Below are positions 1-64,000 of a DNA stretch of 64,000 nucleotides, piece after piece. The position numbers were made by a program, and so were the translations under genes. The stretch is taken from assembly GCF_003918875.1 (NCBI RefSeq), contig NW_025766747.1, positions 248,001 through 312,000 of the forward strand. The letters run 5' to 3'. A model generated the notes under the pieces. The model was given only the letters and a program-made list of their open reading frames with translations, made no database searches and was not told the DNA's origin. How positions within the stretch are numbered: the stretch's first letter is position 1; every line of letters begins with the position of its first letter. This DNA comes from Haliotis rubra. Its lineage: Eukaryota.

Positions 1-912
1 GCTAAATCTGTGTGCCTGTTTATGTTTTGTCGTTTCTGCCTTTGTGTGAACGGTAAGGGAAAATGCTGATGTTGGTGCTTTTGAAATGATGGCTAATGTT
101 CACAGGTGTCCACAATTGCTGAAACCAATTGTCCAGACAGGAAAGGGGAGGTTTTAAGCTTGTTACAAGGTGAAAAAACATCGTTTGTAACTTATGCTGA
201 AACACTGAGGTTATTCTCAGCTTTCCGGACCGAGAGTCTCAAATTCAGCATTATAAAATTTGTGTCGCAAACATTATAACTTTTTGCCTGCAACATCATC
301 AAGATGTAAAAGGGTTTTCTCTGGAAGAAAATACATTGCTTTGGTGCTTCTTGTGCTCTCCGGGCATGTCCAAAATACTGTTGAAGTGTAATTTCAGCAC
401 ATGCAGGTAATATCAAAAATGTAACTTTGTTTAACGCAAAACATGTAATACTTTAAAAAGAACTTTGATTTTAATTTGTCAAAAATACTTGTAATCACAC
501 GTTTCACTGGTCGTCCGTGTATAATAGATAGTACTGACACACGTTCTCTATCCTTAGAGCAAGGGTAAATTCTTAAGTAACACAAACCATACGCGCAGTT
601 TACACCTGCTCCACCATTCACATTGGAAGCAGACTGCACGATCTCATTAACCTGTACTGTCCATACAGTAAAGTGTTTGTTGTTGATTGCACTCTGTATG
701 GGCTTATACACCACGAGCCTGAAGGGCGACGGATGCATATTACAGAGATGAATAAATAACAAATGTACCAATCTGTATTTTTACTTGTATTTATTTTGTT
801 TCTGAGATATCACTCCCAGTTCAGGTTTCACATCATGTATGTATTTGTATTATTCTTAAAGCATCATGAAACTAACATTAACACATAGCACTTTGTACAT
901 CAGTCTTCAGCA

Positions 913-1991
913 TCACTGCAACAGTGATGAATCCACACTAAGCGACGTATGACCTCGAAGACCTCGAACCCAACTCTGACTGATATCCCTTGTAGAACCC
1001 GTCATTGACTGTTGTATGTGTGGATACAGGTAGGTGCAGGAACGGTCAGGTACATTTGAAGTGGGTGTGGGAGCTTGTGGTACGTATGTTCGACTCAGGG
1101 ACGATCTTGCCGGGGAGAGCTGGAGAGAGGGGAGCCGGTGAGAGAGCTGTTGATGCTGCTGGGGTTGTAGTAGCCGGCTGATGGAGAGTAGACTGTAGGA
1201 GATCCCATTGTCCAAGGACTGGAATCAGGCTTGCTCGATGTGCTGTAGGTCAGTCCGTGGGGTAAGGAGCCGAGACTGAGGGGGTTGAAACCTGTGGAAG
1301 GAGATGGACCCCCATACAATCCGAATAACTGTCCATAAGAACTGGCAGGATGGAATGGAGGATCATCACGACGTTGCTTTTGTGCCGACTTGAAACGTTT
1401 GGAACGACGAAGGAAACTGCCGTTACCGAACATGTCCCCGCACGATGGATGCAGAGCCCACAGGTTACCCTTGCCTGGTTTCCCTGGAGGTCGGGGCACC
1501 TTGACGAAACAGTCATTGAGGGAGAGGTTGTGTCTGATTGAGTTCTGCCATCTCCGTTGGTTGTCTTGGTAGTAGGGAAATCTCTTGATGATGTAGTTGT
1601 AGATGTCGTTGAGAGTCATCATGCCTGTAGTGGAACTCTCGACGGCCATGGTGATGAGAGCCACGTATGAATAGGGAGGCTTCTTGTTGGAAAATTGTCT
1701 GTCTTGTTGTGAGAGCGTCGATATTCCTGAGAAACTATCCAGATTGATGTCTCCGTCTCCGTTTGAAGATACCGATGACGAAGGAGAAGGGAGAATATTG
1801 TCATAATTTGGAGATGGTAGTTGAGTTTGGACAGACCCATGACTGATCTCTGATGTGACGTCTTCTCCTTCAGAAGTTTGAGGCATGACTGTAACGGAAT
1901 GTTCAGAAGGTGTTGGGTGACCAGATGTCGTCTGCTGTCCAATACAAGGAGCCGTACTTGGCACATACTGAAACATGGATGGATTATACAT
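913..1991 (-). CDS. foxAB: Forkhead box transcription factor, FoxAB-like, copy 1 (intronless; one apparent -1 frameshift at 1112-1115)
   Basis: Forkhead domain [18 protein letters not shown]...[20 protein letters not shown]...[24 protein letters not shown] in ORF 1095..2066. Likely start is ATG 1991 (MYNPSMFQY, homologous to [10 protein letters not shown] of copy 2), since ATG 2060 is only about 14 nt from the TATA box. As assembled it stops at 1095; adding one base to G4 at 1112-1115 joins ORF 913..1215 ([15 protein letters not shown], homologous to copy 3 [15 protein letters not shown]). Class call rests on recalled FoxAB-type MMTLN and [12 protein letters not shown] motifs (FoxB has MFENG). 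Confidence 0.85.
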
Positions 1992-2073
1992 GATTCCTGA
2001 CTCAAGGTGCAGCAGGTGAAAAGGTATTATCTCAGTAGGCAGTTGAATGTTCCTCCCCATCTCCACGGCGAGG

Positions 2074-2100
2074 TTTATATGCCCCGTTCAGATAATCCCC
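2074..2100 (-). promoter_or_regulatory. Core promoter of Fox copy 1: TATAAA plus TAATCC site
   Basis: tttata at 2074-2079 (TATAAA on minus strand), TAATCC at 2093-2098, and a CCAAT box (gattgg) at about 2221. Confidence 0.65.
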
Positions 2101-4647
2101 TCGACACGCGCTTTACAGATCTCATTTGTTTCTAGAGTAGGCGACCATTGATACGTAAATTAGATTGATCTCAAACCTAGTAATTGGGATCTCAAATACA
2201 TGGTACCTGTTATCTGCTCCGATTGGTTATGCACCAGATTTGAACTCCGCCTCTGCTTAAGTAGTTTTACAGTCAATGTACAGCTTTGAGTGTGTTGATA
2301 AGTTGACATAGAGAAAAACATTATGTAGCAATTGATAGGTTAATTAGATTTGTGGATGTAATGGGTGTGTCCTCAATCACGTGACACTGTCAATTACTTC
2401 TGGCCAGGACAATAGCCCTGCCTCCAGGCAGCAATACCTTGTTGCTTCTTTACGACCTTCATGTTACATGTAAAAGACACATTCACAAATTTATATCTAG
2501 AACAGAAATATTATGTCAATTGCTCTGCTTAAGTAAAATGATGCAAATTTGAAGGACTTGATCCTTTCCAGAAATCATAAGGGGAATTTTGCGATGGTAC
2601 GTCATAACCTGCCCAATGAACATGAAATTGGTATGTATGTCCAATATAACTGATCACGGTATCATGGAGACGTGTTACTTAGCTACGTTTATGTCATACA
2701 GCTAATGTCACCACAGTTCAGTCCCATTCTGTCTAGAAACATAAATATTGGTCATCACAAAAAATAACATCCAGTTTTGTGACAGAAGCTACAATGATGG
2801 TCGTTGTTCTAAGTATTGGTGCAGAGAGCAGTGCTTCAAGTTAAGGATTTCGACGAAGTTGTGGAAAAGGCTCTTTGTTGACTTGTTTGTTAATTATATT
2901 AGGGTGAAGAAATATGTTGGTTCAGTGCAATCAGATTTGAGTACCCTGCCTTTCGTGGCTGATGGGATACATTAATTCTGAAAAACAATTTAGTTGTTTG
3001 TAAGAGCTATGAATATATATACTGGTACCTGTATACACAGGCAAGTGGCAAGTGTAGAATATTGGCAGCTAGCCGCTTTTGCTGATATTACGTAGACAAT
3101 GTCACAGCAATTATCTCCACCCCACAGTTGCAGTGCTAAGTATTTTATAGATATATTTTCTAACCTTTTTTTAAAATTGTGCACATTTATCTCTGCTCAT
3201 AACTATCGACACGCCTTCCAGGTATATGCGTCTCAGTGTAAGGTTGACTGTGTTTATGAGCATGGGTGTATACCTATCAATCGTGTCTCATAAGATCCAT
3301 TGGTAGGACATTGCAATCCACTGTTTTATTAATCCTGATTCGTATTACTGTATTTCACATTTATTTTTACAGAACCTGAACTTCCGATCTGGAAATACAC
3401 AATGGCTAAATGTACTTCCACAACACAAGCGACACAAGATGACGACAGGAACACTGGCTCACAGACGAGTCAAACAGTGACAATGATAGTTTCTGTAATA
3501 ATGAAACGCTAATTGCAGCTAATAAAATGTCACTACGTGTTGCTTGAATGATGAGCATCACACCTTGTATCGAAATCCTTACCCAGGGGCGTCAGGTGAA
3601 ATACCGTGTCTCCCCCGGGCCTATCTCCCTGACTTTTCCTGAGTAATTTCCAGGGTCAATATTGAACCACGTGTACTAACTTCGTGACATGCTTTTCAGC
3701 ATGGTATAAATCCGATTTGTAGCAACCAGGTTACGTAATACGTAAATCCAATATCTACGGCCACGCCCATCAAAGATATACACTTGCTGTGCATGACATG
3801 CAGGTATATGAGATTCCTATTTGTCCAGTGTACCATGTAGATTGTTCCCATGTGTATCATTATAACCAGTTAAAACTAATTTACGCAGTGTTACTAATAT
3901 GAATATAAATTATGAGTTACTATTACATGGCAATGCAGATCCGACTGTTCGCATAAATTAAAACATGTTTAAAATTGTTCAAATCAATCAAAAGAATATT
4001 TTAATTATTGTCATTATTCCACTGTTTCCCCATCATTCTGTCTATCTTGCTTAAAGAAAGTAAATAATATTTATGAACTCACTACGAAGAGGGTGTTCTA
4101 AGTTGTATAACCTGTACCCAATTCTTTTCTCGTGATTAATATATGTTTAAACAAACTAGTTTATCCATCTATGTTTCGTTCAGTAATGTTCTGCTTTCAT
4201 GTGAATACGAAGTCCTCACAACATAACCAAAATATACAAGTTAATATCAACAAGGTGGAATTTGCCAGGTAGCAACTGACATTCACAGGCTATGTCGAAT
4301 TACAGCATTTACTCAACAGTACTGATCACCATACATACTGTTTCACAGCATACCACTGGGTCTATTGATCCCACCTTAACAAGCACTGTTGATATCACCA
4401 AGTGGATGTGTAAATCTGAGTCATAATCTCTTTTGACCACATGTTGGTGTTTTAGCATCACAAAGACGCTGCTCGTGGTCCATGGTCCTCAACATTACAT
4501 AACTCTAACAAACCAGTTTAAACCAGATTAAATACGGGATAGCTGATGTATCCAAATTCTTTCGAATGTTTAATGAAACCTTTACTGAGGTATTTTTCGA
4601 GATCCTCTCACAGATTTGTAACACGTGTTGCATGTCCTAATCGGTAG

Positions 4648-4805
4648 TACGGTAGGGTAGCCTAGTGCTTATAATTAACGTGATCTCTCGCCATGCCGGG
4701 GTTCGATTCTTTACGTGCGTACATGTGTGAAGCCCCTTTTCTCGTTTTCCTCGCATTGATACTGATGGAATGTCGCTAAAGCGGCGTAAAAACAGACTCA
4801 TTTAC
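4648..4805 (+). mobile_element. tRNA-derived SINE family A, degraded copy
   Basis: gggtagcctagtg (A box), gggttcgattc (B box), gcggcgtaaaa tail; similar to the 29650 copy. Confidence 0.7.
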
Positions 4806-5065
4806 TTATCAGTGTCAAGTCGATGAAAACGTGTGACGTATTTAACCTCCCCACCGTTACACATTGCTGATTCTGGTGGACGCTGACATGGACACACTAT
4901 GTACATTGCCTTCATACCAGGTTACATTGGGACGGTAGAACACCACGTGACCACCATGAACAACACAATAACATCGGTTCTCATATTGTGCAAATTTGTG
5001 ACATCTCAGCAAAATCGCCACTAAAACTAGTGAAACAAATTATACGTATCTGAGGACAAACTGGC

Positions 5066-5215
5066 ACAAGTAATCGTAACGGGGAGACTTAATATTGCGC
5101 TAAATGAGTTGTCTCTACACTCACTGACATCACAACAAATCAACACCATGCTGTGTCACATTGTCAGGTCATATAACAGCAGAAACAACATCCAATCTGT
5201 GTCAGGAGCGATCTA
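5066..5215. promoter_or_regulatory. Recurrent non-coding module A upstream of Fox copy 1 (first of two local copies)
   Basis: caagtaatcgta-ggggagacttaat-tgagttgtctctacactcactgacatcacaa; repeated at 5905-6030, 34772-34910 and 40932-41080. Confidence 0.55.
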
Positions 5216-5904
5216 TGTGTGGATTATTCTTCTGGAATACAACAGATATTTTGTATTAGCATTTAGAAAGCAGAATAGAAATACCTGAGTTGGCAAAAGA
5301 GAAACGAATTTTTACAATTATCTTTCAAAGATACCAACCAAGGTAGGGCAGCAAGAAGGTTATGATGGTTTCAAGTTCTGAAATAAAGTTTTGCCCGCCG
5401 AGTAGTATACTTGTAAAGTAGTACATGCAGATAAGTTTCATATTTCGATTCATAACTTTTGAAAAATATGGCTACTTTTGAAGATTGTTTTATGTTTCAT
5501 ATCCAAGTCTGCAGAATATTTCTTTTCAGAATACTTTCCAGCAAAATCGTTGAGCGTATTTTTGATTGGGATATGCCTGTGTGGCCAAAATGTCACTCAT
5601 TATAATATAACCAATTTAGTCAAATGTATCATTAATAAAGGCAAGCCAGGTGTGTTGCAAATAGTCCCATTATAGCGTAGTTTATATTTTAGGAGAGAAA
5701 ATTAAGAATCCTCTCCAGAAATAAGTCTTCCACAAAGAGTAACATTCGTGATTTATTTCAATTTCCAGCGGATATATCCCAAATTCCCATAAACCATGAA
5801 TGAAGGGGTGCTTTTGCTTTCGAAATTTTCTATGAATATTTTGTAACCAAACATTATCACCGAAAGCCGACAATTCACACTCATATCTAAGGATAAGCTG
5901 ACGC

Positions 5905-6030
5905 AAGTAATCGTATCGGGGAGACTTAATGGTGTGCTAAATGAGTTGTCTCTACACTCACTGACATCACAACAAATCAACACCATGCTGTGTCACATTG
6001 TCAGAACATATAACAGCAGAAACAACATCC
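5905..6030. repeat. Direct repeat of module A (about 125 bp, near-identical to 5066-5192)
   Basis: Direct sequence match. Confidence 0.8.
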
Positions 6031-6293
6031 ATAATCTTACTTTATAGAAGTGTTTCACTGCGTGTACTACATGCAAGACATGCTTGGTTCTACCACACAC
6101 GCCTTTCTGCTGACACACATTTCCATGTCATTCCCTTAGCATGTTGTCCTTAGTGACAAAACAAGTGGTCACATTGTTTAGATGCCTTTCTCATTTCTGT
6201 TGAAAGATGAGGCCACCTGTTTCCTCGTCTCAACGTTTCGACTGATGATGTCGGCGTATTTGATGTTTCTATATAACAAGATTCAATCAACCC

Positions 6294-6550
6294 GGGATTA
6301 GAGCTTGTGGCTAGTCTGCTACCAATTGTGGTTTGATCAAATAGAGATTACCTTTCGTCGGTTTCCTGTTTGCTTAGTCTCGTAATTTACCTGTCAGGAA
6401 CAACCAGCTTTATTAAGCAAGCGATGAAGAGCATTATCCGATCTTCGGAATTGGCTTACCCCAAACCGCTTATCTCCCTTTACCATCCTATTGGTGAGAG
6501 GATGAAGGTAAGTAAGATGGCGACAGTGGCGGCCGACTTTACTGCACGCG
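6294..6550. promoter_or_regulatory. Recurrent non-coding module B (GGATTA/AGATTA-containing) upstream of Fox copy 1
   Basis: ggatta...agatta...gtttcctgtttgctt...ggcgacagtg...ctgcacgcg; homologous blocks at 35506, 41588 and 57883. Confidence 0.5.
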
Positions 6551-7129
6551 ACAGACGTCTTTATCCAAGTTCACAGAAGACCGGCGAATTAGTAAAAGTG
6601 GAACGTTCCTATTGTAATTGATGATTGACAAAAAAATCATTCTAGGTTGCCACAGATTAATTACGTGTTACAGGTCCAAGGAATATTCCAAACTTTTTTG
6701 ATATAACCAATAACATTAGCAGTATGACCAGCAGTATGTTTTATGACGTGTTTTATCAAGGAAGGCTTTTCTCCATACAACAGCGTGATACGCGTACGTA
6801 TCAAGACAAAAAAGTAATATTTTTCTGCCTGTACGCTGATGTAGACAGCAATGTAGAAACGGAAGAGGAACACATTTTCTGCAAAGACAACTTCTCTTTG
6901 GCAATAGATGCAACCTTTCGGCCAGTTGCGTAATAACACATTAGCATCTACACCGAAACGTCGCATCTGTTTCAATAAAGATGTTAACTATCGATTAAAA
7001 TACCAGCTTCTAAAGCCAGTTAAATGTAAAAGCTGTTTGAACATGTCACTTTTAAACCTAAATAGAAAGCCTTGCAGCAAATGTTTTGTCCACTTACATC
7101 ATCAATGTGTATATCATATTTAAGGTTAG

Positions 7130-7225
7130 ACTTTGGTTTTTAACGCAGCTCTCAGGAATATTCCAGCGATGTTGAAGCAGTCTGTAAATATTCGAGTCTG
7201 GACCGGACAATCCAGTTATGAACAA
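7130..7225 (-). mobile_element. SINE family B 3' fragment
   Basis: aatattccagc...gtctgtaaata-tcgagtctggacc-gacaatccagt is the reverse complement of the family B 3' half. Confidence 0.6.
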
Positions 7226-8371
7226 CTTGAAACTGTAAGTATTTTGTGTGCTCGGGAGTTGCATCATAAGAAATATGTCCGTCCTCTCCTTTAGTCCGTT
7301 TTGGTGGGAGTTTGTCACAAATACTTACATTATCTAACGGCACTGTGTTTTCACGTTGACGAAAGGCCAAAGTGACGCAGGTACAGTTAAGACATACCAT
7401 ACATTAGCCATACCATACAGTTTATACATTATCATAAATTATTACAAGTGCATCCAGTGCTGAAGGTGTAGCCTTATACATGTACATACCATATACAATA
7501 TAGATCACCAAATGTGAATCTATTCACGATAGTAGGTATGTGATCGAAGAGTTGTAACTTACTCCTTGGTTTGATATAAAGGTGTTCCATTTGTCAACAG
7601 TCCACTTATTATATTTCCATGGTTACAGAACCAATCAGTATCACGCCCTCTCGTGTTCAGGGTCGACCACACCACAAACAACACCACTCTGGTGGATGCT
7701 ATTTGTATAGGCATCTAATTAGCCAAATATGTTTGAAATTATATGTAGTAACCTGATAGCATACACACAATGCCATGTAATGTTAGACGCGAGCAGGGGC
7801 GTCTTCCCAGATCACGTGTTTATGCCGAACGCTGTGATATCGATGTTTGTGTCCACATAATGCGATTCAATTAAGCTGGACTTTGATAACCGTGTCCACA
7901 ATTCAGTCCAACTTTTTAATGAAGATGAATGTTGTGTTGTGTATGTTCTGTTTGATGTAATGTATTTGCAGAGACAAACCTACTTAGCCGATTTTGTCAA
8001 GGCCGACAGGTTCAGTGAAAGTTGACTACGACCATTGACTTCATGTACATGTTCAAAATACTAAACAGGTTAAACTGACCTTTCACTTCAAAGTCAAGTT
8101 GGTTAATACCCATACATGTTCATCGTGTTCAGCACGATGGTTTCAACTTTCTAAACCACAACCATACACGTACAAATTGATATATTTATGTACTCTTGCA
8201 TTGATACATCTCTTTAGTGGTGAAGTTCAATCAATCTTTATTCAGTACTTAAAACGGCTACATGCCTGTAGTACATTTAAAGTTTACACGAGTATAGTCT
8301 GTTTGCAGTGAAAACGTACCGATGAATTTCACTCTAAACAAAAAAGGTAAATCGAATAAAGTGAAATTAAG

Positions 8372-8745
8372 ATTGCGAATCCTCATAATTTTACCTTGCC
8401 AATTGAACATTTAAATCTCAGAATTTTATTCAACTTAGGATAAAAGTTGTTTAACAAACGATCATAAATTCAAATCGCTATTATTGGTTTGTATTACAAG
8501 GGGGTGAGCGCAGTAGATTGAACAGTGAAACAAATGCACGTGCGGTACGTGATGAGCGTTAACTTAATTAAACCAACACTACTTGTTTTCGGTGTTTCAT
8601 TTAAAGTGCATACCCCCTTGAAATGCAAACCAACAATAGCGATTTGAAACTATGATCGTTTGTTAAACAACTTTTATCCTAAGTTGAATAAAATTCTGAG
8701 ATTTAAATGTTCATTTGGCAAGGTAAAATTATGAGGATTCGCAAT
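8372..8745. mobile_element. Foldback/MITE-like element with about 130-bp inverted arms
   Basis: 8372-8504 is the near-exact reverse complement of 8613-8745. Confidence 0.75.
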
Positions 8746-8747
8746 AC

Positions 8748-9286
8748 AGTCGTAAGTTAGAAATATATACGTCGCTTGAGACAGAACCCAATAACAGATC
8801 AATAAAAATTGGGGGGAGTTACCGAACTGTATTTACCGATAATTTTCCAATCATAATATTCATGAGAACTGGGACGGATATAGGATTAACGAATTAAAAC
8901 GATGGGTTGAAACAGGTGATCAGGATCAGGCCAGGCTCGAACCATATAAAAAGATAGGTTTGGCACTGAGCGAGGGGTCCGCGCTTTTAAGTGACCGAAG
9001 CCAGTCCACTTCACTCAGTTGCCTGTGTGGTACGAGCTTATCCTGTCTGTAGATGAAGTTGTAGTTAGAGATGGACTGAGACAGAGTAAAAACTATTTGA
9101 GTATAAACTTGGTGTTGCGTTTATCTATGAATGTATGTGTGCCAGTACATGAATGTTATGTGGCTAGTTGGGAGTCACGGTCGTCCGACCCCTCACTCCT
9201 GGACCATCTCCCCGAGCAATGTGGAACGACCATAATTAATAGGTAACTGGGTAGGGTTTACTGAAGCCCAAACGCCAGTTACGACA
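8748..9286. mobile_element. Probable solo LTR (about 540 bp)
   Basis: Ends (a)gtcgtaa...ttacgaca form a short terminal inverted repeat of TG...CA type with the first base altered; flanks atac/atat; internal TATAAAA near 8946. Confidence 0.45.
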
Positions 9287-9489
9287 ATATTACATAATTG
9301 ACATATTCTGTTTTCTCTTTGTATATCTGCCAGTTTAATAAAATAATTCATGGGAAGAAAACGAGAGAGAGAGAGAGAGAGATATTCGAAACTTTTTTTA
9401 CGTCGATTTTTGCTAAATAGTCCTCAAAACGTCTATCCGATTTCTATTGATTATAATATAAACATTTTGTTTATTGAAGTAATGATTCC

Positions 9490-9705
9490 GACCCAGATTG
9501 AAAATACATATATTACATTTCTTTCTTTGTGCAAATGATATGATAAAGTGTGCATGGGACTGAACCGTGTGATCACACCACACATAACCATAACCTGTTT
9601 TGTACAACAACTCTCTAATATCAGTCACCCAATTTCGTTTCCCATTTTCGTGATACAATTTCATCATATCATAACCTTTTTTCGGAAACCTATGGCATGG
9701 CATAT
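9490..9705 (-). mobile_element. Non-LTR retrotransposon ORF2 fragment
   Basis: Translation YDMMKLYHENGKRNWVTDIRELLYKTGYGYVW resembles the post-RT region of the LINE type seen at 33.2 and 51 kb. Confidence 0.6.
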
Positions 9706-10038
9706 GCAGTAATCAGAACAGAACAGAACATTTTATTCTCTAAAAATCCACCCACGGTGGTACATGAGAATATAATGATATACAATTTAACATAAATATA
9801 CAATCAAGATGGCGGATGATAGAATACTTAGATAGAGTATTACATGTATTATCACAATTCGTTACAATTTCAGGGCAATCTTACCCAATACTTTATGGCT
9901 TTAAAGGAGGAATATATAAACCATGGAAATCCACCTAATTGTCCGGAAACCATAATATTACATGTGTTCGGTTTTACACCAAGAAACCTTTTGCATGCAT
10001 ATAAATGAACTCTTTGGATACTATCATATTGCTGTAAT

Positions 10039-10309
10039 CAGTGTATAAAATAGTTTTGAAATGTGGCCTGTCCAAGGACTGGTTGTCCAAAAAAGTGACT
10101 AGTCCTGAACAAACACAGCCAGTCCCAAAAACTAAAACAATAAAAAATCAACTAATGTTGAAAGAAGAACGAGAAAGAGAATGATTGCTAAGACGAAGTT
10201 CAAACCAAGATAAGTTTATTTTTTCAAATATTTCCCCGACCAAAGGACGACCGTCCTTCACATAAATAGACCGTCAAGGACGGTGGGACGGGCTATGTGT
10301 TATACACTG
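10039..10309. mobile_element. hAT-like MITE
   Basis: TIRs cagtgtataa / ttatacactg; flanking direct repeat ctgtaat(c) at 10032 and 10310. Confidence 0.65.
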
Positions 10310-11360
10310 CTGTAATCCCCATATATCAGAACTATATAGAAGTATTGGGCTTATCTTCATATCGAATATTTTAAATAATGTGTTAAAGGACATTTCACCT
10401 AAAGATCTCATATCTTTACAAACACCGATTATAACTTTGAAGGATTGTACTGACCCTTGTTTCGTGTGTTTGGACCAGGAAAGGTTATGAAGAAGCTGTG
10501 AATGTTAACGTGTATTCTGGTAAACATGGGTGACAGGAAGTACAATGAAATATGCAATTCCTATAGTACACTGGAGGTGAGCAAACCGTTGCTTGACTCA
10601 ATGGCTAAACATGGATGGAAGGGTAGCCTACCGCACCTGAATGTGTGCCTCTCCAAGCTGCCGTATACGTGTAAAGTAATTATACTCCAACTATCCAGTT
10701 CTATATTGCCCTATACTTGTGCTCGTCCAGAGCAGTACAGAGAATAATAATAATATTTTATTCAAGTGTCTAGCGTGTATACATATAAAAATTAAACCAT
10801 AATAACACATACATCACATTGTTAGACAACGCCCGGCCAACAAAGGCCTATTTGACACCATGTTACCGTTAAATGGTCAATAATAGTAAAAGCAGAGTTG
10901 TGCTAGAATAGTACTAATATCATACATTGAAAGTAGAGGCAGGGAGCGCTAACTAGATTGTTCGATCGGTGGCATAAAAGAGAAATTCTGATTGAAAGAT
11001 GACGCGTGATTCCGAACATACGTATTTTTGCTATGGAGACACGGATACCGACTACTGTGACACTCCATCTACGTGGCAGGCGATATGCGTACATGCAAGT
11101 TTAGTTGAAGGTGGAAACTCTCTCTGTGACACTGACGATTTAGCACATTATCACCAGTGAAGACAATGACGGTAATACTTAATCGCGCTTAATGATAACG
11201 CTCTAATCGTCATGACATAATCCCAAAATGTTCCTCACACCCACGGTTAGCAACGCCATAACCCATGGGCGCCTCAAGTCGTCACCCCCGGTGTTTCTGC
11301 TCCCACCCCAGAGCGTGCCCACCATGTCCTGCTCAGGGGGGCACGCTTCGAAGCGCCAAT

Positions 11361-11412
11361 GGTCACTGGATCAATATTGACGTTGAACAACGTCAATATT
11401 GATCCAGTGACC
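11361..11412. repeat. Perfect 25-bp inverted repeat with 2-nt loop
   Basis: ggtcactggatcaatattgacgttg-aa-caacgtcaatattgatccagtgacc. Confidence 0.9.
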
Positions 11413-11474
11413 CTTGTCGGTGTGATAAGCGATGAACGGTAGTATCGACCATCATGTAAATGTATAAGACGAGC

Positions 11475-11550
11475 ATATGGATGGCAACTTCTTCGTTATT
11501 GTATAACACAACGTTTCTGGGCTACTTCTTGCCCCTTCTTCAGGTGATTA
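11475..11550 (-). ncRNA. Minimal type I hammerhead ribozyme motif in a Penelope-like element end
   Basis: Minus strand reads cac-CTGAAGA-aggggc-aagaagta-gccca-GAAAC-GTT-gtg: conserved core, stem II GGGC/GCCC, stem I CAC/GTG, palindromic stem III. Confidence 0.55.
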
Positions 11551-13955
11551 AAGACATATGTAGAAAACATACTATATATACCAGATTTACAGGAAGCCAG
11601 AGATGTACATGTATATACAATCAATCACAGAGGACATATAAAAAGGAAGTTATAAAAACAATGATAATAGGGATAAGGTAAAAACAGTTGACACAAACAA
11701 TGGGGGTAAGGAGATGTGAACACAGCAGAGTGAAAATCATTTAATTATAATTTATAGGAAGTGTTAATATATTTTGACAAAAACAACATTTGTATTACGG
11801 CTATTTAGGTTGATATTTGTATACATTAGTTGTCTATGGGGCTTATGGGTATTTGAATGAAACAGTAAACATGCATTGTCCATCTGTTCAAAGTGTGGAT
11901 CCACTGGAAATTTAATTCTACCTATATACATTACGTTTCTGGATATTAGAACTCGATCGTGATAGTTCTCAACTAGTTTGGTCAACCAAGATAGCCAGTA
12001 CACGTACGTTACAACATTTTGCACGAGGTCCACGGTTCTTTAAAACAAAGTGTGTCGGACAACAATGACATCTCAATCCTATGAAAAAAGGACGTTGTTT
12101 TTAACACGGTCACTAAAATACGACAGGTGTATTCTGCCTTCGTTAATACAACTAAACACACCAACAGTAACTATTGACAAATCAACTGTGCAAAATAACA
12201 GTGATTAATCAATCAACGTATTATCAGTTAATCATTTCATCGAAGTTTTATGAAGCAAATGATAATTCCTCTCGCTCCCTGCGCTTCCACAAGGATCTTA
12301 CATAACATGTAATACTTCTGCCACATCAGACCTGAAGGCTGAATGTATACGAGATATGCCAAATGGGAACTTTTCTCAGGTAAACTGAGTGGTGTTAGAT
12401 AAGTAACCTTTACCGGTTATAAATTGATTAACTGAGCATCACTTGAATGGTGGCAAATAGATATACCACAAGTGTATACCACCAAACATGATGGGTGACA
12501 ACAATGAGGTGCTATTCGTTCTATTGCATGCTATTTAGTTGCCTATAAAACGGAATGGTCGTTGCTGTCTTGATGATACAAACTTATTGTTGCTTTTATA
12601 AAGCATAAATAATGCTGTACATTTTCTGTACACAAAGTTGATAATTGTACATATATGTTAACGTGAGTGGATTTATAAATTATAGTTGCCCCTACAGATT
12701 TTTGCTTCCGTGCGTCCCTGTAAGAAATTTCGATCGATTGAAGCGTTTAAAATTGTGTCCAGTGCCAAACTTGCAAACCTCTACTGTACACCTTTTGAGG
12801 ACTGGACTAAGTTTAACAGCTGGCAGGTTTTCTTTCAAGCGTATTGCTGTGTTCCAAACATTTTCAACCTCGTTACTATACTGATATCAAGCTATGCAGC
12901 GACATGTCGATGAATATGTATTTTCTTGTGTCCTTTCGTCGAGCGTGTCATGTGCGGGGTTTCGCACTTTGCACAACTACTCAATAATACATTGCAGAGT
13001 TGCCTCCCTTACATAGGACAGCATGTTGCCGGAAGAGGGTCAGCTGGATCGTTGTGATGTTATGTTTCATGGGTTTCACTGACAGATGACACATGTATGC
13101 GAAAACAAGAGGCATTTCTTCACCTATTGTAAACAGAACATGCTCAGGTAAAGTGTCCGTGTTACGTGCCTACCGCATGTGCCCGAATCCCTCTTCACAA
13201 TTAAACTATCGAGGGTAGTGTTGCAGTCACCGAGTTGTACTCAGTAGGTGTTTGGTTGTAAATCAGAAAATACAAACATGGTCAGCTATCGATGGTCATC
13301 AGTAGAGGGGACACTGCGGTCATATATGAGACGGAAACTGGGTGTGAACTCAAGGGTAGGACTAGAGCAGGGTTTTACTTCGACTCACAAAAATATTTGT
13401 TAGTATCAATGTGAAGTAATGGTGTACAGTAGAGAACTGAAGAATATAATATCAAAGTTGTTTAAAAATATGGCATGAGTTTAATCATTTTAAATACATT
13501 GGGGCATTTTGACTACCTCCCTGTGGCAATTTGACCAAATTTGCTGGGGCATTTTGTAGCTGGCAATTCGACTGGTACCCCCAGTAAAGCTGATGAGGGG
13601 TCACTCTTGACCCGAGTGACATCGAATTATACCTTGAGTACAATCAGATACATCAAATTGTACTCTGAGTTTTATGTCTAGGCTTGTCTTTTTGTAACCA
13701 GCTTCTCTCTTCTAGTTGACTGAGCAGAGACAATGGAATCTGAGATAACAGGGTTACTTGATGCTAGTTTCATGACGATTCCTTGTTACATGGACAATAT
13801 GGACAAAACATGTATTGTCATGAACTAGCGCTGTAGCAGTGAGCAAGCCCTTGGTATAGAGTATAGCTGGTCATAAGAAGATATAAACTTCAAACATAAT
13901 CTGATATAGTTAATGGTATCCCAGGTACCTGTTGCTGGTAACCAGGTTGATGAGA

Positions 13956-14201
13956 CCCGTGAAGATCTAGGTTGGAATTGATCTTCAGTAACTCATGCTT
14001 GTCGTAAGAGGCGATGGACGGTTTCAGGTGGTCAGGCTCGCTGACTTTGTTCACACATGTCATCGTATTCCAATTGTGTAGATCGATGCTCGTGCACTTG
14101 ATCACTGGATTGTCTGGTCCAGACTCGATTTTTGCAGACCGTTGCCATATAGCTGGAATATTGCTGAGTACAGCAAAAACCTAAACTCACTCACTCACTC
14201 T
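13956..14201 (+). mobile_element. SINE family B, full length
   Basis: cccgtgaagatc...cttgtcgtaagaggcga...gctggaatattgctgagt...aaactcactcactc. Confidence 0.85.
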
Positions 14202-14210
14202 CCAGGTTGA

Positions 14211-14372
14211 GGATAAATAGAGAATCTCACCCGAGTGTCTTTTGATATCAAATATATCACCACGAGTTGATAAAGTAACAAATATCCGAGGCTTGCCGAG
14301 GATATTTTTACTTTTATCAACAAGTGTTGATATATTTGATATCAGAAGACACAAGGGTGAGATTCTATTTAT
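14211..14372. mobile_element. Palindromic MITE-like element
   Basis: gataaataga-aatctcaccc...gatatcaaatatatca... is mirrored by ...tgatatatttgatatc...gggtgagattctatttatc. Confidence 0.65.
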
Positions 14373-14496
14373 CATCAAAAATCACTCTTCATTAGTTTTC
14401 AATGAAAAATGTACATCTCTGAACACAGTACTGCCATTAGATTTGCAGTGCAGTGATGTCATAACATTGTGACGTCAACAAGTTCATGATGTCATA

Positions 14497-14592
14497 TGGG
14501 CACAATGTGTTAAGCTCATTTCTGGTGTCCCCCGCCGTGATATTGCTGGAATATTGCTAAAAGCGGCGTAAAACTAAACTCAGTCAGTCAGT
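14497..14592 (+). mobile_element. SINE family A, 3' half
   Basis: catttctggtgtcccccgccgtgatattgctggaatattgctaaaagcggcgtaaaactaaactcagtcagtc. Confidence 0.8.
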
Positions 14593-15086
14593 CATGATGT
14601 CATAGCATTGTCAGGGCATTGTACAAAATCTACTGTCCAAACGATATATCCTAGGAGATATCGTCTGATCTCACACAAGTGAAATCTACTGTGGAACACA
14701 GTTTTGGATGATAAACCTATCAGTTGCAATAAGTCTCGAACTGAGCATCTAGGTTTGTGATGCCAGACATTTTTGTTTCTGGTGGAGAGGTCACAGACAA
14801 CGGTACATACAAGTACTGTCTGAAGTGACAAAATCAGATTTTTATGAGATTAAACCGGTGTGAATGCAGTTTCCAACTAAGTAAGCGCTCATTGATCTAC
14901 TATTGATTGCTATGGGGTCTCAACAGACGTATAATCTAGGATAGGAAAACCAGATGAAGATAAGAATACAGGACAGTTTATTTGTAAGAATGTCAAGGTG
15001 AGGGTTACGTCACTTGTTTAGTGATATCAACGTATTTATAACATGGTGCCACTCTTGTAACATATATATTCTGACCTTTGCAGGTA

Positions 15087-18000
15087 ATGGCTGAATTTAC
15101 ACGGTCATCGTCTGCCACATCAACTCCATCGGGCCCGAAAGAAGAGACACTTCTTGAAAACTATTTCCTTCTGCTCAGCCAGTTTGCCTATGATAAGGCC
15201 AAGGAACTCACTGTATGTTTAAGTCCACTGATTTGTGTATCCTACTGTCTCAAAATCCAATACTCAACGTATATAATCTTCTTCAGCTATCTTAATACAG
15301 TCAGAAGATGGCTTTGTAAAATAGGCCTCGACTTCAAAACACTCTGCTCATTTAATCAAGGAATGTACAGATGCAAAGTGCAGAACGATTGAGAAAGTGA
15401 GTTTATTTTACGCCGCTTTTAACAATAATTCAGCAATATCACGGCGGGGGACACCAGAAATGGGCTTCACACATTGTACCCTTGTGGGGAATTGAACCTG
15501 CGTCTTCAGTGTTACGAGTGAATGCTTTAACCACAAGGCTACCCCATCGCCCTGCAAAGTGGAGTTATAAGAGTTATGAGATAAGTCTATATGCACTCTA
15601 TGGAGTGCAGTAGGTATCACATTACTTGCTGTAATGCACTGCTATAGAGCTTGTGAATATTTTTCCGGTAGCTGATATGCCATGTCTGTTTGACCCAGAT
15701 TTCGACAGGCCATTTCATGTAAAATGTTTCAGGCTACAGTATTTAATTGTGTTAAGGCCATCAGATCACTCTGCTGAGTTTCAGATACTGCTGCAGGTTA
15801 TGCAAGGTATGACCACCACATAATGACGACTAAATGAGATATTTTGAGGGACCAAATCTTTACTCTGACACAACCGTAAATTTGACACTTTAAAGTTTGA
15901 CACAACAGTGTTTGACTGTGATTCAGTTTTAAGGACCATCCTGAGAAGACCTGTCTGGAGCTGACGTAATAGAAGGACTTCTGTTTTAGGTGTAGTTACC
16001 TTGCGACAATCTACAGCAGTAGACTTGCACTTGTTACCATGGTATAGAGGAGGCTATTTCTGGGTGTTTCAGGAGAAGGATAAAGATGTGCACAAGCTGT
16101 CCGCAGCTGCCTCCTGGGGCACCATCATCCAATGTCTGTCTCAGCTGGCCGCGGCAGAGAAGATGTACATGTCCCTCACCTTCCTCGGACAAAAGAGGTT
16201 TAATCCCATTGGACGAGCCAGAGAGGTATGCTGTGTCTACGCATTCTAATACTTGATAATATCCTAATGAGAGTGAAGCAAAACAATATTTGGCTTTATG
16301 ATACATGGGATACATCATCTTTAAAAGCATCCCAAGAAATACTATATATCAGTAAACAATATAATCTATACTACACAAACAAAGTCAAGGAACATCCAAT
16401 TCAGTGCCATTTAAATACAGGTTCAATATCATAATAAGAAAGAATTTGATGTTCTTTAACTTTTTTTGAGTAGTATATTCATTGGGTAATTGAAATAATA
16501 CACTTTGCTATAATCATTTTGAACATACTGTTAAACTGAGATAACACATTGCTGCCCTGGGGAGATACTGCGTCAGAATTTGTCTTCAGTAACTGTTGCT
16601 AGTTGTAAGAGGCCATTACATGATCGGTTGGTCGGACTTGGTTCATGCATTTCATTGTATCCCAACTGTGTAGATCTATCACTGGATCTAGGCCAGATGT
16701 AGTATTATACTCACTGCTGCCATATAGCTGTGATATTGCCAGTGTGTGAAATAACCACTGGCCCGCTAGCATCTGGCTAGTAAAAACCCAGTCGGGCTAG
16801 TAAATCTCCCCAGTTACTGGCCCGACTGGATGGTGAATTTTGATGTGGTCATTTTGTAAATATACTACAAAAAAAAAAAAGGGAACACCCTAAAATTTGA
16901 TAGTCGTATATAAACTGAAACGTGGTGAGGTCATTTATACACTAAGGTAAATGCAACTTTTTGTGTGCTTAATATGCACTTTAAACGACATGTTGGAACA
17001 TGCAGTGAAGCAACTGATTCAATATTCGTTGAGTTTGAGTGAAATGAAGCATTGTTAAAAACAGCGAAAAACAAGGATGCTGAAACACACCAGCACCATG
17101 TTTGATTCAAACCCCCAAACACAACAGCCTAGTGCTAGTTTTGTTTTGTTTTCGTTTGTATTCTCCTTTAAGCATTTCTTTGTGCAGAACCTGCGTTGTT
17201 TTTGTTATCTCTTTACCTAAATGAACAATTACCAGTTCTTGGGTCAGGAGTTCCAGCGCATTGACAGCTTGTCTCAGACCCCAGTGACTGCTCGCTCGGA
17301 CCTGGAGGTTCTCTTGGCACACCTCAGTGGTCAGCTGAGTCACTACCTCACTGCCAGACAGAGACTCATGGATCTGTATCCTTCCAACTCTTCTATCAGT
17401 CTATCGACGATAACTACAAATTTATGTCTACTTTAGGACAAATGTATCTATGACATAACCTACAGATTAAATGCCATGTTTCAAAATTTGACATCATGCT
17501 TGTGCCAATTTGTTATGTTTTAAAATTCAATGCTTAAGCATCAGTTGTTTTTTGTTATCTCTTTACCTAAATGTTAAATTATGTGATTATGAACATGACC
17601 ATAACTGGAGCTGTTGTAGTGGTAGACCTGTTTAACATCAATATAGTGAAGAAATCTACAATTTGTGTCTGTTTGTTTGTTAGTATTACAAGATTGTGTT
17701 GTCCATTTAACGAAACAAGATATGAGCAGATCTCTTCTGTTGCCGTGCACAGGAATGTGAGTTTTGATGACCTGGTTACCATGGTTACTGACATCATACA
17801 GGCTCACAGTCGGGGGTTCCATCATCCACTCCTCAGCCCTCTCAAGTCCAGCTTCAGGTAGAGATTGAACCATTGTTCTCACCCTTGAGTAGGCTGATGG
17901 GGTAGCCTTGTAGTTAAAGCATTTGCTTATCATGCTGAAGAACAGAGTTCGATTCCCCACATGGGTACACTGTGTGCAGGTAATTTCTGTTGTCCCCACC

Positions 18001-21000
18001 ATGCTGGAATATTGCTAAAACAGCATGAAGCCTTACTCACTCATCCCTGAGTAAGTGAGCACTGCTTACAAGAGTACAGAATACCAGCGTCACAACACTG
18101 CAATGGCATTGATGGCTCCTGATACCAGACAGCTGGTATTGCCATGTGTTGTGTTGCCAGCCTGGAGTGTGGTGTTGACTTGTGTCCTTGTGTTGCCAGC
18201 CTGGAGTGTGGTGTTGACTTGTGTCCTTGTGTTGCCAGCCTGGAGTGTGGTGTTGACTTGTGTCCTTGTGTTGCCAGCCTGGAGTGTGGTGTTGACTTGT
18301 GTCCTTGTGTTGCCAGCCTGGAGTGTGGTGTTGACTTGTGGCCTTGTGTTGCCAGCCTGGAGTGTGGCGTTGATAGTTGTCCATGTGTTGCCAGCCTGGA
18401 GTGTGGTGTTGACTTGTGTCCTTGTGTTGCCAGCCTGGAGTGTGGTGTTGACTTGTGTCCTTGTGTTGCCAGCCTGGAGTGTGGTGTTGACTTGTGGCCT
18501 TGTGTTGCCAGCCTGGAGTGTGGCGTTGATAGTTGTCCTTGTGTTGCCAGCCTGGAGTGTGGTGTTGACTTGTGGCCTTGTGTTGCCAGTCTGGAGTGTG
18601 GCGTTGATAGTTGTCCATGTGTTGCCAGCCTGGAGGGTGGTGTTGACTTGTGTCCTTGTGTTGCCAGCCTGGAGTGTGATGTGATGCGCCACCTACTACA
18701 GGCCCAGATACTCATGTCAGAGTGGCAGTGTCTCCCCTCCCTGCTGCAGTTAAACCAGGCCCACACCAAGCTGGCTAGCTGGGCCAACATGGCGGCCATC
18801 AAAGAGGTGAGTTGTGGGTGACCAATGTTTCCAGTATGGCCAGGTAGCTATATCATCTTTGCAGCAGCATAGTTCATTGCACTTAAAACACTACAAGTAC
18901 TTTCACATCTGTATCAGCTTGTCTTCATCAATCTTGTAGCAGTCTGTTAGTAACATATCACCTCTCTGGCATAGATGCATAGTGTTTACAACTCTGACAT
19001 ATTCCTGATTGTAGTAAGCATGGTAGGGATGAGAGCAGAAGGATGCTTGTATGATTATATACTGTAACTGCCTGTCATGTTCATAATCCCTGTCATTTTG
19101 TTCAGCCTGCGTCCAAGGATAAGCCTACACCGGTAAGCTTGATGGTAGAAACATTGCTGTCACTTGTAGGCTGGGGAACAAGTTGCTTTGTAGTCTGTGT
19201 GATGTGTCATCTCTTTCTTATCTTTGGAATTAATTCTGTGTGGCTTTTATATGTTGTGTGTAACCAATGGTTTCACAATCTGTATACTGGAAATGGAAGG
19301 TTTCGTGTGCTAATATCACTAACATCAGGAGGTTGCTGAACATGATGTCAGCGACAGGCAGGAGCGGTGGGGTAGCCTAGTGGTTAAAGCATTCGCTTGT
19401 CACTCCGATGACTCATGTTTGATTCCCCACATGGGTACAATATGTGAAGCCCATTTCTGGTGTCCCCGCCGATGATATTGCTGGAACAATGCTATAAGTG
19501 GCGTAAAAGTAAACTCACTCACCCATTCACCGCTCAAACTCCAAACCATGTTAGCATAGTCAGTGATCTGATTCCGCCAGTGTCGATTAAAATAGGGCCC
19601 CAGCATATGAATGTGTCATCAGAGACAACCTGGTTCCCCTGGTGTCATTGATTCCTCAGGGGTGGGACATTGTACATGATAGAGTTCACTGGTGTGTCTG
19701 GTCGAAGCACAGTTTCTCTAAGTGATACAACTGCTGTTGACAACAGCACAAATGGTTTTTAACATCTCTATCACACAAAGTACAATACATCAATGCAGTG
19801 TGTTGGATCCCTGGCTACTCACACATCCGTAGGCATCTTGAACTGTTCTGTATATTGGCAGAGGTACAGATAAGCTGCGTATCTGCATAAATTACGCAAA
19901 TATTTATGTGAAAACTCAATTCCTATTAAGTCTATTGTGTACAAGTACGCTTGAATATTTGTAAATACTCAATAAATGTGATCTTACATGCGTACACACA
20001 AAAATGTCAAATCTTAGCTTGCGTACCGGTGGATAGATAAAATAACAAGTATATTGAGACGTTCTATTTCAGGACATGAACATGACAACTTGCAGTCTTT
20101 CTTATCGTTTCTCATATTACAGATCAAATATAAATAACAAGCATTAACATTTAGACTTTACTATATTTTCAAATTTAATGGAAAATGGCAAAATACCCAA
20201 TTGAGTTTGAGTGAGTTGAGTACAATATATTTGGTTACTCAAAGAAAAATTAGGATACCCAATTGAGATGAACACAAGTGAGTACTTAACTCAATTACCC
20301 AAACAGTTATCTGTAGCTCTGTTTTGGTTTTAGGTGCTAAGATATTCTTCAAATCACATTTCACTACCCAGCTATGTTTTCAGTGTTCATCATGATGTTG
20401 TGGTCATTATATGTGAATGGAAATATATGCTGGACAGAAACTACCCCTTCCCCCTTTAAGCCTTGCTGGAGTGCTGAAGTCAAACTGTTTCATTCCCATC
20501 AGCACCATACAGGTTGTATGTTACATGAAACACACCAAAAAGTTCAGATAGTTGGCAGTGCAAATTTGTGTAAATCAGTAAATCACACTACTACTCAGGA
20601 ACAGACTTGCTGATATTTTGTATATGCACCTTAAAGGAAGATCACTTGTTTTATATATATTAACACAGATGACATAGATAGTACACATATAAAAATGGGT
20701 GGTTCTCAACACAGTTTCATTAGAGTCAGTGAGTGAGTTTAGTTTTACACCGTACTCAGCAATAGTCCAGCTATATGAGGGCGGTCTGTAAATAATCTAG
20801 TCTGGACCAGACAAGCCAGTGATCAGCATCTTGAGCATCGATCTACGCAATTAGGATATGATGACATGTGTCAATCAAGTCAGCGAGCCTAACCATCCGA
20901 TCCCCAGTTTGATAAGAACAGATATCACCTGTAGATATGACTTGGTCTTCAGTAAATGATTTTATAACATTTTGTAATATTTAAAACCTAGTACCGGGGT

Positions 21001-23585
21001 AAGTGTGTGACAGATGAGGGAATAATCAGATTAAATACTCATGTTATTGTAAGAACAAAGAAAACAATATGATGACAAAGGATTTCTTCTTTGTTCATAA
21101 AGTCCTTCCATGTGGATATGTTTGCTGTAAGAATTAAAACTGCTTTTCATCCTTTTATCTGTCAGTTCAGTTCAGTTTATTCTACCATTGTATGCTTCAA
21201 GTATGATTTACCTGAGTTAGAATTCTAAATGTGTTGTGCATGATTGTCTGCTTATATACTAAGTCTGAGCAATTTCATCAAGTATCTTAATGTTTGTACA
21301 GCTGAGTAATCGTGTAGTATGTGACTGAGTTAGGCTTCGACATTACCAATTCGAGTGGTATGTCAGTGTTGTCAGTTCTGCTGTGGGAGGACAGCCTGAA
21401 TGATGCATGTTTTATCCTGAAGATAGATGTGGTGCTGAATCCATGAGACATTGTCACATGGAATAGAATACTACTGCTGGTGGCCTTGTTCGCTGCCAAA
21501 CTGTGGTAACTGTGTTGGGTGGATCAGTGATTCAAATAGTGATGGCAGATGTTGTTTTCAGAGCAAGAAAGGTTTTGTGAGCACCACCAGGGCCAGTGTA
21601 CAGACAGGGGTGTATCACTGGCTTGCCAGATTCAAGGGTCTGCTTGTATCCAAGGTAAGGTCTGTTGATGCTGGCATTGGGGGCATGTGCATTACTCTTT
21701 TAATGTTGCTTTGAAGAGAGTTATTTATACCTGAGATAGGTAATTTCTGAAGAAGGTTCTCTTATAATCCTTGAAGCTGCATATGTGTAACAGTTTTGAA
21801 GACTCTGCAATTCAACATTTATGTTTTGAGTTGTGCTGAATGTACCTTGTATATATGCCGGACTGTTGCAGTTCAGTCTGTACTTCTATGAGGTACTCAG
21901 CAAGCAGGCAGTTCCCGTAGAGATGAAGAGCTGGGCCAGCAAGACAACAGACGACTTTATAGGAAAGTAAGTAGCAGGCACTTGAAATATATTAGGTGTG
22001 AAGGATACTGGTAGTTCTGTTAAGCCCTACCATCCCACTCACTGAATTCAATTCATCAGAAACGTGTGCACAGCTGATTGCTATTTCTGGCTCTGTATAC
22101 AAGACAAATACACACAGTAATCTTAATCCCTGCATATAAGACAATGCCTAGCAAAAACAAATTATAACTGAATAGGTAAATAATCCTGTCTAGTATGTTT
22201 AATTGTAACTTTGATGTCTTTACTGACGAAGTCGTCCTCTCTGGTTTGCTCACGCAAAGCGATACAATGTCGTTTTCTTACCCTCTGAAAAATAGATTGA
22301 TGAAAGTATAACCTGTAGATAAGCCAACCTCCTGCTACTGTCTATATGTGGTGTAGAATTCAGTGGTAAGGTGGTGTTATGTTATAAAATGGAATACAAG
22401 TTGTTAACTTGTTCATAGCTGTGCCTGTATAGGTACTCTCCACCCAAGTACAGAAAATAACCTGCTTCGTTTGTTTACCTGACTGCTATATAGGATGATA
22501 TGATAAATTGCCCATGGTCATGTTTTTCACAGAATTACAAGTTTCCAGAAGAAATGTGACGCTCTCAATGTGTCCTTGGTGCTAGATAGTCATGGTTTGA
22601 AGGATACATACAAGGGACCTGGCTACCACCACCCCAATAGGATTACAGAGGCCCCCGAGGGACTGAACACCTTCCCTGCCATACTGTCTATACCGGGGGT
22701 GAGACTAAGGAATCTTACTCCCTGGTGCTACAAGCAACTATTTCAATTCACCTTTTATACACTACTTGATATACCTATTTCAACATCCAGTAGATGGCAG
22801 ATATGACATTTTGTGTTCTGGGTAATGTCATCAAAGTTAATGATGTGATACTAATGAGGTTTATGTGTTTATCAGTTTTACACCGGTGACCTTGAACTTA
22901 CAGAGTTGTGTTACATTTGGTTCCAGGACCGCCCAGCCTCTCACTGGCCAAATGTAGTGATGATGATCAGCGACAAGAACACACCTGACCTTTCCAACCA
23001 GGACAAGATCAACTGCTTCTATGATAAGGTACATGGTGTTTCGTCCTACCTATGCCAATGTTCATTTTAAATCAATTACATAAATCTTTTGATGACAAAA
23101 TCAAGGTAATGTATAATTTTTCTGGTTAATTTTTAAATGTTTTAATAGAAAGCATTTTGTCAATGTTTATGATTAGGGATGTGTTTTCATGTTTTGAATA
23201 TCATTGCAACTCTCCATTCTCTAGAAATAAGGGATCTTGGCCATACAGTCTTACTTCGTCCGATGTTGATACAGACCATAAGCTATATGGTCTGTATCAT
23301 GATCTGTCAGACTGCTTCAGTGGTAAGATGTCTGGTGGTGGTGTGTTGTCATTGCAGGAGGATGTGATAACCTTGAAATGCTGATGTTAGGTTTCTTGTT
23401 TGTTGTTGTAGAGAGCCCAGAGCACCTACTTCATCAGCAGGGTGGATCCTCGGATTTACTTGGTTGTGGTGTTTGAAACCAAGAAATCAGAAAAAGATTC
23501 ATATGTGACAAATTTCATGAACGACTTGAGTTTACAACTTCGTTGCAGTAAGATTCTCAGCAGTTTAAAACCAGGATCCAAATAG
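15087..23585 (+). CDS. KICS2: KICSTOR complex subunit 2 (C12orf66 orthologue), 10 coding exons
   Basis: Exons with canonical splice sites and consistent phases: 15087-15212, 16073-16225, 17188-17375, 17720-17857, 18668-18806, 21562-21654, 21872-21966, 22533-22698, 22927-23028, 23412-23585 (TAG). Peptides FAYDKAKE, LAAAEKMYMSLTFLGQK, LLAHLSGQL, FHHPLLSPLKSSFSLECDV, GYHHP...PEGLNTFPAILSIP, HWPNVVMMI, QSTYFISRVDP...FETKKSEKDS and SLKPGSK match KICS2 as I recall it. Exon 3 has a 27-nt stop-containing insertion. Confidence 0.92.
15396..15552 (-). mobile_element. SINE family A in the KICS2 intron after coding exon 1
   Basis: Reverse complement of family A with A and B boxes and tail. Confidence 0.85.
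16585..16740 (+). mobile_element. SINE family B, degraded
   Basis: cttcagtaac...gtaagaggc...atcactggat...gccatatagctg. Confidence 0.55.
17376..17719 (+). other. U12-type (minor spliceosome) GT-AG intron of KICS2
   Basis: Donor GTATCCTTC; branch-like TCCATTTAAC at 17702-17711, about 8 nt before the AG; no polypyrimidine tract; splicing restores MDL|YEQ. Confidence 0.8.
17892..18043 (+). mobile_element. SINE family A
   Basis: ggggtagcc...gttcgattccccacatgggtaca...gctggaatattgctaaaa...actcactca. Confidence 0.8.
18142..18680 (+). repeat. 39-bp minisatellite (about 14 units) built from the KICS2 exon-5 splice acceptor
   Basis: Unit tgtgtccttgtgttgccag|cctggagtgtggtgttgact; first AG at 18159-60 and last at 18666-67, 13 x 39 nt apart. 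Confidence 0.95.
19106..19132 (+). CDS. Candidate 27-nt KICS2 microexon (PASKDKPTP)
   Basis: ttttgttcag|CCTGCGTCCAAGGATAAGCCTACACCG|gtaagc; phase 0/0, matching flanking exons 5 and 6. Confidence 0.5.
19360..19522 (+). mobile_element. SINE family A
   Basis: gcggtggggtagcctagtggttaaagc...cccatttctggtgtccccgcc...aaactcactcac. Confidence 0.85.
19859..20321. mobile_element. MITE-like element
   Basis: TIRs cagaggtacagataa / ttatctgtagctctg; no clear target-site duplication. Confidence 0.45.
20727..20905 (-). mobile_element. SINE family B, 5'-truncated
   Basis: gtgagtgagtttagtttta...tctggaccagacaa...gtcagcgagcct. Confidence 0.8.
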
Positions 23586-24427
23586 TAGAAAACTATGGTC
23601 ATCAATACACATGTGCTTGGGACTGTTGTCTGCTTCCAGTGATTACAAACACACCAAGAGCAAGACAGATATTTGTGAGTTTATTTCAACATATATTGTC
23701 ATGGTCCTGTTCTAATTAACTGTGACAAGTGTCATCATTAGGTTGTCACACAGGTGCACCAAACCCTGGGACATGAAACACTGGTACAATCAAACATAGG
23801 TGCTATCCAATGTAATGGCAAACAGGAAAGGTTTGAGATTTGTTTGGCAAACGTACAATAATATATAAAACAGTTATGTTGTGTACATATGTTGTTATCT
23901 ATAATTAAAGTATATGATCCCATGATTGTTTGTGTTCCATTTGTTCTGACAATTGCTGACAGCTGGAGAACATATGTTGTATGTAGTGTGTTCAGGAACT
24001 GCTAGATGCAGATCACATTGTTCATGTCCAGATCAACTGATGAATAGCAGGACATAATCAGGACACAAGACAAGTCAGACAGTAGGACCACCATATTGCC
24101 ATGTAGTACCATGCATGCTTCGATTGATTTGTTTTATGCCACTGTCACAAATATTAAGATAATATTAGAATGGCATATTCATTCTTAGACTTGTCAATGC
24201 AAGCCAGTGGTTGAAAGCTTTAGCAGAATTCCATCACCTTTTCCCCATGTTAATGACTCCCTACAAGTGTGAGGTAAATCAGTGACAGGCGTCAAGCATT
24301 ATTGATAGTATACCTACAATACTAATTCAAGGTAAGAAAATTGATGTTCATGTTGTGGTCAATTGAAAGATCACAAAAAACATGACAGGTTCAGGAATGA
24401 ATGCATCCAGTTGGCAAGTCAGCACTG

Positions 24428-25288
24428 TTATTGTTCAAATAGGATGTCTTCAGTAGGAGGTAATGATTGTAGCTGCATCTCTGTGGCTAAGTTTCGAATC
24501 TTTTCTGCGATTTTAGTTGTGTTTCTCTCCCTCCACTTAATTACCTTATAGCAGAAATAAAACAAAGTAACAACGTTTACAACAAAGCAAGCAAAAGCCA
24601 AGAAGGTGTCCAACACTTCCATGGCCTTTCCAAGGTCGTTGAGAGACAGCCATGTCTCTTTGTGACTGGGAAGTAATGAACTATTCGTTATTAAGCCTGG
24701 GACGATCACCAGTGGGTTCTTTCCACTGGACACGGAGTCCACTACCGTGGTGAAAATCTTCTGTAGGTCCTTGATACTGCTGATGAGTATCCATGCGGGC
24801 AGAATAGTCAGAAAAGCATCCTCCACAACTCGCCATATCTTACCTCCACAACACAGTAGTAGGAAGGATTGCATTGTACACAGCGGTTCCTCAGGCTCTA
24901 GAATCAAGTCACTGAAGGCACATAAGGTCGGTTTACTTAGTGCTATAAGGTTGGTATCTTTCGAAACGATGTATACGTTGGGATACTTGCCCCTTCCCAG
25001 AAACACGTCTCTCGTGGCCTTGATGGAGTTGTTGTCGTAGCAGTCCCGCACCAGTTTGATGGAGAAGGTGGCAAGACCTGCCGCCAGCGCCAGACTAGCT
25101 CCCACCACGCCGATGTGAGAGGACTCAGTGAAGTCTTTGAAGGTCCAGCCTGACCCAAACAGAACAAAACCACTACCAGTCATACCAAAGACCGAGAAAA
25201 TGATTCGGAGGATGTTCAGGGTCCGGTGTTTTTTATCAAGTTTGTCAGCAATTTTGTTTAAACTGCTCTTGAAACCCTCGGGCTCCAT
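24428..25288 (-). CDS. Apolipoprotein L family-like membrane protein (single long coding exon)
   Basis: ApoL-like pattern LNKIADKLDKKHRTLNI, two Gly/Ala-rich hydrophobic segments, and C-terminal FVVNVVTLFY...TKIAEKIRNLATEMQ. Acceptor ttcttccag lies just upstream (exon start 25306); ATG at 25288; upstream exons not identified (gap at 25452). Confidence 0.65.
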   Translation of the reverse strand: MEPEGFKSSLNKIADKLDKKHRTLNILRIIFSVFGMTGSGFVLFGSGWTFKDFTESSHIGVVGASLALAAGLATFSIKLVRDCYDNNSIKATRDVFLGRGKYPNVYIVSKDTNLIALSKPTLCAFSDLILEPEEPLCTMQSFLLLCCGGKIWRVVEDAFLTILPAWILISSIKDLQKIFTTVVDSVSSGKNPLVIVPGLITNSSLLPSHKETWLSLNDLGKAMEVLDTFLAFACFVVNVVTLFYFCYKVIKWRERNTTKIAEKIRNLATEMQLQSLPPTEDILFEQ

Positions 25289-25451
25289 CTTGTGACTTGG
25301 TTTTAACTGGAAGAAAAACACTTTGATATAGAAGTGTTGGAAATTCCTACGTTCTAAGAATCATTGCATGTCTATTCTGAAACCAAGGATACTGACACCA
25401 GAGGAAGGTTGCACTCGTTCGCAGAAAGAAGGAGTCGTAAATATAATTGTT

Positions 25452-25645
25452 NNNNNNNNNNNNNNNNNNNNNNNNNNNNNNNNNNNNNNNNNNNNNNNNN
25501 NNNNNNNNNNNNNNNNNNNNNNNNNNNNNNNNNNNNNNNNNNNNNNNNNNNNNNNNNNNNNNNNNNNNNNNNNNNNNNNNNNNNNNNNNNNNNNNNNNNN
25601 NNNNNNNNNNNNNNNNNNNNNNNNNNNNNNNNNNNNNNNNNNNNN
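25452..25645. other. Assembly gap (N run)
   Basis: Run of n. Confidence 0.99.
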
Positions 25646-26256
25646 CATACTCACACGACTTTCTGTACGATCTGCAGGACACTAAGGTTTATTGCTCAAC
25701 TGGAGTCGAATCATGTTTACCTTTAAATCACATTTTATACACGTTAGATGTCCCTGCATACCTGTGGCCCACCAGGGTAAATGGTGGTGTTTGTTGTGAG
25801 AGCATAGTACTCCTCTCCTTTACAGACGTACCCAACATTATGTGTCTGAATATGTTGTCACTTTCAATTCAGTGTTGTAGGCGCTGTACAAAACATGTCC
25901 GCGTCGGCATTTGTAGACGTCATGTTATCATTGTTATGTTTGATATATGTTATTTCTCCAGTGACTCGCCTTTGAATTACAAAGGACCTGTTCGGCGAAA
26001 TCCTTCGCAATATATTGCCTAACATTCCTAGGCTGTGGATATTAACAGAATGTCTGAGACAACAGTTCGAGATATCAGCACCATCTATATTTCACTACCC
26101 TGTTGTTTCATGTGTCTCCTGTGATAATGAGCCGGATGGGACACACCCACGCAACCTGACTTTTTGGTTGCCGCTGAATAAATGGTAGTCTGTAAATGCA
26201 GTTTTCATTGCCACACAATTAGCGTCGTCTTCCAACAAATATTCCCATTAGAGTAG

Positions 26257-26385
26257 GTGAGTTTTACGCCGCACACGGTAATATTCCAGCTATATGGCAG
26301 CTGTCTGTAAATAATCGAATCTAGAGCAGATAATTCAGTGATCAACAGCATGAGCATCGATCTACGCAATTGGGATACGATGACA
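26257..26385 (-). mobile_element. SINE family B 3' fragment
   Basis: ttttacgccgcac...aatattccagctatatggc...gagcatcgatctacgcaattggga. Confidence 0.75.
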
Positions 26386-26709
26386 GTTGTTTATTTTACA
26401 TAACGTTGTCGGAATTGTGGCTGCCCGACTGACCAAGGGTCGATAATGTCCCTCTACTGGCACATTCCGGACTTCACGTAATCCCGTGCTGTGACTACAC
26501 AGGCGGTATAGACTCCATCACGGGGACAGCAACTCCACCCACGGCCGAATGACTTATCCACTGTTGAAGTTCTAATCCAAGCTTCAAAGTACATGTAAAT
26601 ACAACCTAGTGCTGAATCCAGCTCAGGTGCCCGAATAGATGAATATATAAAATAATGTTTTTACGATATGTGTCAAGTATCAAGGGAAAAATTGTCCATA
26701 CCATGACCT

Positions 26710-27021
26710 AATGCAGATGAATTGCACGAGAATCATGCATCAAATTGCTGAAAGCATGTACAAATATCGTACATGTGAACAGCTGCGTGTTGTTGTAAAG
26801 TTTTGTTAAGAATTCGCAAAATTTCACCGAGTTTCATCATTTATTGAACTCATGATAATAATCTTTTCAACGTAACGAATTTGTTTTACAATGCATCAGT
26901 TCGTGTGTAAACAGTACCTTTAAACGGTATGGAATATTTTGCAAAATTTAGTTTAGAACAGTTGACTGAAGTAAGTGGCTATATTTACATTAGTGAGTCT
27001 AAACTTTTGATGGGTAGTATA
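26710..27021. mobile_element. Partial Tc1/mariner-type MITE, same family as 47895-48321, opposite orientation
   Basis: Matches the reverse complement of 47895-48200 and ends in TIR agtgagtctaaacttttgatgggtagtata. Confidence 0.75.
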
Positions 27022-27593
27022 CATTACGTTAAACTGTGTAGTTGAGAAGGACCTGAGCATGTGTCATGCCTGCAACAAGCTGGACAAGACTAAGTAAGAA
27101 TTGTAATAATGGTGTTGTAAGAATAATGTGTCCACTTGGTACTTGTAATCTCCACACTTATATTGTCCTTTATTGAATCGATCATCACACTAACAACACT
27201 CCACCCTGGGTAATTTCATTGTGAATCAACCTAAACGGATACACAATGGCGTTTAGCGAAGGTGGTGGGGGGCCAATTATCCGAGCTGTGAGGTGTTGGT
27301 TAAGTTAGGCTCATGAAAGTATACATGGGGGAGGAGGTGCGGAAGGGGAGTTGTCATTGTCGGGGTAAGTTCTGCCTTCGTACTAAAGAAAGAAATATCT
27401 TGCCAAGAATGCACTATATCTTATTTCATAATATTAACATATACCCAATCCCGGTAATTATGATTTCGCCGAGCTCCCCATGTCTGAGAGTGAACATTGT
27501 ATAATTAACAACTGGGAGAGTTCATCACACCAACTTCTAAATGCCACTCAAAGAAGTTATTGTATAGTTACTTGTAATATTACTTCACCAAGT

Positions 27594-27833
27594 ACCCGTG
27601 AAGGTCCGGGTTAGAATGAGCCTTCAGTAACCCATGCTTGTAAGAGGCGACTAACGGGATCGGGTGGTCAGGCTCGCTGACTTTGTTGACACATGTCATC
27701 GGTTCCCAATTGCGCAGATCGATGCTCATGCTGTTGATCACTGGATTGTCTGCTCCAGACTCGATTATTTACAGACCGCCGCCATATAGCTGGAATATTG
27801 CTGAGTGCGGCGTACAACTAAACTCACTCACTC
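27594..27833 (+). mobile_element. SINE family B, full length, with target-site duplication
   Basis: Flanked by cttcaccaagt on both sides; (ACTC)n tail. Confidence 0.9.
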
Positions 27834-28212
27834 ACTTCACCAAGTGTTAGATGCAGGTAGATACATACAATGTATAAGCATGTGTTGCATAAACCCTCAT
27901 GTTGACTACATACCTGCCTGGCTGAAGCTCCGGTTGTCGTGATCTGAGGACCAGGTGAGATCTACACGGAATTCCCCTTTAATTAACAATCTCCATTAAT
28001 ATTTTACGACATTGGCCGGATACTGTTCTGCAAATAGTCACATTGGAAACCGGTTTCTCAGCCGTCATAGCCACCGAAGTTACTCGACAGAATAAGACCG
28101 ACACGACCGAGATCAGACAACGTTTTTTTCCGTGTTTCTTCAGTCTGTGCTACCTTCTGCTTCTTGTATACATATGAGGGTATCATAAATAGGTCTGGCC
28201 GACTTTCGTGTT

Positions 28213-28535
28213 AGAAGAAGAAGAAGAAGAAGAAAATATTTTTATTTGTGTGTCACATGTTATATATAAAACACATAGACACTTTAAAACACTCAGTAAA
28301 ATATAACAGCCTGCCATATGACCTATGACACACAAGACACTACATTATACCTAAAACAGATAGTAGTGAATAAAATATCACAGCTTTGTAAGCAACAGTG
28401 GAGTGTGGTATATTTAATTTCATAACTACAAAGTGCGTTTACGTATAGTTAAGAAGAAGAAAGAAGAAACTATTTTTATTTGTGTGTCACATGTTATATA
28501 TAACACAAACATAGACACTTTAAATCACTCAAAAA
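28213..28535 (-). mobile_element. Duplicated LINE 3'-UTR ends with (TTC)n tails
   Basis: agaagaag...tttatttgtgtgtcacatgttatatata occurs at about 28213 and 28451 and resembles the 3' end of the 51-52 kb LINE. Confidence 0.55.
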
Positions 28536-28867
28536 ATATATATATTTTATATAACATTCGATAAGATATACCAGTCACGCCCGGAACACGCCCACACGCT
28601 ACAGTCACGTCTTTTATCTGCGGCCAATCATGTTTTATCAGGATTTTACTTTTTAGCGGACGTTGAGAAATTAATACTCCTCTCTAGCTGTGAACACCCT
28701 TTAAAATATGTCCCAGAAGCTGCTGTAATATGCTTGTATTGCGTCAAAAATATTTGTATAAATAATGTATATTTTTATACTCATATCATCGTCTAACTAT
28801 TTAACGCATATTCATTTCATACAGTATTTCAATACTCATTCTATGATGTACATTTTATGTTCTATAT

Positions 28868-28988
28868 CTCGTCTCTCATAACTCCATATAGGAGTGGCAT
28901 ATATACTTTTACTTACTGTGTATAAATTGAATGTAATAATTTATATGTATATATGGTGAGACTTTAATAAACAATCTGTCTGTCTGTG
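28868..28988 (+). mobile_element. LINE 3'-UTR end
   Basis: gtctctcataac...gtgagac...aataaa-(tctg)n, as at 33990-34107. Confidence 0.6.
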
Positions 28989-29649
28989 TATTGTGCACAG
29001 TCGGGTCAACATTGACTTGTGAGCATATGAACAGGTGGGCGGAAGTAAAGGGGACACTTATAACATTTCTTGGTTACTCACTATGTTTTCATAAAAGCGC
29101 ATGTCTATTATCCACAGATCCCATAACTTAAATTTCAAATGGTAATGATAAGAAGTATGTTCAAACAAAATGGCATATGTTTAATTGGGGACCCTTGTAT
29201 TATCCTTGCTATGTCCTGCAGTGTACCGGCTGTGTCTGTCTCACATTTCTACCTCCATATTGTCAACTGTCATCAGAATATTATATTTGATTGTCATGTT
29301 TGAAGTTTGTGAGGAACAAGAAAGACAAGATACTTTATGGATGACAAAAGGTTTTCTTGCTTGACAACGGCAGAAGAATCTGTACCAAAATGTCATATCA
29401 TAATGTAATAAAGAAGTTGACATCCATAAATTATATTACCTTCGTGTTTCGTGAGAATACTAATAAATCTTCCCACAGCCCTCTCTGACTTGCAGTCCGT
29501 CTACACATATAAAGCTGTCCCACAGGTGCAGCTGGAGGTCAACAGATATCCGTCATGTACTGGCATTAGGAATACGTCGATGAAAACATCATGACGTGCA
29601 CGTGCATTTGATGTAGTGTTGGGAATTGGTTGAATTCTCACAATTGATG

Positions 29650-29829
29650 GGGGCGGTGGGGTAGCCTAGTGGTTAAAGCGTCCGCTCGTCGCACCGAAGA
29701 CCCGGGTTCGATTCCCCACTTTGGTACAATGTATGAAGCCCATTTCTGGTGTTCCCCGCCGTGATGTTGCTGGAATATTGCTAAAAGCGGCGTAAAACCA
29801 AACTCAGTCAGTCAGTCAGTCAGTCAGTC
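29650..29829 (+). mobile_element. tRNA-derived SINE family A, full length, with target-site duplication
   Basis: A box gtagcctagtgg, B box gggttcgattcc, (AGTC)n tail; flanked by cacaattgatg repeats. Confidence 0.9.
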
Positions 29830-30720
29830 ACAATTGATGACTGGTTCATTATCAACGAGCAATCACCGAAACAAACATTGGTTAGCATCATTTTTCAGAT
29901 TTTCCTGTTCAGTTTGTTTTTGCTATACATATAAGTATAAAGAAAAACATGTGATTCTCTCTTGTTGTCTTCTTTTGTTTTCTATTTAGAAACTGAGCAA
30001 ATTGCATTTGCAAACTTCACGTGAAATGATGCAACTTGCTACTTTGAAAGTGATGACTGGGATATCAGGAACATAAACTGCCCAGAGTCTTCAAGAAATA
30101 TTCAGTCATTACTATTCAGAAAGTGAAGTGAGTTTTCTTAGCATTAAACACGTTTTCAGGCCCTGACAACTTCTAAGATATGTTCCAACGTCGAGTATTT
30201 CAAACACTAAAACAGTAGTGACACAATCGTTTGTGTTTGATTATGAGAAAATGTGATCGATTGCTTGGTCATTGATTATTTCAATTAATTGGACCACCAC
30301 TAATTTGATGTAATCATTCGGGATTCATTGGAACAAATACACTGTCAGGTGTGACGGGTGTTCTCACAAATTAAACTGTAAATATCTGAAATATACACTG
30401 GACACATTCTGGGGAGGTTCAAACCCCATCTTTCCTCCACCCATAATCAGACATGCTCATACATACTATCATATACATGTATTATAAAAACCCAACATAG
30501 TGATTTGCAACATATTTATTTTATTTATTTTATACAAAATAATGCAGATAATTATCTGAAAAAGAATGCCAAGGGAAAAGAATTCACTTTCACATGAACA
30601 CACTGGCATTGAATACAGATACTACATCTTGCAGTGTCTGTTATATTGAAAACACTGTTACAACATTTCAGTGATAGTAGCACTAGTTTGAGAATCGTTG
30701 GCTAGACATATCACCTGGAA

Positions 30721-31767
30721 TTAGGGGTAGTTTTCCGTGTTCCTGGTGGAGGGTATAGAACTGAAAGACTGTCGTGTATATGGGGACACATGATAATGAA
30801 GGTTTTCATCAGCACAGGACCCTTGGGAGCTCACTTGAGGCATATAGGTTCCATTCTGGGGAGAGCTGGAGAGAGGGGAGCCGGTCAGGGAGCTGTTGAT
30901 GCTGCTGGCGTTGTAGTAGCCGGCTGGTGGAGAGTAGACTGTAGGAGATCCCATTGTCCAAGGACTGGAATCAGGCTTGCTCGATATGCTGTAGGGGTGT
31001 CTCTGGGTCAGTCCCTGGGGTAAAGAGCCGAGACTGAGGGGGTTGAAACCTGTGTAAGGAGATGGGCCCCCATACCATCCGAATAACTGTCCATAAGAAC
31101 TAGCAGGATGGAATGGAAGATCATCTCGACGTTGCTTTTGTGCCGACTTGAAACGTTTGGAACGACGAAGGAAACTACCGTTACCGAACATGTCCCCACA
31201 AGATGGATGCAGAGCCCACAGGTTACCCTTGCCTGGTTTCCCTGGAGGTCGGGGCACCTTGACGAAACAGTCATTGAGGGAGAGGTTGTGTCTGATGGAG
31301 TTCTGCCATCTCCGTTGGTTGTCTTGGTAGTAGGGAAATCTCTTGATGATGTAGTTGTAGATGTCGTTGAGAGTCATCATGCCTGTAGTGGAACTCTCGA
31401 CGGCCATGGTGATGAGAGCCACGTATGAATAGGGAGGCTTCTTGTTGGAAAATTGTCTGCTTTGCTGGGACAGAGTTGACGTTCCTGAGACAGTGCCTAG
31501 ACTTGTGTCTTCTTCCCCATCGTTGTCGGAGCTCAAGGAGGAAGATGGTGATGGCAAGGTGATGTGGTCGTTGTCTGGAGAATGTTGCTGTTGAAGGGGG
31601 TCCCTCATGTCTATAGGAGAGAGTTCAGACCTGACGTCGGGTTCACGTACACCAAACTTGGACGAAGTAGGGTGATGTTGTGTTGCATATAGCGGTGCCA
31701 TCGTCATAGCCGTTGATGGGTCAGCAACAGCACCTCCATACTGAAACGTTGTTGGATTAAACAGCAT
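30721..31767 (-). CDS. foxAB: FoxAB-like forkhead transcription factor, copy 2 (348 aa, intronless)
   Basis: Intact ORF with forkhead domain; TATA at 31842-31849 and TAATCC at 31859-31864 upstream; AATAAA signals near 30515-30530. Confidence 0.9.
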
Positions 31768-33189
31768 TTTGTATTCTCAGAGAATCCTGTATACTGTACT
31801 CGAGCAGCAGTGAGACTATACCTACATACTGGGCCGGGGTGTATATATATCCGTGTAATAATCCCCAAAGAAAACAACTAGTTGCAAACATTTCTCCAAG
31901 TACAAAAAGGGTAGTTATTGTTAATGTACACTGATTGGACTAAATCCACAATGCCCCGCGAGAGGTGTGGCTAGTTTGTCAGTATTGTATTTTCCGAAGT
32001 GCTATTGGCTACTGCATCACAGTTACCCCGCCTACTTGTCCGCAGCTCCTCAAGTAACCACGCCTCTATTTTCGCCTTGGTCACCAGTGTGTTGTTTTAA
32101 CCATGTTGGCCTTGCAGTTGTTTCTCACGAACGTGTTCAGTCATTTTGTAAAATGAATGATGTTGTTTTGCTTAGGCGATGAACTGAAAAATCTGTAAAT
32201 TTAGTTTACCAAGATAACGAATTTCAAACAAGTTTATTAAGAATTCCATTTCCCATAAGATTATATAAACATCAAAACAAGAAGTTTATACCTTTTGGAT
32301 TCTGACCAAGTATGATAAATCTTTGTAATATTTTCTGCATAATGTTTAATCGGTCTGTTAAAAAAATGCACAGATTTATGGTTTAAACATATTTGTATTT
32401 CGCCAAAGCCGAAACCTGTATAAGAGAACAAGCCTGGTGGCTTATATAAACGCCGCTCCAGTATATTTTTCCAATGACTGGATACATAAATGAAATAATT
32501 TGGCAACAAAAGAATAATAGAGAGACAAAATAACAGATATATGATTGAGTAATGAATATGTTCGTTATGGTGTTGGTTATGCCTAGCAACGAAATGAGCT
32601 GCTGCAGAAAATCAAGTTATATAAAATTTGTCTTACACTGAATATATATTTTGAGGTGATAATCACTGGAAGCGGTTACTTTTAGAAATGAACTGGTGTA
32701 ATGAGTTGATAATTTTACTATTAGTTGAGTTATTCAATGCGCCGTTACCGTATAAAGTAGTTTTAACATCGTATCCTTGAATATGAAAATACACAGATTT
32801 ATCAGCCAGTTAAATAAGGTCTGAAATGTTTTGGCATTTTATTTATTTGATATTATCGTATCAATTTACGATATAGATGCTTATACAGATATGGGGTAGT
32901 GGGGTGTACACATCGACACAAGCGAGCCACGGTAAATATGAGTTATTTGTGACCTACTGTGTACATGTTGTATATGAACATATAGTACTGGTGAGATATA
33001 ATGACGGTATGTAAGTTGTTTATGCTTGTTCTCATGTTGTCAGTGTTAATAATCGCGGGAAGCGCCACGTGCTGCCAGCATGCTGACGGAAAGAATCATC
33101 CCAAACCGAACATTTTCCAAATAGGAAACAGTCGAAGTTAACAGAGAAACTTGTTTACACAGAAGCTGCACATCTGATCGGGAGGTATC

Positions 33190-34107
33190 CGCAGTAAATG
33201 CTGCCCACCATCGTGCTTTGAGATTTTTCTTGGGGGTGGGTAAATATGCACCTAACGTTGCAGTGAATGGAGATATGGGATGGATCCCTCCAATTGTTAG
33301 ACAATGGATATGTATTGTTAGACAATACTGTCGTTTTAGAAAAATGTCTTTTAGAATAAATAAGTATGTATTTATATGGTCGGAGAGTTGTGCGAGTGGA
33401 TGTGTGAGAAATTGGAATTTCCGAGTAAAAGCAAGGTTAAATGAATGGAAGCTGATGTTAATGTTAAACGGGTATGCGAGAAGGTGCGAGATATTTGTAT
33501 GCAGAAGTATGTGAATGATTGGTATGATTTATTACACAAGCCAAGCGGTAGAACGGGAGGTAATAAATTACGAACGTATCGAATGTTTAAGGATGTGTAT
33601 GGCTGTGAAAGCCTTCTCCAAATTCAGATCAGGTACTGCTCCTCTGCATTTGGAAACCGGCAGATATACAAATGTGAATGTGAATGAGAGGGTATGTTTT
33701 CAGTGCAGTGAGAGTGTTGAGGATGAAAGACACGTTCTGTTGTATTGCCCTATGTATGATGATTTGCGTGAAAGTTTATATGAAAATGTCTGTTTTAGCT
33801 ATCCCAACTTCTTAGATCTTTGTGATGATGATAAGTTAGTTTTACTTTTTAAACACCATGTATATTTCAGTGCCAAAACCTGCTTTTATATCTTGCAAAG
33901 AAGAAAACATATTTTATACGGATAGATTTTACATTGTATGTACCTATATAATTATTTATTATTTAGTATTTATAATGTTTTAATACATTAGTCTCTCATA
34001 ACCCTTAAAGGGTGGCTCACTTATATGCTATATTTTTAAAATATATTTATATATGTATTTTATGTGAGGTGAGACTGAAATAAAATATCTGTCTGTCTGT
34101 CTGTCTG
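33190..34107 (+). mobile_element. 5'-truncated non-LTR retrotransposon (ORF2 C-terminus plus 3' UTR), frameshifted
   Basis: RFFLGVGKYAPNVAVNGDMGW, GNKLRTYRMFK, FRSGTAPLHLETGRY...CFQC..VEDERHVLLYC; ends aataaa-(tctg)n. Confidence 0.85.
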
Positions 34108-34771
34108 AAATATGTATTGAACAATGAAAAACCTCACGTAAGACCTAACTGACAAAATGCTGCTGGTCATTGATTGTTTATGAAGACAATATTGATTTCT
34201 CCTTATTTATGAGGGGAGTTCATAATCGTGCATCAAATATACATGTACTGTAGGGAACATAAATCATGAAGGTACACTTTTATTGTTTAATTTCTATGTG
34301 AGCCATTAAGCATCTTCAAGTATGTTAATAAAATTCACATTCTTTAAAAATGTTTTCCCGTATCTAAATATTGATGACTGCCTATATATAATTCAATTTG
34401 AACAATGTTGGACAAATCCATTTCACGGACAGGAGAGTGTATTTGGTATTTCCTTAATAGTCTAAACAAACCCCCATCGAAACAAAGAAAAGAGAGTTCT
34501 CAAACGTATTCACATCTCATTCTATAAACTAGCGTCTTTCAGTTTATGACGTCATCAAGTTGTAAGCGCATGTACCAATCTCCAGAGATAGAGCTATGTT
34601 TCATTGTGGTATACACCACGCATCGCCATTCATTGTTCTTTTCTGTTTTTCGCTATGTTATATATGACAGTAGTATCTACTCGGATGGTGTGGAATGACA
34701 TCACGTAGGGGGATGACGTTGTATTGTAGTAGCGTACCACACGCAACATAAGGTGCAGCTCCCATCGATAA

Positions 34772-34910
34772 TTATGACACGAGTAATCGTACAGGGGAGA
34801 CTTTGGACTCGGCTAATGGGTTGTCTCAACACTTATTGACATCACAATGTATCAACATCATACCTTGAATTAATCGATTATCACAGTAACAACATCTTTG
34901 TCAGCAACTA
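34772..34910. promoter_or_regulatory. Module A upstream of Fox copy 2
   Basis: gagtaatcgtacaggggagactt...gttgtctcaacacttattgacatcacaa. Confidence 0.5.
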
Positions 34911-35047
34911 CATCTTTAGTGACACGTAGAAATAGGGAAGTGATGACACTTTCAGTAACTATGTCTTCATTGTATGTGGGAAGGTTTGTCTGCCCTTTTC
35001 CTTAAGATCTCTTATGAGCTTCTATAGCTCCTCTGTTGCATTTGTTG

Positions 35048-35292
35048 CCCGTGAAGGTCCGGGTTAGAATATTGGCCTTCAGTAACCCATGCTTGTCGTA
35101 AGAGGCAACGCTCGCTGGTGGTCACGCTCGCTGACTTTGTTGACATACATGTCATCGGTTCCCAACTGCGCAGATCGATGCTCATGCTGTTGATCACTGG
35201 ATTGTCTGGTCCAGACTCGATTATTTACAGACCGCCGCAATATAGCTGGAATATTGCTGAGTGCGGCGTAAAACCAAACTCATTTGCTCACT
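35048..35292 (+). mobile_element. SINE family B
   Basis: cccgtgaaggtccgggttagaat...gcggcgtaaaaccaaactc. Confidence 0.9.
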
Positions 35293-35505
35293 GTAGCATT
35301 TGTTGGGAAGAGGCTATATCTTTCAAATTTGAATAAGCTCCCTACATGGTTCGTCTGTCCCAGGAGCGTGTTCTTGCTGTTATGTACAGGACACGCACAT
35401 TAATACCAGACACCTGTGTGTCCCATATATTCATGGAGTGGCAACAGGGTGATACGTTAATGCCAGATCTTTCATGTCACCGCACAAGAAACACGATTAA
35501 ATCAA

Positions 35506-35760
35506 AACTGGATTAGGATTAAAATTGCGGTCGACTTAGAGAATTTCTATTGTTTTATCAAATACAGATTATCACTGTTGTTCGAAGTAAGTACAATATT
35601 GATCCAATTACACTTTGCTTTTTCTGTCTAATTAAGATTCGGTTGTAACAATGTGCGTTATTCCTTTACGGCGAGGAATATCGACACTGGCCTATGTAAA
35701 CATACATGTCCGTCATGGTCTAGATTCAAGGCGACAAAGATGGCGACAAGAACGGCATTC
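35506..35760. promoter_or_regulatory. Module B upstream of Fox copy 2
   Basis: aaactggattaggatt...ttgttttatca..cagattat...gtacaatattgat...aagatggcgaca. Confidence 0.5.
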
Positions 35761-37157
35761 CTGTATGCGGCAAATGCCAATTTCACAGCTGGCTTAATTT
35801 GAATCGCTTAAACTTGATTTGGATTTAATTACATAAACAACCTTCCGCCATAAGGATGATGACCTTGCACGCTTATGGGCTGATACCGGGTGTCTTGTAA
35901 GAAAAGATTCATCTACATGCTGTTTGCGGTGTTTAAACACAAGTGACAGTCTTATTAACTTGTAGTCATCTCCTTTATTTCCGTTGAAAACTTTCAACTT
36001 AGAAATGACGATGCATGAGGTACGCTGGGCATGTTTTCATAGGTATATGGTCAATGACAACAAGACTGAAGGGACTCTTCTAATATTATCTGTCATTATG
36101 TCTGTCGGGGCATAATGGAAATTTGTCTCCAGTCTCTGTGAAGTATACACCAATAACGTTGGCTACACTGTGAAGTGAAAAGTGAGTGAAATCACATTAA
36201 AGTTCACAAGACATGGACTGAAGAATAACTGTGCTAGATGTTTAGCAAGTGGTGATAATACGAGCCTGTATGTGGTACACTATGTGACAATCACAACCAC
36301 ATTCCGAGTTCAACTTCCACCTTATTACCCACTACATGTTACATGCCGAATGTCATACACTTCAAAAGTCTCCGTTACAAGTTACACGTGTTTCTCTTCA
36401 TCATGCCAGCTTCTAAATGCCACTTAAAGACACAATACGACGTATACTACTCGGTATATTGAGCGAATAGTTATTACATGTTAATGTTCGCACCGTTCTC
36501 TGTTAATCATGAAGTCTTCTAATTAGGAAACGGTTTCCAAGTCCCAGCTAAAAAACATATCCCTTCCGACAGTCATACCTGGACTAAAGTCTACTGCCAT
36601 GTGATTGTGTCCCCAATGACAGAGTTTAAATTGATACCGTAGTATATTCGTAGCGCTATGAGCATAGTGTAGTGTATGGAGTTGGCGCCATATAAATGGA
36701 CTCATTATTATATGCACATCCATCCATTCCACTGAATCTGTCAACAAATACAACTTAGCAAACACAGATGTAAATAATTCAACTACGCTGCCAGTTGTTC
36801 GAGGATGTGATATCTTAATTGTTTCTGCTCGAGATTGTCCAGGTACGGGCCACTAAAAGTTAATTGAGAAACTTGTTTGTACAGAAACTACATCTGTATG
36901 AAAATGCATGGCGAGGGACCTTTGAGTCATTATCTTGATTATCTTGATTATCTTACAAACAATGCCATAATCTGCCATATCCTGATTGTACTACGGTAGA
37001 CGCAGCAGGGTGATTGCGTGCCAGTGTACATGCGTGCGTCAATGTGGTTGATAGGTGTGGTTGCGTGTGCTGTTGTAACTTTTGTGTGATTATAATATGT
37101 TATCATTCTGTGTTTTATTTGAATTCTCTTACTTTATTGTATTACTGTGATATTTTG

Positions 37158-37262
37158 TGTCTCATAGGCCATATGGTCGAGTGGTTTGTTATATTTATTG
37201 TATGTATTCATTGTATTGTATTCTATTGTAAAAGCACGTGACACTTTAATAAACATTTTCTC
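37158..37262 (+). mobile_element. LINE 3'-UTR end
   Basis: tgtctcataggcc...gtgacactttaataaac, as at 52155-52250. Confidence 0.55.
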
Positions 37263-38427
37263 TCTGACCAAGCTGCTTCACACCACAACCAGGACTATTT
37301 CAGATGTATCGATCTCGTGGCTCCCAGCAAACTGTTACAAACTGTTCAACTGGATATTCTAAAAGGCCTGAATTTAACTTAGCCATTGGTTGTGATAAGG
37401 TTGAAACTACCAATGTATACAGTATTTAGTATTTAGAGGTCAGATAACATGGAAATACACCTCTAAAATACACAGATAAACCTTCAAATAGCACATTTGC
37501 ATAAGCATAAAACAATGTTTAATACTTGAATGAAAAGCTTTTTTTGCCCTCCAGGGTGTTGGGATATCAGTTGTATTGATGCTCAGTAGAACCCATCTAA
37601 GTTGGCGCTAGTAAAACCCCAAGTTGAGCTGGCCATGGTGACATGGGCTGGATGTCCCGATTAACTTAACTTTGACCAAAAATTATTCATACCTCATACA
37701 TACACGGCCCTCCAGTTCTCTGCTTGAAGGTTTATTATCCATACAATTGTACTTTCAGGTAGGAATGTGTAAACTTTGTAAAGCACTGTCGACGATGAAC
37801 TACCTGTCCAATCAGACTGTAGTCTTCACTCGTCTGGTTAGATGTATAACGTGTTGGAACTGGTATCTCTGTTCTACGCTTTACGCTGATGTAAGATGGC
37901 CAAAGCACATTTGTAAACGCAATGACAGGCGTGTTAAACCAATAGCCATGTTATTATTACAAATGTTCAACCAAGGAAAGTAAATCTTGAGCTACCTACA
38001 CTGTGAAAACTCTCTTAACCATCACATTGATCTTGCACTACTGTGTTTTAAGCACCTGTAGATCCAGATCAACGTGTGGTCTGCGTATATGCTATGTTGT
38101 TTTGCCGTTGATGTAATGTAAATTCATATGTATTATTATAATGACGTACTTGTCCATCAGACAATGGTGATATCAATAGAAACAAATGTAGTATATTCAC
38201 ACAAGTTTTATTAACATTTAAATAAATAAGCTAGAATACATACACAATACAAAGCATGGTTACAAGCGTCTACCCACCTGTAATTAAGACAAGACAGATA
38301 TCCATATTGTGCCATGAAACCAAGCGTAGTTTGCATTGTCATAAACAGAGCTTCCACTCCCAGTTGGAACACTCTCAGCAGCACTTTGGTTTGCCCATTT
38401 GTACACTTCAGTACTACATCACAAGCG

Positions 38428-39504
38428 TTACATAAAGTTAGTGTATTGGTTTCCCAAAGGTTGAATGGACTTTGTAGCACTGGGGAGTGATTGCTGTACT
38501 CGCTGGTACAGAGAGTCATAAGGATTTCTAGATCTCTCAAAGCTGGACGATGAAACTTGAGGCATATAGGTCCCACTCAGGGACGAGCTTCCCGGCGGAG
38601 AGCTGGAGAGAGGGGAGCCGGTTAGAGAGCTGTTGATGCTGCTGGGGTTGTAGTAGCCGGCTGGTGAAGAGTAGACTGTAGGAGATCCCATGGTCCAAGT
38701 ACTGGAATCAGGCTTGCTCGATGTGCTGTAGGGGTGTGTCTGGGTCAGCCCCTGGGGTAAGGAGCCGAGACTGAGGGGGTTGAAACCTGTGTAAGGTGAT
38801 GGACCCCCATACAATCCGAATAACTGTCCATAAGAACTGGCAGGATGGAATGGAAGATCATCACGACGTTGCTTTTGTGCCGACTTGAAACGTTTGGAAC
38901 GACGAAGGAAACTACCGTTACCGAACATGTCCCCACAAGATGGATGCAGAGCCCACAGGTTACCCTTGCCTGGTTTCCCTGGAGGTCGGGGCACCTTGAC
39001 GAAACAATCATTGAGGGAGAGGTTGTGTCTGATGGAGTTCTGCCATCTCCGTTGGTTGTCTTGGTAGTAGGGAAATCTCTTGATGATGTAGTTGTAGATG
39101 TCGTTGAGAGTCATCATGCCTGTAGTGGAACTCTCGACGGCCATGGTGATGAGAGCCACGTATGAATAGGGAGGCTTCTTGTTGGAAAATTGTCTGCTTT
39201 GCTGGGACAGAGTTGACGTTCCTGAGACAGTGCCTAGACTTGTGTCTTCTTCCCCATCGTTGTCGGAGCTCAAGGAGGAAGATGGTGATGGCAAGGTGAT
39301 GTGGTCGTTGTCTGGAGAATGTTGCTGTTGAAGGGGGTCCCTCATGTCTATAGGAGAGAGTTCAGACCTGACGTCGGGTTCACGTACACCAAACTTGGAC
39401 GAAGTAGGGTGATGTTGTGTTGCATATAGCGGTGCCATCGTCATAGCCGTTGATGGGTCAGCAACAGCACCTTCATACTGAAGCGTTGTTGGATTAAACA
39501 GCAT
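38428..39504 (-). CDS. foxAB: FoxAB-like forkhead transcription factor, copy 3 (358 aa, intronless)
   Basis: Intact ORF; N-terminus and 5' UTR nearly identical to copy 2 but C-terminus distinct; TATA at 39579-39584, TAATCC at 39594-39599. Confidence 0.9.
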
Positions 39505-40931
39505 TTTGTATTCTCAGAGAATCCTGTATACTGTACTCGAGCAGCAGTGAGACTATACCTTCATACTGGTCCGGGGAGTATATATCCCTGTAATAATCCT
39601 CCACAAAAACATCTTACAATTCCAATTTGTTCCCAGAGAGCAACTCTATTGTTAGGTAATTGTACCCCCGGGAATTACCGGAGGTCCGGCCAGTGTAAAT
39701 GTAGCATAGATGCTATTGGCTACTTGTAAACAGAGGTCCCGCCTACGTGTTTAGACACCAATCACATTGGTAGTGTAAGCTCTCGCCTGACGCTGGATGC
39801 AATGAGAAATGCCTACCTGATTGTGAAATATTTTAGCTAAATATTTCTTATTTCTTCATAAGCCGAATAAACTATCATTTGTGCTCAGTGTCTTTCTCTA
39901 CAATAGAATTTTGAGCACAATGCAACACTTCTAATTACAAACGTACACATTTAGAGAAAGGCTTATTAGTCCGTTATTCATTGATGTAGTGAAACCCGTA
40001 TCCATAGGGTTCCGGTAGCCTGAGGGTTATCTTGTACATGTCAACTTCTAAAGCTTAAGTCAACATTGATGTCATAACCCTGTAAAACAGACGACATTTT
40101 AACAAATCTATCTAAATCATAAAGTTTTATCCGAGGGTAAAAACGGAAATGATCGCCTTCAAAATATTAAAATATGTCCACATGTATATTTAGATCCACA
40201 TCAATCTTCTCAGTGTATCATATTTGCAGTCGTTCTGTATATTGAAATGTTAATGTCATGAATGCTAAAAAAGGACATATCACAGTCCACTATGAGTGAA
40301 GGGCTGAGTAGGCCACACTTGTTGTCAAAGGTTGTGCATATACTGAGTGACGACTACATGCTTGTACATACTGAACCTAGCGATACCTGGCGACACATTC
40401 AGGGTGACAGACTGTTAGTAACGTGTTGTACTGGCGTTGTAAGGGAAAGGTCACATGCTGAAATAACCATCACATGTCGAAAACACCATGGGTCCTGGAA
40501 ATAGTAATCGAAGACATACAGCTTCTTTAAAAAAGTTTCAACACTTACTGACTTGAGAACAGAGCAGTATCAATTATGACTGAAATAACATCCAATCTGC
40601 TCCAGCAGCCGAGTGGCATCAGCATCCTGTAAACATACTTACATACAATATACATACACCGGAGAAATGGGCAGGATTGTAATGAATAACTAAACAGGCA
40701 CGTATTCGTGCTAACTGATATAGGTGTTGCTCAATTTTTCATTTGTTACAACATATTTTGTGTTTGTAGTAGTTAACCGAATATTGACAATTATTTCTTT
40801 TGAATTGAATTCTCTTGAATCTGTTTGTGTACCTGTATTGATTATATGCACGAAGAGTATGTTTTTAGACTGAACAGTGACAATATGGTGAAATGCTCAG
40901 ACAATACTGATATGACATGTTCATTAAGGAT

Positions 40932-41080
40932 GACACAAGTAATCGTATCGGCCAGTCTTAATGACTCGTTTAGTGAGTTGTTTCTACACTTATTGACTTC
41001 ACAATAAACATACAAAATCACACTTCTCGGGTTGTCAGTATCGATCATTACAGAAACAACATCTAATCACTGCCAGCAGC
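40932..41080. promoter_or_regulatory. Module A upstream of Fox copy 3
   Basis: gacacaagtaatcgtatcgg...tgagttgtttctacacttattgacttcacaa...cagaaacaacatctaatc. Confidence 0.5.
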
Positions 41081-41587
41081 TCTTTCAACTAAACGTAGAC
41101 CACTTCATCTAACAATTAGGCTGTGCAAACTGTGAAACTGCCCATTGTGACAGTGTATACAAGAAACGGAATTTTTCAATTCCGCTTTTTGCACATATGT
41201 AAAATATGAGCTAGAGTGACACTCCTTTATTTAAAGGTTTATTTAATTCATTTTTTATATCCAAGTAATTTTAAAGTAGGAGATAGAATTACATGTAGTA
41301 ATGAAAAATCGTTACAGTTCTAACATTTACCAGATATTTTCTAAAATATGGATTGCATCTTTGGAGCACATACATGCATAATTTCACACCTCAGTGTGGT
41401 ACAGATAATTTGTGAAACTGAAATACCAGTTGTTGAAATATTGTGATAAAGGTGACAAAATACATGTGGGTGTCATCTAATGCTGTTCATTACACTGGGT
41501 TTAACGATCTGTAAGAGTTGTTCGTGAACATGTTAAATAAACACCACAGGCTTTTGATGTACCCGCACAGGTAACAGGATTTAAAAG

Positions 41588-41850
41588 AAACTGGATTAAG
41601 ATTCGAACGTCGTGGGACATAAAAACCTTTTGTTTTATCACAGATTATTATTGTTGTTCATAGCAAGTACAATATTGATGCAGTTACTGTTTGTTTGCGC
41701 TTCCTAATACACCGTCAGTTGCACCGCCGCCCTTTTGTTAATCGGCTTCTAACGAATGACTTTAAAATGGATTACTGTAAAACTGCTTTCCTTCCTTTCT
41801 GTCGTCCCTATATGAGAATCAGTGTAAGTAGGGAGGCGACAGTAGCGGGT
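41588..41850. promoter_or_regulatory. Module B upstream of Fox copy 3
   Basis: aaactggattaagatt...tgttttatcacagattat...gtacaatattgat...tgtttgtttgcgcttcctaat...ggcgacagtag. Confidence 0.5.
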
Positions 41851-42827
41851 AACTATGTAGACGCCAGAATCCTATATCACAGAGACGAAGACTTATTTTT
41901 TTCTTTTTTAAACAGTATTTTATTTCCCGAAAGACATGTAATATACATTAAACATGAATAAATTACAAAGGAAAATGGATTGGCAGACAGGCTGCATCCG
42001 TCTATGTAAATGGTTCTCCGGACGGAGACAGAGACTTAAATCTGTTTATATCCAATGGAAATGTTTCCAAGTCGGACGTACCATGAATGGGAATGTTTGT
42101 GGGTGAGGTAGTAGGCCAGTTGCCTGACTACGTTCTTTCTGGAATCAGAAACAAATCCGAAGAACTCTCTAGTACAGTAGGACATTTTAACAAATCAAAC
42201 GTAAAAACAACTCAGCGTTGAATGTCATCCCATTTTAATAACCGAATTATAAGAAGCCAAAAGGCAAACTTCGAATGAACGTAATTTGGTTTCCAATTTC
42301 ATATATGCATCAACTGTGAAAGAGACCAGCGAGAACTTGGAAATCCGAGGATGAGCGTAGTCCATGCCAAATATCGATATCGCCACTCTCGTTTAGACGT
42401 TCATTTACATGTTCACCTGTACCTAGCATGACCATATTTTAATCACATATTGCGAATGATTACATTCTACCATAACCCATACATAACAGCACACGCACTG
42501 ATGAATCGGATCATCATACTACTATTATCAGAAAAAAACAACTCAATAAAACCTACTTAACACGAATTGGGGAAACTACAAAAGAGAGTGTTTGGAAGAC
42601 ATTCAAGGAACTAATTATACATCTCACCTGCCATAATTTTACAGACATCGTTCTAATCCAGATTTTGAATGCCATTTAACTTGATGTACCTGTAGTTCTG
42701 AAATATCCATGGCTTGTCATTAAATTAGTACAGATTAGGACGATATGCCCCAACTGTCATTGAAGTATATGAAATTTGACTGAAATCCTTTTCCCGTAAG
42801 AAACATTGAAAATAATTGAATCCTCTA

Positions 42828-42989
42828 TGTTAGATGCCTGCATGTATATTACCACTACCTGCACATAGTTGAGACTCTAATGTTAGATGTCTGCATGTAT
42901 ATTACCACTACCTGCACATAGTTGAGACTCTAATGTTAGATGTCTGCATGTATATTACCACTACCTGCACATAGTTGAGACTCTAATGT
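42828..42989. repeat. 53-bp tandem repeat, 3 copies
   Basis: tgttagatgtctgcatgtatattaccactacctgcacatagttgagactctaa. Confidence 0.9.
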
Positions 42990-43316
42990 ATGTGAATGTT
43001 TTATATATAGTTATCGCAGTCATTGGATTAGCTCTTGGTGACACTGACCTCAAAGTACTGACATCCTCGGAAAGAATGTCTGGTCGCATATTTTAGACTT
43101 AAGGACTGAAGAATTGTAAGACGGACGTCACTCATAGGTTTGAGATAGCTAGAATAATGTAAGCCGGTCAAGCCCAAGTAATAGCCTGTGACCAGTCACA
43201 GCAAGTCTATTGTTGAGAGCTAATGTCTTGTGCAAATATTGAATCAGCTAGAGGTAGCCACGTAACAATCGCCAGGTGGCACTTCTGCAGATTCCTTCCC
43301 TGATTCCAAGTCATGA

Positions 43317-43716
43317 TCAACTCTCGACGACCATGGCGATGAGAGCCACATAGGAATAGTGAAAACTGTTTGTTTTGTTTGGAGATAGTTGACGTTCCTG
43401 AGACACCATCAGGAGGACTAAAACCTTCCTCATCGTCGTTGTCGGAGCTCAGCGAAGATGAAGGAAAAGAGAATGCCTCAATCAGGTTGCTTGAAGGTTC
43501 CTGTTCAAACTTACATACGTTGTTATTATTGCTGCTGAATGCAACCCCGAATTATCTTCTGCTACAAATGACGTCTGCCACTAGCCGTGTATTGTACAGA
43601 GTCAGGGATCAGAAGGTGCATGTACAGTGTACGGTAGTGGCAGGTGTTTTGTCGTGACCAGTGTATACAGTCTATCAGTGTTGTTAAGTGGAAACATATA
43701 TGTAAAATAACAACAT
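43317..43716 (-). pseudogene. Deleted FoxAB-like pseudogene (seventh copy)
   Basis: Minus strand translates [34 protein letters not shown], then a frameshifting deletion of NKKPP, then YSYVALIAMVVES-stop; the rest of the forkhead is absent. Promoter relic gagattatcc at 43794-43803. Confidence 0.8.
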
Positions 43717-44266
43717 GACGGAGTCCCAGGAGACATTGGACGCTGAGACTTGCTTGCAGTCATGATTTCTACAGAGGGAAATATACTGTAACTGAGATTA
43801 TCCTCTGATGACACATCACATACATTCAATGTACCCTTGACTTGGCTTGATGAGACTGAAGTGGCCGCCAGGCACACAGTTAGAGGTTGGGGCTTGCTAA
43901 TCCAGAATAAATGTCGGACCGGGATCAGTCGGCTGTTCCTCCAAAATCTACAGTCAAGTGGTTAATATCAGCGACTAAAGTCTTCAACGCATTTGTACAA
44001 TAAGGACACACTCTTTATCTAACAGTTTAAGTCATAACGTAGTTATTTTTACATATATTTAAACATCAAATTCAGACGAAGTATTTAGCCTTGATTTCCT
44101 TCCCGAATTGAAACATGTCACCATGACGATCAGTGCCACACACAACATATTAAAATCTGTGTATTGTTGCCAAGTTTCTGTTTCTTGTCGGCTCCAGCAT
44201 GCAGTGAAGGTGTCCGGCTTCCTGACTGGAACGGACACCCTCCCATGATGCTCCGTCAGAGCAACA

Positions 44267-44581
44267 AGTAAGGAAGGATAACAATATATGGATGAACAAC
44301 TTCTTTATTGCTGTGAGAGCGACGTTTCGGTGAAGGTTCTAACACCGTTATCAAGCAAGTGATCAACAGGTTCTAACACCGTTATCAAGCAAGTGATGAA
44401 CACCGTTATCAAGCAAGTGATGAACAGGTTCTAACACCGTTAACAGCTGTTCATCACTTGCTTGATAACGGTGTTAGAACCTTCACCGAAACGTAGCTCT
44501 CACAGCAATAAAGAAGTTGTTCATCCATATATTGTTATCCATCCTTACTGCTCCAACTTCTAAATGCCTCTCAAAGAAGTA
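44267..44581. mobile_element. Penelope-like element relic: inverted pseudo-LTRs plus tail
   Basis: About 100-bp inverted arms (44267-44369 and 44446-44549) containing gacgtttcgg / ccgaaacgt, internal tandem duplications, a tail of about 30 nt, and a 13-bp direct repeat agagcaacaagta (44258-44270, 44582-44594). Confidence 0.65.
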
Positions 44582-44905
44582 AGAGCAACAAGTAGATTAG
44601 TGTAAATCTACATGACAACCAAACAGTGATTTTATGTGGCTGTTTCCATGAAACACATTTATTTCAAGTTTGATATTGGACCGAGAGTATAAAAACTGTT
44701 CATGTGTCTTTAGAATGAAATTATCCTTTATAACTTTTCAGCATCAATACATGTTAAGATGTTTAAGAGACAGTCAAGGCATACCATGCTTCCGATTATA
44801 CATGTTATAACATAGATGTTATAAGTTGCTCTGTAATGCAACCTATTTGTGTACACATTTACGTGTTACACCAACCATATAATCGTTGGACGCGCCTTAT
44901 GTCCT

Positions 44906-45106
44906 NNNNNNNNNNNNNNNNNNNNNNNNNNNNNNNNNNNNNNNNNNNNNNNNNNNNNNNNNNNNNNNNNNNNNNNNNNNNNNNNNNNNNNNNNNNNNNN
45001 NNNNNNNNNNNNNNNNNNNNNNNNNNNNNNNNNNNNNNNNNNNNNNNNNNNNNNNNNNNNNNNNNNNNNNNNNNNNNNNNNNNNNNNNNNNNNNNNNNNN
45101 NNNNNN
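44906..45106. other. Assembly gap (N run)
   Basis: Run of n. Confidence 0.99.
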
Positions 45107-45396
45107 CTACTATTAGTTTTATATTACTGCTACTGCTACTGCGCTAGGATAAGCGCAGACAGGGGAGTTTACTTGATCTACGCCACTGAGGGATCTTGTG
45201 CCCACGACCAACAACATTGTAATGTATTTACGAGACGATAATGTCTCCGTCGATGTATGCTTCGGTCTACTGTCGAACGGCGAATTGTATATAATGAGTT
45301 TCTGTGTTACCAACTTAACATGTTGTTTTTGAGAATGGAGAACCCGATCAACTTACAAGATAAACAGTATGCTGTAACAACTCATTGAACAAAGTA

Positions 45397-45653
45397 CCAG
45401 TGAAGGTCCGGGTTAGAATGTTAGATTGAACCTTCAGTAACCCATGCTTGTCGTAAGAGGCGACTAACGGGATCGTGTACCGGTGGTCAGGCTCGCTGGC
45501 TTGGTTGACACATGTCATCGGTTCCCAATTGCGTAGATCGATGCTCATGCTGTTGACCACTGGATTGTCTGGTCCAAACTGGATTATTTACAGACCGCCA
45601 TATAGCTGGAATATTGCTGAGTGCGGCGTAAAAGTAAACTTACTCACTCACTA
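45397..45653 (+). mobile_element. SINE family B, full length
   Basis: ccagtgaaggtccgggttagaat...cactcactcac; imperfect flanking duplication ending acaaagt. Confidence 0.9.
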
Positions 45654-45978
45654 ACTCACTGGACAAAGTGACATGGCCACATCGAAGTAGGGTTCACCTC
45701 ACTTTTCTCAAGTTACATCACTCCACAAGAAAAGACCATTTTGTGATAAAATGTTTTATTTTAAAATGTATTATATACATGAATACTTAGATAACTTCTA
45801 TCAAAGCATGAAAGAGTACATATGAAATTCAGGCTACTCGTTATGGAATACATAGACACAAGTCAGTGCCGTGTCTCCCAAGTTAATGGGTAGGTATGAT
45901 TATACCTGTACATCGTTTTCAAACAATGTCCATAGCACTATCGTTGATGTTGTTGGTGAAGCATCTCAACAAAGGCAT

Positions 45979-47067
45979 TCACTTCGACATCCCGAAAAAA
46001 GACATATTCAGAGCAGCTCCTGTGAACGTTGGATAGAACTGAGGAGAGGAATAATTATACAAATTCTGAATAGCACTGGAGTTCGGTGATTCTGGGATGT
46101 ATGTCCCTGGCAGAGGCGGGTTTCTCGACTGGACAGAGGGCATCTGTGGCATATAGGCCGTTTGATGTCCTGGGGGAGTGCTGGAGAGAGGGGAGCCGGT
46201 CAGGGAGCTGTTGATGCTGCTGGCGTTGTAGTAGCCGGATGATGGAGAGTAGAGTGAAGGAGATCCCATAGTCCAGGTACTGGGGTCAGTCCTGCTTGTG
46301 CTGGGGTGTGTCTGGGCCAGTCCCTGGGGTAAGGGGGAAAGAGATAGGGGGTTGAAGCCTGGGTAGGGGGACTGACCCCGGTAAAGACCAAGCTTTCCAT
46401 ATGCTGTGAACCGCTCAATCAGCGCGTCGTCTTGTCGTTGTTTGTGTCCTGACTTGAAACGTTTAGCACGACGAAGGAAACTACCGTTACCGAACATGTC
46501 CCCACAAGATGGATGCAGAGCCCACAGGTTACCCTTGCCTGGTTTGCCTGGAGGTCGGGGCACCTTGACGAAACAATCATTGAGGGACAGGTTGTGTCTG
46601 ATGGAGTTCTGCCATCTCCGTTGGTTGTCTTGGTAGTAGGGAAATCTCTTGATGATGTAGTTGTAGATGTCGTTGAGAGTCATCATGCCTGTAGTGGAAC
46701 TCTCGACGGCCATGGTGATGAGAGCCACGTATGAATAGGGAGGCTTCTTGTTGGAAAATTGTCTGTCTTGTTGGGTTTGAGTTGACGTTCCTGGGACATC
46801 ATCAATGTGTACATCGTCATTGCCGTCCTTGTCTGTGCATGGTGACGGTGACGGCAGAAGGTCTCCGCCAGGGGAGTCTGTCTCTTCTCGGTATGTGGCT
46901 CTAAGAAACATGTCTATTCCCTTTGGCGTTCCAAGAGGCGCAGTGGACTCCGGTGTTGCCGGCGCAATCGTAAATGTTTGAGGCCCCATGTACGGAGGTG
47001 TCTCGAGCTGCATCACGGCCTCGCCAGTCACGCTGCCGTACGGAGATAACAGTGTATGATTCAACAT
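45979..47067 (-). CDS. foxAB: FoxAB-like forkhead transcription factor, copy 4 (about 362 aa, intronless)
   Basis: Intact ORF from ATG 47067; only copy with RRAKRFK; TATAAA at 47129-47134 and gagattatcc at 47144-47153. Confidence 0.9.
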
Positions 47068-47894
47068 GGTCACGGTGATGTAGCAGTGAAGGTACAGTGT
47101 TGTATACCGTCGTCACCCCGTCCATGGGTTTATATTCCCCGCCGAGATTATCCCCTCAATGCAGTTTGTTTTGTCTCTTGATTAGTCAGCCATTGTTGGG
47201 TAATTTGGAATGGGTCGTGTATTATACAACAGGCACGTCTTTAATTGGTCGTTCATTCCTAGTGGCCGGCTCATCTGCAGCTACGCCCACCATTGTCCAT
47301 TCTATTAGGCCGCCCCAGTTTTAGATAGGTCAGGGAATTTGGGTCGTTTTATTCAGTTTTATTATTGTATTTCTTCATGCATATCCCAAAGCCGATTTTA
47401 GTCTGTAAAGTGAAAAAGAAAATGCAATCAGAAACGTAGATAATGCTATACTGTCTCACAAACATATTAGTCTTGAAGGTCACACATACATGCTGATAGA
47501 TATAGTGTACAACGGTAGCAGTCCTATAATGTTGGTGATGTATTAAAGTACACGCGAAGCTGGTGCACTAAATAGCTTATTTGGCATGAACCACTTAAAG
47601 ATGAAAAATAATGATAGAATACTTTGCATGTTCGCGATCGTATATACAAAATGCATCCAAGGTATCAATTGAAGCAGTAGTACACCTAGGGTATCCAAGC
47701 GTTGTATCCGCCGTGTTGGTAAGGGAAATCTTTGCTCTTGTCACACAGTCTTGCGGAGATGTTTTTGTCACTCTCACACATACTCTTTGAGAAAAGATTT
47801 GAGCACGATTCTTATTTTGTAAACAATCTAAAAAGCGAAAATACATCAACGTACACTTGTGTTTGTAGGGGTAGGTTTGAAGCTGAAGTGCAAA

Positions 47895-48321
47895 TATACT
47901 CCCCATCAAAAGTTTAGACTCACTAGTGTAAATGTAGCCATTTACTTAAGTCAACTGTCAACTGTTCTAAAATTAATTTTGCAAAATGTTCCATACTGTT
48001 TAAAGGTATTGTTTACACATGAACTGATGTATTGTAAAACAAATTTGAAGCTTTGAAAATATTATTGTCATGAGTTCAATAAATGATGAAAATTGACGAA
48101 TTCGTAACAAAACTTTACACCAAAACGCAGCTGTTCACGTGCATGATATTTGCTCATGCTTTACAGCAATTTGATGCATGATCCTCGTGCAGTACATCTG
48201 CATAAGGTTTTCAGTTGGTTCCCCAAGTTAGTGGAGAAATTCATCGTCGATGTGACCATACATATATACATAACATATAGTGAGTGCTTTAAGTGAGTCT
48301 AAACTTTTGATGGGTAGTATA
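47895..48321. mobile_element. Tc1/mariner-type MITE
   Basis: TIRs tatactccccatcaaaagtttagactcact / agtgagtctaaacttttgatgggtagtata with TA ends. Confidence 0.8.
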
Positions 48322-48737
48322 TTAAACAATGATATTTCCAAATAATGGTTTTACATATTAGAACTGGATGGCTCAAACTGGGACACTTAAGTGAATAACT
48401 ATCCCCACACAAACCGGCCACTGGTAAATCCCTCTCAACCAAACACTCATAACAAATTTCAAGCACGTCAACCCAATTTAATATCCTATTTCAATCCCAT
48501 TTTCGTCACTACTTATACCCAAAGATACCGTTTTAACGTGTCATTTCCCCCCATAACCGAAAATATTTAAAGTTTGGAAACAATATATAGCCTTAGGTCT
48601 TTTCTAGATGTACACTATTCTTCTTAATATAGTTAGTTACTGTATGTATCAGTTGTAATGTATTTGTTCTGATTATTATGTAGGAAACAGAGAACAGGTA
48701 ACTTTTGTTGGGCGGAACTGAGATTCAGATAACATGA

Positions 48738-48848
48738 GGTTCGGGGTAAGTGGAAGCTGTGTGTAGATATGGCGGTTCGGGGTAAGTGGAAGCTGTGTGT
48801 AGATATGACGGTTCGGGGTAAGTGGAAGCTGTGTGTAGATATGACGGA
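48738..48848. repeat. 36-bp tandem repeat, 3 copies
   Basis: ggttcggggtaagtggaagctgtgtgtagatatgac. Confidence 0.9.
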
Positions 48849-51074
48849 TAACATGATAAGCGCTTAACCAGATCTGTGATATATCATGTACGATATGTTC
48901 TTGCACGTTCATGACACAGCCTTCATCCGGGTAACTCCTGGCTGTTACTGTGGGTGCCACCGAAGACACTAATAAAACAATACATGTAACACCTCAACAG
49001 TGAGATCCCTGCACCACTATTCATTGTGATCTGACTGCAAGATGTACATCACACCCTAATCAATATACCTACCCACTGGCTGCGACGTACCCCCCGGACT
49101 CTCACCCCCTGGGGATGATTGACCAATATGTCACTCAAGGATCAACTTTGTTAAACATGTCAGTTTTAACTACTAGAATAAATATTAACTATTCCAAATT
49201 GACGATTGAAAGGTGTACAACAAAGTCGAAAATTGCTGCTCTGTATTTGTCAGTAATTGGAAATGATGACAATACTAGCACGATATGCGAACTGTATTGT
49301 TCATCAAAATACAGGAATGTCTTAAATCACCATTAATGGAAAGACAATAGCAATCCATTAAGTCAGCAAATATCATTATATGTTTGAATGGAGGATATGT
49401 AGACGTGACAGACTATGGAATTGGTTTTATTATCAGGACGAATAAGAAAACACACGCACGCACGCACGCACATACACACTGTGTTGGGTTATCCGCGGAT
49501 TAGGAGTATTCACCTTAATAATATACATGTGACACGAGCAGTTGTATCTGATTACCGTTCATGGTTTCATGATGGCGTTATTGGTATCACAACACAGCAA
49601 CACCAAACTTATCGGTTGTTCGTATCGATGATCGCAGAAATATCATTCACTCTGTGTCAATTTAGCTTCATACTGTTCATAGTGTGATTTTAGAAATGAT
49701 GTCTGCTACAACAACAAATCCAAATAGATAGCGAGCGGTTGGATTTCACCCTATTTTCAACCTGCGAAAGGCTGTTGAACAAGAACACAATGATGACTGC
49801 TGGGGCTATTACTCACACGTAGCAGTGAAATATTGCAAACACACAGAAATTGTTGGACAGTGATACTCTTTTCTCAACATGGAGTTATGCCACTTTAACG
49901 ACTCTAAGTTAGGGACATGGTACTATAGTGTAACTGTGAATGAGTGAGTGAGTTTTCAGCAATATGACGGTTGCGAACACCAGAAATGGCCTTCTACATT
50001 ATACACACCTTTGTCGTGACGAGCTAAACAGCTTGGCCACCCTAGAGGCCGCAATGAATGAATGATTGAATTTGTTCTCCATGGCGTTTTGACATTACCC
50101 AAAGCAAAGACCTGAAGTGTTATGCATGTCTGAATATGTTTTAATGTTAATTATGTGAATAGATACGTTTACAAATACGCAAAAAATACAAAAAATCCCT
50201 CTTATCAATTTTGTATCAAGTTACAAATCGTGTTTTCTGCGTCAAGCGAGTGTTCAAGATGAGAACAATAAATACTCTGCCATTTCAATCCATTCATGAA
50301 TTCATGATGCATGAAAACAAAGTTACGAAGGGCTGTCAAAAAGTAGTGTGTCTCACCAAGAAAATGATACAAATGCAGCTGTTTTTATGTTTTATTTTTC
50401 TACATATTATCTGTCAAGGAAATTGGTTTTGCTGTGTTCCAGCCTCACGATCCCCATTGTATTTCACTTTTTATATTGGTACCCCCATAAACGCAAAATC
50501 TGCAATAAATGCATCCCAAACTTCAGGAAACAAAATATGCAAGAAACATTTTGTGTGTTTTGAGATAGGTAGAAGTCTGCTAGAATCAAACTTAGATATT
50601 AAAGTGCATAAAAAGCAACTTGAAACTACAATCGCTTGTCAAAGTGACAACCCCCACCCTTCACGTTTACCGAAACAGCTTGTTTTGGAGGCACTACCCA
50701 CCCTCTTTCAGTTGACGTAATCATAAGACATAACTTATTTTAATGGTTTCACTTATTCAGACATAGTGTCAAGGTCACACAAGTGTCAGTGCTCAATATA
50801 TTGTAAACAGTGACAGCTTGAATATCTGGACACAATGTTTTTGGAAGACTAGAATGGAGGTGTCCTTAAAAAACATCCCCCTCTAAATATAAATCAAGCA
50901 ATCCGAATCTTTGACGGGAAGTCATCCAATACTATACTGAACATATGATGGTATTTGAGAGCATACCATTATTCAAGAGGTACCAAATGACAGATCGTTT
51001 TTCATTTTCTGCAATTATTTTACACATATTATACCCCAATGTCTTGTGATGACTAATATGTCGTTAACCACAGT

Positions 51075-52282
51075 ATTCCTACATCGGGCAGCCAGATTCT
51101 TCTTAGCCGTCGCTAGAAAAACTCCAAATTTAGCAGTTCGTGGCGAAATGGGCTGGGTTTCTCAGTATACCAAACAAAAAATTGAGGTTCTTCGTCTTTG
51201 GCGTAAACTTCAGTTACTTGAATTTAGCAGAATACCCAGCGTTATTAGCAGATGGTCATTTAATTGGAGGAGATCTTGGTATAGTGGAGCTCATAAATTA
51301 TTTATTAGTTTTCATTTACCTATAAATGATCTGTTTAGTATTTCACATGAGGAGTTTGTTGCGGCTAAAGAACACCTTAAGGCACTAGACAGTTTTGATT
51401 GGTTTTCTGGGCTCTGGAATGATAAAGGGCAGGACAACGGAAATAAATTACGTACTTATCGTCTTTTAAAAGATTTTTTACAAGTTGAACATTATGTTGA
51501 AACAATTCTACCTAGGTCACATCGTAGTATCTTGAGCAAATTCCGTTGTGGCACTTTGCCATTAGAGGTAAAATTGGGTAGATATTCTCGTCCGAAGTCT
51601 CCCCTTCATGAAAGGGTGTGTACTCGCTGTAGTAGCAATGCCGTTGAAGATGAATTACATTTTCTGGTTAACTGTGATTATTATTCAGATCTCAGATATA
51701 ATCTTTGGAAGGAAATAACCAGTGTCCATCCTACATTCTCCTCTATGTCAGCAGTAGATAAAATGGTATTCTTACTTACAAATAACCAGTTCGTAAAACA
51801 CCTTGCCGCACTCGTCCATACTATGTTTAGGCGCCGGAATATTTCTGTAGAATAGGTAACTCTACAATGTACTTATAATAATAACGTCAACGTGTTTGTT
51901 ATTTATGTAATTTATGCATTTTAGGTAAGAAAGTGTAAGTGTGTGTGCGTGCGTGCGCGTGTATGTGGGCCTGTCTGTCGTAGGTGTCTGTCTGTAGGCT
52001 CGTGCGCTCGTGTGTGTGTGTGTATGTGTATGTGTGCGTGCGTGTGGGTGTGTGAAGGTGTATGCGTTTTGTGTTTGTGCATACAGTTCGGCCTGCGTGT
52101 GTGTATGTGTGGGTGTGATTTTATTACTAATGTTTTATACAACTGTGATATTTGTGTCTCATAGGCCTTATGGCTGGATGCTGCTTTTAAACTCTCGCAA
52201 TAATGTACCGTCCTTTCTAATGTTCTGCAGCATGTGACACATTAATAAACTATATTTCTTCTCTTCTTCTTCTTCTTCTTCT
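51075..52282 (+). mobile_element. 5'-truncated non-LTR retrotransposon (open ORF2 C-terminus, TG-rich 3' UTR, (TTC)n tail)
   Basis: HRAARFFL..TPNLAVRGEMGW, GNKLRTYRLLK, FRCGTLPLEVKLGRY, RVCTRC..VEDELHFLVNC zinc knuckle; aataaa followed by ttc repeats. Confidence 0.88.
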
Positions 52283-52515
52283 GTAATTTCGGATATGGCT
52301 TTGCTAATGATTCCTTCATAACGAAATGGAAGCTTTTCAAACATTGGACATAGAGAATATAGTTAGGCTCATTACGGGTTGATAGCCCCTCGTATGATCA
52401 AAATAATGAAAGGTTCACTTAGTAAACCTCAATCTAGAATGGCGATCTAACTAACATGTGACCTGACTATCAGTTTGTCAGCGAACTTGACGGACAGCGT
52501 ATGGCGATGAAGATA

Positions 52516-53050
52516 CCAGACAGACAGACTGTTTATTTGATCCTTCATACAGTAACTAAATATATAAATAGATATAGTTCATTAATAGGATGTATATAGG
52601 GTCATTCCATGCAGAATTACGAGTGATTTTACAGGTTGAACTGTACAAAGGATTTAAAATAGAATACAGTTTAAAACGAACACATATCATGAATTGTATA
52701 AACTGTTCTCCTTTTACTAAAGATAAAATGACAGGTTTTGGCAGCTAATTATAAAGTACATATTGCATAGTTTGATAAAATAAACGAATCTTTTGGAGCA
52801 TCACATAGAGTGTAAAAATCCGGGCATATCACATGGCGCAATTGTAAAAGGTTACAACATTCAGCATTGTATACAGGACAGATAATTCAATATATGTATT
52901 TCGTCCTCAGTCGAAGTTGGACAATTAAAACACGTTCTTTCATTAAGTGGTACATTGTTATATCTACCAAGTTAAACATTGATGGGAGCAGTTCCACATC
53001 TAAATGTAGCAAGGGCACTTCTGTACAGGCGTGGTATATGGCGAGATCTG
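52516..53050 (-). mobile_element. Degraded non-LTR retrotransposon 3' fragment
   Basis: Minus strand reads RSALATFRCGTAPINV*LGRYNNVPLNERTCFNC..TEDEIH; (tctg)n tail at about 52516-52530. Confidence 0.75.
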
Positions 53051-53446
53051 AGACTTGTTAATCTGATGTAAATACAGTAATATAACGATACACAACATTA
53101 CTTTGTCACTCACTGAAATGAAATTGTAATTAAAACAGTACCGAATAGGCATAAGAGACACATCGCAAAACACATTAGTGAATATAAATAAAGAAACAAA
53201 GATACTAAGCTGTAATAGTACAATACTACACACTGTATATTGGTACCGTTAGTTCATGCAGCATGTTTCCACATAGAACAATATTACACCTTGTGGAACA
53301 TGTGAAATGTTGTCATACATAACAAAATACCTACGTTGTGTAAATGGTAGGTACAATACCTCGGTAAGTTGGAAAATGTTAATTCACCTCACATAAGCAA
53401 AGCGTAATTGTCCTTACATGGTTTTCTCAAACAATACGCCACACTA

Positions 53447-54021
53447 TAGTCCGTTTGACTTCATTTGACACCGATGAATTGCTCACTAACACAAAATCTT
53501 ATACATGCAACAAAATCAAACTTTGCACAGTCACATGAAATCGACAGACCAACTCTGATGATTTGTCTCATAATGTTGGACACCCGAATAAACAAGTTGT
53601 TTAACAAACGATCATTATTTTGTTGTCACTTTTCGCTGTTTCTTACGAGGGATAACCACTTGCTAGTAGAACAGCCAGGTAACCAACAAGCGTGTGCAGT
53701 GAAATTTCAATTCCACACGTACAACTCGCACACCTGGCTGGTAACCAACAAGCGTGTGCAGTGAAATTTCAATTTCACACGTACAACTCGCACACCTGGC
53801 TGTTCTACCAGCAAGTGGTCTCCCCTCGTAAGAAACAGCGAACAACAAAATAATGATCGTTTGTTAAACAACTTTTTTATTCGGGTGTCCAAAATTATGA
53901 GACAAATAATCAGAGTTGGTCTGTCGATTTCATGTGACTGTGCAAAGTTTGATTTTGTTGCATGTATAAGATTTTGTGTTAGTGAGCAATTCATCGGTCT
54001 CAAATGAAGTCAAACCGACTG
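53447..54021. mobile_element. Foldback MITE (Tc1/pogo-like ends, TA target) with about 230-bp inverted arms
   Basis: ta|tagtccgtttgacttcatttga...tcaaatgaagtcaaaccgactg|ta; internal direct repeat of about 60 bp. Confidence 0.85.
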
Positions 54022-55874
54022 TAATTGAAACAAATCTTATTGTACAAAATCCAATACGCATAAGGTGATGCCCGGTTATTTACGGAATGAAATAATTTAA
54101 CATACTAAATGAGAAAGTAATGCAAAAATATTGCATCTGTCACGTGATAAGCATCATCGTGACAACGCCAACTTAGAGTAGGACATGCTTACTCTTTTCC
54201 CGAACACCGGGTGTCACCACTTATGAGATCCATTCAAGTAATGTTCACAACTACTTTGCCTTTAACGCTCAGAGGCGAGGCTGATTATCATCTGTCGTTG
54301 AATTTGTATATTTACCAGAAACGATGACACTTATTTTGATTTCAATGGACTGAGAATCAAACATAATTATATAACACTGCCGCGGACCTAATCTGTGGCA
54401 TGATTTACAGTGCGTCGAAGTGAACAAATATGTACTTGGTTCTGTACACACTAGCAATCAGATTACACCATCGATTATGTATTGGTGTCTCACTCTTCAC
54501 ATTCATGACATATACCACAGTGGTATGAAACATTTATTTGGTAAAAGGCTCCGTTTGGGGTTTAAGAGCCATTTGTCTATACGTTATTGAATACCATCCT
54601 TTGTTTGACAAATAATGTTTCTGGAGGTTCTCGTGGTTTAGTGACATTTATCTGTTATACAAAAGACACAAAAATAAACAAACAAACAAGGTAGGAGAGA
54701 CTCATTAAATGAGTTGTTGGATTATAGAGACACCATCCGCTCTGTTTTACTTCACTTACTTTATGACGTCCAAACTATTTGACATATATCAATTATGTAC
54801 ACCGTTTAAGGTTGAGAACGTTGTCAGTACTGAATATCAGTTTTCGTTGATCTAAATCATTTATGCATGCTACAAGCCTATGACATAAAACATGTATGTC
54901 ATACCACACTGACAGAAGTATGCCCATGCAAGAAGGTAGCAGGAAACCACATTCTTCTTTGTTTGCTGCTTAACACCTCAGTCAGAAATATTCCACCTAA
55001 ATGACAACATCTGTACATAATCGAGTATGGACCAGGCACTCTAGTGATTGACATAATGATTTTCAACTGGGATCGACAACATGCATCAGCTAAATCAGAG
55101 AGATGATTACAGATTGTATGGAAGTTAACTTTGACTGTCACGTACACAGTCTGTAAATAGCCTCCCCATGACCAATTCCTTGATGAGCGATGACGAGCTG
55201 TACACACGATAACAGCACACATTTTCTTGTGAGAAATGCATTATAGGAAATCGTGCTGACAAAGTCAAAGCATCCACTTTCAAAGAAAATATGTAAAGGA
55301 GCCTAACTCGTGACGTCAATACGACTTACAAAGCACTTTGCAGGTACATACCTTCACAAAAGGTTGAATGACAAATATGTTGACGTAAACAAAACAAGTG
55401 AATAATTACTGTTCAATAAATCATGCTTTGTTCAGTCAAGTAACCAAAGTAAACTCAGGAGGTATGCCTTCAAACACAGTAACATCCGAGCTCGATATAT
55501 TCCTAAAATCTCGTGTGTATTTTGTAAGGAAAAGTATCCTTGAATAAACAAGCAACATATATAACTCTGGAAATATACTGGACAGAAATAGTTAGGGATA
55601 TATGTAAATTTTGAAATTGTGAATAATGATCTATTGATTCATGGACACACTGATAAAATATCAATCATAAAAAATTATCAATATCCCTCATTTATTTTGT
55701 CCAGTATATATGTTTATTAATAAATACCCGTAAATATATATTATATGTGACATTCCATATACTTGCATGATGTCATAGAGAGAAGAATCCAAGTCTTCCG
55801 TGTACAACTGTGTGATCCATATCTAAAAGTCATTGCACATAGCACTATTGAGTCCACTTGAGTCAAGTGTTCGA

Positions 55875-56967
55875 TCACTGATCACAGTCTAATGCTGTAC
55901 TGAGGCTGGGGTAAAGGTGGCCCCTGTACAACCGGGCTGAGAAGTGCTGTTGTAGAGCGAGATACGAAGTGTGGGTCTGGTCCGACAGGGCTGATGGCTT
56001 GTCTGTGCTGTATACCCGTTCGGGCCCTGAATGAGAGCTGGAGAGAGGGGAGCCGGTCAGGAGCTGTTGATGCTGCTGGCGTTGTAGTAGCCGGCTGGTG
56101 GAGAGTAGACTGTAGGAGATCCCATAGTCCAGGTACTAGGGTCGGGGTTGCCTGGTGTGCTGCAGGAGTGTGTCAGTCCTTGGGGTAAAGGGCCAAGATT
56201 AAGGGGGCTGAAACCTGGATAGGAAGATGGAGCCCTGTAAAGCCCAATCTGTCCGTACGGACTGACGTGGTGTAGAGTAGCGTTGTTGCAGTGTTGTTTT
56301 GGGGCCGACTTGAAACGTTTGGAACGACGAAGGAAACTACCGTTACCGAACATGTCTCCACAAGATGGATGCAGAGCCCACAGGTTACCCTTGCCTGGTT
56401 TGCCTGGAGGTCGGGGCACCTTGACGAAACAATCATTGAGGGACAGGTTGTGTCTGATGGAGTTCTGCCATCTCCGTTGGTTGTCTTGGTAGTAGGGAAA
56501 TCTCTTGATGATGTAGTTGTAGATGTCGTTGAGAGTCATCATACCTGTAGTGGAACTCTCGACGGCCATGGTGATGAGAGCCACGTATGAATAGGGAGGC
56601 TTCTTGTTGGAAAATTGTCTGCTTTGCTGGGACAGAGTTGACGTTCCGGGGAAGTTGTCAAGGCTGAGATTGATATCACCGTCGTTGTCAGAAGATAACG
56701 AAGATGATGGTGATGGCAGGAGGCTGTCGTCATCGTGTACTGAAAGGTGATAATGGTCGCTGTGCGAAGTCTCCTTGAGTTTGTTATCCAATCCATTTCC
56801 TGAAAGAGGCGCTTGCTGAGGCCTGCGTTTTACTATCGACGAGTGAGATACAGGTGAAATGGGGGGACGTCGGAGACGACACCTGCTGCACCATAAAGGG
56901 GGGTGGTATCGTCTCCATTACAGTACATCTGGAAGGTGTTTAAACACTGAACAGCTGAACTCGCCAT
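55875..56967 (-). CDS. foxAB: FoxAB-like copy 5; two apparent -1 frameshifts in G runs (young pseudogene or assembly error)
   Basis: ATG 56967 ([15 protein letters not shown]) lies about 60 nt below TATAAA 57027-57032. One extra base in G6 at 56861-56866 joins the forkhead ORF 56057..56791. gg at 56060-61 is ggg in copies 2, 4 and 6; restoring it extends the frame to TGA at 55875-55877. Confidence 0.75.
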
Positions 56968-57882
56968 ATTCACCCAAAGGAACAGGAAGGTACGCTTTAG
57001 TGTCGATACTATCCACAACTCTGGCATTTATAGCAAAACCGATTCATATTCCATAAGCGGACAAACTAGGAAACAATACAAGTAACATGCAGAAGAAGAA
57101 AGTCCAGTATGCGTTAATTAAACGCCTGCTGCCATTGACCGATCTCACTGTGCTTGTCTTTCTATTGTTGTAGGTGCGGGGATGTTCAGCTGCCCCAGAT
57201 CGCCCGAGGTTTAGCTATTATACAAAGCAAACACTTATTATCTGTGTTGACTCAAACATTTCACGCTCGTTAACATCTACTTATGTGTGTAGGTTTAAAC
57301 GATTTGTACAAAGACAACTAGAACCCAAGAAGTACTCTGTATGCCATTACAACTTGATTTAAACAGTATTTAATATGTAATACACAATAATGAATAATAC
57401 ATAAAGGATCAGTAAACAGACTGCATCAAGCCTAATTTTATAAATGCTTCTCCTAGACATAAACTTATAACGAATGAATTTTGTGGAAATACAGAAAATG
57501 AGCAGACAAATGCTTTCATAATTCAATAATTTCAGACTAAATACAGCATATGGAACCACACTTTATGAACAACGGTCGGTATCATTCAAGAAATTGTAAA
57601 CAGACAACTTGATACTCAGCATTACTATAGATCAGTAGCGAGCAGTTTTAATGTGATGATAATAAAATACATTTATAGTTATATTTCATTTTTGAATATT
57701 GGTTTCGTTAAGATTCGCGACTGACAATGGTGCGACATAACAACAGCTTGTCTTAACAACATGGTGACTCAACAACGATGTGAGAAGACATGACCAAAGC
57801 TTGTTGCCTCCCGCCTGTAGACATAAGCTGGCCGAGTCGGCCTCTTTGATGTCGTCATGCAACTAACGAGATTAAATCAGCT

Positions 57883-58140
57883 CTGGATTAGGATTAGATT
57901 AGAATCCATGTCTTGATAATCTAATTGTAATTTCATTAGGAACAGATTATCACTTTAATTCATGAAAGAGAAAATATATATCAGTTTCCTGTTTGCTTGC
58001 GCCTCCTAATGCACCTTGGTCGGAACGTTTGTAGCAGTGACCAAGTCCATGCAAACATTCCTAAGTCCCCGACACTCGGCCTGGTCAGCGACTGTGTTCT
58101 GGCTTAAGGGGGCGACAGTGTTGGACTTGCTGCACGCGTC
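57883..58140. promoter_or_regulatory. Module B upstream of Fox copy 5
   Basis: ctggattaggattagatta...cagattatcact...gtttcctgtttgcttgcgcctcctaat...ggcgacagtg...ctgcacgcg. Confidence 0.5.
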
Positions 58141-59293
58141 AATTGTCATAATCCTATTTCAAACGGAGCCAAAAGTATTTTATGTACCGGTTGGACATTT
58201 GAACTGAAACATAAAAGTTCAACTGAATGGGCATTTCACAAAATAAGTCATTGTGGAAATTAAACGCAACTGGATTACTGTCACATTACACACAGAAAAC
58301 TATACAGAACTGACCTTTAAACATGTCATACTGGCCAAAATATAATTTCAAAGGAAACAATTCCCTGATTTGGTGATGAGGTAAATGTTATTCTCTGAGG
58401 TTGGGTTCATGGACAAACTAACGTAAGCCACGGAGGCTTCCAGGTTTGGATTGGGTTAGATGGTTGTAGCTTAGTGCTGGCAATTAGGTGTCTGACTCTG
58501 AGAGTGTGGGTTCGATTCTTGGATGGGACTCAACCTAACTAACGGACTAGAACTTGTACTTTACTGAGAAAGTATAATCCCAAATATAATCTATAATACA
58601 TTTGTCCACTTTCCAAATGACCTTATGTGTTCATGGCCATAGTTCTGGTTGAAACTACTACATGCAAACACTATTTCCTCCTCCCAAATGTTGGCCTTGC
58701 ACATTAAAAAACAGTTCACCAGAGTTTAACAGCGGTCAAAACAATTCTAATAATCAGTTATCACTGCCATGCATAATAACTTTATAAATCACACAGAAAA
58801 CAATTGTCAAGTACAGTTGTGTACACGGACGCCGTTATATGTTATGGTTGCTAGTATAAAGGTGCGACGGCTGATTTATTCTGACGCTGGTTGGGCACCA
58901 CAATCTAAGCGTAACTCCAGAATGTAATATTTGTTAATCTTCTCTGCACGGACAGCATGCATCCAGTGTTAATGATTCATCGTACCCTATGTACATCTGT
59001 GACACACAGAGCTGGACTCTTTGGGTGTCTTTGAAATTTAAATACAAACGACATGGACCTTGAGTTCAAATTTAGGTAAGAAATTTAAGAATATTCACGG
59101 TTTTATAATTAATAGTTCATTAAAGGACCGGTCACGCAGCAGTAGTTTTGTCCGAAGTCAGGCAACGAAGAAACACCTACTTCTTTCCAATTACTGTTTC
59201 CAATTCACGTAGTCGTTGCTGTGTTGCTATCAGATATACAAGTGCATTGCTTTATTCATACAGTAGTTACATGTACACTTGATTGCTATCAGA

Positions 59294-59453
59294 GTGAGTG
59301 AGTGAGTTTAGTTTTACGACGCTTTTAGCAATATTCAAGTCATATCTTTGCGAGGGACACCAGAAATGGACACATTTCACCCATGTGGGGAATCAAAACC
59401 GGGTCTTCGGCGTGACAAGCGGCACTTTAACCACTAGGCTACCCCACCGCCCC
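59294..59453 (-). mobile_element. SINE family A with target-site duplication
   Basis: Reverse complement of family A; flanked by gattgctat(c/t)aga. Confidence 0.88.
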
Positions 59454-60583
59454 GATTGCTATTAGATACTGGTCACATCACTTATCAGTGAGACGCTTCT
59501 CGTGGGAGGCGAGTGTGGAGTGTTTCCATTTCATTTCATGTCACATAGGACATATAAAGTTGTGAACACACCAGAATCTTACTGAAGGGGAAGTGGCAGA
59601 CAGACCTTGCATAGAGCCTTTTAACACTCATCATCATTTTGTCCATATTTGCAACGGTATTGGTAAAATCAATCATTTACCTTTCTGATTTGTTAATGCT
59701 CTTCTTGACCTGCATTTAATAATCTAAGTAAAAGTCACAAAATAGCCTATCACTTTCAGACGTGGATTTTATTACGGGGGAAATGTATTCATGTCAACTT
59801 CTGTATTGTAAGGAACGCGACGTTGTAGAGCATATTGCTACTCTTTCATCAGGCGAATGAAATCTAGGAAGCAGAGAGTTATATATAGTGTACAATGAAA
59901 ACAACAAAAGTGATAAGACAACAAAGGTGGACGCTTGTGAGGGAAGACAGTAGTTGATTGGCGCTGATTGGTAAATGTAATCATGGATCATTTTATTACA
60001 AGCAAACAGAGTACTTGGGTCATACGGTCTATCCAGAATTTGTTGGAATATATATATTACGATTATCAATGTGGTCTATTCCTTCAATGTTGAACCTTTT
60101 GAGTATCTCCCTACCACCAGCGGAGAGGTTAATAAGATGTTGTGATTTTGTTAGTGATGAAAATAACTTTTAAATGAAGATTTGCGGTGTGACATATTTT
60201 GTGCAAATTTTATTGCTCAAGATTCAGAATGAAAACAAAATCCCACTCAATAAATTCAAGAGTTTTACAAAAATTGTTTACATCAGGGCTTTTAAAATGT
60301 TTAAGTTATCATCATGTTACATTTATCCCTGAGGATAAATATGTTTTATTGTCAGAGATCCTTTTATGTGTTAAAACATGTTATTATCTTTTTATGTCTG
60401 TCATAATTCTGTTTTGAATGGTTCTGTACATTTTTTCAATAAATGAATTGTATGCAAAAACGTATGTGTATTTTATCTTTGTACAGAAGCGAGACGTTAA
60501 TAAATTTTATCCCTCTCTCGCCTTTTTTTCCTTCGTTGCCACACCAAGGCGTTTGTCTGGCTGGATACACTTCATAGTCTTCT

Positions 60584-60720
60584 NNNNNNNNNNNNNNNNN
60601 NNNNNNNNNNNNNNNNNNNNNNNNNNNNNNNNNNNNNNNNNNNNNNNNNNNNNNNNNNNNNNNNNNNNNNNNNNNNNNNNNNNNNNNNNNNNNNNNNNNN
60701 NNNNNNNNNNNNNNNNNNNN
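60584..60720. other. Assembly gap (N run)
   Basis: Run of n. Confidence 0.99.
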
Positions 60721-60995
60721 CCCTTAAAGCATCTTCGCTGCAGCGTGATGTACAGTCACTGATACCTTAGTTGTGGTATCAAGAATCACATACAAATATT
60801 TGAAATAATGATATTTTATTATTTTAGCCACACATAAACACATGTACAGGATCACATTCATTCGCTTTTATGAAGATGCTGAATGTGACATGGAAGATGG
60901 ACCAGTGGTGTTAAAGAATAACATCATAGCACTTATGGATGCAAGTGGTACACAAAAACGTCTTAAATGTCAGATGATTAACAAAGTACTGTTCG

Positions 60996-62105
60996 TCAGC
61001 CAGTTTTCGCTTTGGTTACGGAATCGCTGACAGTATCATTTGTCTTGTTTTTTGGAAATGTCAAGGCTTGGTAAAGAGCTGGGTAAGTTGAAGGTGAGAA
61101 GTCAGGGAGAGAACCAGGGTATGGCATCTGTGACATGTAGGTCCAACCCAGGGGCGAACTTCCTGGGGGAGAGCCGGAGAGAGGGGAGCCGGTCAGGGAG
61201 CTGTTGATGCTGCTGGCGTTGTAGTAGCCGGCTGGTGGAGAGTAGACTGTAGGAGATCCCATAGTCCAGGTACTAGGGTCGGGGTTGCCTGGTGTGCTGC
61301 AGGAGTGTGTCAGTCCTTGGGGTAAAGGGCCAAGATTAAGGGGGCTGAAACCTGGATAGGAAGATGGAGCCCTGTAAAGCCCAATCTGTCCGTACGGACT
61401 GACGTGGTGTAGAGTAGCGTTGTTGCAGTGTTGTTTTTGGGCCGACTTGAAACGTTTGGAACGACGGAGGAAACTACCGTTACCGAACATGTCTCCACAA
61501 GATGGATGCAGAGCCCACAGGTTACCCTTGCCTGGTTTGCCTGGAGGTCGGGGCACCTTGACGAAACAATCATTGAGGGACAGGTTGTGTCTGATGGAGT
61601 TCTGCCATCTCCGTTGGTTGTCTTGGTAGTAGGGAAATCTCTTGATGATGTAGTTGTAGATGTCGTTGAGAGTCATCATACCTGTAGTGGAACTCTCGAC
61701 GGCCATGGTGATGAGAGCCACGTATGAATAGGGAGGCTTCTTGTTGGAAAATTGTCGATTTTGTTGTGAGAGAGTTGACGTCCCGGAAGCATCAATGCCG
61801 ACATGGTCGTTATCTGAACATGACGATGGTGATGATGTTTTACTGACGTCGTTGTCTGATGGGGTTGTCATGGCCCCAACATCTGGAGATAGCTGCAGAT
61901 TACCTTGTACGACATCAACGGGGTGAGTTGATTCCTCGGGATTTGGAAAAGACATATGCGGCTCCGGACTTGAGTTTGGAGACAAGAAGGACAACATCTG
62001 CTGCATGGAAGAAAACGACGACATCATGTTGGATAATTTGTCAGTTTCTTGATTGCTGTAGTGGAAGACATCCATACCAGGAACACTTGAGTTGGAGACC
62101 GACAT
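60996..62105 (-). CDS. foxAB: FoxAB-like forkhead transcription factor, copy 6 (369 aa, intronless)
   Basis: Intact ORF; core nearly identical to copy 5 with unique termini; TATA at 62184-62190 and TAATCC at 62200-62205. Confidence 0.9.
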
Positions 62106-63200
62106 AGTGATGTCTGTTAACTGGTGTTTCTACTCTGTGAGATACCGAAGAGTTTGTGTGTTCCACAGGTATTTCCAATATTCTTATATACGTTACACAT
62201 AATCCACTAAAACTACAACTCTCAGCTCAATAAAACCAATTAAACCAGCTATTGTCTGCTTAATTATACCTAATTGGCACATCAATCACAGAGAAGAGAC
62301 TGATTAAAATACTGCCATCTGATTGGTTGCCGATGACGAGGCCTACCCTGTAATCCTACGAGCACGACTTTAAAGGTGTTTAGAGAAGGCGTTTTTACAT
62401 GACTAGTTAAGATATACTTATGGAACATTTTCTTGTTTTCATTACCAATGTTCGAAATCTAGAAAAAACACCTCAATTCAAAAGTAAAATAATACTAATT
62501 TCTGGCAGATACACACCTGTTTCGTTGATACATGTACAAATAATTGCACAGTAAATACAATTCTAATTTGTGAATAAAAGAGGAAGCGTGAACGTATGTT
62601 TATTATATAATCTATTAGAAATATAAGTAAACCTCTGGATATAACTGTTGAATATAACACCCTCATTAAAGAACACTACTTGTTTTTGTTCAGGATATAA
62701 GATATGAATTCAATATTTCTAATTATGAGCAACATATACTCTTCAAACAAGTTGGGTATGCTTTAATCTTGTAGTATGTGTCGGTAGTCACAGGGTTGAA
62801 AATCCATCAGTTGTAACGTAGGTCTCCAAATGTTTAAGTTAAAAAAACCCTTTTAAAATGTTTCTCAAAAGCTCAATAAATGCATGTGTATAATCACGTA
62901 CTTCATAAACGAATGCTTTGTTACCTCCGTGTCTCGTTGGGCGTGGCATACATGTGTCACATAGACATGGAATGTCATTTTGTGTACATTGACTTTTTGT
63001 ATTGCATTGCTTTTTGTTTTATATGACGTCTTTTCTTTGCTACCAACTTGGTATGTGATGGTTGTATATTTGTGTTCTGTTTTGTGTTGTATTATTCATA
63101 TCGCCGCCATATAGGTGGAACATTTGCGAGTACGGCGTGAAACAACACACATTATTCATGGCCACATGATTGCCTTTTTCGTAACATTTGCCTGTTACTG

Positions 63201-63306
63201 ACAACTAGTGACCTCTGTTTCATGTTATGGAGCTAGAGACGTGGGGAGACACAACTAGTGACCTCTGTTTCATGTTATGGAGCTAGAGACGTGGGGAGAC
63301 ACAACT
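63201..63306. repeat. 50-bp tandem duplication
   Basis: acaactagtgacctctgtttcatgttatggagctagagacgtggggagac, two copies. Confidence 0.9.
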
Positions 63307-63705
63307 GAAGTATTACTGGTAACACAACCAAACGTACTTTGAACAACGCGTGATGTGTATGATGGGTACACGTCCTTGTAGAGCTGAAATAATGCTGATA
63401 CATCAAATTTTAACTCGCCCTTCCATTTGTAAAGAATTTTAGTCGTTGATTTACTGGATAATTAAGTGGCATGTATAACTTAGATTTATAGTACTTGTGT
63501 TCCTATCAAAAGCACTAATACCCGTTTCTATCTGGGTTAAACGGTAACAATGTCATAACTTATGCTGAAAATTATTTGTTTCCAAATGAGTGGATTGAAA
63601 CCATTACTAAAAAGTGATGGAATCCGCGGTAGAGAAACTCCGTATCGCACAAAAAACGGCTGAAGTAGGTGGTTACATAATGTAACCTGCATGATTGTGT
63701 TTCAT

Positions 63706-63953
63706 GTGAGTGAGTTTAGTTTTACGCCGCACTCAGCAATATTCCAGCTACTAGTATATGGTGGCGGTCTTGAAATAATCGAGTCTGGACCAGACAATCC
63801 AGTGATCAACAGCATAAGCATCGAAATACGCAATTGGGAACCGATGACATGCGGCAACCATGTCAGCTGGCCAGACCACCCGATCCCGTTAGTCGACTCT
63901 TACGACAAGCATGGGTTACTGAAGATCAATATTCTAACCCGGATCTTCACGGG
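63706..63953 (-). mobile_element. SINE family B, full length
   Basis: Reverse complement of cccgtgaagatccgggttagaat...aaactcactcac; flanking ttcatgtga repeat. Confidence 0.9.
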
Positions 63954-64000
63954 TCGTGATTCATGTGAAATGGTTATTGCTGACATAATTTGTCCGTTCA

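Follow-up and report, generated by a model that had tools for sequence, protein, structure and literature searches.

A forkhead core shared among FoxB-derived array genes of abalones, probably homogenised by regional interlocus gene conversion

In the abalone Haliotis rubra, the members of an old tandem array of FoxB-derived forkhead genes share a 315-nt core that groups by species, whereas their ends and flanks group by ortholog. With a probability of about 90%, and judging the process from its products, regional interlocus gene conversion homogenises this core. That the copies exchange sequence, that this exchange has intragenic limits and that it has persisted in three lineages is evident from the comparison of sequences. 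An initial annotation of this DNA had proposed a core kept uniform by gene conversion between diverging ends, and the analysis supports that proposal. The window, i.e. the whole stretch of 64,000 nt that was analysed, belongs to H. rubra contig QXJH01000267.1, and its array was compared with the orthologous ones from three congeners, H. asinina, H. cracherodii and H. rufescens.

Six forkhead genes (c1 to c6), all intronless and on the minus strand, were recognised as ORFs within the window. The Pfam Forkhead profile is matched by all six at E values of about 1e-37 (PF00250, 3e-37 to 7e-37, 87 of 88 profile positions). The ORF of c1 as read occupies 1095-2066; it contains the homogenised core (RQFSN...KRFK, 315 nt) at 1386-1700, which lies 4-11 nt off those of the other five copies, and a second conserved island, the C-block (WTMGSP...LTGSPLS), at 1124-1214. 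Intact coding sequences are found for c2 (30721-31767, 348 aa; core 31144-31458, linker 30961-31143, C-block 30870-30960), c3 (38428-39504, 358 aa; core 38881-39195, linker 38698-38880, C-block 38607-38697), c4 (45979-47073, product P0011; core 46450-46764, linker 46276-46449, C-block 46185-46275) and c6 (60996-62105, 369 aa; core 61443-61757, linker 61269-61442, C-block 61178-61268). The real coding sequence of c5 extends over 55875-56967 (core 56306-56620, linker 56132-56305, C-block 56042-56131). Two further copies lie outside the window, bringing the array to at least eight members in H. rubra.

Among the six copies, core identity is 96.5-99.7%, with all 15 pairs differing by 1-11 nt. Only 14 core sites vary, 13 of them synonymously, and the one amino-acid difference is found in c4. 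For c1 and c6, the initial annotation had estimated about 10 differences, all synonymous, over the 315 nt; the count is 11 nt and no amino acid. Inter-copy homology is confined to about 600-650 nt, except between c2 and c3, and the sharp drops in similarity noticed earlier at its edges are real: the within-species paralog p-distance steps from 0.5-0.6 upstream to 0.02 between -15 and +300, stands at 0.35 right behind the core, declines through the linker to about 0.07 in the second island and reaches 0.4-0.7 in the tail. Among the lineages compared, the 5' edges of the core agree to within about 30 nt and the 3' edges to within about 5 nt. What had been described as one core of roughly 600 bp is not a single block; it consists of the 315-nt island and an island of about 91 nt, separated by a linker that is homogenised within subgroups only. 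The linkers of c5 and c6 are of the same type and pair inside each species, and the linker of c4 is of its own type and follows the ortholog tree. In the C-block, paralog distance is smaller than ortholog distance, and the C-block tree is poorly resolved.

Individual pairs share longer tracts. The c5-c6 block (56033-56649 and 61169-61786) is 98.2% identical, which bears out the high identity first noted for this pair, though not the figure of about 3 differences, since 10 mismatches and one gap are present over 617 nt. As first observed, c2 and c3 also have their N-terminus and sequence upstream of the ATG in common: a tract of 1018 nt at 97.3% identity (38597-39611 in c3, 30860-31876 in c2) runs from about 110 nt before the ATG through the N-terminus, the core and the linker to the C-block. 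The conflict between diagnostic sites likewise exists, with YYNP in c1 and c3 vs YYNA in c2 and c4-c6, against GAC in c1 and c2 vs GAT in c3-c6 (aaacagtc vs aaacaatc on the plus strand). Applied to the six copies, a Sawyer-type runs test gave p=0.0005 for c5-c6, c2-c5 and c3-c5 and p=0.0015 for c1-c3. Because the core has just 14 polymorphic sites, this test is blind to family-wide homogenisation; it is limited to pair-specific tracts, and the cross-species trees therefore carry the argument.

In these trees, cores group by species and termini by orthologous position, as the initial annotation had predicted, so that the segment trees are incongruent. The core tree requires three label changes, the minimum possible, with support of 96/94 for H. 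asinina, 97/90 for the NE Pacific pair and a moderate 82/85 for H. rubra, whose clade is unresolved once the two out-of-window copies are included. AU tests reject ortholog clades of the core for c6 (p=5e-6), c4 (p=2e-4), c5 (p=1e-79) and c1 (p=2e-4). The N-terminus tree recovers the ortholog classes c1, c4, c5 and c6 at 99-100%, and in each of the three lineages the c2 and c3 N-termini pair within the species. The tail tree recovers all six ortholog classes at 97-100%, including a c3 tail clade at 99/99 and a c2 class that joins the tail to those of c2 in H. asinina and H. cracherodii, and the 2-kb flanks resemble those of positional orthologs rather than those of paralogs. Of the 43 lineage-specific derived states in the core, 31 are carried by two or more paralogs of the lineage concerned, and 12 reach half or more of them. 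At the protein level, every one of the nine H. asinina copies has V to I in MAIESS, and every NE Pacific copy has I to V in NYIVKRF.

Under the gene conversion reading, the array, in which transcription-factor genes of one exon each stand in tandem, arose by FoxB duplication before the sampled Haliotis species split, and the N- and C-terminal regions of each member, together with its flanking DNA, have evolved independently and fairly fast since then. The 315-nt forkhead segment would have been copied repeatedly from member to member by non-reciprocal interlocus gene conversion, and the C-block may have been copied likewise, on weaker evidence, so that a new mutation, even a synonymous one, would be either lost or spread array-wide in the species. 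Tracts may stop where flank divergence falls outside what homologous repair accepts, and selection against overwriting the diverged ends may help to set their limits. Purifying selection on the domain would keep the substrate alike enough for ongoing conversion, and neighbouring copies probably exchange more often.

Unequal crossing-over, combined with birth and death of chimeric copies, is an improbable candidate for the main homogeniser, even though several features of the array speak for it. Copy number differs across species (c3a/c3b and c1a/b/c in H. asinina, two c1 copies each in H. rufescens and H. rubra), c2 resembles a c3-type front fused to its own tail, and the H. cracherodii c2 linker is nearest to c0. 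Crossovers in the core would swap the ends, yet the pairing of N-terminus and tail is the same for each of c1-c6 in every species compared, and the order c6-c5-c4-c3-c2 and the flanks are kept as well. The constant pairings, which contradict the earlier description of the termini as shuffled, therefore fit non-reciprocal exchange rather than crossing-over. Tracts with two internal edges also speak against it. In H. asinina, c2 is a mosaic with a c3-like N-terminus (11 differences in 300), a c1-like linker that shares a 12-nt deletion with c1, a c3-like C-block (1 in 101) and a c2-orthologous tail.

A second alternative dispenses with exchange and attributes core identity to very strong purifying selection on protein or codons, or to an overlapping RNA or DNA signal. 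The forkhead domain is indeed highly constrained (core dN 0.001-0.009), and core GC3 is raised (0.62, vs 0.45-0.47 in the termini and 0.56 in the FoxB core). Against this, synonymous core sites change between species: dS is 0.086-0.117 among paralogs within species, while all between-species pairs give 0.22 (H. rubra-H. asinina) and 0.36 (H. rubra-H. cracherodii). Orthologous pairs, at 0.212 and 0.368, are no closer than non-orthologous ones (between-species range 0.21-0.37), and synonymous changes are common to the paralogs of one species. The termini show an ortholog dS of 0.17-0.60, and the synonymous rate of the core is therefore roughly ordinary; dN/dS of the termini is presently estimated at about 0.2-0.65, and at about 1 for the c2 tail. 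Canonical FoxB, a neighbour of the array genes, has a core that is not homogenised with theirs (dS 0.54). Selection without exchange is thus very unlikely. For GC-biased conversion the signs are mixed, with a raised core GC3 but no weak-to-strong excess among polarised core changes (13 W>S vs 22 S>W), and it is not claimed here.

An origin of the core identity in assembly or polishing, with one consensus spread over divergent copies, is hardly credible: the assembly does contain 1-nt homopolymer indels in c5 and c1, but four independent assemblies show the same pattern with different species-specific states, and single core unitigs (X1, X4) stand at 6.4-8.9x single-copy depth, with no 1x alternatives explaining it. 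The short-read evidence consists of Logan contigs, from which rare variants are dropped, for two samples of one organism and a second organism; among the runs that contain the stretch, none is recorded as RNA. The c5/c6 linker is found in them at 2x, and the core depth of 6-9x therefore excludes the collapse during polishing that the initial annotation had raised as a danger.

In a forkhead-domain tree, the array copies form a clade (100/99) that has Haliotis FoxB as its sister group (99/96); both fall in a clade of FoxB-named sequences, which splits from the FoxC, FoxD and FoxE sequences at 96/96 in a sampling that includes few non-B classes. A separate canonical FoxB is present (P0008; L009, 16028-17155), so the array copies are lineage-specific paralogs without one-to-one orthology; in H. 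cracherodii, the canonical gene sits within the same array. The array domain nests within FoxB and has an SPLS-rich C-terminal motif in common with the canonical protein, from which it differs at about 11 of 100 residues (dN 0.109). Among the protein matches examined, the expansion is confined to Haliotis. In Drosophila, fd4 and fd5 form a FoxB pair (PMC8365472).

Regional interlocus gene conversion is a known process, and this abalone case is apparently undescribed: a literature search, which was not exhaustive, returned no account of the Haliotis FoxB array or of conversion between forkhead genes. The closest parallel is provided by the variable exons of clustered protocadherins in fugu, zebrafish and human, which undergo regional gene conversion (PMC1852091). 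Both systems comprise large single exons in tandem, of which one part is homogenised in a lineage-specific manner, synonymous sites included, and another is diverse, and both show sharp edges and raised GC3 in the converted part. In contrast to protocadherins, the abalone genes encode transcription factors, their homogenised part is internal with two edges instead of a 3' block, all sampled members join in the core rather than forming separate subclusters, and the GC-biased direction of change is not found in the core. Long-lasting concerted evolution of duplicate gene pairs in mammals (PMC2720389) and divergent islands that endure despite conversion in Tigriopus GOT1 (PMC3728101) resemble the abalone array in that paralogs exceed orthologs in likeness over defined stretches in the long term, while diverged regions escape. 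They differ from it in that the array counts at least eight members, with tracts arranged hierarchically, the core being common to all, the linker to subgroups and the N-terminus to c2 and c3 only. The VERL repeats of abalone, reportedly described by Swanson and Vacquier in 1998, are said to undergo concerted evolution as well. They too are tandem coding repeats homogenised in the same genus, but lie inside one gene, whereas in the FoxB array a domain is homogenised across separate genes. Lineage-specific tandem expansions of another Fox class, foxQ2, are documented in Spiralia (PMC9539403); the likeness consists in tandem, lineage-specific duplication of a Fox class in molluscs and annelids, and that study mentions neither gene conversion nor Haliotis.

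With its old paralogs, single exons and sharp edges, the array is a natural experiment of unusual clarity on the limits of gene conversion, and it also offers a nested tract hierarchy and replicates of the array in several species with sequenced genomes. It is relevant to the question of how duplicated transcription factors can keep a common DNA-binding specificity and yet become different in their effector parts. Fox trees built on the forkhead domain only would falsely show independent, species-specific expansions in each abalone. A further, less likely reading is that the shared core is more than a by-product of homology-dependent repair and that selection keeps it as one constant DNA-binding module joined to variable effector ends, with gene conversion as the means and with tract edges held by selection against overwriting the ends. 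If so, all members would bind the same sites, the differences between them would lie in their partners or their expression, and a hybrid carrying a foreign core would be disfavoured; the arrangement would be comparable to constant and variable exons.

Homopolymer errors distort two gene models of the H. rubra annotation. The c5 ORF as read covers 56057-56791 only, shortened by three 1-nt homopolymer indels relative to same-species short-read contigs (+1 after 56059, -1 at 56861 and -1 at 56898). Once corrected, it reads as an intact ORF of 363 aa, and both its N-terminus and its tail have their orthologs in c5 of H. asinina and H. cracherodii. Its short ends, as judged against these contigs, are assembly errors, and its status as a pseudogene was rejected. 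In c1, the reading frame meets a premature stop after ...SSSP, and a run of C within 1110-1119 is 4 C long in the window but 5 C long in a same-species short-read contig. With 5 C, an orthologous tail can be read and the coding sequence likely extends to about 913; the short end of c1 is probably an assembly error too, and its interpretation as a pseudogene is probably wrong. The last roughly 10 residues of c1 are still unlike those of its relatives, through either a second error or a real difference. The three assembly gaps all lie outside the forkhead genes: gap 1 (25452-25645) between an unrelated ORF and c2, gap 2 (44906-45106) 873 nt past the c4 stop and gap 3 (60584-60720) 276 nt past the c6 stop. 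The outer flanks of gaps 2 and 3 have no match in the other Haliotis species compared. In H. asinina (L002), the sequences on either side of gap 1 are collinear and about 96 nt apart, and on the c6 side of gap 3 the orthology with H. asinina extends right to the edge of the gap.

Six forkhead ORFs derived from FoxB lie on the minus strand of the window, at 1095-2066 (c1), 30721-31767 (c2), 38428-39504 (c3), 45979-47073 (c4), 56057-56791 (c5, as read in the assembly) and 60996-62105 (c6). All six match Pfam Forkhead (E about 1e-37 each), and the best protein hits of the array copies are to Haliotis without exception. A tree of forkhead domains places the array copies in one clade (100/99), sister to the canonical FoxB of Haliotis (99/96), and both lie inside a FoxB-named clade, apart from the FoxC, FoxD and FoxE entries. 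The ORFs are intact in every species compared and the termini are under moderate constraint (dN/dS about 0.2-0.65; about 1 for the c2 tail), which suggests, at the level of sequence, that the copies are working genes.

Self-comparison of the window showed that homology between copies is typically confined to about 600-650 nt and that the intergenic DNA is unrelated, interspersed repeats excepted. Two pairs depart from this pattern: c2 and c3 share 97.3% identity over 1018 nt, extending about 110 nt 5' of the ATG, and c5 and c6 share about 617-618 nt at 98.2% identity. In the latter pair, 617 nt contain 10 mismatches and a single gap, more than the roughly three differences initially counted. 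The core, delimited from 15 nt 5' of the first K in KKPPYSY to KRFK (315 nt), differs by 1-11 nt across all 15 pairs, and 13 of its 14 variable sites are synonymous, the sole amino-acid change being in c4. An earlier manual count of about 10 synonymous differences between c1 and c6 agrees with the 11 nt and 0 amino acids found here, and the conflicting diagnostic sites reported at the same time are present (YYNP in c1 and c3, GAC in c1 and c2). Within-species paralog p-distances from a 30-nt sliding profile are 0.5-0.6 in the N-terminus, 0.02 in the core (-15 to +300), 0.35 dropping to 0.15 in the linker, about 0.07 in a second island of about 91 nt (the C-block, WTMGSP...LTGSPLS) and 0.4-0.7 in the tail. 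The single homogenised core of about 600 bp proposed in the initial annotation is thus resolved into two islands and a linker. The position of the core's edges differs between lineages, by as much as about 30 nt at the 5' end and about 5 nt at the 3' end.

Orthologous arrays were compared in H. asinina (loci L001-L004), H. cracherodii (L005, L006, L008, L009) and H. rufescens (L007), together with two H. rubra copies beyond the window, c1b (L010) and c0 (L011). The order c6-c5-c4-c3-c2 is common to these arrays, and that of H. cracherodii extends to c0, with canonical FoxB 6 kb further on (L009 16028-17155). The core tree sorts by species and needs no more than the minimum of three label changes; support is 96/94 for H. 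asinina, 82/85 for H. rubra and 97/90 for the NE Pacific pair, H. cracherodii and H. rufescens. AU tests reject core ortholog clades for c6 (p=5e-6), c4 (p=2e-4), c5 (p=1e-79) and c1 (p=2e-4). The N-terminus tree sorts by ortholog class, with c1, c4, c5 and c6 at 99-100% and with c2 and c3 in a single clade that pairs by species. The tail tree also sorts by ortholog class (97-100% for all six), with the topology (H. cracherodii,(H. rubra, H. asinina)) inside each, and the best blastn matches of the 2-kb flanks on both sides are positional orthologs, not paralogs. This is the outcome that the initial annotation had predicted for cores and termini; the observation is confirmed and its interpretation as gene conversion is supported.

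Constraint on the core could be considered as a cause of identity at silent sites. Core dS is 0.086-0.117 among paralogs within species, 0.22 for all H. rubra-H. asinina pairs (0.212 for orthologous pairs) and 0.36 for all H. rubra-H. cracherodii pairs (0.368), non-orthologous pairs being as close as orthologous ones; for the termini, ortholog dS is 0.17-0.55 and 0.29-0.60, respectively. Silent sites in the core have therefore accumulated interspecific changes about as fast as usual, which rules out freezing by constraint. Collapse during polishing, a further potential source of core identity, was checked in short-read contigs aligned to window 55700-57300; the c5 region is present in nine runs, all as Logan contigs, and no run is recorded as RNA. 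Single-copy flanks have depths of 133-142 in sample X1 and 58-60 in X4, the c5/c6 linker reaches 278 in X1 (2x), and core unitigs reach 894-1242 in X1 (6.4-8.9x) and 385-504 in X4, so that short reads carry a single core sequence for about 6-9 copies. This excludes collapse, and so do the four independent assemblies, which show the same pattern with different species-specific states. Parallel mutation offers no reasonable account of derived states spread through the paralogs of one lineage: 31 of 43 lineage-specific derived core states occur in at least two paralogs of their own lineage and 12 of 43 in at least half of them, MAIESS being found in 9/9 H. asinina copies versus MAVESS in H. rubra, and NYIVKRF in all H. 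cracherodii and H. rufescens copies versus NYIIKRF in H. rubra.

Regarding the shape of gene conversion, pairings of N-terminus and tail are constant across all compared species, which favors non-reciprocal conversion over crossing-over and contradicts the earlier view of shuffled termini. Linkers fall into four types (c1/c2/c3; c4; c5/c6; c0 with H. cracherodii c2), within which copies pair by species, while the c4 linker keeps to the ortholog tree. The c2 copy of H. asinina is clearly mosaic: its N-terminus (11/300 differences) and C-block (1/101) are c3-like, its linker has a 12-nt deletion in common with c1 copies and its tail is orthologous to c2. The present neighbors of this gene are the c1 copies; c3 lies about 1.5 Mb away. 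In H. rubra, shared core variants always occur among physical neighbors (splits c1 / c2 / c3 / c4 / c5-c6). Together with the mosaic, these variants suggest, without proving, that neighboring copies exchange more often, and the data further suggest that tracts end where the similarity of the flanks becomes too low. The canonical FoxB core is not homogenized with the array (dS 0.54, dN 0.109). The C-block of H. cracherodii FoxB is very close to those of array copies of the same species, and FoxB may therefore join in the exchange of this block. The H. asinina array (CM074528.1) is in two parts, c6-c5-c4-c3a-c3b at 55.33-55.37 Mb and c2 with three c1 copies at 53.74-53.85 Mb, and has additional recent duplicates (c3a/c3b, c1a/b/c).

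A similar process is known from clustered protocadherins, in which regional, lineage-specific gene conversion homogenizes part of tandem single-exon paralogs, with raised GC3 (PMC1852091). GC3 is likewise elevated in the homogenized part of the abalone array (0.62 in the core versus 0.45-0.47 in the termini), although no GC bias was found among derived core changes. Concerted evolution of duplicates can last long, and islands of divergence resist conversion (PMC2720389, PMC3728101). No paper describing the abalone array, or gene conversion among forkhead genes, turned up in the literature searched, and a spiralian Fox survey (PMC9539403) mentions neither Haliotis nor gene conversion; the array is an apparently undescribed, well-replicated example of a known process, regional gene conversion.

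The short ends of c5 and probably of c1 in the window are sequence errors. Compared with the window, short-read contigs of c5 show 1-nt homopolymer differences (+1 after 56059, -1 at 56861, -1 at 56898), and applying all three restores an intact 363-aa ORF from 56967 to 55875 with orthologous N-terminus and tail. In the public RefSeq-type model of c5 (P0012), which terminates at SSINSS, a spurious intron bridges the three sites. The c1 copy is probably broken by a 1-nt homopolymer assembly error, as its C-run within 1110-1119 has 4 C in the window versus 5 C in a same-species contig; with 5 C, translation continues into the orthologous tail, apart from the final 10 or so residues. Of the unrelated C-termini described initially, the true c1 and c5 tails are indeed copy-specific, but the short ends as read are artifacts, probably so in the case of c1. 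Within the block shared by c5 and c6, a single residue differs, P versus Q after KRFKSA (56301). This difference finds no support in the short-read contig of two-copy depth, which carries the c6 state, and may be a further assembly error or a rare allele.

The genes and homogenized segments are untouched by the three N runs, at 25452-25645, 44906-45106 (873 nt past the c4 stop) and 60584-60720 (276 nt past the c6 stop). Both flanks of the first are collinear in H. asinina, separated there by about 96 nt; for the other two, only the gene-side flank has a cross-species match. An interspersed repeat of ~250 nt (80-89% identity) is dispersed among the forkhead genes in both orientations, at 13954-14199, 20724-20904, 26251-26385, 27587-27836, 35048-35292, 45396-45652 and 63706-63955. 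About 14 tandem units of 39 nt (92-97% identity) at 18149-18682 contain long ORFs in all six frames; the equivalent position relative to c2 is occupied in H. asinina by a C12orf66_like (KICS2) gene. A 297-aa ORF at 24428-25321 (minus strand), with no Pfam match, has a counterpart beside H. asinina c2 (a 286-aa gene call, L002 15758-16618), the region being 88.6% identical over 1040 nt. Between c4 and c5, a 269-aa ORF at 51046-51855 (plus strand), also with no Pfam match, could be a mobile-element remnant.

Follow-up and report, generated by a model that had tools for sequence, protein, structure and literature searches.

A tandem array of FoxAB-like genes in abalone with probably old subfamilies and a forkhead domain apparently homogenised by gene conversion

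The window analyzed here, a 64 kb stretch of Haliotis rubra DNA (contig QXJH01000267.1, bases 248001-312000; coordinates below are counted within it), contains six forkhead open reading frames, all on the minus strand (1095-2066, 30721-31767, 38428-39504, 45979-47073, 56057-56791 and 60996-62105). Each matches the Pfam Forkhead model with an E-value of about 1e-37, in agreement with the six minus-strand forkhead genes of the preliminary description, and no other ORF of at least 110 aa in the window gave a convincing Pfam match. The array had been suspected to exceed the window, and four further co-oriented forkhead genes do lie on the same contig, 5-29 kb past the low-coordinate edge, on the downstream side. 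One of these, g1, at the downstream end of the array, is the canonical FoxAB orthologue. In total the array holds 10 genes, head to tail on a single strand over about 91 kb, the window being its upstream two-thirds; no further forkhead genes were found within 10 kb beyond either end. Three runs of N occur in the window (25452-25645, 44906-45106 and 60584-60720), all intergenic and clear of the ORFs, the promoter motifs and the sequences that lead from each stop codon to its first AATAAA. At the gap 44906-45106 the DNA contigs of a genomic run end at both edges, none crossing it. Two checks that had been suggested earlier, read depth and copy counts in related genomes, both favour a multicopy array. 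In the genomic run, a 134-nt contig of the forkhead core, which matches five assembly copies exactly, has a depth of 504 against 50-58 for flanking contigs (about 9x), this being contig word depth and not copy number, and three other Haliotis species have 7-12 models per genome, on one chromosome each.

The copies are collinear with full-length orthologues, which is the basis for describing them as single-exon; the earlier count of six single-exon genes holds in this respect, but one copy, c5, is disrupted in the assembly. Intact ORFs are found in c2 (g6, subfamily B1; 30721-31767, 348 aa in a single ORF, forkhead domain 31147-31443), c3 (g7, subfamily B2; 38428-39504, 358 aa, domain 38884-39180), c4 (g8, subfamily D; 45979-47067, 362 aa, domain 46453-46749) and c6 (g10, subfamily C; 60996-62105, 369 aa, domain 61446-61742). 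The promoter, N tail and forkhead region of c3 are near-identical to those of c2, while the C tails are unrelated. In c1 (g5, subfamily A; 1095-1991, domain 1389-1685) the ATG at 1991 (MYNPSMFQY) is the homologous start, and the C tail is shorter than in the near-identical neighbours g3 and g4 owing to a 1-nt deletion near 1115. Together g3, g4 and c1 form tandem units of about 7 kb that are 3-6% diverged, g4 and c1 being 96.7% identical over 1.8 kb. The remaining copy, c5 (g9, subfamily C2; 56057-56967), has an intact forkhead domain (56309-56605), but its main ORF (56057-56791) is without an ATG and the ATG at 56967 is out of frame with it. Aligned to the intact, single-exon H. asinina orthologue of 375 aa, c5 is collinear and differs by +1 nt at 56903, +1 nt at 56866 and -1 nt at about 56060, and its tail ends early. 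Either the c5 frameshifts or the c1 deletion could be assembly errors; many small indels separate the genomic-run reads from the assembly, so these single-base indels may come from long-read assembly.

Over 618 nt of core, c5 and c6 are 98% identical. A simple partial duplication of c6 was rejected as the origin of c5, which has a full-length H. asinina orthologue and its own promoter and tails; its core was instead converted from or with that of c6. The NCBI H. rubra protein model P0010 gives c5 two exons, and a splice donor and acceptor are present in the sequence. However, rescue by a real intron is disfavoured, and the intron is more likely a work-around of the model, since it spans exactly the frameshifted stretch, which is coding in H. 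asinina. The seventh, broken copy of the preliminary description is real and has the same orientation (minus strand, about 43318-43470, some 150 bp). In this relic, a Ser/Asp-rich pre-domain and the forkhead up to about codon 14 are preserved, followed by a frameshift and a stop, and there is no promoter motif. Relics of a g2-type copy were found upstream of the canonical gene in H. asinina.

All six window copies have a TATA box 65-90 nt before the start codon and a first AATAAA 176-339 nt past the stop (for c1 at 790-795, minus strand, 300 nt from the stop), as had been noticed for each copy before. Five copies have a GGATTA-type motif paired with the TATA box, always on the minus strand: GGATTAT, 12 nt and TATAAA in c1 (2074-2098), GGATTAT and TATATA in c2 (31842-31864) and c3 (39579-39599), GGATAAT, 12 nt and TATAAA in c4 (47129-47153), and GGATTAT and TATATAAG in c6 (62183-62205). 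The TATAAAT box of c5 (57026-57032, minus strand, 65 nt upstream of the ATG) is without the GGATTA motif; this promoter is of a subfamily-specific type that is conserved in H. asinina. The pattern GGATWAT-N8-16-TATAWR has five matches in the 64 kb, where 0.25 would be expected by chance, and all five lie upstream of a copy. The GGATTA-type and TATA pair also precedes all four copies outside the window (g1-g4) and, in H. asinina, the canonical, B2 and C genes, the D gene of that species having a GGATGAT variant. These motifs are conserved within upstream DNA that is otherwise unalignable. In the Gigantopelta orthologue the pair is absent from the readable 190 bp upstream of the ATG, beyond which there is an assembly gap. 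The GGATTA-type element, a putative homeodomain site 8-16 nt upstream of the TATA box, may represent an ancestral core promoter retained by most copies, through which they could be co-regulated, although conservation does not prove activity.

Orthologues from H. asinina, H. rufescens and H. cracherodii were identified for no fewer than five subfamilies. A tree of the protein C-termini from the four species recovers multi-species subfamilies at 98-100 support, and the gene order C, C2, D, B2 is the same in H. asinina. With orthologues in three other species and this common order, the expansion is old and genus-wide. About 11 domain substitutions are common to the nine derived H. rubra copies, including Leu for the aromatic residue in GKGN(Y/H)W. 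Among the database hits, domains of the derived type occur only in Haliotis, Gigantopelta having a lone copy. The lineage-specific amplification proposed earlier is upheld in this sense, but the orthologous subfamilies and the conserved order do not fit a recent burst. The nine derived copies and the relic would all go back to a single duplicate of canonical FoxAB; the division of the derived copies into at least five subfamilies predates the divergence of H. rubra and H. asinina, with birth and death of copies afterwards. The protein P0162, a long branch inside the derived clade encoded by the single forkhead gene of an ENA contig, was set aside as uninformative.

The forkhead domains of the six window copies are identical except for RRSKRF versus RRAKRF, the latter in c4 only. 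The preliminary description had reported this one S/A difference; the identity is real, but its source is not conservation alone. Across a tract at 46455-46774 (c4 coordinates, minus strand), five subfamilies have a mean nucleotide identity of 0.91-1.00, compared with 0.35-0.65 on both sides, with sharp edges (0.59 to 0.91-1.00 to 0.65); a second, shorter homogenised block lies at 46184-46263. Between H. rubra subfamilies, dS is 0.05-0.17 in the forkhead and 0.41-0.80 in the C-block (Fisher p 3e-7 to 3e-4), while H. rubra and H. asinina orthologues differ by 0.14-0.35 in forkhead and C-block alike. In the forkhead, sequences of one species differ by a dS of 0.02-0.08 and those of different species by 0.12-0.28, on few synonymous differences (3-14 per pair). 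The forkhead DNA groups by species, orthologue pairing being rejected (p-AU 2e-5 and 1e-4). In contrast, the C-block DNA groups by subfamily, a species clade being rejected (p-AU 2e-7) and the B2 and D orthologue pairs having 100/99-100 support. In addition, at two forkhead positions every derived paralogue of a species has the same, species-specific residue, a pattern that requires six and seven changes on the C-terminal tree. These comparisons show concerted evolution by ongoing gene conversion restricted to the ~320 bp forkhead-coding tract, which is a new finding. Conversion between paralogues keeps overwriting this tract, so that within a species the derived copies have a single DNA-binding domain in common. 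Outside its reach, the N and C tails diverge among subfamilies, yet stay conserved across species.

The derived copies might instead be mostly non-functional and decaying, their forkhead segment being repaired by conversion from a few working copies. The three frameshifting indels of c5, the truncating deletion of c1, the relic in the window and the g2-type relics in H. asinina are compatible with this, as is a search of sequencing runs with c4, in which no matching RNA run was found. Three possible-RNA runs of other organisms, their RNA status being guessed, contain contigs of 260-390 nt on the forkhead core with about 95% identity that are not assignable to a copy. However, full-length ORFs are intact in c2, c3, c4, c6 and the H. 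asinina orthologues, the promoter motifs have been kept amid unalignable DNA, and the single-base indels may be assembly errors. Moreover, the unconverted tails evolve between species with an omega of about 0.3 (c3 and its H. asinina orthologue: 0.27 overall, ~0.3 in the tails). General decay is thus unlikely, and the earlier picture of one DNA-binding domain with differing N and C tails fits the near-identical domains and the tails conserved between species.

Even less likely is that each abalone species amplified its copies independently and recently, the domains being alike simply because the copies are young, without gene conversion. Subfamily A does form a cluster of 3-5 near-identical copies in each species, and the ~7 kb units of g3, g4 and c1 are little diverged. 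Against this, the C-block and tails pair H. rubra genes with their orthologues in the three other species at the high support given above, the AU test rejects a species clade for the C-block, and the gene order is common to H. rubra and H. asinina. Also, C-block dS between subfamilies (0.41-0.95) exceeds that between orthologues (0.15-0.38). Independent recent amplification is contradicted for the subfamilies, but it may hold for the youngest duplicates of subfamily A.

Selection on the nucleotide sequence itself, through codon usage or RNA structure, could also keep forkhead sequences identical, and forkhead GC3, at 0.57 in the canonical gene, is indeed somewhat raised in the derived copies (0.62-0.67). 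However, orthologues differ in the forkhead (dS 0.14-0.27) as much as in the C-block (0.16-0.35; Fisher p 0.55-1), which shows no special synonymous constraint on the forkhead, and the species-specific substitutions common to all derived paralogues are likewise at odds with such selection, which we regard as a most improbable explanation. The GC3 elevation is just slight, and no conclusion was drawn from it on GC-biased conversion.

FoxAB is a little-studied Fox class that was lost in vertebrates. The automatic RefSeq names of these proteins (B1-, B2-, D1-, D2-, E1-, E3-, E4-, A4-B-, lin-31-, unc-130- and fork-head-like) would suggest another class, such as FoxB, FoxA, FoxD or FoxE, and the closest solved structures by sequence are the FOXA1, FOXA2 and FOXA3 domains (PDB 7yze, 1vtn, 5x07 and 8vfy; 151-158 bits), no FoxAB or FoxB domain being among the PDB matches. 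In our ML tree, with FoxC, FoxD and FoxE as the only outgroups, all Haliotis copies fall inside the clade of Owenia FoxAB-1/2 (support 97/90) and are separate from FoxA and FoxB. A grouping of Haliotis with FoxB is rejected by the AU test (p 0.009), and so is one with FoxA (p 0.012). The labels were anchored in published sequences: P0038 is identical in every residue to Owenia FoxAB-2 and P0094 to Owenia FoxAB-1, a published alignment served to verify the FoxB label, and named hagfish and Nematostella proteins did so for FoxA. FoxQ2 sequences, which were outside the tree, look very different in the published alignment. A chiton has separate genes in the FoxB and FoxAB clades. Inspection also found an 11-residue pre-domain motif and the post-domain motifs YG..LYG, NPL.L..LPQGL and GYY shared with FoxAB orthologues; these motifs flanking the domain are common to FoxAB of annelids, brachiopods, bivalves and ambulacrarians, and canonical g1 additionally retains the C-terminal end QY...LR... 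The FoxAB assignment of the preliminary description is supported by this phylogeny, and membership in another class has a very small probability.

Haplotigs or falsely duplicated segments have next to no likelihood as the origin of the array: despite the high identity of c5 with c6 and of g4 with c1, and contigs of the genomic run that differ from the assembly by ~3%, similarity is confined to the gene cores with flanks and tails unrelated, the models of the three other species lie in chromosome-scale assemblies, H. asinina has the same order, and the forkhead-core contig is about ninefold deeper than its flanks.

Taken as a whole, a ten-gene FoxAB array with old subfamilies, conversion restricted to the domain and a retained promoter is a quite probable explanation of the locus. 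The proteins would share their forkhead binding sites, with differing cofactor or effector activity conferred by the tails, and the common promoter may place them under joint control. A bolder reading, possible but held here only tentatively, is that domain-restricted gene conversion has kept an identical derived domain across at least nine tandem genes over the history of the genus, with at least five diversifying and individually conserved sets of tails and mostly the ancestral promoter. One ancestral binding specificity and expression domain could then yield several regulatory outputs in the early embryo or larva. In the annelids studied, which have 1-2 copies, FoxAB expression accompanies axis specification, gastrulation and the formation of the foregut (PMC9539403, PMC4407770), the reported embryonic or larval sites and stages including ectoderm, foregut and the organiser stage. 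Since abalone are farmed animals that also spawn under laboratory conditions, RNA-seq of developmental stages and in situ tests would be practicable.

Tandem paralogues of developmental transcription factors evolve in concert in arthropod engrailed/invected and in the mammalian Dux, Rhox and Obox homeobox arrays. There, as in abalone, neighbouring paralogues exchange sequence, and the similarity among paralogues within a species exceeds that to orthologues, at least in the DNA-binding region. The abalone tract differs in being sharply bounded at ~320 bp and coincident with the forkhead domain, in covering nine genes of at least five old subfamilies and not the adjacent canonical gene, and in showing the pattern in two species with an orthologue dS of ~0.15-0.35. 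The array may serve as a clean, datable example of gene conversion limited to one protein domain and, with its identical DNA-binding domain and diverged tails, as a natural experiment on how transcription factors diversify outside that domain. There is also a practical lesson: in trees of the forkhead domain such arrays will be mistaken for species-specific bursts, and automatic RefSeq names (B1-, D2-, E3-, lin-31-like) conceal the family.

A literature search, with most subscription journals outside its coverage, found no published report of a FoxAB expansion in abalone. The abalone genes resemble FoxAB of Owenia fusiformis (foxAB-1/foxAB-2) and Capitella teleta (foxAB; PMC9539403, PMC4407770) in their grouping in the forkhead tree and in the pre- and post-domain motifs; the coding sequence of Owenia foxAB-1 is likewise intronless, and g1 is a conventional orthologue. 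Unlike the 1-2 copies of the other animals searched, abalone has 7-12, the derived ones carrying their domain substitutions, new N and C tails and conversion-homogenised domains. The foxQ2 expansions in Spiralia (PMC9539403) concern another class, but they are similar in that annelids and molluscs show lineage-specific growth of a clade I Fox class.

Six minus-strand ORFs of the window (c1-c6) carry a Pfam Forkhead domain with E values of about 1e-37, and the single difference among these domains is the Ser/Ala site in RR(S/A)KRF, at which c4 alone departs. The preliminary description had listed six such co-oriented genes, each with a nearby AATAAA, together with a broken seventh copy and an array that may go past the window, and these points all held. 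The first AATAAA lies 176-339 nt past the stop codon in each of the six copies. A blastn scan of the window located the seventh copy as a co-oriented fragment (~43318-43470), in which the Ser/Asp-rich pre-domain is followed by just the initial ~14 codons of the forkhead domain, then a frameshift and a stop, and no complete forkhead domain beyond the six was found in the window by tblastn. Window coordinates plus 248,000 give positions on QXJH01000267.1 (1,350,645 bp; H. rubra assembly GCA_003918875.1), on which the product of ORF 45979-47067 is recorded. Look-up of the neighbouring proteins added four forkhead genes in the same orientation close by on the low-coordinate side of the window: g4 (380 aa), about 5 kb from its edge, g3 (374 aa), g2 (348-366 aa) and g1 (375-aa ORF). 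No forkhead match occurs in the 10 kb past either end of the array, and the scan took in all but about 1.7 kb between L005, a stretch of H. rubra contig, and the window. Therefore, the H. rubra array comprises ten genes and one relic on a single strand, spanning about 91 kb. The g3 and g4 protein models begin at an ATG (MGRNIQ...) only ~14 nt 3' of the TATA box. They are probably too long N-terminally, because the subfamilies have a homologous start, MYNPSMFQY, 23 codons further in (window 2060 against 1991; L005 3101 and 10001).

Nucleotide similarity between the copies is limited by blastn to a coding core of 620-700 bp with unrelated flanks, the exception being c2 and c3, with 95.6% identity across 1062 bp. 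Collapse of the copies as haplotype artefacts is contradicted by their distinct tails and flanks, by the presence of array orthologues in three chromosome-scale assemblies, and by the gene order shared with H. asinina. In the genomic run, a 134-nt forkhead-core contig, which matches five assembly copies exactly and four others with 1 nt of difference, has a depth of 504 versus 50-58 in adjoining contigs; such depths are not copy numbers, and the contrast supports multiple copies and nothing further. The three N runs in the window are all intergenic and affect no ORF or promoter, and genomic contigs stop at the two edges of the one at 44906-45106. L002 and L003, stretches of the contig that contains the window, have no N at 44906-45106 and 60584-60720, so the N runs may be masked stretches instead of true gaps.

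The best protein matches are RefSeq models from four abalone species, whose automatic names are inconsistent (B1-, B2-, D1-, D2-, E1-, E3-, E4-, A4-B-, lin-31-, unc-130- and fork-head-like). Two of the top non-abalone matches (P0038 and P0094) agree in every residue with the published FoxAB-2 and FoxAB-1, respectively, of Owenia fusiformis (PMC9539403 supplement), and in an exhaustive search the next-best groups after FoxAB were two clades labelled FoxB, from a published alignment (Homo FoxB1, Owenia FoxB), and FoxA, from named proteins (hagfish Forkhead box A2, Nematostella FoxA). A chiton is represented in both the FoxB and the FoxAB clade, by a separate gene in each. The assignment to FoxAB made in the preliminary description was supported by an IQ-TREE analysis of 73 domains, with FoxC, FoxD and FoxE as its only outgroups; FoxQ2 sequences look quite distinct in the published alignment. 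The FoxAB clade has a support of 97/90 and contains all Haliotis copies (99/100), apart from a FoxA+FoxB group (96/82), and AU tests reject the grouping of Haliotis with FoxA (p 0.012) and with FoxB (p 0.009). The canonical genes branch at the base of Haliotis, and every derived copy falls in one clade (98/89). The nine derived H. rubra copies have about 11 domain substitutions in common, among them a Tyr/His-to-Leu change in wing 1, and these may alter DNA-binding specificity. The gene at the far end of the array, g1, shows the family-typical motifs RRFAE.VKPPYSYIALITMAIESS, YGHFSLYGG and C-terminal QY...LRMASGSP, as in bivalve, annelid and brachiopod FoxAB, and is the conventional FoxAB orthologue. 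Four other database proteins (P0129-P0132; 994-1758 aa, about 38-40% identity) have 4-8 forkhead domains each; gene prediction has probably joined tandem Fox genes of other animals into single models here.

A tree of the region after the forkhead domain in 38 abalone proteins sorts the array into subfamilies. The canonical group holds all four species; D joins c4 to H. asinina, H. rufescens and H. cracherodii (99/97), B1 joins c2 to H. asinina (98/95), B2 joins c3 to H. asinina and H. cracherodii (100/98), and C/C2 joins c6 and c5 to the same two species. Subfamily E is g2, and subfamily A (g3, g4 and c1) forms species-specific clusters. On H. asinina CM074528.1 (55.33-55.37 Mb) the gene order is C, C2, D, B2, B2, B2-truncated, in agreement with c6, c5, c4 and c3 of H. 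rubra. The truncated copy (L007 17297-17923) has an ORF that stops within the forkhead domain (208 aa), and is another decaying member. The H. asinina canonical FoxAB sits 1.47 Mb from the derived array, and relics of derived copies lie 5' of it on CM074528.1: a decayed g2-type promoter with start codon (GGATTAT plus TATAAA, about 40 N-terminal codons; L006 2281-2587) and a broken, frameshifted forkhead fragment (L006 6142-6333). The adjacency of the canonical gene and g2 is thus ancestral, and g2 was lost in H. asinina. In Gigantopelta aegis FoxAB is a single gene, no other forkhead gene lies within 10 kb of it, and among the database matches listed derived-type domains (93-100% identical) occur only in Haliotis, which agrees with the lineage-specific amplification suggested earlier. 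From the shared subfamilies and order, the Haliotis-only domains and the lone Gigantopelta gene, we conclude that the expansion is older than the split of these abalone lineages and has followed birth-and-death evolution.

The near-identity of the forkhead domains has a different history from that of the tails. Between H. rubra subfamilies, dS is 0.05-0.17 in the forkhead domain versus 0.41-0.80 in the C block, the coding stretch adjoining it C-terminally (Fisher p 3e-7 to 3e-4), while for H. rubra and H. asinina orthologues the two are about equal (0.14-0.27 and 0.16-0.35). Comparison of DNA from four subfamilies in both species gave forkhead dS values of 0.02-0.08 inside each species and of 0.12-0.28 across the two. 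In the C block, orthologues had dS values of 0.15-0.38, and paralogues from different subfamilies had 0.50-0.98, with the exception of C and C2, whose C blocks are homogenised as well within each species. Maximum likelihood trees of the segments disagree: forkhead DNA clusters by species, orthologue pairing being rejected (p-AU 2e-5 and 1e-4), whereas C-block DNA gives orthologue pairs at 100/99-100 and rejects the species clade (p-AU 2e-7). Furthermore, two forkhead residues are fixed by species in all derived paralogues. The MA(V)ESS site is Val in 24/24 copies of H. rubra, H. rufescens and H. cracherodii and Ile in 10/10 of H. asinina, and the YI(V)K site is Val in 15/15 copies of H. rufescens and H. 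cracherodii and Ile in 19/19 of H. rubra and H. asinina, requiring 6 and 7 changes, respectively, on the C-terminal tree. Finally, the average identity of five subfamilies jumps from 0.59 to 0.91-1.00 across c4 46774-46455 and drops to 0.62-0.65, with a second rise to 0.92-0.96 at c4 46263-46184. We conclude that forkhead identity reflects concerted evolution by gene conversion, mostly restricted to the domain. Neighbouring transcription factor genes with developmental roles are known, in principle, to evolve in concert. A larger tract is common to c2 and c3, covering promoter, N tail (dS 0) and forkhead domain, with unrelated C tails. The canonical gene is outside this homogenisation (forkhead dS of 0.6-0.8 to the derived copies).

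Four window genes (c2, c3, c4 and c6) run undamaged from conserved start codon to stop codon, as do their H. asinina orthologues. For c3 and its orthologue omega is 0.27 overall (N tail 0.29, C tail 0.30), and for the canonical pair 0.09. The forkhead ORF of c5 lacks an ATG. An intact H. asinina gene, with a single exon coding for 375 aa, aligns collinearly with c5 all the way from promoter to 3' UTR; relative to this gene, c5 has one extra nucleotide at each of 56903 and 56866 and lacks one near 56060, and a two-exon H. rubra protein model (P0010) has a splice that skips the frameshifted stretch. In c1, loss of 1 nt from a run of C near 1115 removes about 55 residues relative to g3/g4. Genomic-run contigs differ from the assembly by about 3% at window 43200-44299 and 45665-46212, with many small indels, reflecting either high heterozygosity or residual assembly error, so the single-base frameshifts of c1 and c5 may be assembly errors.

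The upstream DNA of the copies is unalignable except for one common module, GGATWAT-N8-16-TATAWR, found at five loci in the 64 kb of the window, all on the minus strand and each preceding one of the copies c1, c2, c3, c4 and c6 by 75-105 nt. Chance predicts 0.25 matches; the 7 overlapping matches found were attained in 0/100 shuffles. The pair is also present 5' of g1-g4 and of the H. asinina canonical, B2 and C genes, with a GGATGAT variant in the H. asinina D gene, and c5 and its orthologue have their own conserved promoter type, with TATAAAT. Every window gene has a TATA-like box, as first described. We liken GGATTA to an Otx/Pitx-type homeodomain site. The c4 sequence was not found in the RNA sequencing runs searched; three runs of other organisms, which we guess to be RNA, gave short forkhead-core contigs of about 95% identity.

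A literature search returned no report of FoxAB expansion in abalone. Expansions of foxQ2 are known among Spiralia (PMC9539403). The ten-gene H. rubra array differs from the situation in Owenia, whose two foxAB genes are expressed during organiser specification and gastrulation, and in Capitella, whose single foxAB gene is expressed in a D-quadrant cell and then in ectoderm and foregut (PMC9539403).

Several other elements were found between and around the array genes. The only other sizeable ORF within the 29 kb separating c1 and c2 (24431-25360, minus strand, 310 aa) adjoins the N run 25452-25645 and has only weak, sub-threshold Pfam matches (ApoL, E 0.002). Between c4 and c5, a plus-strand ORF of 298 aa (50959-51852) without Pfam match seems similar to the C-terminal part of ORF2 proteins from non-LTR retrotransposons. 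A minisatellite of about 14 units (18037-18821) has long ORFs in all six frames and forms no part of the Fox array. A SINE-like high-copy repeat of about 260 bp is present at 45389-45652, 27587-27836, 35048-35292, 63706-63954, 13954-14199, 20724-20904, 26251-26385 and 7129-7230; its summed contig depths run to millions in the genomic data set, and the three other runs are rich in it as well. Two palindromic stretches between array genes (44267-44549 and 53445-54023; about 283 bp and 470 bp, arm identity 83-84%) look like MITE-type or foldback elements.

What the first reader, a model, noticed from the sequence alone, without database searches (positions are those of the whole stretch)
2074..62205. 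Shared core-promoter grammar: TAATCC-type site just upstream of the TATA box in every Fox copy
Seen: TATA and TAATCC at 2074-79/2093-98, 31842-49/31859-64, 39579-84/39594-99 and 62184-90/62200-05. One-base variants sit at the same spacing in copy 4 (TTATCC 47148-53, overlapping AGATTA), copy 5 (TATTCC 57047-52) and the relic (43798-803), although the surrounding promoter DNA is mostly unalignable. Knowledge: TAATCC/TAATCT is the site bound by K50 homeodomain proteins (Otx, Pitx, Gsc). Inference: one conserved upstream input acting about one helical turn from TBP co-activates the whole array.
Basis: partly seen in the sequence, partly recalled or inferred. Interest (0 to 1): 0.72.

Follow-up and report, generated by a model that had tools for sequence, protein, structure and literature searches.

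The report
Homeodomain site beside FoxAB TATA boxes
A short Otx-type homeodomain recognition sequence sits 9-13 bases upstream of the TATA box in most copies of a tandem array of abalone FoxAB genes and in a limpet orthologue, so it is probably a real, old promoter element, though which protein binds it and where transcription starts are untested.

Summary
All seven coordinates are right. On the gene (minus) strand the layout is GGATTA, 9 or 13 nt, then TATAWA, with the TATA 65-88 nt before the ATG.

The genes are six intronless FoxAB-class forkhead paralogues plus a relic, in an abalone (Haliotis) scaffold. TAATCC/GGATTA occurs at background frequency in the window. The composite with TATA occurs only at Fox promoters.

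I compared eight independent promoters: six Haliotis paralogue classes, Patella and a neomphaline snail. GGATTA/TAATCC is the best-kept position-constrained hexamer (5 of 8; 0 of 1000 shuffles reach 5). It is kept better than either TATA variant. Patella has TAATCC-N13-TATATA in the opposite orientation. Copy 4 and the relic read GGATAATCT, which loses the antisense site and gains a sense TAATCT.

Parts of the claim are overstated:
- It is not in "every copy". The copy-5 class has lost it, and two H. asinina copies are mutated.
- Copies 2 and 3 are not independent, because they share a roughly 1-kb gene-conversion tract.
- The flanks are not unalignable. CCAAT, AACAATRG, a distal CTAATCWAG box and a G-run are also shared.
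- A chiton orthologue lacks the site. Owenia was uninformative.

No RNA data were available, so the TSS and the Otx input remain inference. I rate it a moderately interesting new member of a known kind: a proximal K50 site next to a TATA box.

The parts
2093..2098 (-). Copy 1 proximal K50-type site. GGATTA on the gene strand, in the context GGGGATTATCT.
   Evidence: Kept in 3 of 3 H. asinina c1-type copies. Reads GGATAATCT in H. rufescens.
2074..2079 (-). Copy 1 TATA box (TATAAA). It lies 13 nt downstream of the site and 88 nt upstream of the homologous ATG at 1991.
   Evidence: The ATG at 2060 used by an NCBI model lies only 13 nt after the TATA.
1095..1991 (-). Copy 1 FoxAB ORF, intronless.
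31859..31864 (-). Copy 2 proximal site, GGATTA.
31842..31849 (-). Copy 2 TATA box (TATATATA). 9 nt gap from the site, about 82 nt to the ATG.
30721..31767 (-). Copy 2 FoxAB ORF, 348 aa, with a forkhead domain.
   Evidence: PF00250, E 6e-37.
30885..31870 (-). Tract 96-100% identical between copy 2 and copy 3 (a gene-conversion tract). Its 5' edge is at the K50 site. Identity outside it is at random level.
   Evidence: The same pattern appears in H. asinina and H. cracherodii.
39594..39599 (-). Copy 3 proximal site, GGATTA.
39579..39584 (-). Copy 3 TATA box (TATATA). 9 nt gap from the site, 80 nt to the ATG.
38428..39504 (-). Copy 3 FoxAB ORF, 358 aa.
43795..43803 (-). Relic site, GGATAATCT. The antisense TAATCC is broken and a sense TAATCT is present.
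43780..43785 (-). Relic TATA-like box (TATATT), 12 nt gap from the site.
43320..43464 (-). Relic coding fragment. It covers the region just before and into the forkhead domain. No forkhead domain follows it.
   Evidence: blastn 69-89% identity to the copies; tblastn E 0.001.
47145..47153 (-). Copy 4 site, GGATAATCT. It is a one-base variant of GGATTA that creates a sense-strand TAATCT.
   Evidence: H. cracherodii has the same sequence and H. asinina has GGATGATCT.
47129..47134 (-). Copy 4 TATA box (TATAAA), 67 nt to the ATG.
45979..47067 (-). Copy 4 FoxAB ORF, 362 aa. Identical to P0011.
57041..57052 (-). Copy 5 degenerate region, GGAATATGAATC. There is no TAAT core on either strand.
   Evidence: The same class in H. 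asinina and H. cracherodii also lacks the site.
57027..57032 (-). Copy 5 TATA box (TATAAA).
55878..56967 (-). Copy 5 coding region, spread over three reading frames relative to the H. asinina orthologue. It is either a pseudogene or carries assembly indels.
62200..62205 (-). Copy 6 proximal site, GGATTA.
   Evidence: Identical in H. asinina.
62185..62190 (-). Copy 6 TATA box (TATATA). 9 nt gap from the site, 85 nt to the ATG.
60996..62105 (-). Copy 6 FoxAB ORF, 369 aa.
   Evidence: PF00250, E 7e-37.
47177..47196 (-). Copy 4 upstream boxes: ACAATGG followed by the distal CTAATCAAG. The same pair occurs in c1-type and c7-type promoters.

Best explanation
The element is a retained ancestral piece of the FoxAB proximal promoter. 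The module is a homeodomain recognition site of the K50 type (TAATCC or TAATCT, in either orientation), then a short G-run, then the TATA box. The single-copy gene of early gastropods carried it, and most members of the abalone-specific tandem expansion inherited it.

Most likely mechanism (inferred, not shown): a K50 paired-like homeodomain protein (Otx, Goosecoid, Pitx or a lineage-specific relative) binds 9-13 bp upstream of the TATA box. From there it modulates TFIID/TBP-dependent initiation, together with factors at the upstream CCAAT and AACAATRG boxes.

The site tolerates inversion. A single T-to-A change turns GGATTATCT (antisense TAATCC) into GGATAATCT (sense TAATCT).

The shared core gives most copies one common input. 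The divergent upstream DNA, for example between copies 2 and 3, can give each copy its own pattern.
For: Shown:
- The composite occurs only at Fox promoters in the window.
- The hexamer is present in 4 of 6 Haliotis paralogue classes. Across H. rubra, H. asinina, H. cracherodii and H. rufescens it is kept in 13 of 15 promoters of those four classes.
- By the protein tree the earliest-branching class (c7) has it, so it was present in the ancestor of the array.
- It is the single best-retained position-constrained hexamer among 8 independent promoters: 5 of 8, with 0 of 1000 shuffles reaching 5.
- It is the top 1 of about 294 windows whichever promoter serves as reference, which is an internal control under the same phylogeny.
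- The Patella caerulea orthologue has TAATCC-N13-TATATA at its only TATA in 500 nt. A neomphaline orthologue has TAATCG-N12-TATATA.
- In the promoters sampled, T-to-A changes in the core are seen only where they create a sense TAATCT: copy 4, the relic and H. rufescens c1.

From the literature:
- TAATCC and TAATCT are OTX2 ChIP motifs (PMC3189962).
- K50 motifs close to the TATA box drive Drosophila rhodopsin paralogues and invert between species (PMC8259978).
- Capitella otx, gsc and foxAB are co-expressed in oral ectoderm (PMC4407770).
Against: - There is no binding, expression or TSS evidence. No RNA runs were offered and the reads laid did not cover the promoter.
- The copies are paralogues, so part of the sharing is descent. 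The shuffle null ignores this.
- Orthologous promoters within Haliotis are 70-90% identical throughout, so they add little power.
- The site is dispensable for gene survival. The copy-5 class lacks it yet has intact ORFs in two species. H. asinina has GGATCA in one c2-type copy and GGATGA in its c4 copy.
- The chiton orthologue has a TATA box without the site. Owenia foxAB-2 has no TATA.
- The Patella match has roughly a 1% chance probability. That becomes about 4% after allowing for four outgroups.
- Spacing is not fixed (9 to 14 nt).
Confidence: 0.5

Rival explanations
1. Passive inheritance. The hexamer is residual similarity of duplicated promoters in the slowest-decaying stretch next to the TATA box. 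Local gene conversion helps keep it, and the site has no function of its own.
For: - All Haliotis copies descend from one gene.
- Copies 2 and 3 are homogenised across the site.
- Forkhead-domain DNA is 97-99.7% identical among all copies even at third codon positions, so conversion is active in the array.
- The site has been lost or mutated in several copies that keep intact ORFs.
- The flanks (GG before the site, a G-run after it) are also partly shared.
Against: - Apart from copies 2 and 3, the core promoters differ in spacing (9 vs 13 nt) and in flanks, so no recent conversion spans them.
- 88% of hexamer windows in the same promoters are retained in no other class, while this one is retained in 4 of 7.
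- The site reappears in Patella in the opposite orientation. Descent of an unconstrained sequence would not produce that.
- The T-to-A changes re-create a TAATCT.
Confidence: 0.2
2. The element is functional but is not a K50 homeodomain target. It could be part of an extended core promoter read by the general machinery (a BRE-like G-run plus upstream contacts). It could also be bound by another factor, such as a Q50 or other ATTA-binding homeodomain protein, or a GATA factor at the AGATAA/GATAA versions.
For: - A G-run directly upstream of the TATA box is conserved in Haliotis, Patella and the neomphaline.
- The invariant letters are GGAT-A rather than the whole K50 hexamer.
- Copy 1 reads AGATAA on the antisense strand and copy 4 reads GATAA.
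- c7 reads GGATTAATTCC and Patella reads GATTAATCC, both quasi-palindromes with an ATTAAT core that other homeodomains could use.
- The neomphaline site is TAATCG, not a classical K50 site.
Against: - GATA-like readings exist only in the c1 and c4 forms, not in c2, c3, c6, c7 or Patella.
- What all positive promoters share is exactly TAATCC, the K50 optimum.
- The CC (GG) dinucleotide that distinguishes K50 from Q50 sites is invariant in 18 of 21 Haliotis promoters.
Confidence: 0.2
3. Chance co-occurrence of two short AT-rich motifs.
For: TAATCC/GGATTA is at background density in the window (37 observed vs about 37 expected).
Against: - The composite occurs at four Fox promoters and nowhere else in the window in that orientation.
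- 0 of 1000 shuffles reproduce the sharing.
- Background is 8 non-Fox composites in 650 kb of strand.
Confidence: 0.02

Closest known systems
Drosophila rhodopsin (Rh3/Rh5/Rh6) proximal promoters: the RCSI element with K50 (Otd/Dve) and Q50 (Pph13) motifs close to the TATA box (PMC8259978)
   Same: - A family of duplicated genes whose short proximal promoters share a homeodomain site a fixed short distance upstream of the TATA box.
- The K50 motif is TAATCC.
- Motifs shift or invert between distant species.
- The shared core is combined with divergent distal motifs that give each paralogue its own pattern.
   Different: - RCSI is a P3-type palindrome (TAAT-N3-ATTA) bound by paired-type dimers. 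No P3 palindrome is present here.
- The genes here are transcription factors in a tandem array, not opsins.
- Function is demonstrated in flies and only inferred here.
Otx/Crx/Pitx/Gsc (K50 paired-like homeodomain) target sites in general, for example OTX2 ChIP motifs TAATCC > TAAGCC, TAATCT (PMC3189962)
   Same: The hexamers are identical, TAATCC in 4 copies and TAATCT in copy 4 and the relic. Either orientation occurs.
   Different: In human cells OTX2 motifs are depleted near TSSs (PMC3189962), whereas here the site abuts the TATA box. No binding data exist for any mollusc.
Spiralian foxAB genes (Capitella Ct-foxAB; Owenia foxAB-1/-2)
   Same: - The window's genes fall in the same clade as the two published Owenia foxAB proteins.
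- They are intronless like foxAB-1.
- Capitella foxAB is co-expressed with otx and gsc around the mouth (PMC4407770).
   Different: - Other spiralians sampled have one or two copies. Haliotis has a lineage-specific array of at least 6-11 copies.
- No promoter analysis of any foxAB gene turned up in the library searched.
- The Owenia foxAB-2 upstream region has no TATA box.

Membership tests
FoxAB class of forkhead genes | Forkhead (winged-helix) DNA-binding domain | tested here: met
   PF00250, E about 6e-37, full-length match in copies 2 and 6. tblastn finds the domain in all six copies.
FoxAB class of forkhead genes | Phylogenetic placement with named FoxAB genes, apart from FoxB | tested here: met
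   The Haliotis copies sit in a 100/100 clade of spiralian and echinoderm proteins. That clade contains P0042 and P0086, whose lengths and N-termini match the published Owenia FoxAB-2 and FoxAB-1. The Owenia FoxB sequence in the same supplement differs visibly in the domain. No true FoxA or FoxB sequence was included in the tree, so separation from those classes rests on the paper.
FoxAB class of forkhead genes | No vertebrate orthologue | tested here: inconclusive
   The best vertebrate hits are a mix of FoxC2, FoxE3 and FoxD3 and lie outside the clade. However, only the 8000 candidates sharing most words were scored.
K50 homeodomain (Otx/Pitx/Gsc/Bicoid-type) binding site | TAATCC, or the weaker TAATCT, core sequence | tested here: met
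   TAATCC in copies 1, 2, 3 and 6. TAATCT on the sense strand in copy 4 and the relic. Absent in copy 5.
K50 homeodomain (Otx/Pitx/Gsc/Bicoid-type) binding site | Conservation at the same promoter position in orthologues | tested here: met
   Met within Gastropoda: four Haliotis species, and Patella with the site inverted. The neomphaline has TAATCG. Not met in the chiton. Owenia was uninformative.
K50 homeodomain (Otx/Pitx/Gsc/Bicoid-type) binding site | Occupancy by, and response to, a K50 homeodomain protein | not testable with these tools
   Needs EMSA, DAP-seq or ChIP, plus reporter mutagenesis.
TATA-box core promoter | TATAWA consensus conserved at a fixed place upstream of the ORF | tested here: met
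   Present in all 21 Haliotis promoters examined, in Patella and in the neomphaline, 65-88 nt before the ATG in Haliotis.
TATA-box core promoter | Transcription start about 25-35 nt downstream of the TATA box | not testable with these tools
   No RNA runs hold the locus. The laid runs were DNA contigs that did not cover the promoter.
Rhodopsin RCSI-type element | P3 palindrome TAAT-N3-ATTA next to the TATA box | tested here: not met
   No such palindrome appears in any copy. The resemblance is functional and architectural only.

The most novel reading that the evidence does not exclude
The gastropod ancestor's foxAB gene carried a quasi-palindromic double K50 site, of the type GGATTAATCC, abutting its TATA box. 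Patella still reads GATTAATCC and the earliest-branching abalone class reads GGATTAATTCC. The module would then have survived several hundred million years. It would change orientation by single-base steps rather than being lost, and it would tie a whole lineage-specific array of FoxAB paralogues to one Otx/Gsc-type input in the early embryo or oral ectoderm. Gene conversion would keep the forkhead domain, and in copies 2 and 3 the core promoter, uniform.
Probability: 0.25. Interest if true: 0.55.

Novelty: new member of a known kind. Interest (0 to 1): 0.4.

Why it matters
FoxAB is a forkhead class lost in vertebrates and panarthropods. In annelids it is switched on in a few cells during cleavage and later around the mouth, and nothing is known about what regulates it.

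This work gives a concrete, conserved and easily mutated 6-bp candidate input site beside the TATA box, in a gene family amplified to many copies in abalone. That makes a regulatory link testable with reporters or binding assays: an Otx/Gsc-type homeodomain protein acting on foxAB.

The array is also a tidy natural experiment. Copies with the site, with it inverted and without it sit side by side. Two copies share core promoter and coding sequence but have different upstream DNA.

Tried and rejected
- RNA evidence for the TSS. The look-up of sequencing runs returned no RNA holder. Read laying on 38200-44199 gave only short DNA contigs from one sample, 1-3% different from the window, with zero cover over 39400-39800 and 43000-44199. 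It neither confirms nor questions the letters.
- More distant promoters. Gigantopelta has an N run exactly where the TATA should be, and I did not fill it. Two metagenome contigs encode FoxAB-like proteins, but their ORFs open after AT-rich, intron-like DNA, so no promoter is visible. Owenia foxAB-2 has introns and no TATA.
- A GATA-site reading fits only the copy 1 and copy 4 forms, so I rejected it as the shared feature.
- A Fox autoregulatory reading of the AAACAAA box has no canonical forkhead core in most copies. I did not pursue it.
- Between-species substitution counts within Haliotis have too little divergence to single out six bases.
- Earlier scan notes held nothing on this element.
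- Literature searches found no paper on abalone FoxAB expansion or on foxAB promoters in the library.

Full report
**What is in the window.** Six ORFs on the minus strand encode forkhead proteins: 1095-1991, 30721-31767, 38428-39504, 45979-47067, about 55878-56967 and 60996-62105 (PF00250 at E about 6e-37). Each is a single exon. The best database matches are "forkhead box B/D/E-like" models from Haliotis species. One listed protein (P0011) equals c4 residue for residue, and two H. rubra models match c1 and c5 at 98%. The window is therefore an abalone scaffold, H. rubra or a very close relative.

**Gene class.** In a maximum-likelihood tree all Haliotis copies form one clade (100/99). That clade sits inside a 100/100 clade of spiralian and echinoderm proteins, apart from vertebrate FoxC, FoxD and FoxE. 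The larger clade holds two Owenia proteins, P0086 and P0042. Their lengths and N-termini equal the published FoxAB-1 and FoxAB-2 (PMC9539403). The genes are thus a lineage-specific tandem expansion of foxAB.

**The observation.** On the gene strand the four exact copies read GGATTA, then 13, 9, 9 and 9 nt, then TATAWA. The TATA box lies 80-88 nt before the ATG. Copy 4 (GGATAA, 13 nt), copy 5 (GGAATA, 14 nt) and the relic (GGATAA, 12 nt) are one-base variants, as stated. The relic is a real decayed copy, because a coding fragment of about 145 nt lies about 320 nt downstream at 43320-43464.

**Chance.** The hexamer alone is at background density: 19 and 18 occurrences against 18.7 expected per strand. 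The composite with TATA is found at four places only, all Fox promoters. In 325 kb of window plus fetched loci there are eight non-Fox composites over both strands. For any given TATA box the chance of a neighbour of this kind is therefore about 1%.

**Assembly gaps.** The three N runs lie outside all ORFs and promoters. The closest is 276 nt beyond the c6 stop codon. On both sides of each gap the sequence is collinear and co-oriented with H. asinina. I did not try to fill them. They bear only on inter-copy distances and on whether a copy is hidden.

**Independence of the copies.** c2 and c3 are 96-100% identical from about 31870, the site itself, to about 30885, and at random-level identity outside that tract. 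The same holds for the c2/c3 pair within H. asinina and within H. cracherodii, although the pairs differ between species. This is concerted evolution, so c2 and c3 count once. The forkhead-domain DNA is 97-99.7% identical among all six copies, including 90-99% at third codon positions, while the rest of each gene is diverged. Apart from c2 and c3, the core promoters differ in spacing and flanks, so recent conversion does not explain the shared hexamer.

**Orthologues.** I fetched 21 distinct Haliotis promoters from four species.
- c1-type: GGATTA in 4 of 5; H. rufescens has GGATAATCT.
- c2/c3-type: GGATTA in 6 of 7; one H. asinina copy has GGATCA.
- c6-type: 2 of 2.
- c7-type (H. rufescens P0009), the earliest-branching class: 1 of 1, reading GGATTAATTCC.
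- c4-type: never GGATTA; it reads GGATAATCT twice and GGATGATCT once.
- c5-type: lacks the site in all three species, yet has intact ORFs in two of them.

By parsimony the ancestor of the array had the site.

**Outgroups.**
- The Patella caerulea gene has a single TATA in its 500 nt upstream. Thirteen nt before it stands TAATCC on the sense strand, which is the opposite orientation.
- A neomphaline contig has TAATCG-N12-TATATA.
- Gigantopelta has an N run at that spot.
- The chiton Liolophura has CCAAT and TATA but no such site.
- Owenia foxAB-2 has no TATA.

**Is it more than descent?** I took one promoter per independent class: six Haliotis classes, Patella and the neomphaline. GGATTA/TAATCC within a 12-nt positional window is shared by 5 of 8. 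No shuffle out of 1000 reaches 5, and 2% reach 4. That null ignores relatedness, so I also used the promoters as their own control. Of about 294 hexamer windows between -200 and +94 of the TATA box, 88% are kept in no other class. This hexamer is the single best-kept, in 4 of 7 others, ahead of either TATA variant (3 of 7), whichever promoter is the reference. In the promoters sampled, the T-to-A change that breaks the antisense TAATCC is seen only where the next bases are TCT, so that a sense TAATCT appears. This occurs in c4, the relic and H. rufescens c1. That pattern looks like site turnover under constraint, although the numbers are small.

The flanks are not empty. The following features are also shared:
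- a G-run between the site and the TATA box, in Haliotis, Patella and the neomphaline;
- AACAATRG about 70-76 nt upstream of the TATA box, the second best-shared hexamer;
- one or two CCAAT boxes further upstream;
- in the c1, c4 and c7 classes, a distal CTAATC(A/T)AG followed by an AAACAAA box;
- two promoter subfamilies that are alignable within themselves: c1 with c4, and c2/c3 with c6 and c7.

"Every copy" is wrong, and "one input for the whole array" goes beyond the data.

**Mechanism.** TAATCC is the optimum of K50 homeodomains, and TAATCT is a weaker documented OTX2 motif (PMC3189962, PMC8259978). In Capitella, otx, gsc and foxAB are expressed together in oral ectoderm (PMC4407770). Owenia foxAB-1 and foxAB-2 peak at organiser specification and at gastrulation respectively (PMC9539403). 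I infer that a K50 paired-like protein binds 9-13 bp upstream of the TATA box and modulates TBP-dependent initiation. The variable upstream DNA would give copy-specific patterns. Whether the factor activates (Otx, Pitx) or represses (Gsc) cannot be told. The closest worked-out parallel is the Drosophila rhodopsin family. There, paralogues share a homeodomain element close to the TATA box, K50 motifs recur, and motifs invert in distant species (PMC8259978). That element is a P3 palindrome, which is absent here, so the resemblance is one of architecture, not of membership.

**Limits.** There are no RNA data. The one read-laying run returned DNA contigs from a single sample that differ from the window and do not cover the promoters. 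The TSS, the binding factor and the function are all inferred.

**Verdict.** This is a real, conserved, gastropod-wide promoter footprint of K50 homeodomain type beside the TATA box of foxAB genes.

Noticed in passing
1389-1685, 31147-31443, 38884-39180, 46453-46749, 56309-56605, 61446-61742: The forkhead-domain DNA of all six copies is 97-99.7% identical, including 90-99% at third codon positions, and the protein domain is 99-100% identical. The N- and C-terminal coding parts and the promoters are strongly diverged. This points to domain-restricted concerted evolution across the array.
   Followed up: partly
30885-31870 and the matching part of 38590-39605: Copies 2 and 3 share a tract of about 1 kb at 96-100% identity. 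It begins at the K50 site or TATA box and ends inside the C-terminal coding region. Upstream DNA is unrelated (CCAAT/TGTTTGC type versus AACAATAG/ATTGG type). The same mosaic recurs within H. asinina and H. cracherodii.
   Followed up: yes
55878-56967: Copy 5 matches its H. asinina orthologue in three different reading frames, with breaks near 56836-56896 and near 56058. It is either a pseudogene or carries assembly indels. Its 3' two-thirds are 99% identical in protein to copy 6.
   Followed up: partly
2058-2060: An NCBI H. rubra model of copy 1 starts at an ATG only 13 nt downstream of the TATA box. If the TATA box is used, that ATG is not transcribed and the homologous start is 1991. The H. 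asinina model uses the start homologous to 1991.
   Followed up: partly
1981-1986, 31754-31759, 39491-39496: A second TAATCC on the gene strand lies 8 nt after the ATG in copies 1-3, within codons for M-L/Y-F/N-N-P. It is coding sequence and possibly coincidental.
   Followed up: no
62351-62356; L010 about 9740: A second, distal GGATTA lies upstream of the proximal site in copy 6 (about 150 nt) and in Patella (about 55 nt). The c1, c4 and c7 classes instead have a distal CTAATC(A/T)AG about 45 nt upstream.
   Followed up: partly
L007 about 9887; L010 about 9795: The earliest-branching abalone class reads GGATTAATTCC and Patella reads GATTAATCC. Both are near the perfect 10-bp palindrome GGATTAATCC, which carries TAATCC on both strands. 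This may be the ancestral form.
   Followed up: no
L001, L005 versus L003, L004 (H. asinina chromosome CM074528.1): In H. asinina the array is split into two clusters about 1.5 Mb apart (53.74-53.85 Mb and 55.33-55.37 Mb) and has extra copies: three c1-type and three c2/c3-type. In the window the classes are contiguous.
   Followed up: no
24428-25321 and 17500-18850: Between copies 1 and 2 lie an ORF with a weak ApoL-like match and a C12orf66/KICS2-like gene with an internal repeat. Both are syntenic in H. asinina. Gap 1 (25452-25645) lies just upstream of the ApoL-like ORF.
   Followed up: no
31816-31830, 39551-39565, 47101-47110: A conserved GGTATA(G/C) block lies 27-32 nt downstream of the TATA box in copies 2, 3 and 4. 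It could be the initiator region or a second TATA-like element, and it leaves the exact TSS open.
   Followed up: no

What the first reader, a model, noticed from the sequence alone, without database searches (positions are those of the whole stretch)
6294..58140. Module B: a GGATTA-rich element of about 250 bp recurs upstream of four Fox copies
Seen: homologous blocks at 6294-6550, 35506-35760, 41588-41850 and 57883-58140, all in the same orientation and 4.3, 3.7, 2.1 and 0.9 kb upstream of copies 1, 2, 3 and 5. Conserved islands (GGATTA, AGATTA, tcctgtttgc, ggcgacag) are separated by diverged spacers, and there are no TIRs, tails or target-site duplications. Inference: a co-duplicated enhancer with clustered K50-homeodomain sites, echoing the promoter motif.
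Basis: partly seen in the sequence, partly recalled or inferred. Interest (0 to 1): 0.72.

Follow-up and report, generated by a model that had tools for sequence, protein, structure and literature searches.

The report
Conserved upstream module of abalone foxAB array
A roughly 290-base non-coding block, found nowhere else in this 1.38-Gb abalone genome, sits in the same orientation upstream of most genes of a tenfold tandem foxAB array and keeps small conserved motif islands, so it is most likely a regulatory module copied along with each gene: a real but fairly ordinary kind of feature.

Summary
The window comes from Haliotis rubra, judging by protein hits. It carries six of ten tandem, minus-strand foxAB-class genes. 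The four blocks are truly homologous. A profile built without the copy-1 lineage recovers block 1 at E 4e-16, with no false hit in 144 kb.

Refined extents are 6254-6532, 35468-35755, 41552-41848 and 57840-58124. Five more copies lie outside the window. Eight of the ten genes have the module, always in the same orientation and in the order promoter, module X, module B.

Whole-genome DNA searches hit only this cluster, whereas a neighbouring SINE gives more than 4500 candidates. The module is therefore not a transposon fragment. It has no shared ORF, no RNA structure and no terminal inverted repeats.

It also occurs at matching positions in H. asinina, H. rufescens and H. cracherodii. It was not found beside the gene in Gigantopelta or a related contig.

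Between old paralogues the flanks are unalignable, while conserved columns in B are clumped and change about half as often in independent orthologue pairs. This supports site-specific constraint.

A co-duplicated enhancer is the best reading, at about 0.6, but no expression or chromatin data could be obtained. "GGATTA-rich" is overstated. Only one TAATCC and one invariant TAATCT position are conserved, together with a forkhead-type TGTTTGC.

The parts
6254..6532 (+). GGATTA at 6295, AGATTA at 6345, TGTTTGC at 6367, GGCGAC at 6519.
   Evidence: nhmmer E 1e-76. Recovered at E 4e-16 by a profile that excludes its lineage. Motif positions.
35468..35755 (+). Tandem GGATTAGGATTA at 35510, AGATTA at 35566.
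   Evidence: The orthologous copy in H. asinina is L014:14093-14357.
41552..41848 (+).
   Evidence: Orthologues are H. asinina L014:7693-7980 and H. cracherodii L017:19155-19457.
57840..58124 (+). This copy is the richest in TAATCY-type sites, with six.
   Evidence: The orthologue is H. cracherodii L017:1661-1859.
5035..5237 (+). Module X, a second conserved island specific to the cluster. This is the proximal copy upstream of c1.
5875..6056 (+). Module X, second copy upstream of c1.
34748..34930 (+). Module X upstream of c2, lying between the promoter and module B.
40904..41106 (+). Module X upstream of c3, lying between the promoter and module B.
49579..49660 (+). Partial module X upstream of c4. 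This gene has no module B.
   Evidence: The H. cracherodii orthologue of c4 shows the same pattern.
1095..2060 (-). foxAB-class gene c1. The real start codon probably lies about 70 nt downstream of the first ATG.
30721..31767 (-). foxAB-class gene c2.
38428..39504 (-). foxAB-class gene c3.
45979..47067 (-). foxAB-class gene c4, which has no module B upstream.
56057..56791 (-). Fox copy c5, truncated. It is 99% identical to residues 108-303 of c6, stops early and has no ATG at the start of its ORF.
60996..62105 (-). foxAB-class gene c6. Its module B lies beyond the window, at contig 313973-314227.
2073..2098 (-). c1 proximal promoter core: GGATTAT followed by the TATA box ATATAAAC.
31841..31864 (-). 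c2 proximal promoter core: GGATTAT plus a TATA-like box.
39578..39599 (-). c3 proximal promoter core: GGATTAT plus a TATA-like box.
47128..47153 (-). c4 proximal promoter core: GGATAAT plus a TATA box.

Best explanation
Module B is a roughly 290-bp cis-regulatory module, most likely a distal enhancer and possibly a silencer. It belonged to the ancestral foxAB duplication unit, laid out as promoter, module X, module B, and was copied with the gene each time the array grew.

Shown:
- It is non-coding and unstructured.
- It occurs only in this cluster within the 1.38-Gb genome.
- It keeps a fixed orientation and order relative to the gene downstream of it.
- It is present for 8 of 10 genes.
- It is retained at matching positions in four Haliotis species.
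- It stays alignable between paralogue lineages whose flanks have decayed to noise.
- Its conserved columns form short islands that change about half as often as the spacers in independent lineages.

Inferred:
- The islands are transcription-factor sites. Candidates, named from memory of published consensus sites, are a K50 homeodomain factor of the Otx/Gsc/Pitx type (TAATCC and the invariant TAATCT), a forkhead protein (TGTTTGC, possibly the array's own products), and a Q50 homeodomain factor (CTAAT).
- The shared sites give the paralogues a common input, which matches the GGATTAT-TATA proximal promoters.
- Loss of B at c4 and m4, and lineage-specific changes in its 3' half, would let expression diverge.
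For: Homology and extent.

Cluster specificity:
- Four divergent versions of B, and module X, hit only contig C1857.
- The SINE control gives 4562 candidates.
- A composite motif pattern gives 17 genomic hits, 7 of them in the cluster, against 4 for the reversed control. The 9 loci outside the cluster do not match the B profile beyond one marginal hit at E 0.035.

Collinear order and orientation.

Other species:
- Copies in H. rufescens, H. asinina and H. cracherodii score E 1e-33 to 1e-75 at matching distances from the genes.
- Each groups with its own H. rubra paralogue at 79-86% identity, against about 52-61% to other paralogues.
- The paralogue lineages are therefore older than these species.

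B as an identity peak:
- c1 vs m3: 0.97 inside B against 0.47 outside.
- c1 vs H. rufescens: 0.86 against 0.46.
- In c2-c3, c2-c5 and c5-c6, the first 100-200 bp score 0.62-0.67 against a noise level of 0.35-0.42.

Clumping of conserved columns: 7 runs of at least 6 columns (55 columns) against a mean of 2.6 (max 5) and 19 columns (max 38) in 40 neutral simulations at matched identity.

Cross-validated constraint: columns conserved in one set of lineages show substitutions at 0.11-0.13 in independent orthologue or recent pairs, against 0.19-0.24 for other columns (p 0.003-0.05).

Not coding, not structured RNA.

Proximal TATA promoters with a GGATTAT motif show that B is not the main promoter.
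Against: - There are no functional data of any kind.
- In the H. rubra vs H. asinina comparison for c3, B (0.80-0.86) is no better conserved than the 2 kb between it and the gene (0.81-0.89). Orthologue footprinting gives no contrast there.
- The island effect in orthologue pairs is modest, with an odds ratio of about 1.6-2. The pairs are few and partly non-independent, and alignment quality could contribute.
- Gene conversion is active in this array and could keep patches similar without any function.
- B was not detected upstream of the related genes in Gigantopelta or the related contig L015.
- Two genes do without it.
- Motif-to-factor assignments rest on memory of consensus sites. No motif library was available.
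Confidence: 0.6

Rival explanations
1. B is a neutral relic of the duplication unit. It has no function and looks conserved because occasional gene conversion between array members has re-homogenised small patches, as happens in the forkhead box.
For: - Synonymous divergence in the forkhead box is 0.02-0.17, against 1.0-1.5 in the rest of the coding sequence among 9 of 10 copies. Conversion therefore operates in this array.
- B of c1 and the distal B of m3 are 97% identical although their genes are not closest relatives.
- The orthologue comparison for c3 shows no extra conservation of B over its flanks.
Against: - Conversion predicts uniformly high identity within tracts. Between old lineages B is only 54-70% identical, with conserved columns clumped into 6-11-nt islands beyond neutral simulations.
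- The same columns also change less after speciation in independent lineages.
- Orientation and the order promoter-X-B are kept in every unit and in four species.
Confidence: 0.2
2. B is a transcribed element rather than an enhancer. It could be an alternative distal promoter, a 5' non-coding exon of the Fox gene, or the start of a divergent long non-coding RNA.
For: - On the + strand, the 3' part of B in the c1 group and c3 contains a splice-donor-like AGGTAAGT.
- It is followed by AAGATGGCGAC, which resembles (from memory) the YY1 core often found near transcription starts.
- Transcription could not be tested.
Against: - Neither the donor-like site nor the ATGG core is conserved in c2, c5 or c6.
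- Every intact gene in the window has its own TATA box 61-74 nt (13 nt for c1) upstream of the first ATG.
- There is no common open frame, no Rfam match and no consensus RNA structure.
Confidence: 0.12
3. B is a fragment of an old transposable element that happened to lie in the duplicated unit.
For: The region is full of SINE and LINE debris, and a SINE sits 130 bp from the c2 copy.
Against: - Searches of the whole genome with four divergent B versions return only copies in the cluster, whereas the SINE control returns 4562 candidates.
- There are no shared terminal inverted repeats.
- Loci outside the cluster that match the motif pattern do not match the profile.
- A profile search of the whole genome failed to run, so very old copies below about 70% identity are not excluded.
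Confidence: 0.03

Closest known systems
Duplicated conserved non-coding elements (dCNEs) retained next to paralogous developmental genes. These are described for vertebrate paralogues (from memory: McEwen et al. 2006, Genome Research).
   Same: Short non-coding blocks are kept near each paralogue of a developmental transcription factor. They stay alignable while surrounding DNA has diverged, and are interpreted as enhancers inherited by duplication.
   Different: Here the paralogues are a young, genus-level tandem array of ten genes, not products of whole-genome duplication. Identity is much lower (54-70% between old lineages). The element is not detected outside Haliotis. No functional assay exists.
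Homeodomain-site enhancers of the Bicoid/Otx/Gsc/Pitx (K50, TAATCC) type
   Same: B has one conserved TAATCC-type site and one invariant TAATCT-type site in the same orientation. A related GGATTAT motif lies just upstream of the TATA box of most copies.
   Different: Only two positions are conserved, rather than a dense homotypic cluster. The shared core GATTATC could also be read as a GATA-type site in some lineages. Binding was not tested.
foxAB genes of other spiralians: single-copy in Capitella and two copies in Owenia (PMC9539403)
   Same: The nearest annelid relatives of the array's proteins are the published Owenia FoxAB-1 and FoxAB-2. They share the [10 protein letters not shown] motif just before the forkhead domain.
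   Different: There are ten tandem copies in H. rubra, with fast-evolving N- and C-terminal regions and a homogenised forkhead box. Class assignment rests on best hits, not on a tree.

Membership tests
Paralogous conserved non-coding element / co-duplicated cis-regulatory module | Copies are significantly homologous while their flanks are not | tested here: met
   Profiles that leave out a lineage recover the excluded copies at E 1e-5 to 1e-16. Identity peaks at B over noise-level flanks. Apart from transposon debris, only the promoter, X and B align between old lineages.
Paralogous conserved non-coding element / co-duplicated cis-regulatory module | Non-coding, and not a structured RNA | tested here: met
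   Every frame has stops and no frame is open in all copies. No Rfam hit in the window. RNAalifold predicts 0 pairs.
Paralogous conserved non-coding element / co-duplicated cis-regulatory module | Fixed orientation and collinear position relative to the associated gene | tested here: met
   All nine H. rubra copies lie on the + strand and all genes on the - strand. The order promoter-X-B holds in c2, c3, the c1 group and three other species.
Paralogous conserved non-coding element / co-duplicated cis-regulatory module | Conserved at orthologous positions in other species | tested here: met
   Met within the genus: H. asinina, H. rufescens and H. cracherodii. Not detected upstream of the related gene in Gigantopelta aegis or in contig L015.
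Paralogous conserved non-coding element / co-duplicated cis-regulatory module | Evolves more slowly than neutral DNA, with site-specific constraint | tested here: inconclusive
   In favour: clumped conserved columns and a lower substitution rate in cross-validated island columns, 0.11-0.13 against 0.19-0.24. Against: no contrast with flanks in the H. rubra vs H. asinina c3 comparison. Conversion in the array confounds dating.
Paralogous conserved non-coding element / co-duplicated cis-regulatory module | Regulatory activity: open chromatin, enhancer marks or reporter expression | not testable with these tools
No chromatin data were available.
K50-homeodomain-responsive enhancer | TAATCC-type core sites are present and conserved | tested here: met
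   GGATTA is present at one aligned position in 10 of 13 copies. AGATTA is invariant in 13 of 13. Density is 4.1 per kb in the modules against 0.48 per kb in the region, although the copies are not independent.
K50-homeodomain-responsive enhancer | A dense cluster of several such sites | tested here: inconclusive
   Each copy has 2-6 TAATCY-type sites, but only two positions are conserved. The extra sites are specific to c2, c3, c5 and c6.
K50-homeodomain-responsive enhancer | Bound and activated by an Otx/Gsc/Pitx-type protein | not testable with these tools
   No binding or expression data were available.
Transposable element fragment (MITE/SINE/other) | Dispersed copies elsewhere in the genome | tested here: not met
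   Searches return only cluster copies. The positive control with a SINE gives 4562 candidates. Loci that match the pattern outside the cluster fail the profile. The sensitivity limit is roughly 70% identity.
Transposable element fragment (MITE/SINE/other) | Terminal inverted repeats, tails or target-site duplications | tested here: not met
   No inverted repeat is shared among the four copies. The ends of the block fade gradually, so no target-site duplication can be defined.
foxAB class (the associated genes) | Closest to published FoxAB proteins rather than FoxA or FoxB | tested here: met
   Owenia hits P0038 and P0094 are identical at their N-termini, and equal in length, to the published FoxAB-2 and FoxAB-1. 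Owenia FoxB is not among the best 120 hits. No phylogenetic tree was built.

The most novel reading that the evidence does not exclude
The ten-copy foxAB array could be a burst-expressed early-embryo gene battery, with genes that are intronless, driven by TATA boxes, fast-evolving outside the DNA-binding box and homogenised by conversion within it. On this reading, modules B and X and the GGATTAT-TATA promoter would form a shared switch. The switch would be read by a TAATCC-binding paired-like homeodomain factor and by the FoxAB proteins themselves through TGTTTGC. That would give array-wide co-activation and cross-regulation, comparable in logic to the amplified transcription-factor arrays used at zygotic genome activation in mammals. 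The comparison is made from memory and was not tested.
Probability: 0.12. Interest if true: 0.7.

Novelty: new member of a known kind. Interest (0 to 1): 0.4.

Why it matters
If B is a working enhancer, the abalone foxAB array offers a natural series. There are eight paralogues with the module, two without it, and several with lineage-specific motif gains or losses. That series could show how regulatory DNA is inherited, kept or lost after tandem duplication of a developmental transcription factor in a spiralian, a group in which very few enhancers are known. The conserved islands give short, concrete targets for mutation in a reporter assay. The finding also shows that foxAB, usually present in one or two copies, is expanded tenfold in Haliotis.

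Tried and rejected
- Transposon fragment: rejected.
- Structured RNA or microRNA: rejected. There is no Rfam hit and no consensus pairs.
- Coding exon or small ORF: rejected.
- Main promoter: rejected, because each intact gene in the window has a proximal TATA box.
- 3' element of the neighbouring gene: considered and judged less likely. c6 has a B beyond the end of the array. Similarity among B copies also follows the downstream gene and its promoter, as in the c2-c3 pair and the m1-m2-c1 group.
- Deep conservation: sought upstream of the related genes in Gigantopelta aegis and contig L015, and not found.
- Footprinting against H. asinina: uninformative, because the whole 2 kb from the gene to B is 80-89% identical.
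- Whole-genome profile search with the sequence-only model R1: failed three times.
- Literature: searches found no description of this abalone Fox cluster.
- Comparing the divergence of B with synonymous divergence: of limited use. The coding regions are mosaics of converted and fast-evolving parts.
Full report
**Context**

The window is contig C1857:248001-312000 of a 1.38-Gb assembly in 2855 contigs. Its Fox proteins are identical or near-identical to Haliotis rubra database entries. ORF listing and a six-frame genome search show ten Fox genes in tandem on this contig, all on the minus strand and each matched as a single uninterrupted stretch. Six lie in the window (c1-c6) and four just below it (m4-m1). 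Pfam finds a forkhead domain.

The two Owenia fusiformis proteins among the hits match the published FoxAB-2 and FoxAB-1 in N-terminal sequence and in length. Owenia FoxB is not among the best 120 hits (PMC9539403). The array is therefore foxAB class by best hit. No tree was built.

Copy c5 is truncated. It is 99% identical to residues 108-303 of c6, stops early and has no ATG at the start of its ORF.

**Assembly gaps**

N runs lie at 25452-25645, 44906-45106 and 60584-60720. None touches a block, and none lies between a block and the gene downstream of it. The observation therefore does not depend on them.

For gap 2, the sequence on both sides maps in the same order and orientation to one H. 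asinina locus. Gap 1 could not be checked. Nothing was filled in. A Fox copy or a module hidden inside a gap cannot be excluded.

- Pairwise blastn supports B2-B3 (70%, E 1e-22), B2-B4 (65%, E 2e-11) and B3-B4 (76%, E 3e-7). It only weakly supports B1-B3 (63%, E 1e-3).
- A comparison of all upstream regions showed the same block upstream of m3, m2, m1 and c6.
- A profile of eight copies then found nine copies in 144 kb, all on the + strand, with nothing else significant.
- A profile built only from c2, c3, c5 and c6 recovers the c1-group copies over their full length at E 1e-11 to 4e-16. The converse search also works.
- Refined window extents are 6254-6532, 35468-35755, 41552-41848 and 57840-58124.
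- Distances to the first ATG or ORF start are 4.19, 3.70, 2.05 and 1.05 kb.
- Genes m4 and c4 have no copy. m3 has two, one of them partial.

**What it is not**

- Not a dispersed repeat. Whole-genome DNA searches with four divergent versions of B return only cluster copies. The same tool gives 4562 candidates for the SINE 130 bp away.
- A composite pattern (GGATTAR, gap, AGATTAYY, gap, TGTTTG) has 17 genomic matches. Seven are in the cluster, against 4 for the reversed control. The nine loci outside the cluster do not match the profile, apart from one marginal hit at E 0.035.
- No inverted repeat is shared among copies.
- There is no Rfam family in the window, no consensus RNA structure and no common open frame.
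- It is not the core promoter. The genes have a TATA box 13-74 nt upstream of the first ATG, preceded by GGATTAT in 7 of 10 genes or GGATAAT in two more.

**Anatomy**

The 13-sequence alignment from three species shows these islands on the + strand:
- TTTGATGT
- AACAAGATTnAATCAAC
- GGATTAG (10 of 13)
- ATCAAAT
- AGATTAYC (AGATTA is invariant)
- CCTGTTTGCTT
- CTAAT..ACC
- GGCGACAG, after a poorly conserved stretch

A 24-nt segment is present in c2, c3, c5, c6 and one H. rufescens copy, but not in the rest of the c1 group. The first 180-200 bp are the best conserved part.

Read in gene orientation, the K50-type sites are TAATCC and TAATCT. TGTTTGC matches the forkhead consensus as I recall it. 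These factor assignments are inferences from memory.

A second island specific to the cluster, module X (about 180 bp), always lies between the promoter and B.

**Evidence for constraint**

1. Old paralogue lineages share only the promoter, X and B. The rest of their 2-9 kb upstream regions is unalignable or consists of transposon debris.

2. The lineages are older than the species. Each H. asinina, H. cracherodii or H. rufescens copy is 79-86% identical to one particular H. rubra paralogue and about 52-61% identical to the others. The absence of B but presence of X at c4 is shared with H. cracherodii, and H. asinina also shows no B in the 4.3 kb sampled upstream of its c4 orthologue.
   - H. 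rubra and H. asinina intergenic DNA is still 80-89% identical.
   - The c2 and c3 copies of B are about 70% identical.
   - If B were neutral, its flanks should still align at similar identity. They do not.

3. Conserved columns are clumped. There are 7 runs of at least 6 near-invariant columns (55 columns). Forty neutral simulations at matched identity give a mean of 2.6 runs (max 5) and 19 columns (max 38).

4. In a cross-validated test, columns invariant in one set of lineages show substitution frequencies of 0.11-0.13 in independent orthologue or recent pairs. Other columns show 0.19-0.24 (p 0.003-0.05).

**Caveats**

- The effect is moderate and the pairs are few.
- The simulations assume a star phylogeny.
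- For c3, the whole stretch from the gene to B is as conserved as B itself between H. rubra and H. asinina.
- Gene conversion clearly acts in the array. Synonymous divergence is 0.02-0.17 in the forkhead box and 1.0-1.5 elsewhere. Conversion could contribute to the similarity among B copies.

**Interpretation**

The best reading, at about 0.6, is a cis-regulatory module of the ancestral duplication unit, retained by selection in most copies. It would give the paralogues shared inputs. Its loss or modification would allow their expression to diverge.

The rivals are:
- a functionless relic kept similar by conversion (0.2)
- a transcribed element such as a distal promoter or non-coding exon (0.12)
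- an old transposon fragment (0.03)

Its emphasis on clustered K50 sites is stronger than the data allow.

**What could not be done**

A whole-genome profile search failed three times. No motif library or chromatin data were available. Literature searches found no description of this cluster.

Noticed in passing
window 1373-1672, 31131-31430, 38868-39167, 46437-46736, 56293-56592, 61430-61729: The forkhead box is 96-97% identical in DNA among all six window copies. Synonymous divergence there is 0.02-0.17, against 1.0-1.5 in the rest of the same genes. This points to gene conversion confined to the DNA-binding box in 9 of 10 array members. Copy m4 lies outside this pattern, at 0.6-0.7.
   Followed up: partly
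window 5035-5237, 5875-6056, 34748-34930, 40904-41106, 49579-49660: A second conserved non-coding island specific to the cluster (module X, about 180 bp) always lies between the promoter and module B. Its motifs include CAAGTAATCGTA and CAGAAACAACATC. It is duplicated in the c1 group and is also present in three other Haliotis species.
   Followed up: partly
window 43319-43411: A relic of a Fox coding sequence, 89% identical to part of the forkhead box, lies between c3 and c4. It is also alignable in H. asinina, so it is an old dead copy.
   Followed up: partly
window 56057-56791: Copy c5 looks truncated. It is 99% identical to c6 over residues 108-303, has an early stop and has no ATG at the start of its ORF. 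The H. cracherodii gene downstream of the orthologous module B is intact at 371 aa.
   Followed up: partly
window 18032-18760: A tandem array of a 39-bp unit, with at least 13 copies, is open in several frames on both strands. It is unrelated to module B.
   Followed up: no
window 35048-35338, 27595-27879, 13956-14199, 45397-45652, 63711-63953: An abundant SINE-like repeat ends in a CTCA/CTCACT tail. A genome search gives more than 4500 candidates at about 90% identity.
   Followed up: partly
window 51046-51855 and 33515-33925: Two ORFs without a Pfam hit share a Cys/His-rich C-terminal motif (RVC..C.....EDE.H.L..C..Y.DLR). They look like remnants of retrotransposon proteins.
   Followed up: no
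window 60584-60720: A third assembly gap, not listed in the program's note because it lies beyond the finding's end, sits between module B of c5 and the end of c6.
   Followed up: no
L008:414-620 (contig 228414-228620), outside the window: A partial extra copy of module B lies 2.3 kb upstream of m3, in addition to the full copy at 5.8 kb. This suggests that a duplication unit lost its gene there.
   Followed up: no
L015:8585-8885 and L016:9700-10001: The related Fox genes of Gigantopelta aegis and of an unnamed ENA contig share a conserved 5' leader with each other. They have no TAATCC-type site in the 300 bp upstream of the start codon and no module B.
   Followed up: no
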